Shown: positions 1 through 38,104 of the stretch, piece after piece | How the letters are laid out: every line of letters starts with the position of its first letter | Numbering within the stretch: position 1 is the stretch's first letter | Virus genome (UHGV): UHGV-0241771 | DNA from: a virus | Length of the DNA stretch: 38,104 nucleotides | Reading direction: 5' to 3' (one strand) | Notes under the pieces: generated by a model | Database searches by the model: none | What the model was told of the DNA's origin: nothing | What the model saw: only the letters and a program-made list of their open reading frames with translations | Position numbers and translations under genes: made by a program

Positions 1-548
1 TCCTCCGGTTTGAAGACAGCCGCGTTACCGGGCCGGATTCCCTGCGCGTTTCCCGCCTTCCCGCCGCCGACAAGGGCGGCAAGTGGGAGATTTGCGGCAT
101 TTGCGACGGCATTGAACCGACCGTGTTTAACAGATTGAAGGCCCTGCTGGATGCCGGAAGGAGGGAGGAAGCCTGGGAAGGTTGTCTCCAGTACGTCCTG
201 GATAATACCGCCGCCGTGCGCTCCTGGCTGGGGTCTGACGCTTTTCCGGCCACGGAGTTTATGTTGCGGGACCATTTTTTCAATTCCGGGAGCAGGAATG
301 CCGGGAAGGTTTTGCAGCGCGCGCTGAATGTCCGCGGCGCCGGGCTTGTGGTGGATGGGGTTGTCGGCCCCAGGACCCGGCAGGAGTTGCAGGATCAGCT
401 GGCCGCTACGGGTGAAGCGGCGTTTCTTGTCGCCCTGCATGAGAGGCGTCAGGCGTTTTACCGCTCGTGCAGGCAGTTTCCCGTGTTCGGCAAAGGATGG
501 CTGAACCGCTGCGACGATGCGTTCAGCGTGGCGCAGGAGCTTGTTTAG
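1..548 (+). CDS. Endolysin, GH108-type lysozyme with C-terminal PG_binding_3-like domain; 5'-partial because the frame is open back to the window edge
   Basis: Frame is open from nt 3 with no stop upstream of GTG 123. Motifs: DHFFNSGSRNAGKVLQRAL, VDGVVGPRTRQEL and FGKGWLNRCDDA match the GH108/PG-binding architecture as I recall it. Confidence 0.75.
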   Translation, partial: LRFEDSRVTGPDSLRVSRLPAADKGGKWEICGICDGIEPTVFNRLKALLDAGRREEAWEGCLQYVLDNTAAVRSWLGSDAFPATEFMLRDHFFNSGSRNAGKVLQRALNVRGAGLVVDGVVGPRTRQELQDQLAATGEAAFLVALHERRQAFYRSCRQFPVFGKGWLNRCDDAFSVAQELV

Positions 549-567
549 TTGTTTACCATTAGTTGTT

Positions 568-858
568 ATGAGTTCAAATCCATTAAAAGCTGTCGGAGGG
601 GCCCTGGCAAATATCGCCACGTTCGGGGGATATGGAGCCAATAAGGCGGCCAAGAAGCAGGCAAGCGCCGCCAACGCTATGGCCGATGCCATGGCGAATG
701 CCCCGGAGCAGAAGGTTATTACTACGGAAACCAAGGATGTTTCCCAAGCGGAGAATGCGGTGAATTCGTCTGCCCGCCGCCGCTTGAAGCTTAGTAATAC
801 GACGAACCGGAGTAATCCTCTTTCTTCCCTGGCTGGCCTGAGGAAGACGCTGGGTTGA
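568..858 (+). CDS. Small hypothetical virion/lysis-region protein (96 aa, Ala/Gly-rich)
   Basis: ATG at 568 in the ORF 517..858. It lies between the lysin and the portal. No recognisable domain and no TM helix. Confidence 0.4.
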   Translation: MSSNPLKAVGGALANIATFGGYGANKAAKKQASAANAMADAMANAPEQKVITTETKDVSQAENAVNSSARRRLKLSNTTNRSNPLSSLAGLRKTLG

Positions 859-876
859 TTTTTACACAGGAGATCC

Positions 877-2541
877 ATGGAAAATGTTAAAGATTTATTG
901 AGGACGGCAGACGCCCTGTTCACGGAGATGAATAAGAATTCCGGGGATTGGGATGAATTGCGCCGGCGCATTATGCCGCGGATGGAGGGGAAGGCCCGCC
1001 AGCAGGAACAGGCTAATGAGATGACGGCTGCGTCCAGTTTTTCTCCGGTGGCGCATAAGTCCCTTTTGAATTTGGCGTCCGCTCATCTTCTTTTTATTAC
1101 TCCCATGGATCAGAAGTGGTTTTCCCTGCGGCCGCAGGAGGAAAGGGATGATTACACCGATGAGGACGATTGGTACAGCAGAGCGACGGAGGCCGTCTAC
1201 CGCGCGCTGGCGGATTCCAATTTTTATGCGGCGGCCCACGAGGTTTACCTGGACCGTTGCCTGACAGGGACAGGCTGCATGTTTGCAGATGTTTCCCGTG
1301 ACGGGTCCCTGGTGTTTAAACACGTCCCTACCGGGACTTATGCGATTGCCGAGGGAGCCCACGGGGAGGTGAATACGCTGGTGCGGACGTTGAAGTTTAC
1401 TGCCCAGCAGGCCGTGGAGATGTTTAAGCTGCGCAATCTGCCTGTCAAGATTCAGGAGGCGTATAAGGATGCGGAGAGGCGGTACACCGAGATGTTCGAG
1501 TTTGTTCACCTTGTACTGCCCAACAGCCGGGCGCAGTTCGGTTCCGACATGGTAAGGCCTGGCCGCCGCAAGTGGTTGGACGTGTATATTGCCAGGGAGG
1601 CGGAGAAGATTGTTTTCCATGGCGGCTTTTACGAGTTTCCTTTTTTGGTGACGCGCTTTTTGAAGGGTGGCGTTTCTTCTTACGGCGAGGCTCCGGGCAA
1701 GGCTGTGCTGCCGGAGATTAAGGCTACCCTGCTGATGGATCGGGTGATGGATGTGGCCGGCAGCCGGGCGGCAATTCCCAGCGTTATTGTGTCGGCTAAG
1801 ATGGCAAAGGAGGTTGATTTGCGGGCCGGAGGCAAGACGGTTGTTCCAGATGAGCTTATTGGTTCACAGTTTCCGAGGGAATGGGCGAACGTGGGGGATG
1901 TGAGGTTTATGCTGGAGCGGCAAGATAAGAAGGAGAAGTTGATCAGGGAGGCGTTTTTCAATGATATTCTCCAGGTGGTTTCAAGCGTGGACCGCGAGAT
2001 GACGGCTACGGAGGTGAATGCCCGCGAGTCGGAACGCATTATTTGCTTTTTTTCTTCTTTCATTCAGTTTTCGCAGGATTTCCAGACGATGATGAATCGC
2101 ATTGTCTGCCTGATGTTCCGCAATATGCAGGGGGCCGTGCTTCCGGGCGACGCGCCTGATGAGTTTTTTGTCCGTTCCGCCGATGGGGAGAAGTTTGAGT
2201 TGCGGACTCCCCGCACCCGCTATCTGGGCAAGATTGCCCAGGCATTTGACCGTTTGCAGAGGTACGGCCTTGAGGGGGTGCTGAATGGGTTGGCGAAGTA
2301 TATCCAGGTTTCGGGCGATACCCGCATTGCCAAGCGCATGAAGGCATGGGAGGTGCTGCGGTTTATGTGGGACAGTTCCGGCGCCCCGTCCAAGTGCATT
2401 GTGTCCGCGTCCGAGAATAGCAAGATGGTTGAGGAGGAGAGGGCTCAGGAGGATCAGATGCGTCAGGCCGCCCTTGCGGAACAATTGGCCAAGGCCGGCA
2501 GGGATAGCGCCGCGGCGTCCGCACAGTTTAATACGGAATGA
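877..2541 (+). CDS. Portal (head-to-tail connector) protein, T7 gp8-like
   Basis: AGGAG SD 6 nt upstream of the ATG. SLLNLASAHLLFITPMDQKWFSL resembles T7 gp8 LNNLASKLMLALFPMQTWMRL. A SYG segment and a C-terminal helical region are also alike. 554 aa. Confidence 0.8.
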   Translation: MENVKDLLRTADALFTEMNKNSGDWDELRRRIMPRMEGKARQQEQANEMTAASSFSPVAHKSLLNLASAHLLFITPMDQKWFSLRPQEERDDYTDEDDWYSRATEAVYRALADSNFYAAAHEVYLDRCLTGTGCMFADVSRDGSLVFKHVPTGTYAIAEGAHGEVNTLVRTLKFTAQQAVEMFKLRNLPVKIQEAYKDAERRYTEMFEFVHLVLPNSRAQFGSDMVRPGRRKWLDVYIAREAEKIVFHGGFYEFPFLVTRFLKGGVSSYGEAPGKAVLPEIKATLLMDRVMDVAGSRAAIPSVIVSAKMAKEVDLRAGGKTVVPDELIGSQFPREWANVGDVRFMLERQDKKEKLIREAFFNDILQVVSSVDREMTATEVNARESERIICFFSSFIQFSQDFQTMMNRIVCLMFRNMQGAVLPGDAPDEFFVRSADGEKFELRTPRTRYLGKIAQAFDRLQRYGLEGVLNGLAKYIQVSGDTRIAKRMKAWEVLRFMWDSSGAPSKCIVSASENSKMVEEERAQEDQMRQAALAEQLAKAGRDSAAASAQFNTE

Positions 2542-2810
2542 TGATGAATATGTTTGAAGATAAGCCGACACCGGAACAGGTTGAGTTTCTCAAGAGGCTC
2601 AACCGGAGACGAGCCGCGCTGAAGGAGGCTTTTACTCCGGAGGTGCTGGATATTTTAGAGAAGGAGTTCCAGACGAATTTGCCCTGCTTTCAAGGGAAGG
2701 CTGGTTCCTACGATCCCCTTGACGCAATGCGCCGAGATGCCCAGCGGGAAGTTCTCCTGTGGGTAAGATACGAGATTGAACAATATAACCCTGATTTACA
2801 TGACCTATAG
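2538..2810 (+). CDS. Hypothetical small protein (90 aa)
   Basis: ATGA overlap with the portal stop. Charged helical composition. Confidence 0.45.
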   Translation: MMMNMFEDKPTPEQVEFLKRLNRRRAALKEAFTPEVLDILEKEFQTNLPCFQGKAGSYDPLDAMRRDAQREVLLWVRYEIEQYNPDLHDL

Positions 2811-3555
2811 TAGACTATTCCATAACAGGTTCTTATACGAAGAGGCCATTCCGGAAGGGGGGGCTGGCGGCAATGGCGCTCCGTCTCCCACGAATGACGC
2901 TCCTCCTGCGAATCCCGCGGGAGGCGGATCTCCCGCGGATCCTCCTGTCCCGTCCAATCCCTACGATTTTTCAGGGGGTACGGAAGAGCCCGATCCGGCT
3001 CCCGGCAGTCCTCCCCCGCTTTCTCCGCAGGAGGAGACCGAGTATGAGATTGATTTTGGGGAGGGGTTTGTGGAGAATGATGCCCTGCGGGATATGCTGA
3101 AGGGACATGCCAGGGCGGCAGGGCTGCCGGCCGATGCCGCCGGGAAGTTTCTTTCCGAGGTGGCTGCCAGCATCCGCGCGGACGAGGAGGCGGCTTTTAA
3201 GGAGGCTGACGAAGCGTTGAAGGACGAATGGGGAGCGGAGTATGAGACGAATGTTTCTGCCTCCAAGGCTTTTGCCCGGAAGCTTTCCGTGGAGTCCGGC
3301 GTTCCTATGGAGAAGATGGCTGTGTTTGCGAGTCCGGACGGGTTCCGCGTTCTGCACGCCATTTCCCGGATGATAGGCGAGGGAGGCTTGAAGGGCGGCG
3401 GTCAGATTCCGGCGAAGACGGACCCTGCCGACGAGGCTCAAGCTATTTTGTCCGACCCCAATCACCGTTATTATAAGGCAATCGCCGATCCTTCACATCC
3501 ACAGTGGCGGGAGGCTACCGATTATTATAATAAGCTGGTGGGGATTTCCGGTTAG
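2776..3555 (+). CDS. Scaffolding-like protein (acidic, Pro/Gly-rich N-terminus); start uncertain (TTG 2776 or ATG 2800)
   Basis: Sits immediately after the portal. Acidic helical body. C-terminal SDPNHRYYKAIADPSHPQWREATDYYNKL resembles the T7 gp9 C-terminus (SDPRYRTDANYRRQVEQKV). Confidence 0.5.
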   Translation: MNNITLIYMTYSRLFHNRFLYEEAIPEGGAGGNGAPSPTNDAPPANPAGGGSPADPPVPSNPYDFSGGTEEPDPAPGSPPPLSPQEETEYEIDFGEGFVENDALRDMLKGHARAAGLPADAAGKFLSEVAASIRADEEAAFKEADEALKDEWGAEYETNVSASKAFARKLSVESGVPMEKMAVFASPDGFRVLHAISRMIGEGGLKGGGQIPAKTDPADEAQAILSDPNHRYYKAIADPSHPQWREATDYYNKLVGISG

Positions 3556-3620
3556 TTTTTTTTGCGTTGACTATTGGTTCGGAGGGGTGTCCTGCTGTGC
3601 GGGGCGCCCTTTCTTTTTTC

Positions 3621-3648
3621 ATTTGTTCAAGTTACGGTTGTATTCATC
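3621..3648 (+). promoter_or_regulatory. Conserved 28-bp element ATTTgtTCAAGTTACGGTTGTATTCATC, copy 1, upstream of the gp11-like gene
   Basis: Near-identical copy (2 mismatches) at 33041..33068, upstream of the gp12-like gene. Both copies lie 18-28 bp before an ATG. Confidence 0.5.
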
Positions 3649-3665
3649 AGTCCTGGGGATGTGGC

Positions 3666-4235
3666 ATGATGCCTCAAATGGATAAGGTGACCGTTTTTAA
3701 CCAGGCTTTGGCCCAGTTGGGGGACCGGGAGTATGTGAAGGGTTCCCCAGCCGGTCGCACCGTTGATTTGTGGTGGCCTACCGTGTTGCAGGAAGCGCTG
3801 TTGTTCGGGGCATGGACCTGGGCAACCAAACGGGTTGAGATGGAGCGCTCTGTCATGAGGCATCCGATTCCGGATGATTGCCTGCGCGTGCTGTATGTGG
3901 GGGCGGATTTGTTCCGCATTGAGGGGCGTGATTTGGTGGTTGAGCGTTACGGGAAACGCGCCGCCGGGACCGATAAGCTGGTGGTGGATTATCTTTCCGA
4001 CGAGGTGGCCCGCTCCGAAGTGCTGCCGGATCATAGTCCGTTTTTCATCAAGGGCGTTGTGTTTCTTCTGGCTGGCAGGTGCGCTTTGAAGCTGGCTTCT
4101 TCTCCCCAGCTTGCAGCCGCTTTGGAGGCACAGGGTGAGGCGTTTTTAAGCAAGGCCCTTTATTGGGACACCTGCCAGCATGCTTCCAATGACCAGGATC
4201 CGTTAACAGAGATTTTAAACAGTTCCATTTTCTGA
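3666..4235 (+). CDS. Tail tubular protein A / adaptor, T7 gp11-like
   Basis: N-terminal VTVFNQALAQLG...WTWAT and C-terminal LPDHSPFFIKGVVFLLAGRCALKLA resemble the T7 gp11 pattern. Size is ~190 aa, similar to gp11. Confidence 0.45.
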   Translation: MMPQMDKVTVFNQALAQLGDREYVKGSPAGRTVDLWWPTVLQEALLFGAWTWATKRVEMERSVMRHPIPDDCLRVLYVGADLFRIEGRDLVVERYGKRAAGTDKLVVDYLSDEVARSEVLPDHSPFFIKGVVFLLAGRCALKLASSPQLAAALEAQGEAFLSKALYWDTCQHASNDQDPLTEILNSSIF

Positions 4236-4239
4236 TGTT

Positions 4240-4935
4240 ATGAGTTCCGATTTCGGGGTTTCCCAGCAGTATAAGTATCAGGGGCAGGCGGCTTTGAGCA
4301 ACGGGCGCGCCACGCAGGCGGCTTATGAGAAGAAGGCCCGCGCCCTGGAGGCAGAGGCGGTTTCCGATTCCCACCTGGCCGCCCGCAATATGAAGCGGAT
4401 GCGCCAGAATCAGAATACCGCCATGGGGTCTGCACGGGCACAGCGCGGCGGATCCGGTTTTACTTCCGAGGGTTCCGGAAGCCAGGCGGAGGTGGCGGTG
4501 GCGGATGTGTGGGAGAGCGCCATTGGGGATGCGGCCCTTTCCAACGCGGTTTCCGATGCCAATAAGCGGTTTGCCGCGGAGTCCGCCCGATACCAGGGTG
4601 ATCTGGCCATGATGGCGGCACACAGCGAGGCGGACCAGTATAAGATGCTTTCACAGAATGCCCTTGGTTCTGCCATGATTCAGACGGCCCTGACGGTGGC
4701 GGGGGGAGTCATGGGGGCGGCAGGAATGTCCGGTGGAGGATTGCTGGGGGGTGTTACCGAGAGCGGGCAGACGTGGGGTTCCGCCGCCGGGGGATCCCAG
4801 GGGGCTTTTTCCGGGATGATGAATGCTTATTCCCTTTCCGGTTCCCTGGGGGGGATGGTGCCGGGGAGCATGCAGTCTTCCAACAGGTTGAGGGATTCCC
4901 TGCTGGCTAATTTCATGGGTTTTGGAAAGAGATGA
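4240..4935 (+). CDS. Internal virion/ejection protein (gp14 position), Gly-rich C-terminus
   Basis: Tightly packed after the gp11-like gene. Gly/Ser/Met-rich tail (GGVMGAAGMSGGGLLGG). Confidence 0.45.
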   Translation: MSSDFGVSQQYKYQGQAALSNGRATQAAYEKKARALEAEAVSDSHLAARNMKRMRQNQNTAMGSARAQRGGSGFTSEGSGSQAEVAVADVWESAIGDAALSNAVSDANKRFAAESARYQGDLAMMAAHSEADQYKMLSQNALGSAMIQTALTVAGGVMGAAGMSGGGLLGGVTESGQTWGSAAGGSQGAFSGMMNAYSLSGSLGGMVPGSMQSSNRLRDSLLANFMGFGKR

Positions 4936-5273
4936 GCGTTTCTCCCATGCAGCAGGCTTTTTTACTGATGGAAGCCCAGCGCCCCGGCTGGTTCCGGGAG
5001 ACCGTTTCCCTGGCGGATGCGGGAGGCGGGGTCGTGTGGTGCTGCCCTTCGTTGTTTTTTGCGGGGGTGCCAGATCCGGAGTCCCCCAGGACGTTGATTA
5101 TTCTTTTTGCCCACGGCCGCATGGAGGCCGTCAGGGAGCTGGCTTGTCTGGTGCAGGGGCGTTTTGACCGGGCAAGGTGGCAGCGCTGCATCCGCGGACG
5201 CGAGGACTGGAAGGAGATTTCCATCCCAAGGTTTTTAAGTTTTAACCGTTTCAAGATGAACGAAGATGAGTGA
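4932..5273 (+). CDS. Hypothetical small core-region protein (113 aa)
   Basis: ATGA overlap at both ends links it into the structural operon. Confidence 0.4.
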   Translation: MSVSPMQQAFLLMEAQRPGWFRETVSLADAGGGVVWCCPSLFFAGVPDPESPRTLIILFAHGRMEAVRELACLVQGRFDRARWQRCIRGREDWKEISIPRFLSFNRFKMNEDE

Positions 5274-7224
5274 TTTACAGCAACCCTTGTACGGAGGAAC
5301 CCGGATGAATGCGGCTTCCTCCACCCCTTCCCCGATCCAGATGCCGGATGTTTCTTCCAAGCCCGTTCAGAGGGCGCTGCAGAATGCCCAGGAGTTTGTG
5401 TCTGATGTTGCCCACCAGTACCAGCGCATGAAGGATTTCGGCGAGCAGACGCGGCTGGAAGGCCAGATGAATGATTTGGCCAGCGAGTTTGAGCAGGAGA
5501 TAACACGGAGATTGGGGTTTGCCCGCGGTCATGAGCTGTCTTTTTACGATCGTGACGGGAGGCTGAAAGAGAGCGCCCTGAATACGTTTGTGCGGAATTA
5601 CGAAGGGAAGTTCCGCGGGTTGAAGGGAAGTTTTGTTTCCCAGGAGGAGGCTTCCAGGTTCGGAGTCAGAAAGCAGGATGTGATGCGCCGACTCCAGGGG
5701 CGGGCTTCCGAGTTGATGCTTAAGGGGCAGATTCAGGAGTCCAGGCAGGCTTTTGAGGAAGGGTTGAAGGGGGATTTGCTGCGGAGGGATTTCCAGGGAG
5801 CCACCCGTAGGCGCATTCAAGCTTACGAGGCCGGCATTGTTTCTGAGAATGGAATGAACAACGGTATTCTGGAAGATACACGGAACGGCCTTTTGGACGA
5901 ATACGAGCAGGATATGCTGATTAACCCCAGTGTTGCTTTTACGAAGCTTGGAGACGGCTATTTTGATGCTCTGGGCGCAGGAGATGTTTTAAAGCTGAAG
6001 GAGAAGACCAGAAGGTTTTTACGTTCCGCGAACCGCTCCGAAGGTGAAGATGGTGCGCCCGGTTACAGAAAGGGTTCTCTTTGGCCGAAAGCTTCCCTCC
6101 GTTACGGAGCCACGGAGCAGGAATACGACTGGGTGGAGCATTATAACCGGACCGGTAGTTACGGGAAATACGCCCCTTCCATTAAGTTTGCCTTCCGGGA
6201 GGATTTACGGAATCTGCCTCCCGCCAATTCCGGCGAAGAAAGAACGAGGTACGTCAATGACATGTTGAAGAAGTGGGGGCAGTATGGACAGGTTCTTGGA
6301 GATGAAAGGAAGCTGCGCCTGTTTGTAGAAGACCGGATTGACGCCATGGGGAGACCCAATACGAACCGGAATAATATAGAGGCCGTTTTGAAGGCCATGC
6401 CGGATCATGTGTATATTCCTTATTTTTCTTACCAGGTAGCTAATGCTTACAAGAGTGGCGACCAGGAGCAGATTAAGAAGGCAGAGAGTACGCGGGATGA
6501 GGTGGAGGCAGATATTTTGTATAAGACGGAACTTTCCATGACGGAGTGGAGACAGGCTCATCCCAATGCCACACTTGCCCAAGATCTTGCGCAGATCCAT
6601 CAATTTACCGCTTTTCATGCCGGGAACAGGTTTGCCTATCGGCCTATTATTGAAGAAGATAAGAAAAGATCTGACGAGAGCCGCATGAAGAAGGCGCTGG
6701 AGTCCATGCCTTTGTATTCTTTTGAGCAACAGGAAGAGTTGAACGTGTCTCCAGAAGAGAGGGAGGCCCAGCAAAAGAAGGCGGCACAATATATTAAGGG
6801 CCAAAGACCTTATTTGCCTTCCCCTCTTGAGAACCACCCTGTTTCTTTTGTCCGGCATGCTACATCCGGAGCGTATGTTTCCAAGCAGGCTTATGAGGCT
6901 ATCAAGGCTAAGTTTGGGAATAGACCTTTTGCCCGCATTTCTCTGGGACGCAATGGAGCTTTCCTAAGGGTTCCCGTCGTCGGGGTCTATGAGGGAACCC
7001 CGCGGGGAGTTGAGGTTTCAGGACCGCTTTATGAACGCATGGCGTTAAGGTTTCCCGGTGAACAGGCCAGCGGGAATGTCAGCATTTACGACGGGCAGGA
7101 TGAACCGGAAGCGCCGGAAGATGGATACGGACCAGGGTTGCTGCCTCCTTTGCCGGGTGGAGACGATACTTACACGCAGGTGAACGATATTGGCGACTCC
7201 GCCCTTCTTCCTCTTTACCAATAG
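5266..7224 (+). CDS. Internal virion protein (gp15 position), 652 aa
   Basis: Large helical charged protein directly upstream of the giant gp16-position gene. No enzymatic motif seen. Confidence 0.5.
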   Translation: MSDLQQPLYGGTRMNAASSTPSPIQMPDVSSKPVQRALQNAQEFVSDVAHQYQRMKDFGEQTRLEGQMNDLASEFEQEITRRLGFARGHELSFYDRDGRLKESALNTFVRNYEGKFRGLKGSFVSQEEASRFGVRKQDVMRRLQGRASELMLKGQIQESRQAFEEGLKGDLLRRDFQGATRRRIQAYEAGIVSENGMNNGILEDTRNGLLDEYEQDMLINPSVAFTKLGDGYFDALGAGDVLKLKEKTRRFLRSANRSEGEDGAPGYRKGSLWPKASLRYGATEQEYDWVEHYNRTGSYGKYAPSIKFAFREDLRNLPPANSGEERTRYVNDMLKKWGQYGQVLGDERKLRLFVEDRIDAMGRPNTNRNNIEAVLKAMPDHVYIPYFSYQVANAYKSGDQEQIKKAESTRDEVEADILYKTELSMTEWRQAHPNATLAQDLAQIHQFTAFHAGNRFAYRPIIEEDKKRSDESRMKKALESMPLYSFEQQEELNVSPEEREAQQKKAAQYIKGQRPYLPSPLENHPVSFVRHATSGAYVSKQAYEAIKAKFGNRPFARISLGRNGAFLRVPVVGVYEGTPRGVEVSGPLYERMALRFPGEQASGNVSIYDGQDEPEAPEDGYGPGLLPPLPGGDDTYTQVNDIGDSALLPLYQ

Positions 7225-7241
7225 TTTTAGCACAAGAATAT

Positions 7242-10200
7242 ATGTTTGCACAGGATGTTTTTGAGAGGTTGGGGCTGTCCCAAGATATGGATTTATTGAA
7301 AGAACTCCAGAAAGAGGCATTGTCAGAGCCAACGGAAGCGGCGCAGAGTCCCTATATGGATGACCCGGCATATGCCGGTTTTGAGACCTTGCGCGGTTTG
7401 TTTGGTTCCAATCATGGAGATAATCCCTCCATGTATTGGCTGGCACAGGGAAAAGAGATGCCTGAATTTGCCACCGTGGCGGACGCACAGGCTGCCGTCT
7501 GGAAGGATTTCCAGAAAAAAGCCCGTGCTTATCAGGCAGAGCAGGAGCGACAGCAACAGGCACGGGAGGCATTGGCTGCTACGATTGATCCCTTCATTGA
7601 CCGGTACGTGCGCGGGGACACTGTTGTTCCCTCCCCTGAACAGGTAATGATGATGCAGGAGGCGGGCATTTCCTGGGAGAGTGTCAGACGAGCCCGCAGA
7701 GGGATGCAACTTGTCCGGGAATATGACGCGCAGGGCACCCTGTACGACGACAGGATCATCAATAATCTGGCGGAACAGGTGGGAGATGATGAGCTGGCAC
7801 GGCGCATTGTGCTGAATATGTTTTATAATGACGCCAGGAAGTACGCCAAGGATAAGCACGGTGACGAGTGGACCGGGATTGACTGGATAGATAAGGCAGC
7901 CCAAGGGGTAACGGGGATGGTACGCACCGGGGGCGTGAAGGGATGGCGGACAGGTCAGAAGGCCTGGCGGAATTTACAGGTAATGGGAGAGGTGGATGCC
8001 GTTACGAATGCAGCTAAGCGTCTACCGGAGTTGATTGCTTCCGGAATGGATGTGGATGAAGCACGCGCTCAGATTGAGAAGGATGCCACTTTTCTTGAGA
8101 TACGACGCCGCTGGGCTGCCGATCTGGTTGAAACTATGGAAGCCGGGGAAAAGGAATATCTGGAAGGGGAGGACCGTCATTTGGTTGGCCGCATTGGTTC
8201 GCAGCTTGGTTCCATTATCGGAGATACGGCTCCCTGGTTCATTCCTGCCATTGGTCCTGCTATCGGAGCTTCCTCCGCCATGCAATCCCGCAGGGATGAG
8301 GGGGTAAGCATTGGGTTAACGATGGAGGAAACGGAGAAGAGGGCCATGATGTTCGGCCAGGCAGATGCTCTGGAAGAGATGATTGCTTTTTCCCCCATCG
8401 GGCGGTTGACGCCCGGATATAAGTGGTTGAAGAAGGCTCTTGGCGGTGGGAAGGCCGCCGGGAAGCTGGCCCCGTGGCGGGCTCGATGGATGGCGAGTCC
8501 GAAGGCCCAGTACGCTATTCAAGGGCTTTCCGGTGCTGCGGAAGAGGCCATTTTTGAGCCTACAGCCGGGTATTTGATGCGTACTGTACAGAGCATGAAC
8601 CTGACGGACGAACGCGGAAAACAGACTTTCCGTCAGTATTTGGACGATATGGGGCAGATGATGCACGGAGAACAGGGTCTTGCCCTGCTGGCATTTACGT
8701 TTGGGATGTCCGGCTTTAATTATCCTCAAATCAAAAAGGCGGCCCAAGAGTTTGGCCTTTCTTTGCAACATTACAAGGAATTGGGAGGCACGGTCCAGGG
8801 GTATCTGGAAGCCAGGGAGGAAAAGACCGCCGAAGGTTTTTTGAATAAGGCTCTTTCCCATTTGCATGATTCCTGGATGGAGGATCCGCAGGCTTCCATG
8901 GAGCGGGCGAGCGCGGCTGCCGGAGAACGCCTTTCCGGGGAGCGCATTGAGTCTTTGCGGGAGCTGGACGCGTGGCGGGCCGCCGAAGATGCCGGCATGG
9001 TGCCCAGGGTGGAGCCGGCGGAACAGGAGGGGATGTTCCGGGTGTATGCTCCGGCGCGCGGCACGGAAGCGCCGCGGGAGGATGCTTCCGTTTCCGGAGA
9101 GGGACAGGAAGAGGGCGCCCCTTCCTACACGCTGATGGACGGCGAGCAGATGACGGCTTATTTGCAGGCGTTTGTGGATGCCGATATGGAACATGCCATT
9201 GTCGGGGCACAACATTTGCTGGCCGGGGATGTGACCGTGGGCCAGGCCCTGGCCCAGGGGCGTTTTGACGCGGCGGAGGTGATTACGCGCACAGTGACGG
9301 ATGAACAGACAGGGGCCGAACGGGTGGTGATTGCCCCGGAGACGCTGGGGCAGATGAAGGCCCGCGCGGATATGGCGATGGCCGCTATCCGCGCCCTGGA
9401 GGCGGAGGGGGTGAGTTATGAGGAGGCCGCCGCCCGCATGGATGCTTCCCTAAGCGAGCATATTCCGCTGGGGATCCTTGTGCAGACATGGGAGGAATCC
9501 CAGGAACGCATCAGGACGGAACAGGCCCGGAACCTGGAGTTTAAGGCTCCTGCCATGGATGCCCCGTTTTCCAACGCTTATGTGACGAAGGTGCGCCGGG
9601 GAGATACGTTCCGCCGGGTGTTGAGGTATGCCCGCGGGAACGCGACGGTGGAGGATTTGATGGAGGAGACGATGGAACAGGCGGTCATTTCCTGGCAGGC
9701 GGAGCAGGGTTTGTCCTGGGACGAGTTCGGCGCGATGCTCCAAGAGGCGCAGAGGGTGATGATTGAGTTGTTTCCGGAGGCGCGGGGGGAGGAGATGCAG
9801 TTTATTCACCTGGACGCCGGGAAGCCGGTGACGGGTCATGACGCGATTGAGGCGTTTTCCAAAATCGGGCGTTCCCGCTGGCTGGCGGACGCGGTGCGGA
9901 GTACGTCCCTGCCCTCCTGGCTGCGGAATTTGCTGAATCACCTGGTGAGGTTCCTGGGGTATTTTAAGGCGCGCGTGGAGTTGGGCGAGATGGTGCGCCA
10001 GGCGGAGGAACAGGGCGTGTTTTCCCTGCCGGTGCGTCAGGCCCTGGCGGTGATGCTGGATGCGGGGAATGCCCTGTACCGGGACCAGCAGGGGGATTTG
10101 ATGGAGTTGTCCATGGAGCGGGCCAGAGCGCAGGCGGGGCTGGACGCAATGTTTGGCGCGGGCGTGGCGACGGAGGCCCGGACGCTGGAGGATGAGCTGG

Positions 10201-13200
10201 CGGAGAGCAAGGCGCAGGATGAGGAGCGCCGGCAGGAGGCCGAGGATGAGGCGCGGGCGCCGGAGAATTCCCCGGAGGCACAGGAGGCGCGGCGCGAGCG
10301 GGAGCAGGCCCGCGTGGAGGCGCTGGGCGAGCCGGATGGGTCAGGGGTGTTTAACGGGGCGTTTATTGAGGTTCAGGAGGGGGTGCGCCAGGGGTTTATT
10401 GAGAAGTCCCGGCTGACGCTTTGCCCGGATGTGCCCCAGTTTAAGCAGGGGGCGGATGAACAGACCGGGGTGGTGAATCCGATTGTGGGGGCATGGCAGC
10501 GCAATGCCGCGCCGATTTCCGTGTGGAGGCGGAAGGATGGCGCCCTGCAGGTGATCAGCGGCCGGCACCGTTTTAACGCCTGCACGGATGAGGATATTAA
10601 TTGCACGGTGTATGATGAGGCGGCCGGGTTTGATTTGGATTGGGCGCAGACGCATGATGTGGAGAATAATATCCGGGACGGGCAGGCTTCCCTGTTTGAG
10701 ATTGCCCGTTATGTGAGCCGGAAGCGTTTGACGAAGGAGGAGGCGGTGGAGAGGGGGATTTTCCGCAAGGGGCAGTCCCGCCGCGGGGTGGAACTGGGCC
10801 TGTACGGCTGTTCCGATTTGCTGGATGCGCTGGGGAATGAGCTTGTTTCTCCGGATGACGCCTGGCGCGTGGCGATGGCGTTCCGCAATCAGAACGAGGT
10901 GCAGCGGGCCGGGCTGCGTGCCCTGATGGAGGGGAAGAGCTGGCAGGCCGCTTTGGCCGTGATGCAGGTGGCCGCGAATATGGACCGCATCCGCGGGCTG
11001 GCGGAGGCGGCCGGGATGACGTTTGAGACGGATTTGTTCGGCAATTCCCACGCGGAGGAGTATTTTTCAAGGCTGGCCCAGTACGCCGCCGCCCGCGTGA
11101 GCGAGCTGACGAGGGAGATTTCTTCCATTAGCGGGGCGAGCAGACGCCCGGAGACGGCCAGGAAGTATGGCGTGGATGTGAGGGATGCCGCCGCGCTGGA
11201 GGCGGTGGTGAAGGATTTGAAGGCGCAGAGGGCCCAATGGCAGAATTTCGGCCTGCATGAGGAGTTGATTAAGGAGGCCAATGATGCCGTGATGGTGGAG
11301 CTGGGGATGAAGACGCAGGAGGAGGTGGACCGGGAGAACGGCGTGCTTCCTTTGGAGGCGCCGGAACAGGAGGCGGGGTCCGCCGATACGGGGATGTTGC
11401 AGCTTTCCCAGGATGTGAGCCGGATGCTGGATGCGGCGCTGACGAGGGGGGCTGCCCCTGCGGAAGATGAGGCTCCCGCAGCGAATTTTTCCCTGATGTC
11501 CATTTCTTCCGGGGATGTGGTGAGTTCCGCCGCCGGGATGCGGGCGAGGTTGAAACCGTTGCAGGGCAAGGTGTTCGTCAATAAGAATACGGGGATCCAG
11601 GCCGTGATTGAGGCGCGCGTTTCCGGCAAGACGGTGGGCAAGGCCGGGGCTTCACAAATGTCCGTGGCGAATTTGAAGACGCTTGGGTTTTCCGCGGAGG
11701 AGGCCCGGAGGGTTCATTATACGGCGGCCACCCGCATTCATGAGTTGTTTGAGAATGCGGAGGATGGATTTTTTGAAGAGGCGTATAAACAAGATGCCTC
11801 AAAAGCCGGAGCCTATCATTTTTTCAATACAGTAGATATTGAAGGGATAGGAGCGTTTGATGTTAATGTTACAGCAATCAAATACGTTAAGGAACAGGAA
11901 GGTAACGTTCTTTACACGCTGGAATTGACCATAGAAAACCCCGCCACTAGGGGAGCTGCTAGCCGGGAAGGCCGCCTACCTACACCCTTCAAGGACGGGG
12001 TTTCTACCCGTAATTTATCTTCTTACCGTTCTTTTGTCGAGAAGGAAAAGGCGGCTGTCAGGAAGAAGGCGGAGTCTGACGGGACGTTCATGAAGGCTCC
12101 GAATGGGAAGGATACGAATCTGACGGAAGACCAGTGGCTGTCCGTGCGCACGGAGGCGTTTAAGAGTTGGTTTGGCGATTGGGAGCATGACCCGTCCAAT
12201 GCCTCCAAGGTGGTGGACGAGAATGGGGAGCCGCTGGTGGTGTATCATGGTTCTCCGCATGTTTTTACCGTGTTTGACGTGGAGCGTTCCGGAGAGAATT
12301 TTAACCGGAGCCGGGAGGATGGAGGGTTGTTGTTTTTTTCTTCCCTGCCGGAGACGGCGGAAGATGTGCTTTATGATTTAGAGGGCCGTTTTCCGGGGAC
12401 CGGGTTGGAGAGTGCGCGGCTGTATGCGTGTTTTATGAGGTTGAGGCGTCCGTTTATGCTGGATCTTGGCGATGCTTCACAGCGCCCGTTTTCCGGGGAG
12501 GGTGTGCCGGAGAATGTGAAGGGTTCCCCGATGGCGTGGTATTTGTTTCCTCACGAGTTGAGGAGAGGGTTTGATGAGGGGAATGCTCATGGCGCGGGTT
12601 ATGACGGTGTTGTTTTGAAGGGCAAGAATGCTTATGACGGGAGTCCGGAGGTGTGGGGGATGGCTACGGATTCCCGGCAGGTGAAGAGCGCTGTCGATAA
12701 CCGCGGGACGTTTGATTCAGATAGTCCGGATATTACGTTTTCCATTATTGGGGAGAAGGCTGAATCCTTCCAGGAGTACCACAATAACGGCCTTTCCTAC
12801 ACGGATCCGGCGGACGGGAAGCGGAAGGCGATTATTGATTCCCGCGGGGTGCGGTTGAGGAAGGAGCACGTCAGCGTGAGCGAGGGGGGGCATGTGAATG
12901 TTTCCCTGGCCGCGGCCCTGGATTTTCCGGAACTGTTCCGGGCCTACCCGGAGCTGCGGAGGCTGCGGGTGGATTTTTACCGCGACAGCGGGAGCGGCAC
13001 GGGAGGGTTTACCGATCCGCAGGAGCATTATATTGCCGTGAATGTGGCACGGGGCGGAAAGAACGCGGCTCCCGGCATGGTGCTGGATACGATTTTACAC
13101 GAGGTGCAGCATGTGATTCAGGGGTATGAGGGGTTTGCCCAGGGGGCCGGGAGCATGAGCCGGGAGCAGGCGCTTGCTTATCTGGGCGGGAGCATGAGCC

Positions 13201-16200
13201 AGCTGGCGGGCCGGGGCGACGACTGGGCGAAGGCGGCCCTACCCCGCCTGGAGCGGATGAAGCGGGAGCTGGAGGCTGGGACGTTGCAGCCGGCGTTTGT
13301 GTATGTTTTTTCCCACGGGGAGCAGGAGGCGCGGCTGGCCGGGACGTTTGAGAAGAATAGCGAGGGGGTCTTGATGAGCGGGCTGAACGGGTTCCGGCTG
13401 CTGGACGCTCCGCAGTTTTCGATTCCGCTGACGGGGGATATTACGGAGCTTGGCGGCATTACGTTCGGGGCCGGGAGGTTTGGACGGATGGCCGGCAGGG
13501 TTCTGGCTCCGAACGGGGATTGGCTTTACGATGAGATGGTGTTCAGGATGCGGGCCGCCACGCAGCGGTCCGTGAGTAAGCTGCGCCTGTTTGAGACCGG
13601 GGACCGGGAGCGCGGCCTTGAGCTGCTGGCGGAGGCGCAGGAGCTGATTTCCACAGTGGAGCGGTATTTGCCTAATTCTTACGGGTTCGGGCTGGAGCCT
13701 TACAAGATCTGGCTGAATGTGTTTTCCCTGCTTTACGGGAATAGCGGGAAGATGGCGCCGGGCGATGCGGTGGCCAGCGCGTTGGAAGCGATTCCTATGA
13801 GGAGGTGGCCGGAGATTATGGAGGGGAGCATTGGCAAGAGTTTTGTCAATTGGGCGGAGAAGAGGCCGGAGCTGGAGGATGTGGTGGTGGAGGCCCGGAG
13901 GGAGATTGCCGAACGGCAGGCTGATTACGAGCTGGATTCTGCTCCGGACGCGGATAACAGGGCCGCCCTGGCGGCCCGCAAGGGGGTGGAACAGGAGGTG
14001 TGGCGCCGGTTGTTTGAGGAGCACGGGGCCGAGTTTCTGGAGGAGTACGGGGAACAGAAGGTGTTCCGGCTTGTGGGGAAGTTTATGGAGCGCGTGGTGG
14101 AGCAGATTGACCGCTTCCGGAAGGACCGGACGCTGGGGCGCATCCGCCGCGTGGCGGCTTCCGTGGCTCCGCGGACGAGTCCGCAGGGGAAGCCGATGCG
14201 CGGGAAGATGGACGCGGAGAGTTACCGGAGGCTGGAGAGGTGCTTGCGCCTGCTGGAGATGACCGAGAGCCAGTACGATGAGTTTTTCCAGAAGAATTTT
14301 CCGGAGGATGCCGAGGAGGGGAAGAGGTGGGAGGATCTGGCCCCGGATGCGCTGGTGCTGGTGACGCTGCCCGACGCGGAAGGGAGGCTGGAAGAGGTGG
14401 CCGTAACGCAGCGGGAGTTTGAGGTTTACGCCTGTTATGAACGGATGGACGTGAATACCGCGGAGAAGTGCGGCGCGGCCCTTGGAGAATTGATTGCCAC
14501 GTCCCGCCATGCCTGGGAGAACGCAGCGGAGAAGAAGAAGCTGGAGGTTGCCGCCATGGCCGCCCCACTGCTGCAGGCCACCGGGGATTTGGATGATAGC
14601 AGGATGGCGACGTTCCGCCGGAAGGCGAGGCTGCGGGCTTTGCCGAAGAATCCCCTTTCCCTGTTTGATTACCTGATGAATTTTAATCAGTATATGCAGG
14701 CGCTTTCTTCCGTGGAGCCGTTTGCCGGGGTTGCCCGCCAGTTTGAGGAACGGGCGGCGCGGTTTAATGTGCAGCGGCAGGCGAGCGAGAAGGAGATGCT
14801 GCGTTTTGTGCATCATACCGTAGCGGAGATTGCGGGGTCCGCGGACCGGTATGATATTGCCGAGTGGATTTATGAGGGGCGCATGAAGCAGGATACGGGG
14901 ATTTCTGTTGTGGAGCGGGAGCCGTATTGGAACAGGAAAGCAAACGCCCTGTACCGGGAACGCCTTCTTCATTTGCTGCGCCGGAAGGTGAAGTCCCACG
15001 GGCTGGAAGCGGTGCAGCTTTATTTGAGGGAGTTTAAGCTTTCCGAGGGTTTGAAGAAGGAGGTGGACGCCCTGTTCGGGCACCGCCGCAAGGATATTTC
15101 CGCCAAGCAGGCGAAGAAGGCATTGGAGCACATGGAGCGCGTGTTTACGCAGAAGGAGTGGGAGCGGTACGGGGACCAGAATGTTTTTGTGAGGGAGCGG
15201 GCGGAGATGCTGCGATCCAGGACGAAGTATGCCAAGGAGGGGTATCAGCCGAAGAGTTTCCGGCTGGATGGCCTGTCCCGGATGGAGGCGGCGTATTTGG
15301 TGCTGTTGTCCGAGCAGGCGGATTATACCGAGGCCCTGGCGGAACGCGGGTTTGACGCGGAGGTGATGGACCGGCTGCGCGGGTTTGCCGGGGATGAGGT
15401 GATGCGGTTTGCTTACGCCTTGAGAGAGAAATTGAATGAACGGAGCGGACAGGTGCAGGAGATGACCGAGAGGCGCTACGGCTCACCGTTTCCGCTGACG
15501 GAGAATTATTTCCGGGCGTTTTTCGATGTGACGATGGAGGCGATTGATAAGTCGATTGCTGATGCGGCGTCTTACGGGGAAGCGGCCACAGGCGGGAAGT
15601 TCGGGTTGATTCACGCCCGCCGGAAGCATCAGGCGCACCTGGATTTGGAGATGGATGTTTGCACGGCGTTTATGGCGGCCATGACCGAGCAGGATCTTTA
15701 CCTGTATGGTTCCGAGATCAGCCGTGATTTGCGGGCCCTGCTGAATTTTAAGGGTGAGGATGGCGAGGCGGGCCGGAGCCTGGAGGTGCTGTTGGGGCGG
15801 GATGCCGTGGGCAAGCTGATGGCCTGGGCGGATGCGTTTGACCGCGCCGGGGCGGAGAGTATCCGGGGGCACCTGGATATGAACCGCCTGATGAACCGGC
15901 TTTCCGGCGCGGCGGCGCGGGTGCTGCTGGCCGGGCGCGTGGGGACGCTGACCAAGCAGGTGACGACGGTGATTAACGCGATGTATGCTTCCGACGAGAT
16001 TGGCCTTGCCGAGTGGCTGGGGGCCGTCCGCCGGTATCACGCCGGGAAGCTGGTGAAGCCTGTGCGCGAGATAGAGGTTCTGCCGGAGCTGGACAGCCGC
16101 GACAAGACGCGGTTCAGTGCTACGCTGGCTGCCATGGGGGCCGACGAGGCCGGGCGCCGGGTGTCCCGCCTGGAACGCTGGAACCGGGAGGGGATGGATT

Positions 16201-17027
16201 TGCTGGAGCGGGTGGATATGAAGGGGAATGCGATTTCCGCGGCTATTTTGTACGATGCGGTTTACCGGAAGATGAAGCGTGAGACGCCGGACGCTACGGA
16301 GGCCGAGCTTGACGCGGCCGCCATGGCGGAGGTGCGGCGCTCCCTGTCCCGCAAGGGTCAGCCGATGACGCAGCTGCAGAAGTCCCTGGCCGCGCAGCAC
16401 CGGACCTGGATGCAGGCGGGGATGTTGTTCCTGGGCGGCGAGTCAATCAATACGATGGGCAATGTGTTTTCCCTGGCCCGCAGCGGGCAATGGGGGAAGG
16501 CCGGGTTGATGTGGGTTTCTCACGGGATGGTGCTGGCCCTTCTGAATGGACTGCTTAATTTCATGACCGATGACGAGAAGCGCCGCCGGAAGCGGGAGTG
16601 GTGGCACGCCCTGTTTGATGTGGTGATGGGGCCCGTGATGGGGATTCCTGTAGTAAGCGGGCTGGCTGGTGAGGGCGTGAGGCAGCTTGCGAAGCTGTGC
16701 GGGTATCATGCTTTTATGCCGGGGAATAATTTGCTGGTGCCGTTTTCTAATGCGGCGGATATCGGGAAGGCGTTTTCCAACGCCTGGAAGTTGTTTGACG
16801 GCAAGGAACGGCCCTGGGAGGATGACGCCCTTTCTTTCCACGAGCTTTTACGCACCGCAGCAGCGGGGACGGTGGCTTTTTCTCCACGGACAACCAAGGG
16901 GGGCGCCGCTGCTGTAGGAGCCGCCCTGACGATGGCGCTTCTGCTGAATGTGACGGAGTTTGCCCTTAAAACAGTCCGCAGCGTTCAGGAGAACGGTGCG
17001 GACTGGGATAAGTGGGTCGGAAGATGA
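7242..17027 (+). CDS. Giant 3261-aa polyvalent virion protein (gp16 position) with ParB-like nuclease, ADP-ribosyltransferase-like and HExxH zincin modules plus C-terminal membrane helices
   Basis: Single uninterrupted 9.8-kb ORF. DGALQVISGRHRFNA at ~10.54 kb is a ParB/Srx GxxR motif. VVYHGSPHVFTVFDVE at ~12.24 kb resembles the PARP/diphtheria-class H-G-S ART motif. LDTILHEVQHVIQGYEG is at ~13.1 kb. Hydrophobic helices at 16.40-16.69 kb and 16.89-16.95 kb. Confidence 0.8.
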   Translation: MFAQDVFERLGLSQDMDLLKELQKEALSEPTEAAQSPYMDDPAYAGFETLRGLFGSNHGDNPSMYWLAQGKEMPEFATVADAQAAVWKDFQKKARAYQAEQERQQQAREALAATIDPFIDRYVRGDTVVPSPEQVMMMQEAGISWESVRRARRGMQLVREYDAQGTLYDDRIINNLAEQVGDDELARRIVLNMFYNDARKYAKDKHGDEWTGIDWIDKAAQGVTGMVRTGGVKGWRTGQKAWRNLQVMGEVDAVTNAAKRLPELIASGMDVDEARAQIEKDATFLEIRRRWAADLVETMEAGEKEYLEGEDRHLVGRIGSQLGSIIGDTAPWFIPAIGPAIGASSAMQSRRDEGVSIGLTMEETEKRAMMFGQADALEEMIAFSPIGRLTPGYKWLKKALGGGKAAGKLAPWRARWMASPKAQYAIQGLSGAAEEAIFEPTAGYLMRTVQSMNLTDERGKQTFRQYLDDMGQMMHGEQGLALLAFTFGMSGFNYPQIKKAAQEFGLSLQHYKELGGTVQGYLEAREEKTAEGFLNKALSHLHDSWMEDPQASMERASAAAGERLSGERIESLRELDAWRAAEDAGMVPRVEPAEQEGMFRVYAPARGTEAPREDASVSGEGQEEGAPSYTLMDGEQMTAYLQAFVDADMEHAIVGAQHLLAGDVTVGQALAQGRFDAAEVITRTVTDEQTGAERVVIAPETLGQMKARADMAMAAIRALEAEGVSYEEAAARMDASLSEHIPLGILVQTWEESQERIRTEQARNLEFKAPAMDAPFSNAYVTKVRRGDTFRRVLRYARGNATVEDLMEETMEQAVISWQAEQGLSWDEFGAMLQEAQRVMIELFPEARGEEMQFIHLDAGKPVTGHDAIEAFSKIGRSRWLADAVRSTSLPSWLRNLLNHLVRFLGYFKARVELGEMVRQAEEQGVFSLPVRQALAVMLDAGNALYRDQQGDLMELSMERARAQAGLDAMFGAGVATEARTLEDELAESKAQDEERRQEAEDEARAPENSPEAQEARREREQARVEALGEPDGSGVFNGAFIEVQEGVRQGFIEKSRLTLCPDVPQFKQGADEQTGVVNPIVGAWQRNAAPISVWRRKDGALQVISGRHRFNACTDEDINCTVYDEAAGFDLDWAQTHDVENNIRDGQASLFEIARYVSRKRLTKEEAVERGIFRKGQSRRGVELGLYGCSDLLDALGNELVSPDDAWRVAMAFRNQNEVQRAGLRALMEGKSWQAALAVMQVAANMDRIRGLAEAAGMTFETDLFGNSHAEEYFSRLAQYAAARVSELTREISSISGASRRPETARKYGVDVRDAAALEAVVKDLKAQRAQWQNFGLHEELIKEANDAVMVELGMKTQEEVDRENGVLPLEAPEQEAGSADTGMLQLSQDVSRMLDAALTRGAAPAEDEAPAANFSLMSISSGDVVSSAAGMRARLKPLQGKVFVNKNTGIQAVIEARVSGKTVGKAGASQMSVANLKTLGFSAEEARRVHYTAATRIHELFENAEDGFFEEAYKQDASKAGAYHFFNTVDIEGIGAFDVNVTAIKYVKEQEGNVLYTLELTIENPATRGAASREGRLPTPFKDGVSTRNLSSYRSFVEKEKAAVRKKAESDGTFMKAPNGKDTNLTEDQWLSVRTEAFKSWFGDWEHDPSNASKVVDENGEPLVVYHGSPHVFTVFDVERSGENFNRSREDGGLLFFSSLPETAEDVLYDLEGRFPGTGLESARLYACFMRLRRPFMLDLGDASQRPFSGEGVPENVKGSPMAWYLFPHELRRGFDEGNAHGAGYDGVVLKGKNAYDGSPEVWGMATDSRQVKSAVDNRGTFDSDSPDITFSIIGEKAESFQEYHNNGLSYTDPADGKRKAIIDSRGVRLRKEHVSVSEGGHVNVSLAAALDFPELFRAYPELRRLRVDFYRDSGSGTGGFTDPQEHYIAVNVARGGKNAAPGMVLDTILHEVQHVIQGYEGFAQGAGSMSREQALAYLGGSMSQLAGRGDDWAKAALPRLERMKRELEAGTLQPAFVYVFSHGEQEARLAGTFEKNSEGVLMSGLNGFRLLDAPQFSIPLTGDITELGGITFGAGRFGRMAGRVLAPNGDWLYDEMVFRMRAATQRSVSKLRLFETGDRERGLELLAEAQELISTVERYLPNSYGFGLEPYKIWLNVFSLLYGNSGKMAPGDAVASALEAIPMRRWPEIMEGSIGKSFVNWAEKRPELEDVVVEARREIAERQADYELDSAPDADNRAALAARKGVEQEVWRRLFEEHGAEFLEEYGEQKVFRLVGKFMERVVEQIDRFRKDRTLGRIRRVAASVAPRTSPQGKPMRGKMDAESYRRLERCLRLLEMTESQYDEFFQKNFPEDAEEGKRWEDLAPDALVLVTLPDAEGRLEEVAVTQREFEVYACYERMDVNTAEKCGAALGELIATSRHAWENAAEKKKLEVAAMAAPLLQATGDLDDSRMATFRRKARLRALPKNPLSLFDYLMNFNQYMQALSSVEPFAGVARQFEERAARFNVQRQASEKEMLRFVHHTVAEIAGSADRYDIAEWIYEGRMKQDTGISVVEREPYWNRKANALYRERLLHLLRRKVKSHGLEAVQLYLREFKLSEGLKKEVDALFGHRRKDISAKQAKKALEHMERVFTQKEWERYGDQNVFVRERAEMLRSRTKYAKEGYQPKSFRLDGLSRMEAAYLVLLSEQADYTEALAERGFDAEVMDRLRGFAGDEVMRFAYALREKLNERSGQVQEMTERRYGSPFPLTENYFRAFFDVTMEAIDKSIADAASYGEAATGGKFGLIHARRKHQAHLDLEMDVCTAFMAAMTEQDLYLYGSEISRDLRALLNFKGEDGEAGRSLEVLLGRDAVGKLMAWADAFDRAGAESIRGHLDMNRLMNRLSGAAARVLLAGRVGTLTKQVTTVINAMYASDEIGLAEWLGAVRRYHAGKLVKPVREIEVLPELDSRDKTRFSATLAAMGADEAGRRVSRLERWNREGMDLLERVDMKGNAISAAILYDAVYRKMKRETPDATEAELDAAAMAEVRRSLSRKGQPMTQLQKSLAAQHRTWMQAGMLFLGGESINTMGNVFSLARSGQWGKAGLMWVSHGMVLALLNGLLNFMTDDEKRRRKREWWHALFDVVMGPVMGIPVVSGLAGEGVRQLAKLCGYHAFMPGNNLLVPFSNAADIGKAFSNAWKLFDGKERPWEDDALSFHELLRTAAAGTVAFSPRTTKGGAAAVGAALTMALLLNVTEFALKTVRSVQENGADWDKWVGR

Positions 17028-17199
17028 ATCCGGTGAAGACGGTAGCGGATGTGATGGATTGAAGGCACATTCACTTGTGTCATTACATTAACATATCATA
17101 ATGAATGTTTTATAAAAAATAATATGTTTTTTAGTTGCAGAAATAAAAGAATGATGTTCTAATCCTCTTGACGTCGGAGGTTTGTCCTTCCCGGACAAG

Positions 17200-17236
17200 C
17201 GTCTGCCTTATGGTAAGGCCGACGTCTATTTTTATA
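17200..17236 (+). terminator. Intrinsic terminator between the convergent giant gene and the DUF3800-like gene
   Basis: Hairpin cgtctgcctta-tgg-taaggccgacg (10/11 bp) followed by TCTATTTTTAT. Confidence 0.5.
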
Positions 17237-18059
17237 CCCTTTTTCTGGGGGGATAAGAAATCCGCGTAACTCCAGATGATGTCTGTTTACGCACGCCTGA
17301 ATGTTGTTTTTTAACAGGTCCCCCAATCCAGCGCAGGGTGTTATGAATTCTACCGGAGTTGTCTTTCCACGAATAAAAGCAGTTTTCCAGTTGGGAGTAG
17401 AGTGGCATGATCGGAGCAAATTCCGCAACTCTCAATCCAATGATGGTAGTGACAATGTCTGCTATTTGGATACCTATGTTTTTAGCTTGAGATATGGCAA
17501 ACATAGGTATTTCAAGAATAGAGGACCTCATCTGACTACCAGGAGCGCTTTTGACAAGGAAATTGGTAATGGCAGCTGCATTCCTACCGTTTGTTCCATC
17601 ATCCCGGTTGTCAATAATGATGATGGCTTTTCTCCCATAATGTTCCCGCTTCATATAGATGTTGATACGTTCACAGAGACTTTTGAATGTAGCATCAAGA
17701 ACACCAGTGTCCTTGCAAGAAAAACTTTGCATGGCTTGGTCAAAACAGACACACCCAAATACCGTAATTTTACTTTTTTTTAGGAATTGGAGAATGGATT
17801 CAATGAGTTTGACGTTAGTTGAACCTTCTGGGTACATCTCGTGTTGTTTGAAGGAGGTTCGAGATAAAAGATTTTTTCCCTTCAGTTCAGAGTTGTCCGC
17901 GTAGTCTTTTCCAAGATGTTGAAGTTTTAATTTATAGATGGTATTGGCAATTTTTGTGTAGTCTCCAATAGGGATAGCTACCCCGCACATAGCTCCAAAT
18001 TTATGTTTTTCTCCCCCTCTATCCAGTTCTCTAAATGTTTCATCCAAGAAAATCAACAT
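17232..18059 (-). CDS. DUF3800-like protein, predicted acidic-triad nuclease (moron)
   Basis: N-terminal MLIFLDETF (xFxDES-like), AIIIIDNRDDG and IQIADIV acidic motifs. Convergent with the structural operon. Own divergent promoter region. Confidence 0.5.
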   Translation of the reverse strand: MLIFLDETFRELDRGGEKHKFGAMCGVAIPIGDYTKIANTIYKLKLQHLGKDYADNSELKGKNLLSRTSFKQHEMYPEGSTNVKLIESILQFLKKSKITVFGCVCFDQAMQSFSCKDTGVLDATFKSLCERINIYMKREHYGRKAIIIIDNRDDGTNGRNAAAITNFLVKSAPGSQMRSSILEIPMFAISQAKNIGIQIADIVTTIIGLRVAEFAPIMPLYSQLENCFYSWKDNSGRIHNTLRWIGGPVKKQHSGVRKQTSSGVTRISYPPRKRV

Positions 18060-18357
18060 ACCAATTATTTATGTGTTTTATATACCTAAAGTCCCGACTT
18101 TCTAAATGGGCGTCACATTCCTTTGCAAGGCGGCGACAACGGATGAAAAACTAAATGAAAAAGGGTACAACCTCAAGGAAATATTGCACAACTATTTTTG
18201 TGATATACTATATATTGTGGCATTATCCTTGATTTCAAGGAATATTTTTATTGTCTTGCGTGATTTTTTTGTCTAGTACTTGGCTTCATGTTCGTCCGAC
18301 TGGTTGTCAAATACTTGAGGACTTGAGTTTTTGAGGATATAGGAATACCTTGGAGAA

Positions 18358-19050
18358 ATGAAAGGTTTACTGATTGCCATTTGCGTTTTCCTGGGGCTGG
18401 CATTGTTGCCGATGCCCTACGGCTATTATATGTTCCTGCGGTTGGCTGTGTGTGCTTACGCCATATTTGTGTTTACCCAGGAGCAGAAGAAAGGGGTGTG
18501 TTTCGGGAGCGTATCCGCTGCCGCTATTGCTCTGCTTTACAATCCCGTCTTCCGGGTGCATTTGGAGAAGGAGGTCTGGATGTGGGTGAATGTAATAACC
18601 ATATTATTATTCATCATTGTCTCGTTGCCATGGAGAGAGTTTGCAGAGACAAGAAGAGAACGAACAAGGAAACTTAAAGAGGAAGCAGAGAAAAGGAATG
18701 AGGAAAAATTTTATGGAGTGTATTATAAATATTTTAAAAGTAATTTTCTTCTTCCGAATTACTGTGTAAGATGTAAAGAAACTATAGACATATCTACAAG
18801 CAAAGATTTATTATGTCCTTTTTGTTATCAAAAAGTTCAAGAATTTATAGAGCAAGAAGAGAATGAATTTACGAAGACGGGAAATCTTCCCATGAAATTG
18901 AATTTCAAATGTAAACATTGTGGGGCGGAAGAAAGAACAAGATCGTTTACATTTGGATTTTGCAAACCATGTTATTGGTCTCTTTGCGAACTTGAGTCAA
19001 TCGCGAAGAAAGATTTAAAAGGCTATGAGCGATATAAAAAAACATGCTAG
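18358..19050 (+). CDS. Membrane protein with 3 N-terminal TM helices and C-terminal double zinc ribbon (4x CxxC)
   Basis: CVRC...CPFC and CKHC...CKPC motifs. Lys/Glu-rich linker. N-terminal TM region is GC-rich (about 18358-18650) and the rest AT-rich (possible chimera). Confidence 0.45.
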   Translation: MKGLLIAICVFLGLALLPMPYGYYMFLRLAVCAYAIFVFTQEQKKGVCFGSVSAAAIALLYNPVFRVHLEKEVWMWVNVITILLFIIVSLPWREFAETRRERTRKLKEEAEKRNEEKFYGVYYKYFKSNFLLPNYCVRCKETIDISTSKDLLCPFCYQKVQEFIEQEENEFTKTGNLPMKLNFKCKHCGAEERTRSFTFGFCKPCYWSLCELESIAKKDLKGYERYKKTC

Positions 19051-19266
19051 CTATAAAAAAAGCAAGAACGGATAAAGAAAAAATCTATTGGCGGCCAGCA
19101 TGAAAATAATACTAACAGGAAGCTCTACCAATTGGGTTAGCCATTCATGAAAAGTTTATATAACAGATAGTTTTTTAATTTTTATTATTTTATATTTTAT
19201 TATAACGATTATTACTGCACTATATCTGACAACAACTGTTATAAGATAATTACTACAAAAGACGAT

Positions 19267-19743
19267 TTACAAAACCGCATAAATACAACCAACAATTGTT
19301 ATAATAGGAGCAAACCAAACTACCAGACCACCAGCTAGATATGATGCTCTATGACTAAATGTTCCATATAAAGCAATCCCTAATGATGTATCATAACTTC
19401 CATACATTTGTTTAGTTGCTTGATAGATACCGTTTGAAATAGATAGAGCATAAGTCATGATTAGTAACATAATTGGAATAAGTTCTAGACCTGAATAAAA
19501 GTATATCGCTGCAACATAAAACGAACTGATATAAAGAAGTATACTAATACTTGCTATGAACACTTGAAGACCGGGAGCCTTTTGTCCAAATACATACGCA
19601 TTGATAAGTTCCGGTATAGAGAGTATGAGATTCGCTATAGGCAACACAGCCAAGAGAATGAAGATGATAGCAGGTACATAGAGGCCGATGCAGAATGCCC
19701 AGATAAGTCCAACGAGTGAAATAGGGAGAAGAATAAGGATCAT
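19267..19743 (-). CDS. Polytopic membrane protein (158 aa, 4-5 TM)
   Basis: Last gene of the minus-strand operon 20800->19267. Very hydrophobic and AT-rich. Confidence 0.45.
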   Translation of the reverse strand: MILILLPISLVGLIWAFCIGLYVPAIIFILLAVLPIANLILSIPELINAYVFGQKAPGLQVFIASISILLYISSFYVAAIYFYSGLELIPIMLLIMTYALSISNGIYQATKQMYGSYDTSLGIALYGTFSHRASYLAGGLVVWFAPIITIVGCIYAVL

Positions 19744-19767
19744 AGTTTTAAATTGCGCTGATTTTGT

Positions 19768-20055
19768 TTATTTTGCCCCGCCACAAATCTTGCAGTTCAC
19801 ACCGCTGGGTGTATCGCTGGCTCGCCCTTTGCAAGCCCGGTAGTACCGGCAACCTTTGTTATGGGTCTTGCCCGTTGAGCTGATCCAGTACGCTTTTTCT
19901 TCCGCTGTTGGCTTGGCTGCCGGTTTCCGGTGGTAGTGGTATTCCCCTGTTTTGCGGTTGTAGTGACCGCCGTTGGCGTCCAGGCCGCCAGGGTGTGCGC
20001 CTGCAAGGGGAGTGAGAGAGATGAGTATTAAGGGAAGGAGTGAGGTTATTTTCAT
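19768..20055 (-). CDS. Secreted YHYH-motif protein with Cys-rich C-terminus
   Basis: Signal peptide MKITSLLPLILISLTPLAGA. GGHYNRKTGEYHYH motif. C-terminal CRYYRACKG...CKICGG. Confidence 0.5.
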   Translation of the reverse strand: MKITSLLPLILISLTPLAGAHPGGLDANGGHYNRKTGEYHYHRKPAAKPTAEEKAYWISSTGKTHNKGCRYYRACKGRASDTPSGVNCKICGGAK

Positions 20056-20435
20056 GGCATTTTGAGATAGATATGGGTTGCATCCAGTTTCCAGGCTCCA
20101 TCACTTGCCAGACCGACGGCAGGCAATAGAAGGAGACATCCGCCCACTGCGTCAAGGATGCCTGTGGTTGAAATGCTGTAGTCAATAGCGGCGCAAGCGG
20201 TGCGGTTTCCTTTGGTGGCCGTAATGGCGTGACTTTCTCCTTTGGAGAGTTGCACTGTGGCCTGTCCCTGCCCCAAATAAACGCCGTCCGCACGAATTTC
20301 CGCGTCTTTTTCCGAGGCCGTGATGGTGACGGGCTGCTTTCCTTTAACAAGGAGAGAGCATGAGGATAGAAGAGGGAGGGTAACGGTCAGAAGAGCGACC
20401 GTTACCCAAGAGAGCAGTCTCTGTTGAGAGAACAT
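20052..20435 (-). CDS. Lipoprotein (127 aa)
   Basis: Lipobox LLSSC after a hydrophobic h-region. 4-bp overlap with the downstream gene. Confidence 0.45.
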   Translation of the reverse strand: MFSQQRLLSWVTVALLTVTLPLLSSCSLLVKGKQPVTITASEKDAEIRADGVYLGQGQATVQLSKGESHAITATKGNRTACAAIDYSISTTGILDAVGGCLLLLPAVGLASDGAWKLDATHIYLKMP

Positions 20436-20443
20436 GAGAGGGT

Positions 20444-20800
20444 TTAATTTTTTCTCATGATGGGGTCACCTTCCGCGACGAAGGATTCCTGCCCGTAAAT
20501 GAAGGGTATGTAAAACCATTTCCGTTCAAGCGTAGCATTGGAGAGACCAACACAGTTTGGACCGTTTTTTTCAATGGCGTTATCAATGGCTTCTTTCATG
20601 TCAGGAATGCCTGTTGGGAAGAAGATGATGATATGTTTTTTGTCTTCCCCTTTAGAACGAACGTTGTAAGTGGTGGTATACCCGGCGGTGTGCTTCAGGT
20701 CCATGTTTTTGGTGGAGGCGACGGTGAGGTCCGCCACACGGGTGGTGCACGAGACGGCCAGGAGAACGGAGCCAGCTAACAGCAAGTGTTTTATCTTCAT
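20444..20800 (-). CDS. Lipoprotein (118 aa)
   Basis: Signal peptide with lipobox LAVSC. First gene of the operon. AT-rich promoter region 20801-20925. Confidence 0.45.
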   Translation of the reverse strand: MKIKHLLLAGSVLLAVSCTTRVADLTVASTKNMDLKHTAGYTTTYNVRSKGEDKKHIIIFFPTGIPDMKEAIDNAIEKNGPNCVGLSNATLERKWFYIPFIYGQESFVAEGDPIMRKN

Positions 20801-20925
20801 ATTTATACAGTTTGAGATGTTTCAGTTCTGCATGCAATATGTTTTCATAAGATATATATGTTATGCTTGTTACGTCTGCATTTTCTATTTTCCTAACAAA
20901 TAATGTATATTTTTGTAGGGAGTGG

Positions 20926-20961
20926 TAATAAAAAAAGCCCCCTGGCCGGAGGCCAAGGGGC
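20926..20961 (-). terminator. Intrinsic terminator (minus strand)
   Basis: Hairpin gccccctggcc-gga-ggccaaggggc (10/11 bp) flanked by an A7 run on the plus strand (a T-run on the minus strand). Confidence 0.45.
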
Positions 20962-21085
20962 GAAGTGTTCTAACGTAAAGAGGCCAAACGATAGCCTCTC
21001 TTCTCAGAAAAAACAACTCCTAAATCATTGTTTCAGTATTATTATGTAAAAATGCGTACTGGAATTGTTATGAAGGGGCTGTATC

Positions 21086-21119
21086 CAACAAAAGGAGCTG
21101 CCCCGATAGAGGCAGCTCC
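21086..21119 (-). terminator. Intrinsic terminator just downstream of hicA (minus strand)
   Basis: Perfect 9-bp stem ggagctgcc/ggcagctcc with an 8-nt loop, followed on the minus strand by TTTTGTT. Lies 22 bp after the hicA stop. Confidence 0.55.
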
Positions 21120-21140
21120 TGAATATAGTAAAGGGAGGTG

Positions 21141-21467
21141 TTAATCTTCCCAGGTTCCACCTGCAGCTTCAATAGCATCCCGTACCTGAGCTGTAAGATA
21201 GTGGGGGGCATTGTCATTATCGTGGCCCGGGATAGTCACCGTCTGGCCATGAGGATGATCGTATACACGATGGGAACCCCGTCCTTGTCCTTGCTGCAGG
21301 ATGAATCCGGCATTTCGTAAGCGTCTAATCAGATCTCGTATTCGCATAAGTGATGTTGAAGATACGAGAAGAGAGGAGAGTTTCAATGGACGCTGTCCGA
21401 ATGGAAGAATCAGCCTTTTTAATAGTCTAGATTGCTCGAAAGAAATGATTACCCTTTGTTTATTCAA
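21141..21467 (-). CDS. hicA: HicA-family mRNA-interferase toxin; conserved domain begins at internal Met (21347); the long ORF start overlaps the DUF2971 stop as ATGA
   Basis: LIRRLRNAGFILQQGQGRGSHRVYDHPHGQTVTIPGH matches the HicA pattern (G.GSH....hP....vtiP.H). No HicB-like ORF (RNase H-like fold plus DNA-binding domain) on either side. Confidence 0.65.
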   Translation of the reverse strand: MNKQRVIISFEQSRLLKRLILPFGQRPLKLSSLLVSSTSLMRIRDLIRRLRNAGFILQQGQGRGSHRVYDHPHGQTVTIPGHDNDNAPHYLTAQVRDAIEAAGGTWED

Positions 21468-22441
21468 ATTATTTTACCAGGAATCAGAACAAGACCATTA
21501 TCTGCTGTTTTTTTAGGAAGGAGCTTTCTATATGGAAAGCTTTCCACAGGAGTATCATGAAATACTTCATTTTCTATTTTGGAGTAATTAGGAGATATAT
21601 AAGAATTTACTATTTTTATTTCTGGTTTTTCAATATTTTCTAATTGTAATTGCTTGTACCATTCTTGAACGTAGTGAACATTATGCGGGAACCTGACTCC
21701 AAGGACAATTCCAGATAGATATTGCAATATTTCTGAAAAAAATATATTCCCTTCATCATCCGTTGATGATGCATGTTTGATTGAACATAATAGACGCATC
21801 TCTTCTTCAAAGGACCAAGATTTATCCTTTGTTATCATTAAATCTTCTATGAATTTTGGATTAAATTTTGGATTAAAAAAAGGAAATTCATTAGGTAAAA
21901 CAACTCTATCTTCCTTATATAAAACATTATATAAGCAGTTATGTAAAAAATCTTCATGTAATTTTTCTATTCTCCAATGATTGTGATATGGCTCGTTGTG
22001 CGGTGTTACAGGTAATGAGAAAACCAGACACACTCCTTTATGCTTATCTGCGTAATGTCCCCACATCGCAGCAGATGATACGGATCTTGAAAAACAAATT
22101 ACTTGATGAGAGGAATGTTTAGTATCATCGTTATATCTTATTCCGGACGGCAAAAATTCAAAAATATCATTTGTTCTATAAGGATTTGTTCCTTTTATGC
22201 GCCATTCTCTGAGTATTTTTTTCGCAATTTCCCAAGACTGATAAATATAAAGGTCAACAACTTTGGGATTCATAAATTGCAATAAAGTTTCTTCATGTTC
22301 TCTAGAAGGAGCTTCCCCGTCTTCCACCCATTTATCTACGTCCTCATCTGAAAGACAAAAATTATGGGCTATCCACTTTTTATCTCTATTTGAGAATTTT
22401 AACCATTCTTTTATTTTTTCAGAATATGCAGAATTAACCAT
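21464..22441 (-). CDS. DUF2971-like protein (325 aa), cI-operon moron
   Basis: AAMWGHYADKHKGVCLVF matches the DUF2971 signature as I recall it. Low GC. Stop overlaps the hicA long-ORF start codon (ATGA). Confidence 0.55.
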   Translation of the reverse strand: MVNSAYSEKIKEWLKFSNRDKKWIAHNFCLSDEDVDKWVEDGEAPSREHEETLLQFMNPKVVDLYIYQSWEIAKKILREWRIKGTNPYRTNDIFEFLPSGIRYNDDTKHSSHQVICFSRSVSSAAMWGHYADKHKGVCLVFSLPVTPHNEPYHNHWRIEKLHEDFLHNCLYNVLYKEDRVVLPNEFPFFNPKFNPKFIEDLMITKDKSWSFEEEMRLLCSIKHASSTDDEGNIFFSEILQYLSGIVLGVRFPHNVHYVQEWYKQLQLENIEKPEIKIVNSYISPNYSKIENEVFHDTPVESFPYRKLLPKKTADNGLVLIPGKII

Positions 22442-22557
22442 GACTGTTTTTGAAAAAAATTAAATAATAAAAATTATTCTTTTTTAGTCGATATTTTATT
22501 GATGAAAACAAATACAATATCAATATATTTTATATGTTATTGTTCCATTCTTTTGAA

Positions 22558-23370
22558 TCAAGCTTTCTCCCACCTGTCCAGGGTTTCTACGTATAGAGCG
22601 GAGATTTTGCCGCCGTCCATCGGTTCGATGTCTCCGAAGGCAGGGTTGATGGGATGGAGGGTGTATTCCATTTTGCCGGTTTCCGGGTTTTTCCTGCAGA
22701 CCAGTTTTTTGAGCGTCACGCCGCGTTCATCATGGTATTGAACAATGGTTCCGGGTTTGGGGATGGGGGGGATGGTGTATTTTTTCATGATGACTACGGA
22801 GCCGTCCGGAATGGAAGGTTCCATAGAGTGGCCGTTCACGCGCAGCAGGTATTCTCCTTTTTCCAGTTCACGGTATAGCCGGATGTCCTGCGGGATGGTG
22901 TCTCCATCCGCCAGGTTGCCGGCGGCAATGTTGCCGATGATTTGTCCCTGGGCTTCCAAGGGGGGGGCTGTGAATGTTTTTACCGGGGTAAACTGTTTGT
23001 GGACTGCTTCCGCTTTCCTTTTCTGATGTGCCTTGGCTGTGACTTGAAGGATATGGGAAACCATATCCTCTATAGTTTTTTTTGCTTCATCCGCCATGGC
23101 GCGGAGTTGCTTTTCAAAGTCTGGCGGAAGCTCAAACTCAATTTCTTCCTCCCCTGACATCAGTTTTTCAATGAGTTCCATTTTTTGAGGGACGATCGGC
23201 TTGCCAGCGGAAAGCCAGTTATCAACTGTTCGCTTACTGACTAGCGTTTTTTCAGCTAACCACGCGCGGTCTCTCCCTATCTTTTTGAGCCACGTTTTGA
23301 TGTCTTCTGCATTAAGCATGTCAGCATTATGCACCAGAAGCGCATTAAGAGCAATAGAAATATTTATCAT
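22558..23370 (-). CDS. CI-like prophage repressor (N-terminal HTH, C-terminal S24 LexA-like peptidase)
   Basis: HTH segment DIKTWLKKIGRDRAWLAEKTLVSKRTVDNWLS. S24 motifs VNGHSMEP (Ser) and VTLKKL (Lys). ATG at 23370 (TTG alternative at 23382). Divergent from the cro-like gene. Confidence 0.8.
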   Translation of the reverse strand: MINISIALNALLVHNADMLNAEDIKTWLKKIGRDRAWLAEKTLVSKRTVDNWLSAGKPIVPQKMELIEKLMSGEEEIEFELPPDFEKQLRAMADEAKKTIEDMVSHILQVTAKAHQKRKAEAVHKQFTPVKTFTAPPLEAQGQIIGNIAAGNLADGDTIPQDIRLYRELEKGEYLLRVNGHSMEPSIPDGSVVIMKKYTIPPIPKPGTIVQYHDERGVTLKKLVCRKNPETGKMEYTLHPINPAFGDIEPMDGGKISALYVETLDRWEKA

Positions 23371-23455
23371 CGATACACCCAAAACGAAAAATAATATTGA
23401 CTAGATTTCGTCTCTGGTGCATTTTAAGGCTATCAACAGAACGCAAGACGCGAAT
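23371..23455. promoter_or_regulatory. Divergent cI/cro-type switch region with sigma70-like TTGACT -35 (23397..23402)
   Basis: 85-bp AT-rich region between divergent starts. TTGACT, a 17-18 bp spacer, then ATTTTA precede the + strand gene. Confidence 0.4.
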
Positions 23456-23641
23456 ATGATCATCGACCTGAAAAAAGAAACGCAAGAAGTTCGGGAGTGG
23501 TTCCGGGATGCGCAGGCCGCTACAGGCTTGAGCGGCCGGGCTCTCGTTATCGGTGCCATCATGGATTTCCGCCAGAAGGCAAAAGAACGTACTCTCCAAC
23601 CTCGAAAAAAGAACCCCGAACCCAAGAAGCCGGCAGCATGA
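23456..23641 (+). CDS. Cro-like small regulator (61 aa; alternative GTG start 23417)
   Basis: First gene divergent from cI. Basic C-terminus. Stop overlaps the next start (ATGA). Confidence 0.4.
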   Translation: MIIDLKKETQEVREWFRDAQAATGLSGRALVIGAIMDFRQKAKERTLQPRKKNPEPKKPAA

Positions 23642-24174
23642 AAACAGAAGATTTAGTCGTCCGGATAGAGTTTCTTAATAGCAAACGGGGAGAGTCTAAA
23701 GATACGCCATGTATTGGGGTGAATGCGGATGGTGCCAACATCGACCAGGAATCCTTTGTTTACGAGACAGCGGACGCTTTTGTCCGCAGGGTCGAGTTCA
23801 AGCTCGGCGCTCTGGGATTGAACAAAGGAGAGAAGCCTTTTCTTCTCGTCTTTGGGGAGACTTTGGAAGATACGTTCGTTCCTTTTCTCTGCGGCACGGT
23901 TGGAAGAAAGCTGGAGAAGATTGCCGCCGAGCTTCCCCATGATGCGCACCAGGATAATGGAAACACTAAGCAGGAAGATGATATATGCGACGTGGTTGTG
24001 CTGGTTTGTCCACTCGGAGATGCCAAGTGGTATCAGAAGTTTCTCTGGGGTGATGAGGTAAATCCCGCTGGCACAAGCAAGTACGCAGTCCGTGTGTTTG
24101 ATGGCGAGCGTTTTAAGGAGCTCCGCGAGTGGGCCAAACGTGGCGATTTCCATAGACGGGATTTTACCCGATAA
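23638..24174 (+). CDS. Hypothetical early protein (178 aa)
   Basis: ATGA coupling to the cro-like gene. Natural-looking codon usage. Preferred over the fully overlapping minus ORF 23653..24153. Confidence 0.45.
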   Translation: MKTEDLVVRIEFLNSKRGESKDTPCIGVNADGANIDQESFVYETADAFVRRVEFKLGALGLNKGEKPFLLVFGETLEDTFVPFLCGTVGRKLEKIAAELPHDAHQDNGNTKQEDDICDVVVLVCPLGDAKWYQKFLWGDEVNPAGTSKYAVRVFDGERFKELREWAKRGDFHRRDFTR

Positions 24175-24197
24175 CCCTAATTATTTCAAACCTAACA

Positions 24198-24464
24198 ATG
24201 ATGATGAATACGAATACAGAATTACCGAGGAATGCTCGGATGTTGACCAAGGAAGAAGCAGATGACTGGGACAAGAGCTGTTCCGCTTTCGGCCCCATTT
24301 TCCTCGAAGTAGATGGGGAAATACGCGAGTTTGAAAGAATAAGTTCCTGTCCTTCCCCTGTTCTGGGGAAAGGTTTCCTGGTATTGGCTGTCTCTTGCCC
24401 CGAATGGGGGAAAGAGAAACTAGTGATTGTTGCCAGATGTAAAGAAGGAAAGGAGGTAGTTTGA
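24198..24464 (+). CDS. Hypothetical small protein (88 aa)
   Basis: Same orientation as the early operon. No domain recognised. Confidence 0.35.
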   Translation: MMMNTNTELPRNARMLTKEEADDWDKSCSAFGPIFLEVDGEIREFERISSCPSPVLGKGFLVLAVSCPEWGKEKLVIVARCKEGKEVV

Positions 24465-24614
24465 ATGAATGATGCGGAATCTAGAATTCGCGTTAGGGAT
24501 GGTGAGAATATAGGTATAGGTTCCGTCGTCATTTTTATCAATCATAGCAATGTAATCCACATTCACGATATGGGGACGACCAGAAGAATCTTCTATTGTG
24601 ATGAATTTAGGCAT
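24420..24614 (-). CDS. Hypothetical small protein (64 aa), convergent and overlapping
   Basis: Plausible compositional profile. Its first 13 nt (ATGCCTAAATTCA) are duplicated ~70 bp upstream on the same strand. Confidence 0.25.
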   Translation of the reverse strand: MPKFITIEDSSGRPHIVNVDYIAMIDKNDDGTYTYILTIPNANSRFRIIHSNYLLSFFTSGNNH

Positions 24615-24776
24615 AACGGAATAGTAGCCTGACAGCTTTCATCTTCAAGAATAATGAGCCGGCATGCGCATGAATTTAGGCAATACGAGCACATTCAAAG
24701 CCAAGACGTTACATTGGCAGGCTCTCCACTTTTATTTAAGTAATAACAACCAATATTAATCACTAACAAATAATCA

Positions 24777-24926
24777 ATGATGAACTGGACTGAATTTATT
24801 GTTGTCACGATGCTCAACCTGGCAGGCTACTTGTCCGCGTTGATGCTTGGTATCAGCCTGGGAGAGAAACACATCATACGCCAGGTAAACAGAACCCTGG
24901 AAGAGATGAGAAAGGAGCGGGCATGA
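24777..24926 (+). CDS. Small membrane protein (49 aa)
   Basis: One TM helix. ATGA overlap with the next small ORF. Below the ORF-track length cutoff. Confidence 0.3.
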   Translation: MMNWTEFIVVTMLNLAGYLSALMLGISLGEKHIIRQVNRTLEEMRKERA

Positions 24927-25090
24927 TTGTCGAATACGATAACGAGGATCGGTGCATCCGGGTGAATGGAGAATACGTCGCCATCCGGGAAGCGGAGGGC
25001 CTCATGGACGATTTGACGCTGGCGATTGACCAGTGGGAAGTGGATCACGCCGCGCAGTGCGACAACCCTGACGGACATGATGACGACTGA
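24923..25090 (+). CDS. Small acidic protein (55 aa)
   Basis: Translationally coupled to the preceding small ORF. The minus-strand ORF 24827..25093 is judged a shadow. Confidence 0.3.
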   Translation: MIVEYDNEDRCIRVNGEYVAIREAEGLMDDLTLAIDQWEVDHAAQCDNPDGHDDD

Positions 25091-25271
25091 CATGGAAGAA
25101 GCCCTGATCGAAGATTTGAAGCTGCTCGGCTGGCACGAGCTTTAACTAATCGCCCGGCCCAGGTGGGGCCTGAAACCAAAAACAAAAATCGAAACGGAAA
25201 AGAGTAATACGGTCTGGCAGGCGCGGGGCGGCGTAAAGTCCCGTCCGGGCGGCCATTTTAATTAACCGAAT

Positions 25272-25691
25272 ATGAGCACGAATGAAAAAACGTTGAAGAG
25301 TCTGGCGGATGCCCTGGAAACCATAGCCAGGGTTCTTAAGGAGGCTGCTTCTTCTCCTGTTCCTTCCTCCCCGGAGGCGGCGAGCGTGGGATTATTGCCT
25401 GATTCCGACGAGGCGCAGGCGATTACCGCCTTCCGCGGCAAGGTAGTTGTCACTCTGGATGACGTGAGGTTCATGACGGGCTGGGGAAGAGAGCGTATTC
25501 TTGCCCTTGTCCAGGACGGCAGCATTCAGGCATTGCCCGGAACAGGAAGCGCCGGATGCCCCTATGAGTTCCCTGCCCTGTCTGTATGGCGCTATATCCA
25601 TCAGCAGGATCATGCACAGAAGCCTCAAGTGAATGGAGTGGATATGAATATTCTTCCCCCGCGCAGAAGACGAAAGGGGGCTGCGGCATGA
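25272..25691 (+). CDS. Xis/AlpA-type HTH DNA-binding protein
   Basis: VVVTLDDVRFMTGWGRERILALVQDGSIQALP resembles excisionase/MerR-family HTH_17 proteins. Confidence 0.45.
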   Translation: MSTNEKTLKSLADALETIARVLKEAASSPVPSSPEAASVGLLPDSDEAQAITAFRGKVVVTLDDVRFMTGWGRERILALVQDGSIQALPGTGSAGCPYEFPALSVWRYIHQQDHAQKPQVNGVDMNILPPRRRRKGAAA

Positions 25692-25894
25692 AGAGTTTTT
25701 TCAAATTTCTGGGAGCCTGCTCCTTTGGTTTTTCCGCTGTAAGTCTGTTCTGGCTGGCGGTGGAGCTGGATAACGCCGAGCTGCAGGCCGGCAAGAGTCC
25801 GCATTCCGGGTTTTGCCCGGAGTCTCCCTCCCCCATGAAAGCTTTTGACGGTTTGGAAAAACCGTCCCGCCCTCACGGTATGAGGAAACAATGA
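25688..25894 (+). CDS. Small membrane protein (68 aa)
   Basis: ATGA overlaps on both sides. One TM helix (FLGACSFGFSAVSLFWLAV). Confidence 0.4.
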   Translation: MKSFFKFLGACSFGFSAVSLFWLAVELDNAELQAGKSPHSGFCPESPSPMKAFDGLEKPSRPHGMRKQ

Positions 25895-26856
25895 GTTGGC
25901 CGGGGACGGCGGCAACCGAACCCCGGCCTGTTATCAATAACATGAATGTGAATACTAATAACGTGAATACCCCTAACACAGAATCCCTGACTTTACAAGA
26001 GCAAGGACAGCAACTGTCCGTTCTGGGAGCGTTTGCTAACAGTGAACAGTTCCAGATGGCGAAGCAGGCCGCCGAAATGCTTGCCTCCTCCAGCATGGTG
26101 CCTGTTACCTACCAGAATAACCCCGGATCTTGCTTCATCGCCCTGAATACTGCCCTGCGGCTACGGATGGACCCTTTGATGATCATGCAGAATCTTTACG
26201 TGGTTCAGAATCGCCCGTCCTGGTCCGGACAGTTTGCTATTGCTCTTGTGAATATCTGCCCGAAGTTCTCGGCGACTTGGTTCGAGTACCGTAATGAGGA
26301 GGATTTTCAGAAGGGTGTGAGAATGTGTGCCCAGCTGAAAACGGGACAGAATGTTTACGGAACCTGGATTACCCCGGAGATGGTGAAGGCCGAAGGATGG
26401 GGGAAGAAGTGGCAGACGATGCCAGAACAGATGTACAAGTACCGTGCCGCGGCGTTTTTCGCCCGGACGAATTGCCCGGAAGCGTTGCTGGGATTGAGCG
26501 TGGAGGGAGAGGCGGAAGATATTGCCGGCAAGAGCCAGCCGGATATTAAGCCGCCCCTGTTCAAGTCCAGGGAGATTTCCGGAGGTGACGTTGTGGATGC
26601 CGAGAAGGTTGCTGACTCCCCGCGTCTCCCAGTTGCCGCGAAGATCCCCGGCAAAAGCGACGCGGAGATTCCCCCTCCTCATATCCGGTTGATGGAAGCC
26701 CTGTCTTGCACGGAAGAGGAGTTGAATGCCGTGTTTAAGAAGGCGTCCGGCGGCAAGGTGGATAGCTGGAAGAAGCTCACTACCGCAAAGCTGGAAGATT
26801 GCCTGGGGAACCTGGGAGAGATGCAGGCTGTGCTGGCTGAAATTCAAGCGCAATAG
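25891..26856 (+). CDS. recT: RecT-family single-strand annealing protein
   Basis: GKKWQTMPEQMYKYRAAAFFARTNCPEAL parallels RecT GPWVTHWEEMAKKTAIRRLFKYLP. SCFIALNTALRL...QFAIALVN core. Confidence 0.65.
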   Translation: MSWPGTAATEPRPVINNMNVNTNNVNTPNTESLTLQEQGQQLSVLGAFANSEQFQMAKQAAEMLASSSMVPVTYQNNPGSCFIALNTALRLRMDPLMIMQNLYVVQNRPSWSGQFAIALVNICPKFSATWFEYRNEEDFQKGVRMCAQLKTGQNVYGTWITPEMVKAEGWGKKWQTMPEQMYKYRAAAFFARTNCPEALLGLSVEGEAEDIAGKSQPDIKPPLFKSREISGGDVVDAEKVADSPRLPVAAKIPGKSDAEIPPPHIRLMEALSCTEEELNAVFKKASGGKVDSWKKLTTAKLEDCLGNLGEMQAVLAEIQAQ

Positions 26857-26873
26857 GAAGGAGAAGCAGATAC

Positions 26874-28055
26874 ATGGATACGTTATCGACTTATGATCCC
26901 CGCCAGGGGCTGCCCTCCGCCTCCGCATTTGGCCGGCTGGCGCTGTGTCCCGGCTCTTTTACCTTAGAGCAGTCTTGCCCGGATGAAATTTCCGCCGCGG
27001 CGAACGAAGGAACCTTGCTGCACGCCTATATGGAACAGTTGCTGACCGGGGAACCCTGGGAAGGCGCCCCCTTGACTGCGGAACAGGTGGAACTTTGCGA
27101 ACGCGCCATGCGTATGTTGGACGGGGTGAAAGAGATGATTGAGAGAGATCATCCCGGCGCCGTGTTTTATCTGATCTCCACGGAACAAAGAGTGTTTTAC
27201 CGCAACCTGTTCGGGACTGCGTACTATTCCGGACAGTGGGACGCCTTGTTTGAAGTGAATTGCCCCGATGCCGGCTTCATGCTGGTGGCGGACTGGAAAT
27301 TTGGCCGTGTGGAGGTGGATTCCGCCGAGGCCAATCGCCAGCTTGAGGCCCTTGTCCCTTTGGTGGCCCAAAAGGAGCAGAATGACAACGTCATTCATCA
27401 AGGCATTTACGCCGCTGTTATCCAGCCGCGGGTAGCCGGTCCCGCATCCGTGGCATTTTATGATACCGAAGCGATTGACCAGGCCGAACAACGTTCTCTC
27501 GCCGTCGCCAAGGCGGCTATGGCCCCGGACGCCCCGCGCTATTGCAGCGAGGAAGCTTGCCGGTATTGCCGGGCCAAGGCTGTGTGTCACGAGGCAGCGG
27601 CCCTGGTGGAGCAGGCGTCTTTGATTACTACGGAGAGGGATAAGTGGGAGTTGTTTTCCCCTGCCGAGAAGGTGAAGGCTTACCGCCTGGCGAAGACGGC
27701 AAAGAAATGGGCGGCGGCTGTGGATTACCGGTTTGAACAGGATGTGGCCGCCGGCCTGATTCCCGGTTTTGAGATGGCGCCCGGACGCACCAGTTTCACG
27801 GTAACGGATCCTTCCGGGGCGTTTTCCGCGTTGAATGCCGTGTTCCCGGACGAGGTGACGGCGGAAGCGTTTGCCGGATGCTGCAAAGTCGGCATCACGG
27901 AACTGGACAGACTGGTGCACGCGGTCCGTAAAGCGGCGGATCCGAAGGCGACCACGAAGGCCAGCCGCGAATGGCTGCGGCAGTTGCTGGCGAAGTATGG
28001 CGAATCGAAAACCACGAAGGGTTCCGTGAAGGAAGTGGAAGGAGGTGCGGCATGA
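26874..28055 (+). CDS. PD-(D/E)xK family exonuclease with Cas4-like cysteine cluster (partner of RecT)
   Basis: FMLVADWKFGRVEV...QLEALV (D...E.K-like motif). Cys at LCPGSF plus C-terminal CSEEACRYCRAKAVC. Operon position next to RecT. Confidence 0.55.
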   Translation: MDTLSTYDPRQGLPSASAFGRLALCPGSFTLEQSCPDEISAAANEGTLLHAYMEQLLTGEPWEGAPLTAEQVELCERAMRMLDGVKEMIERDHPGAVFYLISTEQRVFYRNLFGTAYYSGQWDALFEVNCPDAGFMLVADWKFGRVEVDSAEANRQLEALVPLVAQKEQNDNVIHQGIYAAVIQPRVAGPASVAFYDTEAIDQAEQRSLAVAKAAMAPDAPRYCSEEACRYCRAKAVCHEAAALVEQASLITTERDKWELFSPAEKVKAYRLAKTAKKWAAAVDYRFEQDVAAGLIPGFEMAPGRTSFTVTDPSGAFSALNAVFPDEVTAEAFAGCCKVGITELDRLVHAVRKAADPKATTKASREWLRQLLAKYGESKTTKGSVKEVEGGAA

Positions 28056-28441
28056 TGACTACATTGACCATTACCTTGCCCCACACGCCGCGCTGCCTGT
28101 CCCCGAATGCGAAGGCCCCTCTCACTCCGAGGGGGGCCATTGTGGCAAACAAGAAGAAGGTGTCTGCCAAACAACGTGCCCGGACGATGGCGTGGGCAAT
28201 CACTTGGGAAGCCCTGAAAGGACAGAAGTTTGTACCCACTCACTACCGGGTAATCTGGTATTTCAAGGGAGACCCGCCCGATGATGATAATGTCCTGACG
28301 CGCTGTAAATATTATAAGGACGGAGCGTGCAAGGCCATGAAGATTGACGACGGCCCCCTGCGTTGCCTGGGGATTGACCGCGTACATGATCTTACCCGCG
28401 CCGGACAGGTGGAAATCGTGTTTGAAAGGAGGGAGCAATGA
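28052..28441 (+). CDS. rusA: RusA Holliday-junction resolvase
   Basis: GGAGG SD. TLTITLPHTP... DDDN ... DDGPL pattern parallels E. coli RusA ITLPWPPS ... DLDN ... DDAQV. Confidence 0.8.
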   Translation: MMTTLTITLPHTPRCLSPNAKAPLTPRGAIVANKKKVSAKQRARTMAWAITWEALKGQKFVPTHYRVIWYFKGDPPDDDNVLTRCKYYKDGACKAMKIDDGPLRCLGIDRVHDLTRAGQVEIVFERREQ

Positions 28442-30132
28442 ACCTCCTGTACATTGACCTGTTTTGCGGAGCCGGTGGAGTGACGACGGGCATTTCTCAG
28501 GTTCCCGGTGTACATGTCGTGGCCTGTGTGAACCACGATGCCGATGCGATTGCCTCCCATGCCGCCAACCACCCGCGCACCCTCCATTACACCGAGGACA
28601 TCAGGACGCTGGACACCGCGCCAATGGTTTCCCGGCTGGAAACGATGCGGGCACGGTACCCGTGGGCAAAAACCGTCCTTTGGGCCTCCTGCGAATGTAC
28701 CAATTTCAGTAGGGCGAAGGGAGGAAAGCCGCGCGATCCTGACAGTAGAAGCCTCGCAGAGCACCTTTACCGTTACATTGAAGCTCTTGAACCGGACTAC
28801 ATCCAGATTGAAAATGTGACCGAATTCCTCGAATGGGGGCCGTTAATTGAACAGGACGGTCAACTGATGCCGGATCCCGACCGGAAAGGAGACTCTTTCC
28901 GCGAGTGGTTTTCCCACATTGAAGGGATGGGCTACAAGGGCGGTTGGCGCATCTTCAATTCCGCCGACTTCGGGGCGTACACCTCCCGAACCCGCTTGTT
29001 CATCCAATTCGCCCGGACAGGCTTTGCCCTGGCATGGCCGAAGCCGTTCCTCCGGCGTGAAAACTGGAAAGCGTGCCGTGAAGTTCTGGACCTGAACGAT
29101 TTTGGTAAATCCATTTTCACAAGGAAGAAACCCCTTTGCGACAATACGCTGCGGCGGCTCACGGAGGGAATCAGGAAGTTTGCAAATCCTCAATTCGTCT
29201 TCCGCTACATGACCGGCCCGGGGCATGTACACTCCCCGGAGAAACCATGCGTTACCCTGTGTACGCAGAAGAACCTGTACCTGGCAGCCGGGAAGTTCAT
29301 GACCAGATACTTTTCCGGCAAGGGGCACAACACTTCTCTTGACGGCCCCTGCGGAACACTGACAACCATTCCCCACCAGTACCCCGTTACGGTGACTTTC
29401 ATGGACAATTACTTCGGCAACGGCTATCCGACCTCCATCGACGAACCGTGCGGAACTCTCTGCACCAAGCAGCAACGGTTCCCGGTCACGGCAATCTTCC
29501 TGGCAAACTACTATTCCGGAGGCGGCCAGCTTACCAGCACGGAATCCCCGTGCCCGACGCTGACGACCACCCCCAAGCCCCGAGTGGTCCGCTGCCAGTT
29601 CCTGGACCAGCAATACAGCCAGAGCGGCCCGGCATCCCTGGATTGTCCGTTTCCCACCATCACGACCAACCTCCACCACGGGGTTGTCACGGCATCCTAC
29701 ATCCGCGCCATGATGCGCCCCAAGGCCAAGGGACTTGTCCATTCCGTGGACGAACCCATGAAGACCCTGCTGACGAGGGATTATTTTTACCTGGACACCT
29801 GCCGTTATTCCTACATGGGATGCCCGATTTACAACCAGCCCGCGCCCGGAGACACGAAAGCCATGCTTGAACTCAAGGCGGCCATGCGGGAACGGGGGAT
29901 TTCCGACATCTACATGCGCCCGATCAGCGTCCGGGAAAGTCTGCGGATTATGGGATTCCCCGAGGACTACCGTCTTTACGGCACGCAGACCCAGCAGCGG
30001 AAATGGATTGGAAATGCCGTTGAGGTGAAAATGGCCCGGAACATGGCCCAGGCATTGGCCGATTCCATGCCCGGTGCTGTGGAAGTCCACGGTAGGCAAA
30101 TGGCTTTTGAATTCAGAAAGGAGGCAAGTTGA
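28438..30132 (+). CDS. Orphan DNA (cytosine-5) methyltransferase with enlarged target-recognition region containing five tandem ~33-aa repeats
   Basis: Motif I DLFCGAGG, motif VI IQIENV, motif VIII SRTRLF, motif X IGNAV. The catalytic region reads SCEC instead of the canonical PCQ. Repeats xPCxTLTT x5 at 29221-29740. No restriction-endonuclease gene adjacent. Confidence 0.75.
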   Translation: MNLLYIDLFCGAGGVTTGISQVPGVHVVACVNHDADAIASHAANHPRTLHYTEDIRTLDTAPMVSRLETMRARYPWAKTVLWASCECTNFSRAKGGKPRDPDSRSLAEHLYRYIEALEPDYIQIENVTEFLEWGPLIEQDGQLMPDPDRKGDSFREWFSHIEGMGYKGGWRIFNSADFGAYTSRTRLFIQFARTGFALAWPKPFLRRENWKACREVLDLNDFGKSIFTRKKPLCDNTLRRLTEGIRKFANPQFVFRYMTGPGHVHSPEKPCVTLCTQKNLYLAAGKFMTRYFSGKGHNTSLDGPCGTLTTIPHQYPVTVTFMDNYFGNGYPTSIDEPCGTLCTKQQRFPVTAIFLANYYSGGGQLTSTESPCPTLTTTPKPRVVRCQFLDQQYSQSGPASLDCPFPTITTNLHHGVVTASYIRAMMRPKAKGLVHSVDEPMKTLLTRDYFYLDTCRYSYMGCPIYNQPAPGDTKAMLELKAAMRERGISDIYMRPISVRESLRIMGFPEDYRLYGTQTQQRKWIGNAVEVKMARNMAQALADSMPGAVEVHGRQMAFEFRKEAS

Positions 30133-30133
30133 T

Positions 30134-31147
30134 ATGCCAACACGATTGATCAGAGATGCTATTTTGACATCAGGGCGCGTCGCCTCCCTTTCGTGGGAAG
30201 CGGAGGTGTTCTACCGACGCCTGATGTCTGTGGCAGACGATTACGGCCTTTATGACGCCAGGACGCCTATTCTCCGTTCTGCGCTGTATCCTCTCCAACT
30301 CGACAAGATGAGCGAGTGCAATATTCAACGCTGCCTCTCCGCGTGTGAGGCCGCGGGGCTTATTCTGCTTTATTCTCACAATGAGAAGCCATACTTGATG
30401 ATTCTGGGGTTCGACCAGCAGGGGAAGTCCATGCCCAAATGGCCGCTTCCGAACGGTTACGAAGTGCTGAAAGTTTCCGACAAGAAGTACGAACTGCGGA
30501 AATTCGTAACAGGTCGTAACGATTCGCCTCAACCCGTTACTTATGCGAATGCGTATTCGGATGCGAATGCGAAGACGAATAAACAAGAAAATAATGCAGG
30601 GGGAGATAACACGGTGGTTTTTAGCGAGCCGCCCACTGATCCTGCCTCCCCTATCCCGAACCGGGAACGCTTGAACGACGTCCGGGGGATGCGCTGCGCC
30701 GACAACCATGCAGACCTGGGATCTTCTCCCGGTGCTGCCCGGTTTGTGGTTGCCACCCTTGCAATCAACCCATCCTGGTCCCGGACTTTGCCAACCGCCC
30801 TTGAGCAGGCCGCCGCGCTTGAGGCTTACCGGTCCGCGCAGGGGCGGGTGACGCCGCGGGATATGGAGATGCTCAAGGCTTACTACGCCAGCGGCTTGAC
30901 GCATGACCGGAGCAATAAGGCTTTTTGGCGTCCGGACAGCCGTAAAAAGTTTTGGGAGTGCTTCGGCGACGTTTTGACGCATGCCGACAGGTGGGCTAAG
31001 GAGACGCGTTGGAAGCCCGTCTCCGCCCGCAAGAAACCGAAACTCGAAGAACCACGGCAGCCGGAAGGGCCCGTTGTGGATACCGACACGGCGGCGAAAG
31101 AACTGCGAGAATGGAGACAAGAATTAGGATTGGGAGGTGAGGCATGA
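30134..31147 (+). CDS. Phage replication initiation/organizer protein (wHTH N-terminal domain)
   Basis: AGGAGG SD. The N-terminus (FYRRLMSVADDYGLYDARTPILRSALYPL...AAGLILLY) resembles DnaD/Lin1244-like N-terminal domains of phage replication proteins. Low-complexity linker encoded by a GCGAATGCG DNA repeat. Confidence 0.4.
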   Translation: MPTRLIRDAILTSGRVASLSWEAEVFYRRLMSVADDYGLYDARTPILRSALYPLQLDKMSECNIQRCLSACEAAGLILLYSHNEKPYLMILGFDQQGKSMPKWPLPNGYEVLKVSDKKYELRKFVTGRNDSPQPVTYANAYSDANAKTNKQENNAGGDNTVVFSEPPTDPASPIPNRERLNDVRGMRCADNHADLGSSPGAARFVVATLAINPSWSRTLPTALEQAAALEAYRSAQGRVTPRDMEMLKAYYASGLTHDRSNKAFWRPDSRKKFWECFGDVLTHADRWAKETRWKPVSARKKPKLEEPRQPEGPVVDTDTAAKELREWRQELGLGGEA

Positions 31148-31452
31148 AGCAGTCGGAGTTAAAATTGATGTCTATCATGTCTGCTGCTTTTTCACGGCTG
31201 AAAATGTCTCCGGTTCAGATAGCCATTCTTTCCTGTATCGGTCTTAATCCCGGCATTCGGTTCGGAGAAATTGCCAACCGCGTTTCCGTATCTTCCAGCC
31301 GTCTGTGCTTTCACTTGAATACCCTTTGCGGTGCAGGAGACGTTTCTACCTCCCAATATGGTGGCAGATTCAAAAAAGGTTATTTCCTCACGGCACAAGG
31401 GCGTAAACGATTGGAAGACGCGATCACACGAACGATGAAAGATCATGCCTAA
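31144..31452 (+). CDS. Winged-HTH transcriptional regulator (MarR/ArsR-like)
   Basis: PVQIAILSCIGLNPGIRFGEIANRVSVSSSRLCFHLNTL HTH-wing pattern. ATGA overlaps. Confidence 0.45.
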   Translation: MKQSELKLMSIMSAAFSRLKMSPVQIAILSCIGLNPGIRFGEIANRVSVSSSRLCFHLNTLCGAGDVSTSQYGGRFKKGYFLTAQGRKRLEDAITRTMKDHA

Positions 31453-32041
31453 GAGAGATAAAACATCTATTGCCACAGAGAAGAAGAAGGAATTTGCCAG
31501 GCTCTTGGTTGAGTCAAAATTGTCCAAAGCGGACGCATATCGTAAAGCTTACAAGCGCAAGGACATGAGTAATGACGCGGCCAGTAAGGCGGCTTCTCGT
31601 TTGTCCAAAGATGGCGAAATTTTGCGAATGATTGATGAATTGAATGCCCAGTTGGACAGATCAGCGATTGCCACCAAGCAGGAATGCCTTGAGTTTCTTA
31701 CTGCTGTGTTGCGTACACCGATTGGACAAGTTGGGGAAGATTCGCCACTGTGCCAGGAGATTGCTTACACGGATTCCGGGATGCGTAAAAAGATGCCTGG
31801 AAAGATTGAGGCAGTCAGGGAGCTTTCCAAGCTGGCCGGATATAATGAGCCGGAGAAGTTGGAGGTTGGCGGCTTGTCGCAGATTGCCGAGGTGCTTGCC
31901 GGAACGAAGCAGGACCCTCTTGTGCGGCCTGATAATGGCAATCCTGCTCCGATTGAGTTTGACGGGATAGAGACTGTCCAGGAAGACAAAGAACGCCGCC
32001 CAGGGGTACTGGACGGCGTGGGGAATGAACCGTTGGTTTAA
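31445..32041 (+). CDS. Terminase small subunit
   Basis: N-terminus KKKEFARLLVESKLSKADAYRKAYKRKDMSNDAASKAASRLSKDGEILRMIDE fits the Terminase_2-type small subunit HTH region. Confidence 0.6.
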   Translation: MPKRDKTSIATEKKKEFARLLVESKLSKADAYRKAYKRKDMSNDAASKAASRLSKDGEILRMIDELNAQLDRSAIATKQECLEFLTAVLRTPIGQVGEDSPLCQEIAYTDSGMRKKMPGKIEAVRELSKLAGYNEPEKLEVGGLSQIAEVLAGTKQDPLVRPDNGNPAPIEFDGIETVQEDKERRPGVLDGVGNEPLV

Positions 32042-33006
32042 ACGGCTATTTCACATGATTCCAGACTTGGATTGCTTTTCAAATTCATTTCATTTTGAAG
32101 AAATTGCATATCATCTTCTGATACTCTTTCGATCAAATCATTCTTTTCAAACAAACCTTTATTCAAAAGGTAATTTGTTATGTTATCATATTTTAAAATT
32201 ACTCCCGAAAGATATATTGTGTCCCAATCTTTTTCTGAAAACATATTTTTTATTATATATAAATATTTCTCTTTTTGTTTATCGTTTAAACATTTTTCAT
32301 CTATAACCAATAAAATAAAATTGTATGTAGAATCAATCCATGGCCTAATTGTCAGAATGATAGAAACAATGTAAGCAATACACTCTAAACTATTACAAGT
32401 CACATTTTCATCTTTGTTAAATTTAAATGATTCAATTTCTTTTATATTATTCTTTATATCAACAAAGAACGAACCAAGCATTTCTATAAAATAATCAATA
32501 GCCGAACTAAAATCGCCCCAATTTGTCTTAACTTCTTTCGGAATATTTTTTATAAAAGCAATATGTTGATAGAAAAAACTTTCAAACTGTTGAATTTTCA
32601 TTAACTTATTTTGAAGTTCAAATTCATTAGCCTGTCTTTCCTGTTCCCTGCATTGAGCCTTCAATTCCCTGCGCTGCAAACTCAATTCCCTTCTTTGAAG
32701 TTGAAGCTCCAAACGCTGCTGATAAAGGGCATAAATGAAACAAATGAAAGCGAATCCAGCAAACAAGGCATTTAATCCTCCGTACATATCCCCACTGATT
32801 CCGAGATGAGATGACGATGGAAAATCAATTTTGCCCAGTCCCCAGCCTACCACTTTGAGGACAAACCACGTAATGAAAGGCCACATAATAAAGAGCCCGA
32901 AAACTATAAAGGACAAGCAACACACCCAATTCCTCTTTGATCGTTTCTTTTTTGAAGAAGCTTCTTGATCTGCCATAGAGGAAAATGTAACCCTTTCATA
33001 TTTCAC
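32038..33006 (-). CDS. Low-GC membrane protein (2 TM) with coiled-coil and ~200-aa C-terminal domain; antisense moron between terS and the tail gene
   Basis: ~33% GC versus ~56% in flanks. Opposite strand to all neighbours. TM helices VCCLSFIVFGLFIMWPFITWFVLKVVGW and LNALFAGFAFICFIYALY. QRLELQLQRRELSLQRRELKAQ coiled coil. Confidence 0.5.
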   Translation of the reverse strand: MKYERVTFSSMADQEASSKKKRSKRNWVCCLSFIVFGLFIMWPFITWFVLKVVGWGLGKIDFPSSSHLGISGDMYGGLNALFAGFAFICFIYALYQQRLELQLQRRELSLQRRELKAQCREQERQANEFELQNKLMKIQQFESFFYQHIAFIKNIPKEVKTNWGDFSSAIDYFIEMLGSFFVDIKNNIKEIESFKFNKDENVTCNSLECIAYIVSIILTIRPWIDSTYNFILLVIDEKCLNDKQKEKYLYIIKNMFSEKDWDTIYLSGVILKYDNITNYLLNKGLFEKNDLIERVSEDDMQFLQNEMNLKSNPSLESCEIAV

Positions 33007-33040
33007 CTGTCAACGTATTTCACCAATCTGATCATTGCCG

Positions 33041-33068
33041 ATTTACTCAAGTTACGGTTGTATTCATC
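33041..33068 (+). promoter_or_regulatory. Conserved 28-bp element, copy 2, upstream of the gp12-like gene
   Basis: ATTTacTCAAGTTACGGTTGTATTCATC, 26/28 identical to 3621..3648. Sits in the divergent region between the low-GC moron and the gp12-like gene. Confidence 0.5.
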
Positions 33069-33096
33069 CTCCGGCGTTTTGTTGTAATGATGGTAC

Positions 33097-35922
33097 ATGA
33101 TTCGATGCGCTTTCAACGGAGGTGAGCTTTCTCCTACTTCCGCCGTCCGGGCGGATTTAGATAATTTTCACCGTGGGGCTTCCAGAATTGAGAATCTGGA
33201 CCTGGGCCAGATGGGCGGCGTTTCTCGGCGCCGCGGGTTCCGGCGCGTGGCTGCCGCTTTGGAGGGTTCCGTGATTTTGCCTTATGTTTATTCCACCAAT
33301 GACCGTTTTCTTGTGGAGGTATCCCCTTCCCTGCTGCGCGTGTTGTCCGTTGAGGGGGATGTAGTTGCCTCCCTGCCTTCCGTGTGGACCCAGGACGATG
33401 TTTCCTCTTTGCGCCACAAGCAGGTGAACAGCATGTTGTTTCTGGCCTGCCCCACGCATGAGCTGATGGTGCTGAGACGGGATGACGAGGGCGCGTTTTC
33501 CCTGGCTCCCTATGAGTTTAAGGCCCGCCCCTGGCGGTATGAGGAGTTCCGGGATTTTCCGGTGCGCCTGACGTTGGATGAGGGGTGTTACAGGGTGTCT
33601 TTCGGGGATCATGCGTCCGATCCGGATGCGGCGGTTAACGAGGGGGATGTGATGCGCGTCCAGGTGACGGTGCCCCAGCAGACCGGGTTCAGCACGGGGG
33701 CCGTGGTTCGCCAAGGTTGGGTGATTGCCAAGGCGTTTACGGCAGCCAGCACTTTCACGGCTGGGAAAAAGCTCTGCCTCAATGAGGGGAGTTATTGGTC
33801 CTGGTGGACGTGCGACAGGGATTTTAACGGGGCGGCGGATTTTGTGGATGGCCTGACGTCTCCGGCGGATTATCCGGAGCATTTTCATAAGGGTGTGATT
33901 TGCCATTCCAATACGATTACCTGCAAGGGGACCTGGACGTTTTATTGTTATAAGGAGTGGTACGGCACGTATGCCGTGGAGCGGCGTTTCCCGAATGAGG
34001 ATTGGCAGCTGCTTGGTACGTCCAATTCCCCGGTGGGGGCCGCTTCCAATTTGCAGCTGACCGGGGACGAGGCGGGGGAGGAGTGTTATTTACGCCTGAT
34101 GTTGTATGAGTCCCAGCTTTCCAACGGTTCCGATCCCAGCCAGGGGTTTCCGGCTGATTCCTGCGGGAATAAGCTGGTGGTGGATGCTTATAAGAAGGAT
34201 GTGGTGCTGCGGCTGCATTCCCTGTCTACCAGCGACGTGCGCAAGTTGACGCTGCCTTTGGGGAGTGATTTTTGCGATTTTTTCGAGAAGAAGGGCCTGC
34301 CGGTTTTTTCCGCATTGTTGGTTGATGGGGCCAAGGTGGACGGCGGATTTGAGGTGTCCAGGGAGGGACGGATGCTGACGGTGAAGCCCGATGGGTTGAC
34401 GACGGATGATGTCGGCGCCGGGAGCATGGTGCGCCTGGAATGGGAGCAGGCAGAGGTGAATTTGGACCGGTTTGCGGAGGGGTCGATTGAGATGTATCGA
34501 TTTTTTCTGCCAGCGGGTACAGTCGTGTCGATGCAGGGGTTTGTCTGCGTTTATGCAGGACAGACGATTCGACTGAATTCGACGTTGAATGTGTGTTCTT
34601 TTTGCGAGGGTAATGGCGGTTCTTATTCGTTGAGGTCTGTGTTTTCCACGATGGAGAAGGCGTCTTTTACGGTTCTGGAGGACGGGGTTTATGTGGTGAG
34701 GATGGAGACCTGGACCGGAGGTTCCGTCAGTCAACGGGCCAGAGCGCAGCTGGAGGTGCCGGCCTGTACGGCATGGATGGAGGCGGAGGTGACCGAGGTG
34801 ACGGCTTCCGCGGAGTATTCTCTTTGGGATAATGTGTCCGCGGTTCCGGAGGGTGTACCCCCGTCCGAGGAGTCGTTGATGTGGAGTTTCGCGGCGTTCC
34901 GGGGGGTGTACGGGTTTCCTTCCCTGGTGGATGTGTTTCAGCAGCGCCTGGTGCTGGCCGCTACGCAGGCCCAGCCGCAGACGGTGTGGTTGAGCAAGAC
35001 GGATGACCTCAACAGTTTCGAGGTAGGGAAGCAGGATGATTCCGCGCTGGCTTTGACGTTGAGCACCACAACGCAGAACAGGATTTGCTGGCTGATGGCG
35101 CAGAGTTCCCGGCTGCTGTTGGGGACGGCGGACGCGGAGTGGGCGGTGTCCGGCGGCCAGGGGGTGATGACTTACGCCAATGCGCGGGCGGATAATCACG
35201 GGTTTGTGGGTTCTTCCGATGTACCGGCCCTGATGGCGACCGATAAGGTGCTGTATGTGGAGAGGGGCGGCGGACGGGTGTATCAGTACGGGTATGATTA
35301 CGAGAGCGACGGGTTTGTGTCCCGCGATTTGACGGTGTTTTCCGATCATGTGCTGGCCGACGGCGGTGGGTGCCGGGGTGTTGCTTTTGTGCGCAAGCCG
35401 GAGCCGCGGGCGGTGTTTGTACGCCGGGACGGGGCACTGGCGCTGATGACTTATAATAGCATGCACCAGGTGCATGCCTGGCACCGGTACACGACAGAAG
35501 GAGTGTTCGAGGGGGTAGCCGTTTTGCCCAATGGGGATCAGGCGGATTTGCTGTTTGCCCTGGTGGAGCGGGAGGATGGACGGTTTATTGAGGTGCTGGC
35601 GCCGGGTAATGAGTTTCAGGATCCAGGAGGTAGGGATTTTGTGTCTGTGTTAGAGACTAACGCCCTGATTTCTCTTGAAGCTGCTGGACGCCGCCAGCAT
35701 AGCGGCGGAGTGATGTTTTTCTTTGGCTCTGATGCACTGGTGGATGGTGTTGAGGTAAGCATCGACGGAACCCGCTGGGATGTACTGGACCGTTCCCCGT
35801 CTTCGTTTTTAACAAGGGGATGGCATTCTCTAGTTTCTGATGGATGCTGGAATTACGATTCCATGGTGGGCATCCGCGTTTCCGGCAACCGCGATTTCAA
35901 TTTATTAGCTATTCAGGCATAA
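33097..35922 (+). CDS. Tail tubular protein B / nozzle, T7 gp12-like (941 aa)
   Basis: The N-terminus (FNGGELSP...ADLDNFHRGASRIENLDLGQMGGVSRRRG) parallels T7 gp12 (LKGGISQQPDILRYPDQGSRQVNGWSSETEGLQKRPP). Size class and beta-rich composition fit. Confidence 0.45.
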   Translation: MIRCAFNGGELSPTSAVRADLDNFHRGASRIENLDLGQMGGVSRRRGFRRVAAALEGSVILPYVYSTNDRFLVEVSPSLLRVLSVEGDVVASLPSVWTQDDVSSLRHKQVNSMLFLACPTHELMVLRRDDEGAFSLAPYEFKARPWRYEEFRDFPVRLTLDEGCYRVSFGDHASDPDAAVNEGDVMRVQVTVPQQTGFSTGAVVRQGWVIAKAFTAASTFTAGKKLCLNEGSYWSWWTCDRDFNGAADFVDGLTSPADYPEHFHKGVICHSNTITCKGTWTFYCYKEWYGTYAVERRFPNEDWQLLGTSNSPVGAASNLQLTGDEAGEECYLRLMLYESQLSNGSDPSQGFPADSCGNKLVVDAYKKDVVLRLHSLSTSDVRKLTLPLGSDFCDFFEKKGLPVFSALLVDGAKVDGGFEVSREGRMLTVKPDGLTTDDVGAGSMVRLEWEQAEVNLDRFAEGSIEMYRFFLPAGTVVSMQGFVCVYAGQTIRLNSTLNVCSFCEGNGGSYSLRSVFSTMEKASFTVLEDGVYVVRMETWTGGSVSQRARAQLEVPACTAWMEAEVTEVTASAEYSLWDNVSAVPEGVPPSEESLMWSFAAFRGVYGFPSLVDVFQQRLVLAATQAQPQTVWLSKTDDLNSFEVGKQDDSALALTLSTTTQNRICWLMAQSSRLLLGTADAEWAVSGGQGVMTYANARADNHGFVGSSDVPALMATDKVLYVERGGGRVYQYGYDYESDGFVSRDLTVFSDHVLADGGGCRGVAFVRKPEPRAVFVRRDGALALMTYNSMHQVHAWHRYTTEGVFEGVAVLPNGDQADLLFALVEREDGRFIEVLAPGNEFQDPGGRDFVSVLETNALISLEAAGRRQHSGGVMFFFGSDALVDGVEVSIDGTRWDVLDRSPSSFLTRGWHSLVSDGCWNYDSMVGIRVSGNRDFNLLAIQA

Positions 35923-37553
35923 TGGATAATAATATAGAGATTCTAAAAGAACGACTTTCCGAACGCGTGTGGAGATTAAATCACCTTTACTGGATTATCA
36001 ATAAAGAGGGCAAGATGCAAAGGTTCCAATTGAATTGGGCCCAGCGGCGGCTTCATGAGCAGTTATGGTACAGGAATGATATTCTGAAAGCGCGCCAGCT
36101 GGGAATTTCCACGTATGTGGCCATGCTGATGCTGGACATGTGCCTGTTCCGATCCAATTTCCATTGCGGCATCATTGATAAGACTTTGGTGGATGGGACT
36201 GGCAAGATTGGCAAAATTGAGTTGGCTTACAGGAGTTTGGATTATGTACCGGATGCTCCCACGGAAGAAGACGTTGCCCTGGCCGAATTAGGACGCCTCA
36301 TTAAAGGGGAGATTCAAGCCAGACCTTCCAAAACGACGGTATCTTTTTCCAATGGGAGTAAAATTACAGCCGGCACATCTCTCCGTGGCGGCACATTTCA
36401 GTTTTTGCATGTCTCGGAACTTGGATACGTCGCGGCCCACGCCCCTCTGCGGGCCCGCGAGATTGTGACAGGGGCCATGAATGCCGTTTCCAAAGATGGA
36501 GTGATTGTTCGGGAATCCACCCATGAGGGAGGAAAGTTTGGCCTGAATTACGAGATGACCAAGACGTCCATGGAAATGGTCGGCAAACATCTTTCTTCCC
36601 TGGATTGGAAATTTTTTTTCTTCCCCTGGTGGAAAAATCCGGAGTATTTCCTTGAGGCTGATGATGAACAGGGAGGCGGTTTTCCGGAGGATTTGCAAAA
36701 GTATTTCGAGGATTTGAGGTTAAGGTGCGGTATTTCCCTGAATGATGCCCAAAAGCGTTGGTACGCCTCCCAATACAAGACATTTGGAGGATTGGTCCGT
36801 CAGGAATATCCTTCTACACCGGAAGAGGCGTTTCAGTCATTGGTGGAAGGATCTATTTATGGCTCATACATTGATATGTTGAGATCCAAAGGGAGGTTGT
36901 GCGGAGAATTTGAAAAGGACGACCTGGCTCCCTATTACGTGTCCTGGGATATTGGCATGGCTGATTATATGGTTCTCTGGCTCTGGCAGGTGAGGGGAGA
37001 CGGCAAGTTTTACGTGATGGATTGCTTGCAGGCCAATGAAAAGCCCTTGGAGTGGTATATCAATTTCATCCGAACGAAGTGGGAAGTGATGTTTGGACCC
37101 ATTTACAAACATCTGGTTCCCCACGACGCAGGGAGGAGAGATCCCCACGGGATTACCTTTGACGTGTATTTGAGGCGAGCAGGGTTCAATGTGTCCGTAG
37201 TGCCGCGCATTTCCGATGTGTGGAATGGTATTTTTGCGGTACGGCGCCTCCTGAATCATTGCATTTTTCATGAGCGATGCTCCCGGCCCCTGAAAATTGA
37301 CGGAGTGGAATATATGTCTGGCGTAAATGCCCTGGAGAATTATCAGAAGGCCCCGGCAGGAGCACATGGTGTTGAACGGGATACCCCCTTGCATAATAGG
37401 TGTTCTCACGCAGCGGACGCCTTTAGGACATTTGCGGAAGCTTATGAAAATGGCCTTGTTGGAGCAGTTGGAGCCGTTGCCATGCCTGCACAAGCGGTAG
37501 AATCACGCCAGACACAAGGACTTGCCATAGGCGCGGATGCGCTCTTTTTCTAA
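35923..37553 (+). CDS. Terminase large subunit
   Basis: ATPase motif ILKARQLGISTYVAML. Nuclease acidic residues in VSWDIGMADYMVLWL, LVPHDAGRRD and HAADAF. Immediately follows the gp12-like stop (TAATG). Confidence 0.8.
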
Positions 37554-37687
37554 ACTCCACCGAAAAGCCACACGTCAGCCACACGCCACAAGTACTAAAC
37601 AAATATAATTTAGATGTATATACAATTTCAAAAACATTGAAATTACAATGATATAATAAAATGCTTTAGTTTACCTTAATGATAAAA

Positions 37688-37737
37688 TCTGCCTTGTAAG
37701 CGGACGGTCGTCAGTTCAAATCTGACAAGCGGCTCCA
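37688..37737 (+). tRNA. 3'-partial tRNA-Thr(UGU) fragment (anticodon arm through CCA), prophage attR core
   Basis: Anticodon stem tctgc/gcgga with loop cTTGTAa. Variable loop cggtc. T arm gtcag-TTCAAAT-ctgac. Acceptor 3' strand aagcggc followed by t-CCA. No D-arm or 5' acceptor strand upstream (AT-rich phage arm). Confidence 0.65.
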
Positions 37738-37741
37738 TCAT

Positions 37742-37780
37742 AACCCGCTCAAGGTCAACCCTTGAGCGGGTTGCTTTTAT
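37742..37780 (+). terminator. Intrinsic terminator of the host tRNA gene
   Basis: 13-bp stem aacccgctcaagg/ccttgagcgggtt with a 5-nt loop, followed by GCTTTTAT. Confidence 0.7.
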
Positions 37781-38104
37781 GAGGCGTGCGCCATTACTCG
37801 TTCCCATGAATTTCCGGCGTGCCGCTTTTGAACATTCATCATCTATTCATATCTCCGGCGGAATGCAGCAGCCGCAGGAAGCAAAGCGGACGCAACATCT
37901 GGCAAGAGGCCATTCCACCCACGGGCATCCCCGTCAACTTCCGGCAGCGAAGGGCCATTCCCGGAGCGGGAAGAAGGTTCCGTTGGCGATAACGCCGCCT
38001 CAGCAAGCCGTTTCCCCCCTTGAATACTCCTCCATTGCCGTTTCGACCAAAGGAACCATGATTCAAACCAATGGATACTACAGAAAAAAAGATGGCCGCG
38101 GCTA

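Follow-up and report, generated by a model that had tools for sequence, protein, structure and literature searches.

Why should two tail genes in separate parts of a viral genome be preceded by the same short sequence? In the DNA analysed here, a stretch of 38,104 nucleotides that we refer to as the window, the initial annotation had pointed out a pair of 28-bp elements, ATTTGTTCAAGTTACGGTTGTATTCATC at 3621-3648 (copy 1 or E1) and ATTTACTCAAGTTACGGTTGTATTCATC at 33041-33068 (copy 2 or E2), both on the plus strand. This pair is real: the two copies are identical at 26 of 28 positions, 22 of which are contiguous, while 100 dinucleotide-preserving shuffles gave no match at three or fewer mismatches. 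When the two intergenic regions are aligned locally, the similarity is confined to these 28 nt between unrelated flanks, so the repeat is not part of a larger duplicated segment. E1 ends 17 nt before the ATG of a gp11-like gene at 3666, and E2 ends 28 nt before the ATG of a gp12-like gene at 33097. As we argue below, the repeat is most likely a control box, i.e., a promoter together with a regulator-binding site, for the virus-particle genes of an Akkermansia prophage.

Within the window, the absence of any other copy, as originally reported, was borne out by a mismatch scan with the 18-nt core CAAGTTACGGTTGTATTC (3628-3645 in E1 and 33048-33065 in E2), which at six or fewer mismatches returned 19 matches compared to 15.4 +/- 3.0 in shuffles, none of them comparably placed. 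A segment at ca. 37843-37859, TATTCATATCTCCGGCG, aligns with a gap at 15 of 17 positions to the 3' end of copy 2 and its flank, but this weak match is not conserved among relatives and was treated as chance. In relatives, the last and first bases of the window are contiguous, and the sequence therefore represents a closed circle that contains only these two copies and leaves no unread remainder of a prophage. The further copies that the annotation had proposed to look for elsewhere in the prophage thus cannot be found in this molecule, though complete relatives do carry them, and the distance of 29 kb given for E1 and E2 holds in one direction (29.4 kb) but shrinks to 8.7 kb in the other since the circle is closed. 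The 38-kb circular form lacks capsid and integrase genes. It is conceivable, if unlikely, that this form is a helper-dependent derivative, and the boxes that it has kept may then let the regulator of a complete phage switch it on. A tRNA-like segment followed by a terminator (37663-37778, plus strand; terminator at 37741-37773) forms the attachment core and ends the gp12-TerL unit; Rfam detects a tRNA at 37663-37730 (30.4 bits), and the core is 98.9% identical to the attL of locus L234 (850-937). A look-up with the exact TerL sequence for flanking DNA returned no match.

Complete integrated prophages have a third exact copy (E3) before a fibre-like gene of ca. 680 aa, and two relaxed tandem copies precede their capsid gene. 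The exact copies in these prophages head the gp12-TerL, fibre-lysis-portal-scaffold, and gp11-internal protein operons. Given E3 and the tandem copies at the capsid gene, the element is a general late-operon box rather than one specific to the tail genes; of the tail-pair co-regulation that had been suggested, a cis-acting site of transcription control at the heads of late operons survives, but not the restriction to the tail pair. As a rule, a strong terminator immediately precedes the copy, and a structural operon with its first start codon follows 17-35 nt downstream. At E1, an intrinsic terminator (3581-3619, plus strand; 15-pair stem at 3581-3613 and T-run) closes the portal-scaffold unit 1-2 nt before the box, and the same layout of terminator and box is seen at E3 as well as at E2 in L211 and L213. 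The interval from terminator to ATG spans only ca. 50-60 nt, and the box is the sole conserved sequence in it, so a new transcript would have to start there. Between box and ATG lie the Shine-Dalgarno sequences GGGAGG, GAGAGGGG, and GGGGA.

The E1-headed unit begins with the gp11-like tail protein (189 aa; 3666-4235, plus strand) and continues at 4240-17027 (plus strand) with virion proteins of 231, 113, 652, and 3261 aa, the largest being a polyvalent protein with an ADP-ribosyltransferase domain. E2 is followed by the gp12-like tail nozzle or tail tubular B protein (941 aa; 33097-35922, plus strand) and by the large terminase as second gene (35844-37553, plus strand; PHROG 2). The gp12-like identity is solid, with matches to PHROG 376 (E = 2.6e-94) and PDB 8ck1 'Tail Nozzle' (E = 2.6e-49) and homologs annotated as 'tail tubular protein B / tail nozzle', whereas the sole basis of the gp11-like identity is PHROG 394 'tail protein' (E = 1.3e-13), with no sequence match in the PDB; this gene is called as 189 aa in relatives, too. 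Upstream of E2 lies the small terminase gene terS (31445-32041, plus strand; PF03592, PHROG 51), separated from the box by an inserted low-GC (33%) cargo gene on the minus strand (32038-33006). Relatives lack this gene or have other cargo in its place, and in some of them the terS stop codon directly abuts copy 2.

Across 30 distinct haplotypes, the 18-nt core is invariant, as are TT at -5/-4 and T at +19, while flanking positions reach majorities of only 0.3-0.6. The left flank of E2 occurs in at least five unrelated forms, 10 nt on its right side vary, and both box flanks have been replaced repeatedly among relatives. With silent third positions of gp12 being 63-67% identical between diverged lineages, the chance of 18 sites remaining unchanged at the silent rate is ca. 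4e-4 (0.65^18). This extreme conservation between replaced flanks supports a control site, as do the fixed orientation, the preceding terminator, and the distance of 17-35 nt to the start codon. In the relaxed copies before the capsid gene, both half-sites are retained, the seven nucleotides between them vary, and TATTC has become TATGT(T), which makes a better -10 sequence; a dimer site beside a -10 element would be expected to vary in this way. In a sister clade, the capsid and gp12 genes are preceded by a different 18-nt box, TGACACTCGGCAACTTGC.

Outside this lineage, a search of deposited phages gave only chance-level matches to the box. The exact 22-mer was found (both strands searched) in no representative bacterial genome except one prophage-bearing Akkermansia metagenome-assembled genome, so this exact sequence is not in use by any host regulon. 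Our flank filter left 16 metagenome matches unclassified, one of which (L244) is an E2 copy cut at the end of its locus. The other 15 were rejected as unrelated: 12 are copies of one sequence inside an 884-aa open reading frame from an organism with low GC, alongside two marine scaffolds and two singletons. For an 18-mer, chance could account for this number in a collection of such size.

The box contains an imperfect inverted repeat, TTCAA-N7-TTGTA, with 4 of 5 positions paired (TTCAA at 3626-3630 and TTGTA at 3638-3642 in E1; CTCAA at 33046-33050 and TTGTA at 33058-33062 in E2). The pattern YCAA-N7-TTGTA matched the two copies only, compared to 0.36 matches expected, and the 7-nt spacer is invariant in exact copies. 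The imperfection of the repeat speaks against our reading below, as does the invariance of its central 7 nt in the three exact copies, which a simple dimer site would not need. Scans with consensus promoters found no site at either copy, and neither copy passes as a sigma-70 promoter, which would combine a TTGACA-like -35 and, after a spacer of 16-18 nt, a TATAAT-like -10 having A as its second and T as its sixth base. The best -10 register, TATTCA/G (TATTCA at 3641-3646 and 33061-33066), lacks the final T, and the corresponding -35 position falls into non-conserved flank. Promoters of A. muciniphila show -35 and TATAAT signals (PMC4782308). Comparison by eye with the sigma-54, sigma-32, sigma-E/ECF, sigma-28, and Bacteroidetes-type consensus in both orientations gave no fit either. 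Reading TTGTAT as a -35 element with a downstream TGn-extended -10 works numerically for some copies, but the transcripts would be leaderless, and we dropped this register because clear Shine-Dalgarno sequences lie between box and ATG.

We consider it probable that the box is a factor-dependent late promoter, the upstream two-thirds of which form the site for a phage-specified DNA-binding protein. Upon induction, a long rightward early/middle operon (ca. 25272-32041) would be transcribed, and its penultimate gene would supply the MarR-like winged-helix protein, which is small and basic. As a dimer, it would bind the imperfect inverted repeat within the box and so enable host RNA polymerase to start slightly downstream of the box, by a few bases, where the promoter is otherwise poor, with the weak -10-like TATTCA/G and no recognisable -35. 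The short leaders made in this way would carry a Shine-Dalgarno sequence, and the terminator directly before the box would insulate each late unit from upstream transcription. We thus infer a transcription start at the box, binding by the winged-helix protein, and an activating effect, with TATTCA/G as the presumed -10 register.

The putative regulator is a MarR/ArsR-like protein of 102 aa (31144-31452, plus strand) whose gene overlaps the start of terS. Its Pfam matches are limited to HTH_24, MarR, HTH_34, and HVO_0163, and in PHROGs it falls into one family of unknown function. It is rich in basic residues (15 K+R compared to 6 D+E), and its structural model (pLDDT 84.9) resembles the MarR family in Foldseek (E ~1e-5, TM 0.6-0.76), all top matches being repressors. 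The gene co-occurs with E2 in 90 of 90 loci, a count that includes redundant loci, with gene order conserved in all of them, and the flanks fetched for the 36 clade-B loci without the box, reaching 1.5-3 kb upstream of gp12, do not contain it. In the recognition helix, 9 of 10 positions are conserved, with residue 52 being either S or T, while the whole protein drifts to 75% identity. Co-variation of regulator and box was uninformative, as the box is unchanged even at 75% protein identity and the recognition helix nearly so; with both partners constant, the evidence for pairing them is their co-occurrence in one lineage. The protein is a reasonable candidate binder. A CI-type repressor was discarded as binder since the half-site pattern is absent from the switch region.

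In another scenario, the winged-helix protein is not involved, and the promoter might be recognised by an alternative sigma factor itself or by some other phage or host factor that went unrecognised. Its asymmetry, the lack of a sigma-70 consensus, and 18-22 contiguous invariant positions, i.e., more than a dimeric winged-helix protein needs, would fit such a factor, and domains could not be recognised in several small early proteins. However, neither a sigma factor nor an RNA polymerase was detected among the open reading frames of the window or in the left arm of the long form, the near-absence of the exact 22-mer from representative bacterial genomes argues against a host factor, and the invariant block is too short for -35 and -10 elements at normal sigma spacing. 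We therefore regard this explanation as unlikely, albeit the strongest of the alternatives.

Slightly less likely still, the box could be a repressor operator at which the MarR-like or another protein keeps late promoters shut until titration or inactivation removes it. Most members of the MarR family repress and bind over core promoter elements, in line with the top fold matches, and with TATTCA as -10 the inverted repeat would overlap the core promoter, centred near -19, where MarR-type proteins usually repress rather than activate. Yet the box offers no good promoter to repress, having no -35 and a poor -10, and two tandem sites at the capsid gene, where the need for expression is highest, fit recruitment better. 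We know of no MarR-type protein that acts as a positive switch by replacing -35 recognition. It is a doubtful prospect that the 102-aa protein does so by binding in the spacer/-35 region of the 22-nt invariant box and, relatedly, that the 38-kb form may be a helper-dependent derivative.

An element acting in RNA, such as a translational operator, a small-RNA target, or an RNase site in the 5' leader that coordinates late protein synthesis, would explain the constant sense orientation and the position 17-35 nt from start codons, and full base conservation would suit pairing. As RNA, however, the box is unstructured (minimum free energy of 0), the leaders fold worse than their shuffles (z of +0.9 to +1.1), and Rfam has no family matching it, the tRNA being the sole match in the window. 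No complementary sequence beyond chance exists in the genome, nor does the exact 22-mer occur in representative host genomes other than the one prophage-bearing assembly. The adjoining terminators leave scant room for a promoter that would place the box inside a transcript, and the capsid variant, with half-sites kept and centre varied, shows a pattern of protein-DNA contact. All this makes a role in RNA improbable. An antitermination site of the nut/put type, which would sit after a promoter but ahead of the terminators it overrides and form a boxB or put stem-loop, was rejected as the box lies downstream of terminators and has no hairpin. Finally, a signal for recombination or packaging, such as a module boundary, a pac site, or the target of a recombinase, could be suspected from a leader swapped between copies in L131, from hybrid junctions, and from the cargo insertions clustered beside E2, which adjoins terS, but is very improbable: any repeated sequence would suffer such recombination, a site-specific recombinase acting on multiple copies in the same orientation would split the genome, pac sites are normally unique, the only recombinase detected is the tRNA-site integrase with its own att core, and the constant distance and orientation to first genes would be left unaccounted for.

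A factor-dependent late promoter, as we favour it, has parallels in several known systems. In temperate Gram-positive phages, the Ltr/RinA/ArpU proteins are small and basic, are encoded where the early cluster ends, beside terS, and activate morphogenesis, packaging, and lysis genes via a specific late-promoter sequence, with each phage group having its own cognate pair of protein and site (PMC3753634, PMC3152322). Alt of lactococcal phage TP901-1 is a further parallel of this kind. Our candidate is likewise small (102 aa), basic, and encoded late in the early operon with an overlap to terS. Unlike these proteins, it is MarR/ArsR-like without detectable RinA, ArpU, or LtrA-C membership, its overlap with terS leaves no gap for a promoter, and the boxes lie downstream of terS at three to four operon heads instead of forming a single late promoter upstream of it. 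Moreover, the host is a Verrucomicrobium.

The class III promoters of the T7 group, ca. 23 bp of conserved sequence at the heads of several late genes with a terminator after the capsid gene, resemble the near-identical asymmetric boxes of ca. 20 nt just upstream of structural genes described here, and portal, gp11, and gp12 genes as well as a strong terminator after the capsid/scaffold unit are shared. However, a phage RNA polymerase gene was detected neither in the window nor in the long-form left arm, so the reader must be host polymerase with a factor. Such factors are at work in the T4 middle (MotA box and -10), Mu Mor- and C-dependent, and P2 Ogr-dependent late promoters, where a phage activator compensates for the lack of a usable -35 from boxes that overlap the -35 position or lie just upstream of it, with several copies per genome, but box sequence, length (18-22 invariant nt), and candidate protein fold differ. 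MarR proteins are typically ligand-responsive repressors of ca. 140-150 aa with pseudo-palindromic operators of 16-23 bp; the box may be compatible with such a winged-helix dimer site and the fold of the candidate matches, whereas a phage-encoded protein of 102 aa and a proposed activator would be atypical of this family.

A prophage box for late control is ordinary phage logic and the expected kind of late-gene regulation. Among gut commensals, Akkermansia muciniphila is prominent and a candidate probiotic; genetic tools for it are few, and its phage biology is almost uncharacterised. In our literature search we came across no account of how Akkermansia podophages are regulated, and to our knowledge no such late control element has been described in Akkermansia. 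The box and its probable cognate regulator would explain the timing of virion production in a widespread lineage of Akkermansia prophages, and the box is a sequence tag for finding their late operons in metagenomes. If the activator model is true, the activator-promoter pair could serve as a tight, orthogonal expression switch for Akkermansia.

The 28-nt element lies on the plus strand at 3621-3648, ending 17 nt before the ATG of the gp11-like gene at 3666, and again at 33041-33068, ending 28 nt before the ATG of the gp12-like gene at 33097. Both positions upstream of the two tail genes, and the 26/28 identity reported in the initial annotation, were confirmed, and a match of this kind arose in none of 100 dinucleotide-preserving shuffles. 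Since the similarity between the two intergenic regions ends at these 28 nt in local alignment, the copies are not the tip of a bigger duplication, which had been named as a way in which the claim could fail. The 18-nt core has 19 matches at ≤6 mismatches in the window (15.4 ± 3.0 in shuffles), none of them comparably placed, so the statement that no further intergenic copy is present here also holds, and the complement of the element does not recur elsewhere in the genome beyond chance. A segment at 37843-37859 (TATTCATATCTCCGGCG) resembles the 3′ end and right flank of copy 2 (TATTCAT-CCTCCGGCG; 15/17 with one gap), though this match is weak, is not kept in relatives, and is probably due to chance.

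The window represents a temperate podophage of Akkermansia, and near-identical deposited DNA comes from Akkermansia phages only and in short stretches. Recognized genes encode a T7-type portal (PF12236), a scaffold-like protein of 259 aa, RecT, an exonuclease, a methyltransferase, a replication initiator, the small terminase, the gp12-like nozzle protein, and the large terminase (TerL). The gp11-like tail protein is named from a match to PHROG 394 as the sole basis, while the gp12-like protein is securely assigned (PDB 8ck1 “Tail Nozzle”, E 2.6e-49; annotated homologs are tail tubular B or nozzle proteins). The latter protein (33097-35922) is mosaic compared to relatives L113, L143, and L208, with ca. 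470 N-terminal and ca. 560 C-terminal residues kept around a variable middle and a total length of 941 aa versus about 1135-1154 aa in relatives; the L143 gene carries an internal direct repeat of 72 nt. A polyvalent virion protein of 3261 aa (7242-17027) combines an ADP-ribosyltransferase domain (PF18760, residues 1659-1824) with an LPD3 domain, and one relative has a 3610-aa version with LPD5/LPD1 domains instead. The accessory/lysogeny region at 17000-25100 is of low GC content (36-48%), lies mostly on the minus strand, and encodes an S24 CI-type repressor (22558-23382), a SieB-like superinfection exclusion protein (23653-24153; PF14163, E 1.7e-12), DUF3800, DUF6804 with a zinc ribbon, and DUF2971.

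The last 39 nt and the first ca. 300 nt of the window form a single collinear alignment in relatives, and the window is therefore a closed circle; the endolysin gene crosses the junction (37554-38104 joined to 1-548) with its ATG at about 38091. The segment at 37663-37778, which includes a terminator (37741-37773), is tRNA-like (Rfam tRNA, 30.4 bits; ARAGORN found nothing there), and its part at 37691-37778 is 98.9% identical to attL of an integrated relative (L234:850-937), where the full tRNA gene ends. Judging by these matches, it is the phage attachment core. An integrase, a major capsid protein, the fibre-like gene, and a third copy of the element are absent from the 38.1-kb circle (tblastn, no significant hits); in complete relatives, these lie between the attachment core and the endolysin gene. 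L262, L342, and L200 share the short junction of the window (TerL, attachment core, ca. 290 nt, endolysin), and L229 and L281 have a long one (TerL, attachment core, integrase, capsid). Such a circle could be a helper-dependent derivative without a capsid gene, a tandem array, or an assembly that collapsed.

Further copies were found by scanning for the 18-nt core and by drawing on complete integrated prophages from large Akkermansia contigs, which have a longer left arm that is missing from the window. This arm runs from a host gene and tRNA through the integrase, the major capsid protein (PF19821), a terminator, a third exact copy, and a fibre-like protein of ca. 680 aa to small variable ORFs, endolysin, portal, scaffold, another terminator, copy 1, and gp11. 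In one integrated relative, the variable ORFs between the fibre-like gene and endolysin include a Tad2-like (PF11195) anti-defence gene (L233:5888-6244). The third copy directly follows a terminator hairpin and T-run and lies 31-33 nt before its ATG, and the 80-nt gap between integrase and capsid genes holds two relaxed tandem copies, TTTTGTTCAAGTCGTGGG[CT]GT and TTTTGTTCAAGTCG[TC][GA][GA]TTGTATGT[CT]TCC, the second ending 33 nt before the capsid ATG. The search for further copies yielded one exact and two relaxed ones in complete relatives and none in the window itself. With copies 1 and 2, the third copy, and those in the capsid gap, each of the four late transcription units thus has the box or one of its variants at its head.

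Among metagenome stretches with the core, 104/119 fall into three exact classes (28, 41, and 35), the rest comprising one gp12-type copy cut at the locus end and 15 unrelated chance contexts. In one isolate genome (2850266918; L131:2940-3000), the gp12 copy bears the leader of the fibre-gene copy (GTGCGGCAAAAATGTGTGCTAATAGGGAGGCATG), which is a product of recombination between element copies. Hybrid junctions in L286, L329, and L351 join the left flank of the gp11 copy to the fibre-copy leader (in the order portal, scaffold, terminator, element, fibre). Either recombination produced them, as a duplication or small circle, or the assembler mis-joined short contigs of low coverage at the 23-mer that the copies share.

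A search with the exact 22-nt core matched 64 IMG/VR stretches and, among representative genomes, a single Akkermansia MAG. Because loci selected by the core had been picked by the sequence itself, relatives were also fetched via the gp11-like, gp12-like, portal, and winged-helix proteins. The element is kept in every such relative of clade A, to which this phage belongs, including lineages with both flanks replaced: L097, where terminator and leader at the gp11 copy both differ, L105/L108, L131, and L208, L211, and L213, whose winged-helix protein is just 75-87% identical. Around the gp12 copy, relatives differ over the ca. 10 nt that follow the element, and what precedes it comes in five or more unrelated versions: the element may directly adjoin the stop codon of terS or follow a 37-nt remnant, one of several alleles of a divergent cargo gene, other cargo that ends in its own terminator, or an unrelated AT-rich segment. 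The segment from terS to copy 2 is a hot-spot for cargo (with equivalents in L105, L116, L208, L211, and L213) that in the window holds a low-GC (33%) minus-strand gene of 322 aa (32038-33006). Relatives have alleles of it with 40-54% identity, different genes with a terminator, the 37-nt remnant, or nothing, and all insertions lie on the terS side of the element and none on its gp12 side.

In all 30 distinct 108-nt haplotypes of element plus flanks, the same bases stand at the 18 core positions, at -5/-4 (TT), and at +19 (T), giving the conserved motif TTNNYCAAGTTACGGTTGTATTCRTS, while flank columns mostly have a majority of 0.3-0.6. In the most diverged lineages, 63-67% of the silent third positions within the first 300 nt of gp12 agree with the window, and the probability of 18 unchanged sites at this rate is about 4e-4 (0.65^18). 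Likeness of copies within one genome could be due to gene conversion, but likeness across lineages cannot. These comparisons show strong purifying selection on the core.

At copy 1, at the third copy, and, in two lineages, at copy 2, the box follows the end of a strong terminator by 1-20 nt; from terminator to start codon it is about 50-60 nt, within which only the box is conserved. Given this geometry, we propose that transcription starts at the box, in which case the variable ca. 10 nt after it would be the start-site region and the following conserved, Shine-Dalgarno-containing stretch the leader. Inside the box, TTCAA-N7-TTGTA forms an imperfect inverted repeat (in the window, the pattern YCAA-N7-TTGTA matches the two copies only, with 0.36 matches expected), and TATTCA/G is a weak -10-like hexamer. 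In the variant at the capsid gene, which is duplicated in tandem, both half-sites are kept, the central 7 nt vary between relatives, and TATTC becomes TATGT(T), a better -10. Such a pattern would be expected of a site that binds a dimer, joined to a -10 element at the gene needing most product. We therefore retain the promoter or activator-site reading of the initial annotation in that the element is probably a factor-dependent late promoter box; what falls is its restriction to the tail pair since the third copy and the capsid-gene variants extend it to every late operon.

As candidate binder we consider the 102-aa winged-helix protein at 31144-31452, which is basic, matches MarR/ArsR proteins, and has a predicted model of helix, winged helix-turn-helix, and helix (pLDDT 84.9). 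It is more conserved than the adjoining terS, with 9/10 positions kept in the recognition helix (residues 49-58) while the wing drifts. The protein accompanies the element in 90/90 fetched loci with at least 2.6 kb upstream of the gp12 copy and was not found in the fetched flanks of 36 clade-B loci, i.e., of the sister clade without the element. Its assignment as binder of the box is tentative. We favour a role as activator acting there, with reservations: MarR-type proteins usually repress, and a repressor at the box is a less probable alternative; the inverted repeat would centre near -19 in the proposed register; and the invariance of the central 7 nt is more than a simple dimer site explains.

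Other readings of the box fare less well. It does not fit the sigma-70 consensus promoter signals used by A. muciniphila (PMC4782308), and scans for this consensus list no site at either copy. Nut/put-type sites are ruled out because the box sits downstream, not upstream, of terminators, and an RNA element is disfavoured by Rfam finding just the tRNA of the attachment region, an element MFE of 0, and three leaders folding worse than shuffles (z +0.9 to +1.1).

The sister clade has just gp12-TerL in common with this phage, in a T7-like order of capsid, small ORF, and gp12, and carries an exact 18-nt box of its own, TGACACTCGGCAACTTGC, 37-38 nt before the capsid and gp12 ATGs (L154:1371-1388, L154:2948-2965, and L143:1366-1383). 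The reverse complement of this box contains GCAAGTTGC, resembling TCAAGTTAC of the element studied here.

Functionally, a factor-dependent late box is like the late-gene switches of Ltr/RinA/ArpU, Alt, T4 MotA, Mu C, and P2 Ogr, and its layout is like that of T7 class III promoters. It differs from these in its regulator family and in placing its sites beyond terS at the heads of several operons, and neither an RNA polymerase nor a sigma factor of the phage was detected; it belongs to none of the specific families compared. Neither the literature nor deposited phages yielded a description of a comparable box in this host phylum or phage lineage.

Follow-up and report, generated by a model that had tools for sequence, protein, structure and literature searches.

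In phages, the genes of polyvalent proteins sit with virion genes, and injection of their products is predicted (PMC5512222; the word 'transmembrane' is absent from the main text of that paper). A giant LPD-bearing protein of phage phi24B, gp47 (2811 aa), was found in virions by mass spectrometry; it does not show in the reconstruction, and a role as an encapsidated ejection protein forming a periplasmic conduit was proposed for it (bioRxiv 10.64898/2026.04.10.717836). In the field, analogues of T7 gp14, gp15 and gp16 are identified from their size, their synteny and the TM helices at their C-terminus (PMC8954989). The window analyzed here, the whole 38,104-nt stretch of UHGV virus genome UHGV-0241771, carries at 7242..17027 (+) an ORF of 3261 aa plus stop with an ATG start, annotated as a polyvalent internal-virion/ejection-type protein.

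Like the polyvalent proteins described by Iyer et al. in 2017 (PMC5512222), this giant protein joins a ParB-superfamily module, an ART-PolyVal domain of the H-Y-D clade, a putative HExxH metallopeptidase and an LPD, and it also shares their late virion-gene location and exchangeable domains. It differs from them in that its ParB part escapes the Pfam models and its zincin stays below Pfam thresholds. The polyvalent character claimed in the original prediction is borne out by an ART-PolyVal match above the gathering score, an LPD3 match on a tile, the ParB fold and the zincin motif. At least two unrelated effector or enzymatic domains, a catalogued LPD and a late location among virion genes, three of the features that define polyvalent proteins, occur together here.

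The resemblance to phi24B gp47 lies in size, the presence of an LPD and a metallopeptidase, and a short-tailed temperate phage as carrier. The domain set of gp47 differs (LPD5, LPD1, LPD38 and MuF-C), its gene is located at the end of the genome, well away from the portal block, and the phi24B giant ORF in HM208303 (2807 aa) has no detectable sequence relationship to the giant protein. As with the T7 gp16-like proteins (P22 gp16 and epsilon15 gp15-17), the gene is last and largest after gp14-/gp15-sized genes, the product is largely alpha-helical with moderately hydrophobic helices near its C-terminus, and a peptidoglycan hydrolase is associated with the block. Unlike T7 gp16, however, the giant protein lacks a transglycosylase, the hydrolase being on a neighbouring protein in sister prophages, and it has enzymatic effectors where gp16 has none. 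It is 2.47 times as long as T7 gp16 (1318 aa), in line with the predicted ~2.5-fold excess. Because no sequence or fold similarity to the T7 gp16, epsilon15 or phi24B ejection proteins was found, 'gp16' is a positional analogy only; the predicted gp16 slot, a position after gp14-/gp15-sized genes, stands.

The literature already describes the concept, in the form of polyvalent proteins and of a giant ejection protein carried inside the capsid, and the giant protein here is a new branch of it. What is new is a family of at least 277 clusters, every named member of which belongs to Verrucomicrobiota, with a conserved backbone and a single swappable cassette. The advance is a well-delimited family and its anatomy; the principle itself is not new.

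The giant gene and its neighbourhood

The ORF listing and the translation both give 7242..17027 (+) as a single reading frame without interruption, the same 3261-aa ORF as originally reported. Matches to it occur in more than 1100 database clusters, Akkermansia muciniphila chromosomes carry near-identical, full-length copies of the protein, and comparison with an 85%-identical allele gave dN/dS values of 0.10-0.51 in each 250-codon window. These three results exclude a chance open frame in GC-rich DNA, and the ORF is under purifying selection over its whole length. A whole-protein search against PDB sequences and a search against NCBIfam returned no match, and when aa 1-3000 were compared by tblastn with 50,697 phage genomes, the matches were confined to the ParB and ART/zincin parts.

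The giant gene is the last of the late operon (head-tail/ejection block) and is preceded by an adaptor gene and three genes of small or medium size. These companions, at 4240..7224 (+), encode proteins of 231, 113 and 652 aa, and their order beside the giant gene is conserved; all integrated prophages inspected keep the order portal-90-251-189-231-108/113-652-giant. The 231-aa protein is rich in Gly and Ala and has a single hydrophobic segment. In sister prophages the homologues of the 652-aa protein measure 853-866 aa and include a glucosaminidase domain, which parallels the peptidoglycan hydrolase of T7 gp16 as well as a transglycosylase-like HHpred annotation recorded for epsilon15 gp15. 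All three are presumed to be ejection or internal virion proteins. Only 17 nt separate the 652-aa gene from the giant gene, which matches the structural genes in strand, GC content and tight spacing, with no promoter-sized gap. A low-GC accessory region begins at ~17.1 kb and adjoins the giant gene.

Portal (PF12236), adaptor and nozzle are T7-type, the nozzle protein matches PDB 8ck1_A (E 2.6e-49), and similarity to epsilon15 gp11/gp12 was found in the phage, which is an epsilon15/T7-type temperate podophage nearer the epsilon15 type than T7. No match was obtained by tblastn of the five proteins upstream of the giant gene. The window holds no capsid gene or integrase and, anywhere along it, no match to a tail fibre or spike. 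Three candidates for the missing capsid were rejected: the 652-aa protein, whose family gains a glucosaminidase; a 322-aa minus-strand ORF, which is a membrane/coiled-coil moron; and the N-terminus of the giant protein. A true Phage_capsid_2 gene is present in sister prophages and absent from the window.

Conserved backbone and variable cassette

The conserved backbone of the family consists of the N-terminal region, a ParB-HTH module, a zincin and a 1200-aa all-alpha C-terminus with a hydrophobic hairpin, and only aa ~1400-1830 vary. For all motifs and hydrophobic helices described below, the positions recomputed here agree with those first reported.

No known domain was found in the N-terminal region (aa 1-1039, 7242..10358, +), of which aa ~300-1039 are common to 21-49 of 150 family representatives and which contains weakly hydrophobic Gly-rich segments at aa 325-343 and ~479-497. 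Together with the C-terminal 1200-aa helical module it makes up ~2200 aa without a match to an LPD or any other Pfam family. It had been suggested that the motif-less stretches of ~1000 aa may hide further effectors. They are instead conserved family backbone, the C-terminal 1200 aa form a confidently predicted all-alpha body, and variable effectors occur only within aa ~1400-1830; because of this conservation and the confinement of variation to the cassette, we regard the unannotated stretches as scaffold rather than hidden effectors.

The ParB/Noc/KorB-like module (aa 1040-1370, 10359..11351, +) comprises a ParB N-domain and HTH followed by a helical extension, and contains the arginine box SGRHR (aa 1106-1110, 10557-10571, +). 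Its AF2 model has a pLDDT of 85-95, and the best 14 PDB matches of this model in Foldseek are all ParB, Noc or KorB (prob 0.99-1.0, E 8e-4 to 9e-3). The predicted aa ~1040-1260 superpose on the N-terminal (CTP-binding) domain and HTH of chromosomal and plasmid ParB, Noc and KorB (PDB 6t1f, 7bnr, 7ng0, 6sdk and 8qa8), with the GxxR arginine box also kept but an identity of just 13-18%. Among 64 sequences, conservation reaches 100% for G1100, 98% for G1107, 91% for R1108, 86% for H1109 and 91% for R1110. The structural prediction thus confirms that aa 1040-1370 fold as ParB/Noc/KorB with an HTH, and with the conserved box it upholds the predicted ParB-like module with GxxR. The support comes from fold and not from membership by sequence profile, as ParB-family Pfam models gave no match at E<10 on a tile of the giant protein and the ParB-module profile found no PDB sequence. 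A ParB-like part within a polyvalent protein is present, although Pfam does not assign it to the DdrB-type ParB catalogued by Iyer et al. In contrast to chromosomal and plasmid ParB, the giant protein has no ParA partner or parS context, and its module lies inside a 3261-aa virion-type protein.

The variable cassette (aa ~1400-1830, 11439..12731, +) holds LPD3 and ART-PolyVal in this phage. In relatives it is replaced, deleted or expanded, and its contents across the family are ART, LPD3, PBECR5, MuF-C or a second zincin. LPD3 (PF18798; aa 1438-1535, 11553..11846, +) scores 25.4 bits on the whole protein and 29.9 bits on a 261-aa tile (cutoff 27), and in relatives it scores above the cutoff. 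ART-PolyVal with a conserved N-terminal extension spans aa 1606-1830 (12057..12731, +), with WFGDW in the extension (12168-12182, +) and a QxKSAxxNxGxFD motif at the C-terminal end (12678-12716, +). PF18760 matches aa 1659-1824 over its full length (profile 1-140; E 8e-15; 56.2 bits versus a cutoff of 31.2), and phrog_30335 also marks the region. The ART-like module with H-G-S was therefore correctly predicted: the match exceeds the Pfam gathering score, and VVYHGS (aa 1666-1671, 12237-12254, +) is in place, its H1669 being conserved in 97% of the family. Judged from sequence by the H-Y-D rule, the putative active site appears incomplete. The strand-2 position is F1698 here (F in 63% and Y in 23% of the family), and the acidic residue aligns ambiguously, with E1803 as a candidate. 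The ART part of the AF2 model is poor (pLDDT ~30), and active-site geometry cannot be read from it.

Downstream lies a zincin-like metallopeptidase domain (aa 1885-2035, 12894..13346, +) with HEVQH (aa 1953-1957, 13098-13112, +) and GEQEAR (13317-13334, +). Residues H1953, E1954, Q1956, H1957, Q1960 and E1963 are 100% conserved among 60 sequences, and GExEAR, ~70 aa downstream of HExxH, is nearly invariant in the family. The domain is modelled at a pLDDT of 80-93. Pfam yields sub-threshold matches only, most of them to metallopeptidase families. DUF6782 matches 9 of 12 domains, at best with 1e-5, and Peptidase_M78, SprT-like, YgjP, DUF2268 and PhageMetallopep also appear. Against the PDB, no sequence match was found by profile and no significant match by Foldseek. 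The HExxH motif predicted for this region and the downstream Glu are thus invariant across the family, whereas the module as a whole has no above-threshold Pfam or solved-structure match.

The C-terminal all-alpha module (aa 2062-3261, 13425..17024, +), confidently predicted by AF2, is conserved across the family more widely than any other part, with a core at aa 2677-3251, and in giant relatives it always lies at the extreme C-terminus. It is predicted to be a large helical fold without a solved relative. Kyte-Doolittle peaks fall where clusters of C-terminal hydrophobic helices had been predicted. Two of them (16500-16556 and 16608-16667, +) form a helical hairpin (aa 3087-3105 and 3123-3142, 16500..16667, +), a candidate membrane-insertion element, joined by the conserved charged loop TDDEKRRRKRE (16566-16598, +), whose pattern is conserved enough to work as a search pattern. 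Hairpin hydropathy is kept in ~128 aligned family members; the third helix (aa 3224-3242, 16911..16967, +) is hydrophobic in the giant protein and less so family-wide. These C-terminal 'TM' helices show moderate hydrophobicity (KD 1.5-1.7), and the AF2 model places them within a bundle of helices. Going by this model, they may simply be core helices, counter to the membrane reading.

Proposed role and alternative readings

We favour, with fair confidence, the reading that the 3261-aa protein is a giant polyvalent protein that resides inside the virion of a temperate epsilon15/T7-type A. muciniphila podophage and is ejected with the DNA. With phi24B gp47 as precedent, the protein is probably packed in the virion and enters the host together with the genome. 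A few copies would share the capsid interior with the 231-, 113- and 652-aa proteins and would leave through the portal and nozzle, before or with the DNA. The C-terminal hairpin would be buried in a soluble helical bundle in the virion and would refold on infection and enter the inner membrane, in the manner suggested for T7 gp16, anchoring or lining the DNA path. The ParB/HTH module could grip DNA, be it the end of the incoming genome or DNA of the host or a rival, and this grip may depend on NTP. The ART may modify a host protein early in infection, and the zincin may cleave the polyprotein into working pieces, attack a host target or both. One point against ejection is that a 3261-aa protein must traverse a narrow tail channel. 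If the protein is injected, an ART, a ParB-type DNA-binding module and a protease would reach the cell at the first moment of infection, and the exchangeable cassette would reveal host functions targeted by these phages.

A rather unlikely alternative makes the giant protein a packaged, injected carrier of the ParB, ART and zincin effectors only, with the channel built from the 231-, 113- and 652-aa proteins and the C-terminal helices serving as ordinary core helices or as a capsid-targeting or assembly domain. The moderate C-terminal hydropathy, the burial of the hydrophobic helices in a confident, soluble-looking AF2 bundle and the three further candidate ejection proteins just upstream are consistent with it, and N4 vRNAP and P1 DarB/DdrB are injected cargo, not channel parts (PMC5512222). 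However, the C-terminal module is the best conserved in the family and invariably terminal, its hairpin and basic loop are conserved in ~128 sequences, and reviewed gp16-like proteins all have C-terminal TM helices, which are globular in the virion (PMC8954989). It is highly unlikely that the gene encodes a non-virion, late cytoplasmic anti-defence, host-takeover, inter-element conflict or toxin-like prophage factor that stands at the operon end by chance. The adjoining low-GC (moron) region at ~17.1 kb and cassette swapping, which is typical of conflict genes, would suit such a factor, and the place of the giant protein in the virion is one that we infer. The strand, GC content and spacing shared with the structural genes, the 17-nt gap without room for a separate promoter, and the invariant gene order in all inspected prophages argue against it, as do the consistent virion linkage of polyvalent phage proteins (PMC5512222) and a conserved 1200-aa helical tail with hairpin that is hard to square with a soluble enzyme.

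Barely plausible is the proposal that the giant protein makes up, in whole or in part, the tail fibre or receptor-binding appendage that is otherwise missing. It would account for a window free of any fibre or spike match, and the epsilon15 tailspike gene does follow shortly after the last ejection-protein gene, as that of Shewanella phage X14 directly follows its giant gene. Yet the modelled two thirds of the protein are mainly alpha-helices and enzyme domains, beta-helix, collagen and fibre repeats are absent from the models, and Pfam and PHROG give no tail match for it.

Returning to the ejected polyvalent protein, an extension that we consider unlikely would treat the family as a hitherto unrecognised, modular 'ejection-protein chassis' of Verrucomicrobia podophages. 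One polypeptide would then combine a DNA conduit or anchor in the inner membrane, formed by a structurally novel 1200-aa helical module whose hairpin refolds, an NTP-gated ParB-like clamp on the end of the entering genome, and a slot for exchangeable anti-host enzymes that the protein's own protease sets free. Were this so, the divergent C-terminal alleles of the protein would have arisen from an arms race against superinfection-exclusion or envelope factors. The family offers a natural test of how podophages fuse a gp16-like channel role with effector delivery.

Relatives and distribution

The giant proteins of Vibrio phage 1.211.A (NVP1211A_14, 2715 aa) and Shewanella phage X14 (gp1, 2740 aa) have the ParB/HTH module in common with the 3261-aa protein, at 34% identity over ~290 aa (E 6e-41) for the Vibrio protein. 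Both also carry an N6-adenine methyltransferase and LPD38, lack an ART, match neither the zincin nor the C-terminal module, and are otherwise unrelated to it. The Vibrio phage gene lies between head-completion genes and SGNH-esterase genes. LPD38 near the C-termini of these two giants prompted the idea that the C-terminal core is a divergent LPD38, which was rejected for want of an HMM or hhalign signal. Jackhmmer profiles of five segments were compared with T7 gp13-16, the giant ORF of phi24B and the giants of the Vibrio phage and X14, and recovered the ParB link only. In hhalign, the same five profiles stayed below 10% probability in every comparison with T7, epsilon15, phi24B and Vibrio proteins.

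A. muciniphila is a key human gut commensal, and the prophage family is widespread in its genomes. Among A. muciniphila prophages that are otherwise near-identical, the giant protein occurs with two strongly divergent C-terminal alleles.

The giant gene and its chassis-plus-slot architecture

Sequence comparison shows that the giant frame is a real gene. The ORF runs from an ATG start through 3261 codons and a stop codon at 7242..17027 on the plus strand, is matched by >1100 protein clusters and recurs as full-length copies (84–99% identity) in Akkermansia muciniphila assemblies, including one 2.8-Mb chromosome. Against the 85%-identical CP025823.1 allele, dN/dS was 0.10–0.51 across all 250-codon windows. 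The gene encodes a single constrained polypeptide and has a constant position as the last gene of the virion/ejection block. The original prediction had the ORF extent right, and its quoted motifs SGRHR (aa 1106–1110, nt 10557–10571 (+)), VVYHGS (aa 1666–1671, nt 12237–12254 (+)) and HEVQH (aa 1953–1957, nt 13098–13112 (+)) are present as placed, as are the C-terminal hydropathy peaks (aa 3087–3105 and 3123–3142, nt 16500–16667; aa 3224–3242, nt 16911–16967). The gene stands out from the remaining late operon by a sustained strong GC skew (+0.20 to +0.30) and a GC content raised up to 0.64.

When aa 2062–3261 were searched exhaustively with HMMER against 1.84 billion representatives, 277 clusters passed E<1e-3, 90 of them also E<1e-30; almost all of the 277 are giant proteins of 2200–6081 aa that carry the match at the extreme C-terminus. 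When the whole protein was compared with the 150 best representatives, the C-terminal core (aa 2677–3250) was common to ~120, the part preceding it (aa 2200–2676) to 57–87, the ParB module to ~54, the zincin to ~43 and the N-terminal stretch at aa 300–1040 to 21–49, while LPD3 and ART (aa 1400–1800) were common to only 9–22. Among A. muciniphila alleles, indels and replacements were confined to aa ~1240 to ~1850: aa 1242–1348 deleted, aa 1403–1645 replaced, and insertions of ~170 aa near aa 1646 and ~300 aa after aa 1838. Of 15 diverse family members scanned with Pfam, six carried ART-PolyVal, five DUF6782, four each PBECR5 and LPD3, and two MuF-C. Together, these three patterns define a conserved chassis (N-terminal region, ParB-HTH, zincin and C-terminal helical module) with a single, exchangeable cargo slot. 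The suggestion that unannotated stretches hide further effectors therefore fails, as these stretches belong to the conserved chassis. Some other family members hold PBECR5 or MuF-C nucleases in the slot, and the largest member has 6081 aa.

The chassis C-terminus was predicted with high confidence to be all-alpha (pLDDT 84.8, pTM 0.78), and Foldseek found nothing significant for it in the PDB (best E 0.088, TM ~0.1). Its helices at aa 3087–3105 and 3123–3142 stay hydrophobic when averaged across ~128 aligned sequences and are separated by a conserved acidic-then-basic loop, TDDEKRRRKRE. In the comparison with CP025823.1, aa 1–2250 were nearly identical (pS 0.02–0.05), whereas aa 2250–3261 (window ~13990–17024) were strongly diverged (pS 0.4–0.7, pN 0.22–0.38) yet still constrained (dN/dS ~0.3). 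The C-terminal module thus exists in at least two old alleles recombined onto one front end; the breakpoint lies inside the gene near aa ~2250, and two such alleles circulate among A. muciniphila prophages. All named family members are from Verrucomicrobiota (Akkermansia spp., A. glycaniphila and Prosthecobacter debontii), and two matches in Bacteroidales MAGs may be binning errors.

Domains of the giant protein

Most, although not all, of the domain reading in the original prediction was right. Its ParB assignment gained no match to the ParB family from Pfam or PDB sequence searches and stands on predicted fold and motif conservation. In an AlphaFold2 model of aa 1040–2062, built from an alignment of 24 family members, aa 1040–1370 reached pLDDT 85–95, and the 14 best Foldseek PDB matches of the model were all ParB, Noc or KorB (including 6t1f, 7bnr, 7ng0, 7nfu, 6sdk, 7o0n, 7bm8 and 8qa8; probability 0.99–1.0, E 8e-4 to 9e-3). 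The alignment covers ~215 columns and so takes in both the ParB N-domain and the helix-turn-helix domain. The box DG.L.VISGRHR is conserved at G1100 (100%), G1107 (98%), R1108 (91%), H1109 (86%) and R1110 (91%). The ~290-aa module also occurs, at 34% identity (E 6e-41), in giant proteins of Vibrio phage 1.211.A (2715 aa) and Shewanella phage X14 (2740 aa), which carry LPD38 and a methyltransferase; the former gene is flanked by head-completion and SGNH-esterase genes, and the latter is followed by a tailspike gene.

The ART reading, drawn from the YHGS motif, was borne out by the ART-PolyVal profile (PF18760), which matched aa 1659–1824 (E 8e-15, 56 bits against a cutoff of 31). An N-terminal extension (APNG...WFGDW...DENGEP) and a C-terminal motif (QxKSAxxNxGxFD) are nearly invariant among 29–32 family sequences. 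The ART-PolyVal clade has been described as H-Y-D (PMC5512222). H1669 is 97% conserved, F1698 supplies the strand-2 aromatic (63% of relatives also have F there), and the acidic residue had no confident placement in the family alignment. LPD3 (PF18798) matched aa 1438–1535 with 29.9 bits on a tile against a cutoff of 27.

For the zincin, H1953, E1954, Q1956, H1957, Q1960, E1963 and G1968 show no variation across 60 sequences, a GExEAR motif lying ~70 residues downstream of the HExxH is nearly invariant, and the AlphaFold2 model (pLDDT 80–93 here) places strands before a long HExxH helix. Searches of Pfam with 12 trimmed domains gave only sub-threshold matches, mostly to metallopeptidase families: DUF6782 (9/12, best 1e-5), Peptidase_M78 (4/12), SprT-like (2/12), and YgjP, DUF2268, eCIS_core and PhageMetallopep (1/12 each). 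Neither sequence profiles nor Foldseek found a solved structure. The originally proposed zincin is thus upheld by its invariant motif and not by a curated profile or structure, and we accept the domain as a putative zincin-like peptidase that belongs to an uncurated family. A tandem pair of such domains occurs in some relatives.

Relation to ejection proteins and proposed role

The window represents a temperate A. muciniphila podophage. It shares 92.6% identity with Akkermansia phage Chantilly over the endolysin region, its portal is of T7 type (PF12236), and its 941-aa tail nozzle (33097–35922) matches the solved nozzle 8ck1_A (E 2.6e-49) and epsilon15 gp12; the closest characterized phages are epsilon15-like rather than T7. 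The nozzle gene sits between TerS and TerL and is far removed from portal and adaptor, an arrangement that differs from those of T7 and epsilon15. An ORF at 3567–4235 weakly resembles the epsilon15 adaptor gp11; its mechanical TTG start lies 35–40 codons 5' of the likely start (MMPQMDKV...), and gene callers give 189 aa for it on sister prophages. Integrated prophages with an identical portal show one order throughout: portal, 90, 251 (protease/scaffold-like), 189 (adaptor), 231, 108/113 and 652 aa, then the giant gene, with the accessory and lysogeny region after it. In sister Akkermansia prophages, the 652-aa protein (5266–7224) has homologues of 853–866 aa that carry a glucosaminidase domain (PF01832) and share ~76% identity across about one third of the query; a peptidoglycan hydrolase is swapped on and off this ejection-type protein. 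T7 gp16 carries a cell-wall hydrolase of this kind, and in the epsilon15 record gp15 is annotated with a transglycosylase-like HHpred match.

Because sequence divergence leaves gp14-, gp15- and gp16-like proteins unrecognizable, such proteins are identified from their size, synteny and C-terminal TM helices (PMC8954989), and by these features the giant gene occupies the gp16 position. Five segment profiles of the protein matched neither T7 gp13–16 nor the phi24B giant ORF, nor the Vibrio 1.211.A and X14 giants outside the ParB module, and hhalign gave probabilities below 10% throughout against T7 gp14–16, epsilon15 gp13–17 and the phi24B giant ORF. Position, size rank, helical content and the hydrophobic helices near the C-terminus thus carry the gp16 assignment, which is one of analogy and not of family membership. 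The slot originally proposed, after gp14/gp15-like genes, holds as a position without extending to sequence relation with T7 gp16.

Packaging and injection have been predicted for the polyvalent proteins of phages, with P1 DdrB and N4 vRNAP as precedents for processing or packaging of MPTase-bearing giants (PMC5512222). The 2811-aa LPD protein gp47 of phi24B was found in virions by mass spectrometry and proposed as a periplasmic conduit (bioRxiv 10.64898/2026.04.10.717836), and the TM regions of T7 gp16 form a globular domain inside the capsid before refolding into the inner membrane (PMC8954989). Following the polyvalent, gp47 and gp16 precedents, we propose that the giant protein would be packed in a few copies and expelled together with the DNA, whereupon its C-terminal hairpin would anchor it in the inner membrane. 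The ParB-HTH module would handle DNA, the ART would modify a host target and the zincin would either free pieces of the protein or attack a host protein. The reading we consider probable is a packaged, ejected polyvalent protein with an additional part in the DNA path; that it is injected cargo and no part of the channel seems rather unlikely. The literature already contains the concept of a giant, encapsidated ejection protein of polyvalent type, and the present family adds a well-delimited new branch to the phage polyvalent-protein class, one that has a distinctive chassis and occupies the gp16-like slot.

Window ends and accessory regions

Neither a capsid protein gene nor an integrase gene was found in the window, and Pfam, PHROGs and tblastn recognized no tail fibre, tailspike or other receptor-binding protein across it. 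The remaining genes include an S24 repressor, SieB, RecT, exonuclease, methyltransferase, replication initiator, TerS and TerL. In identical-portal sister prophages, attL (a tRNA 3' fragment), integrase, Phage_capsid_2 (330 aa), a ~680-aa gene and small ORFs lie directly 5' of the endolysin (positions ~3400–9700 of sister loci L081–L084, compared with window 37553–38104 and 1–548). In place of this ~5.4-kb block, the window has, after TerL, an 88-nt att-like piece (37691–37778) and 288 nt without a match, after which the sequence continues seamlessly over the window end into the endolysin, whose ORF therefore spans the junction. From this layout, the window behaves as a circular molecule or assembly without ~5.4 kb; it may be a deletion variant, an episomal form or the product of an assembly shortcut.

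Low-GC accessory islands (0.38–0.44, compared with 0.55–0.64 for structural genes) lie at 17100–25000, with DUF3800, DUF6804 plus a zinc ribbon, DUF2971, the S24 repressor and SieB, and at 32038–33006 (−), with a 322-aa membrane/coiled-coil ORF (phrog_8999) between TerS and the nozzle gene. Sister prophages carry other cargo at these sites, including HicA and a cytosine methylase.

Follow-up and report, generated by a model that had tools for sequence, protein, structure and literature searches.

Can a methyltransferase that carries one catalytic core and a string of short repeats modify several different target sequences? This question is raised by an open reading frame of the viral genome UHGV-0241771, of which the whole analysed stretch of 38,104 nucleotides is designated here as the window. 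The frame is located on the plus strand at positions 28438–30132. It had been interpreted, from the sequence alone, as an orphan C5-methyltransferase with a non-canonical catalytic motif and five repeats similar to target-recognition domains (TRDs), and a multispecific anti-restriction function had been proposed. On the basis of its motifs I, VI, VIII, IX, and X, the encoded protein is a C5-cytosine DNA methyltransferase whose activity is predicted. The multispecific anti-restriction reading is plausible.

Gene, family and genomic neighbourhood

According to the list of open reading frames, the gene is complete and codes for 564 aa. The protein matches Pfam PF00145 at aa 6–194 (3e-30) and the family phrog_116, annotated as 'DNA methyltransferase', at aa 1–552 (6e-74). 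The score for TIGR00675 is 94.7 bits and thus below the cut-off of 100.65, because an array of about 200 aa breaks up the model. The catalytic core was modelled by AlphaFold with a pLDDT of about 90 and adopts the class I methyltransferase fold of the large domain. A Foldseek search with this core model matched 3g7u, M.HaeIII, M.HhaI, and DNMT1 at about 1e-11. The best match among solved structures, which concerns the N-terminal catalytic half, is 3g7u (phmmer 2.5e-14, Foldseek 6e-12), a putative DNA modification methyltransferase of the E. coli prophage CP-933R. Like the methylase studied here it is prophage-encoded, but it comprises only 376 aa, possesses a canonical PPCQ, and is devoid of a repeat array. 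More than 8000 homologues were found, and 83 phage records span at least 80% of the query. The homologue P0001, which is 97% identical, represents a cluster with 93 member sequences. Within the very large phage and prophage family to which it belongs, the methylase is nothing unusual; the hallmarks of this family are a variant of motif IV and the repeat array.

Direct reading of the sequence located a Shine-Dalgarno element (AGGAGG) at 28427–28432 on the plus strand. The ATG at 28438 shares bases (ATGA) with the stop codon of ORF 27971–28441, which lies upstream, and this overlap suggests that the methylase is translationally coupled to that ORF. The upstream region codes for a RecT-like protein and a recombination exonuclease (DUF2800/PD-(D/E)XK); it also contains an ORF of 156 aa that matches no family. 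On the downstream side are a replication initiator (30134–31147, plus strand), which matches phrog_5810, phrog_1408, and phrog_2149, annotated as 'replication initiation protein'; a protein with a winged helix (wHTH); and the small subunit of the terminase. The initiator gene begins one base past the methylase stop codon and therefore belongs to the same operon. Among the neighbours inspected upstream and downstream, no restriction gene adjoins the methylase, in agreement with the earlier statement that a cognate endonuclease is not adjacent. The DUF2800/PD-(D/E)XK protein (26874–28055) was considered as such an endonuclease and rejected. It matches the phage 'exonuclease' phrog_69 and adjoins the RecT-like gene, and the two proteins therefore form a recombination pair. 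These findings support the view that the methylase is an orphan within a phage replication/recombination module. The gene most likely belongs to a temperate relative of Akkermansia phages and is transcribed together with recombination and replication genes. The related Akkermansia phage DTMo-2021a lacks the gene.

Catalytic motifs and the variant of motif IV

Residue conservation was assessed by means of two alignments, namely a broad one of 78 sequences (A1) and a clean one of 27 sequences of close homologues (A2). All motifs are encoded on the plus strand. Motif I, which binds AdoMet (FCGAGG, aa 9–14, 28462–28479), is invariant in both alignments, and the same holds for motif VI (ENV, aa 125–127, 28810–28818). 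In alignment A1, R184, R186, and F188 of motif VIII (SRTRLF, aa 183–188, 28984–29001) are invariant, and in both alignments G525 and N526 of motif X (GNAV, aa 525–528, 30010–30021). These four motifs had been classified as canonical by the sequence-only reading, and each of them was located at the expected sequence. The region of motif IX (MRPISVRESLRIMGFPEDY, aa 493–511, 29914–29970) was aligned to motif IX of 3g7u, DNMT1, and M.HaeIII, which placed the segment RESLRIMGFP at aa 498–508.

Motif IV occurs as the variant WASCECTNFS (aa 82–91, 28681–28710, plus strand), which was aligned to IGGPPCQGFS of PDB entry 3g7u. The predicted catalytic residue is C87 (28696–28698), whose counterpart in both 3g7u and DNMT1 is the Cys of PPCQGFS. 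The methylase does not contain the P-C-Q motif: E86 occupies the position of the Pro and T88 that of the Gln. The replacement of the Pro by a Ser, as assumed earlier, resulted from a misalignment, and according to the alignment with 3g7u the exchange is Glu-for-Pro. The description of SCEC as non-canonical is correct with respect to the departure from PCQ. However, this motif is not peculiar to the gene, because S-x-E-C-T-N-F-S is present in all 120 homologues listed, in the form of SLECTNFS, SCECTNFS, or SVECTNFS. At position 85, which is a Cys in the query, these homologues contain Leu (90/120), Cys (29/120), or Val (1/120). In the alignment of 78 sequences, W82, A83, S84, E86, C87, T88, N89, F90, and S91 are invariant. 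The inspected relatives from Proteobacterial phages possess the motif SPDC[KT]HFS; among them are Aeromonas enzymes reported to be active and a protein that is 69% identical to assayed Paracoccus enzymes. Judged by these sequences, the form of motif IV in the family is S-x-(D/E)-C-x-x-F-S, which replaces P-C-Q. A degenerate active site, as it might be deduced from SCEC, was rejected, as the motif is invariant family-wide.

Composition and modularity of the repeat array

Between motifs VIII and IX, the methylase contains an array of six repeats of about 33 aa each (aa 254–457, 29197–29808). The Pro anchors of the repeats are aa 270, 304, 337, 371, 404, and 440, and the period is 33–36 aa. Previously, five repeats had been assigned to positions 29221–29740, approximately. 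All five cores that had been quoted are present, but the array is wider and contains a sixth repeat unit (DEPMKTLLTRDYFYL), unit F, which had been missed.

Each unit was scored by means of a leave-one-out HMM, i.e. with a profile deduced from the other five units, and 2000 shuffles of the region served as the null. On the plus strand, the units are A (RYMTGPGHVHSPEKPCVTLCTQKNLYLAAGKFMT, aa 254–287, 29197–29298; 26.7 bits versus a null maximum of 6.5), B (RYFSGKGHNTSLDGPCGTLTTIPHQYPVTVTFMD, aa 288–321, 29299–29400; 42.3 versus 7.1), C (NYFGNGYPTSIDEPCGTLCTKQQRFPVTAIFLA, aa 322–354, 29401–29499; 34.2 versus 9.2), D (NYYSGGGQLTSTESPCPTLTTTPKPRVVRCQFLD, aa 355–388, 29500–29601; 26.4 versus 8.8), E (QQYSQSGPASLDCPFPTITTNLHHGVVTASYIRAM, aa 389–423, 29602–29706; 11.5 versus 7.8), and F (MRPKAKGLVHSVDEPMKTLLTRDYFYLDTCRYSY, aa 424–457, 29707–29808; 14.7 versus 8.5). 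With scores of 11.5–42.3 bits and a highest value of 9.2 bits among the shuffles, the repeats exceed chance. The pairwise identity of the units within the query is 16–53%. Tandem Repeats Finder did not detect a tandem repeat at the DNA level. The duplications are therefore old, and a recent duplication or an assembly artefact was rejected as the origin of the array.

An array of 3–9 units was found in all 120 homologues listed. Among 1.84 billion representatives, the profile of the repeat unit matched 2087 protein clusters; a single protein contained as many as 12 matching stretches, and all ten matches that were checked contain PF00145. Judged by these matches, the family array consists of 3–12 tandem units of about 33 aa, which are located in the variable region. 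The family occurs in phages of Bacteroidota, Verrucomicrobiota, Proteobacteria, Actinobacteria, and Cyanobacteria.

Units are gained and lost as modules. In 26 close homologues (59–97% identity), units B, D, E, and F were each lost as clean in-register gaps in different proteins. Unit B is gone in this manner from 12 of the 26 proteins, and P0007, P0010, and the three-unit protein P0015 lack it; unit D is missing from P0011, P0014, and P0027, unit E from P0015, P0019, P0020, P0023, and P0027, and unit F from P0014, P0017, and P0022. In P0025, three units are deleted in register, and one protein contains one extra unit. Unit C is the most widely retained one; it is aligned in 25 of the 26 homologues, its core is present in all 26, and in alignment A2 its residues P337, G339, C342, T343, and P349 do not vary. 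P0018 (98% identical, 477 aa) was considered as a case of recent unit loss and rejected, because it is a frameshifted copy. Natural in-register loss shows only the dispensability of units.

In a set of 121 proteins, about 12 unit types and 32 distinct architectures were distinguished. Types can be duplicated within one protein, for example as 'AA' or 'AAA', and the type of unit D is present in Bacteroidales homologues, too. Orthologous units are 63–85% identical (76% on average for unit A). The corresponding values are 78% and 71% in the two catalytic parts, and 60% in the true linker. Furthermore, some unit types are 75–82% identical between distant phages, whereas the catalytic domain is 52–61% identical. 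Their conservation, which resembles that of the catalytic core, indicates that the units are functional and not junk.

All units share the core S-x-(D/E)-x-P-x-x-T-(L/V/I)-x-T, with a type-specific segment on either side. Columns 3, 9, 13, 16, and 19 are common to most or all types; columns 6–8 and 20–24 are constant inside a type and different across types. In M.HhaI and M.HaeIII, recognition loops 1 and 2 flank a T-L dipeptide (PMC2790894), and the order loop, T-L, loop is mirrored in the units. The TRDs of M.SPRI, M.Rho11sI, M.H2I, and M.Phi3TI contain 'vYxxxGxSPTLTT' cores, which match the repeat HMM in register, albeit weakly (3–5 bits). A comparison of the repeat profile with Bacillus TRD cores by means of hhalign, for which segments around the T-L motif were chosen by hand, gave a probability of 70% and an E-value of 4e-5, again in register. 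The repeats thus resemble TRDs at the level of the motif only. To this extent their earlier designation as TRD-like is borne out, and the type-specific positions flank the T-L strand. Bacillus TRDs are said to have been put at roughly 38–50 aa by Trautner et al. in 1996, and the units described here are shorter (33–36 aa).

A search of all PDB sequences with the repeat profile yielded nothing significant, and the sole match was at chance level (E 2.1). Likewise, no match between the array and the small domains of M.HhaI and M.HaeIII was detectable by sequence profile in the PDB search. In two AlphaFold2 runs (A1 and A2), the catalytic core was modelled confidently, and a pLDDT of about 25 was obtained for aa 250–448. 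Unit F alone reaches moderate model confidence (pLDDT of about 60, A1 run).

Possible functions of the array

Several tandem T-L-bearing segments in one polypeptide are known from M.SPRI, M.Phi3TI, M.Rho11sI, M.H2I, and M.SPBetaI of Bacillus phages and from the prophage enzyme M.BceSV (BCE_0393). Like the methylase with its six P-x-x-T-(L/I)-x-T units, these enzymes are orphans with one core. The multispecific Bacillus enzymes protect against many restriction enzymes, and their TRDs vary between related phages. Independent function of the TRDs is proven for the Bacillus enzymes, in contrast to the array family. For BCE_0393, seven specificities were reported (PMC3459991). A review from 2025 regards orphan methyltransferases of phages as an anti-restriction strategy and describes multiple TRDs per polypeptide in Bacillus phages (PMC12707154); in the literature searched, nothing relevant was found on proteins with tandem or multiple TRDs other than those of Bacillus phages, and the Proxi-RIMS-seq2 paper contains nothing on the array family. 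Unlike the methylase, the Bacillus enzymes contain a canonical PCQ, and the length and sequence of their TRDs follow no regular pattern, whereas the units of the array family are regular repeats (33–36 aa) built on a common framework and up to 12 in number. The query is 23% identical to M.SPRI over 221 aa (E 1e-4), compared to 58–98% identity to M.SPRI over the N-terminal half within the group of SPR, phi3T, rho11s, and H2. According to these values the methylase is placed outside the SPbeta-group family, but it may function like one of its members. M.HhaI and M.HaeIII share with it the catalytic fold and motifs I, VI, VIII, IX, and X, but they have a single TRD, a canonical P-C-Q, and a partner restriction enzyme.

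Full-length homology to the query was found for ARM81mr_p29, ARM81ld_p31, JCM7686_0772, and JCM7686_2655, which constitute the group of m5C methyltransferases with 'relaxed specificity' studied by Dziewit, Radlinska, and co-workers. As in the query, an acidic residue precedes the Cys of motif IV (SPDCKHFS versus SCECTNFS), an array of T-L units is located between motifs VIII and IX, and each gene is an orphan that lies in a phage replication module. In contrast to the query, they originate from Proteobacterial phages, share only about 27% identity with it, and contain other unit types (e.g. 'GYGERxGQ'). The array was checked directly in two relatives. ARM81mr_p29 of an Aeromonas phage (27% identity over 95% of the query) contains five units with a period of 33–35 aa; PMC5537653 cites this protein as an m5C methyltransferase whose specificity is relaxed. 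Pyei1_p05, the 69% relative of the Paracoccus enzymes, contains at least eight units and the motif SPDCKHFS, and belongs to the relatives for which relaxed specificity or broad protection was reported (PMC6536676). Neither the repeats nor their tie to specificity are mentioned in the papers examined on this group. For the prophage enzymes JCM7686_0772 and JCM7686_2655 of Paracoccus aminophilus, partial protection was reported at 16 of 28 restriction sites; the other 12 sites, including CGCG, GATC, GGNNCC, and CCATGG, were unprotected (PMC3925955 supplement 8).

We favour a reading that in our view falls a little short of probable, namely that the methylase is a multispecific anti-restriction enzyme. 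The six units would serve as alternative mini-TRDs for a single catalytic core, and a variety of short sequences would be methylated by the enzyme. That each specificity corresponds to one repeat is presumed, and the number and the nature of the target motifs are likewise presumptive. Phage DNA would then exit the cell already protected against many host Type II restriction enzymes, and specificities would be added or removed by in-register recombination between units. Several observations speak against multiple TRDs. The characterised relatives lie outside the Akkermansia/Bacteroidales clade, and their identity to the query is only about 27%. Their protection is partial and broad, and does not consist of discrete specificities mapped to units. 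The pLDDT of the array gives a TRD-like fold or a docking onto the core no structural support. The lack of a significant PDB match, the weak scores of the Bacillus TRDs with the repeat HMM, and the shortness of the units also count against this reading. Finally, no other unit is retained as widely or varies as little as unit C, and one true TRD plus accessory repeats would fit this as well.

The partial protection conferred by the relatives at 16 of 28 sites can be reconciled equally with relaxed specificity and with discrete multispecificity. It is a real possibility, though on the unlikely side, that the array is one extended DNA-binding module of an enzyme with relaxed specificity, which would recognise a very short or degenerate context (e.g. 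CC or GC) and methylate incompletely. The number of units would then tune affinity or processivity and not the list of targets. This would agree with a unit copy number that is continuous from 3 to 12, and with protection that was merely partial at all 16 affected enzymes. The 12 wholly unprotected sites argue to the contrary, and the Paracoccus enzymes are therefore not simply non-specific (PMC3925955 supplement 8). Duplicated types such as 'AA' and 'AAA' would be useless if each type corresponded to one specificity; on the other hand, a generic binding module has no need for discrete unit types with type-conserved flanks. The finding that some unit types surpass the catalytic domain in conservation between distant phages is also at variance with such a module.

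A monospecific enzyme is improbable. In this case only a single TRD, either unit C or the final unit ahead of motif IX, would be working, and the other units would be padding or a surface for protein-protein or replisome contacts, which is possibly tied to the place of the gene in the replication module. Authors studying the relatives have indeed proposed a link of such methyltransferases to replication or segregation (PMC5537653), but the relatives protect against many unrelated sites (PMC3925955 supplement 8). The predominant retention of unit C in the 26 close homologues and its five invariant residues are compatible with a single TRD, as is the moderate model confidence that is seen for unit F alone. 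However, unit F is missing from three homologues, as stated above, and so cannot be the essential TRD. Moreover, the dispensable units are conserved like the catalytic core and keep the P-x-x-T-L-T-T strand, which contacts DNA in known TRDs.

To our knowledge, the P-C dipeptide is nearly universal among characterised C5-methyltransferases. That its loss has killed catalysis and left the protein with a non-enzymatic DNA-binding role is nevertheless highly improbable: the related enzyme Phi2LM21_p23 was inactive in E. coli, but the ARM81 enzymes, which are D-C relatives, were active, both according to PMC5537653; the assayed Paracoccus enzymes, whose 69% relative Pyei1_p05 contains a D-C, were active as well; among 78 homologues, neither E86–S91 nor any other catalytic motif varies; and the TIGR00675 score below the cut-off is accounted for by the array.

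If the specificity of the methylase were merely relaxed, it would be one more orphan anti-restriction methylase. The multispecific reading has wider implications. In its strongest form, which we consider doubtful, the 33-aa units would be the smallest self-contained target-recognition modules of methyltransferases known. They would act as combinatorial cassettes, and the single core would read DNA via whichever of the 3–12 'beads on a string' docks. In-register recombination would then re-programme the anti-restriction spectrum in single steps. Multispecific cytosine methylation would be a general strategy of phages and not a curiosity of Bacillus phages, and it would be based on a natural unit-to-motif code.

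If the units are independent mini-TRDs, the natural single-unit variants are a ready deletion series for assigning motifs to unit types. A recognition code of C5-methyltransferases and compact modules for programmable cytosine methylation may result. Such a methylase could, moreover, serve to pre-methylate DNA before the transformation of Akkermansia and Bacteroidales, which are hard to engineer, as multispecific prophage enzymes have been used for DNA pre-methylation in Bacillus (PMC3459991). Furthermore, mini-TRDs would account for the ability of temperate Akkermansia and Bacteroidales phages to pass the dense restriction barriers of their hosts.

The methylase gene and its motif IV

The methylase of 564 aa is encoded at 28438..30132 (+), 6 bases downstream of an AGGAGG ribosome-binding site. 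Its start codon and the stop codon of the ORF before it overlap (ATGA), and a single base separates its own stop codon from the start of the next gene; the gene is therefore located within an operon. The protein matches PF00145 (C-5 cytosine DNA methylase, 3e-30) and, over aa 1-552, phrog_116 'DNA methyltransferase' (6e-74); with 94.7 bits it lies just under the NCBIfam dcm cut-off of 100.65. AlphaFold yielded a confident core that matches the prophage CP-933R methyltransferase (3g7u), M.HaeIII, M.HhaI and DNMT1. The methylase belongs, as an ordinary member, to a very large and routinely annotated family.

All motifs quoted in the sequence-only reading were found in the protein: FCGAGG (aa 9-14), WASCECTNFS (aa 82-91), ENV (aa 125-127), SRTRLF (aa 183-188) and GNAV (aa 525-528). 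However, the Ser-for-Pro change proposed there for the second of these is due to a misalignment. In the HMMER alignment, WASCECTNFS lies over IGGPPCQGFS of 3g7u and over the equivalent motif of DNMT1, and C87 is therefore the predicted catalytic cysteine. Glu86 occupies the canonical Pro position and Thr88 the Gln position; the residue at C85, the first cysteine in 'SCEC', varies. The motif is indeed non-canonical but not special to this gene, as all 120 homologues listed read S-x-E-C-T-N-F-S (SLECTNFS in 90, SCECTNFS in 29, SVECTNFS in one). Invariant in an alignment of 78 sequences are W82, A83, S84, E86, C87, T88, N89, F90 and S91. The Proteobacterial-phage relatives inspected read SPDC(K/T)HFS. 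As judged from these sequences, an acidic residue preceding the Cys is a hallmark of the family.

Composition and turnover of the repeat array

The array comprises six units and not five, as had been counted before: A (aa 254-287, nt 29197-29298), B (aa 288-321, nt 29299-29400), C (aa 322-354, nt 29401-29499), D (aa 355-388, nt 29500-29601), E (aa 389-423, nt 29602-29706) and F (aa 424-457, nt 29707-29808). The Pro of the P-x-x-T-L-x-T core is found at aa 270, 304, 337, 371, 404 and 440. In a leave-one-out test, each unit scored 11.5-42.3 bits against an HMM built from the other five, compared to a maximum of 9.2 bits for the shuffled region (n=2000 shuffles). The units share 16-53% identity with each other, and no DNA-level repeat was found, so the duplications are old. 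In two AlphaFold runs, aa 250-448 were modelled at pLDDT ~25, which would fit a string of flexible beads or simply an uninformative alignment of the repeats.

The 120 homologues listed all contain such units, three to nine per protein and most often five. A search of 1.84 billion representative proteins with the unit profile (E<=0.001) matched 2087 clusters, with up to 12 matched stretches per protein; PF00145 was present in all ten top matches checked among these clusters. In two of the matches, the array-type methylases P0224 (973 aa) and P0265 (933 aa), the N-terminal catalytic domain is interrupted by an intein with Hint, LAGLIDADG and intein-splicing domains.

The most informative result of the analysis is an alignment of 26 homologues that are 59-97% identical to the methylase. 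Among these proteins, whole units are absent as clean in-register gaps: unit B from 12 of the 26, unit D from P0011, P0014 and P0027, unit E from P0015, P0019, P0020, P0023 and P0027, and unit F from P0014, P0017 and P0022. In P0025 three units are deleted in register, in P0026 and P0029 a single B-like unit replaces A and B, and P0027 possesses an extra unit after F. The 98% identical homologue P0018 was rejected as a natural short variant: after aa 349 it switches to another frame of the same DNA, which corresponds to the alternative-frame ORF 29448-29870 (+) of the window, and it represents a frameshifted copy (pseudogene or assembly error).

Clustering of 606 units from 121 proteins resulted in ~12 types and 32 distinct architectures; type D is one type common to the clade of the methylase and the Bacteroidales clade. 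Some units in the Proteobacterial-phage clade are 75-82% identical between distant phages whose catalytic domains share 52-61%, and other units are not common to distant phages. Orthologous units share 63-85% identity with the units of the methylase; the corresponding values are 78% for the N-terminal catalytic part, 71% for the C-terminal part and 60% for the linker aa 458-486. To judge from these identities, the units are under selection and the array is no loose spacer.

Genomic setting

The gene order is RecT-like protein, DUF2800/PD-(D/E)XK exonuclease, small ORF, methylase, replication initiator, winged-helix protein and small terminase subunit. As already noted in the sequence-only reading, no restriction endonuclease was found among the neighbours, so the methylase is an orphan. 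The small upstream ORF (27971-28441, +, 156 aa) is translationally coupled to the methylase; it matched no Pfam or PHROGs family. Among named phages, the two closest are Bacteroides phage BS-TP2 (locus L078, 5788-6282) and Porphyromonas phage phage025a_SJD11 (locus L079, 3492-3965). In both, a small ~160-aa methyltransferase gene directly adjoins the array-type C5-methylase; no such partner is recognisable beside the gene in the window.

A relative of the window is Akkermansia phage DTMo-2021a, with flanks that are 81-87% identical. Within the methylase gene, four bases from its start, synteny ends (28442); it restarts at 30661, inside the replication-initiator gene. The slot in DTMo-2021a (locus L095, 4060-6564) is occupied by different small ORFs, one of them for a class I SAM-dependent methyltransferase of 168 aa, and no homologue of the methylase was found in this phage. 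The slot 28442-30661 looks like an exchangeable 'methylase cassette'. An integrated prophage carries the orthologue P0010 next to an integrase.

Elsewhere in the window, the mostly minus-strand coding stretch 17200-24200 has a low GC content (38-44% versus 55-60% elsewhere) and encodes DUF3800, DUF6804 and DUF2971 proteins and an S24-peptidase (LexA/CI-like) repressor; it is probably a lysogeny/accessory (moron) region. A single ORF of 3261 aa (7242-17027, +), very large for a phage of ~38 kb, may encode a tail or host-interaction protein.

Proposed target recognition by the array

The unit layout was analysed over 27 match columns. Gly3, Ser9, Pro13, Thr16 and Thr19 are common to most or all types. 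At columns 6-8 and 20-24 the types differ from each other, with conservation inside each type; thus, two type-specific segments flank a conserved T-L strand. This TRD-like layout is similar to that of M.HhaI and M.HaeIII, in which a conserved T-L dipeptide lies between the two loops that read the target, recognition loops 1 and 2 (PMC2790894).

For Bacillus phages, the idea of several TRDs in one enzyme is a classical one (PMC12707154). The variable regions of M.SPRI, M.Rho11sI, M.H2I and M.Phi3TI hold cores such as RVYSPDGVSPTLTT, QVYNSNGLSPTLTT and DEPAFTVNTIDRHGVA, which align in register with the repeat HMM, at low scores (3-5 bits). A profile-profile comparison gave a probability of 70% (E 4e-5, 21 columns) for segments hand-picked around the T-L motif. 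Between the catalytic cores, the relationship is distant (23% identity over 221 aa), and the methylase therefore does not belong to the SPbeta group; it may work like these enzymes. In Bacillus phage phi105 (record H117, KY197768.1 29227-30534), a protein homologous to the array-type methylase of Proteobacterial phages is encoded (43% identity to the RcapNL enzyme); the array family is therefore present in Bacillus phages too, beside the SPbeta-type multispecific enzymes.

Direct matches of the methylase are ARM81mr_p29, with five units at aa 337, 372, 405, 438 and 471, and ARM81ld_p31, both from Aeromonas phages (27% identity, ~95% coverage). Distant members of the family have already been assayed. 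PMC5537653 cites the two proteins as relaxed-specificity m5C methyltransferases. With JCM7686_0772 and JCM7686_2655 from Paracoccus aminophilus prophages, DNA was partially protected from 16 of 28 restriction enzymes (PMC3925955, supplement 8); protected sites include AGCT, GGCC, CCWGG, CCGG, GCGC and ACGT, with zero protection at CGCG, GATC, GGNNCC and CCATGG (PMC3925955). Pyei1_p05, which is 69% identical to them (PMC6536676), has at least eight units and the motif IV ASPDCKHFS. The repeats are not mentioned in the literature examined on these relatives.

Our tentatively favoured explanation is that the orphan phage C5-methyltransferase uses its six units as alternative mini-TRDs. One catalytic core would be served by all six, the alternative units would address several target motifs, and the phage DNA would thereby be broadly protected from host restriction. 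Somewhat less probable is an enzyme of relaxed specificity whose array acts collectively, for which the partial protection in the relatives and the duplicated unit types speak. It is unlikely that the enzyme is monospecific with unit C as the sole true TRD; of all units, C is retained most widely, with 25 of the 26 homologues aligned over it and all of them over its core, and it contains five invariant residues. An inactive protein is very improbable, given that activity is reported for the Aeromonas enzymes with the acidic-Cys motif (PMC5537653) and for the Paracoccus enzymes (PMC3925955), in whose 69% identical relative the motif is seen.

Neither the array, with its regular and recombining 33-aa units, nor its layout appears to have been described in the literature searched. 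Natural variants that differ by single units make the question of how units relate to specificity directly testable.
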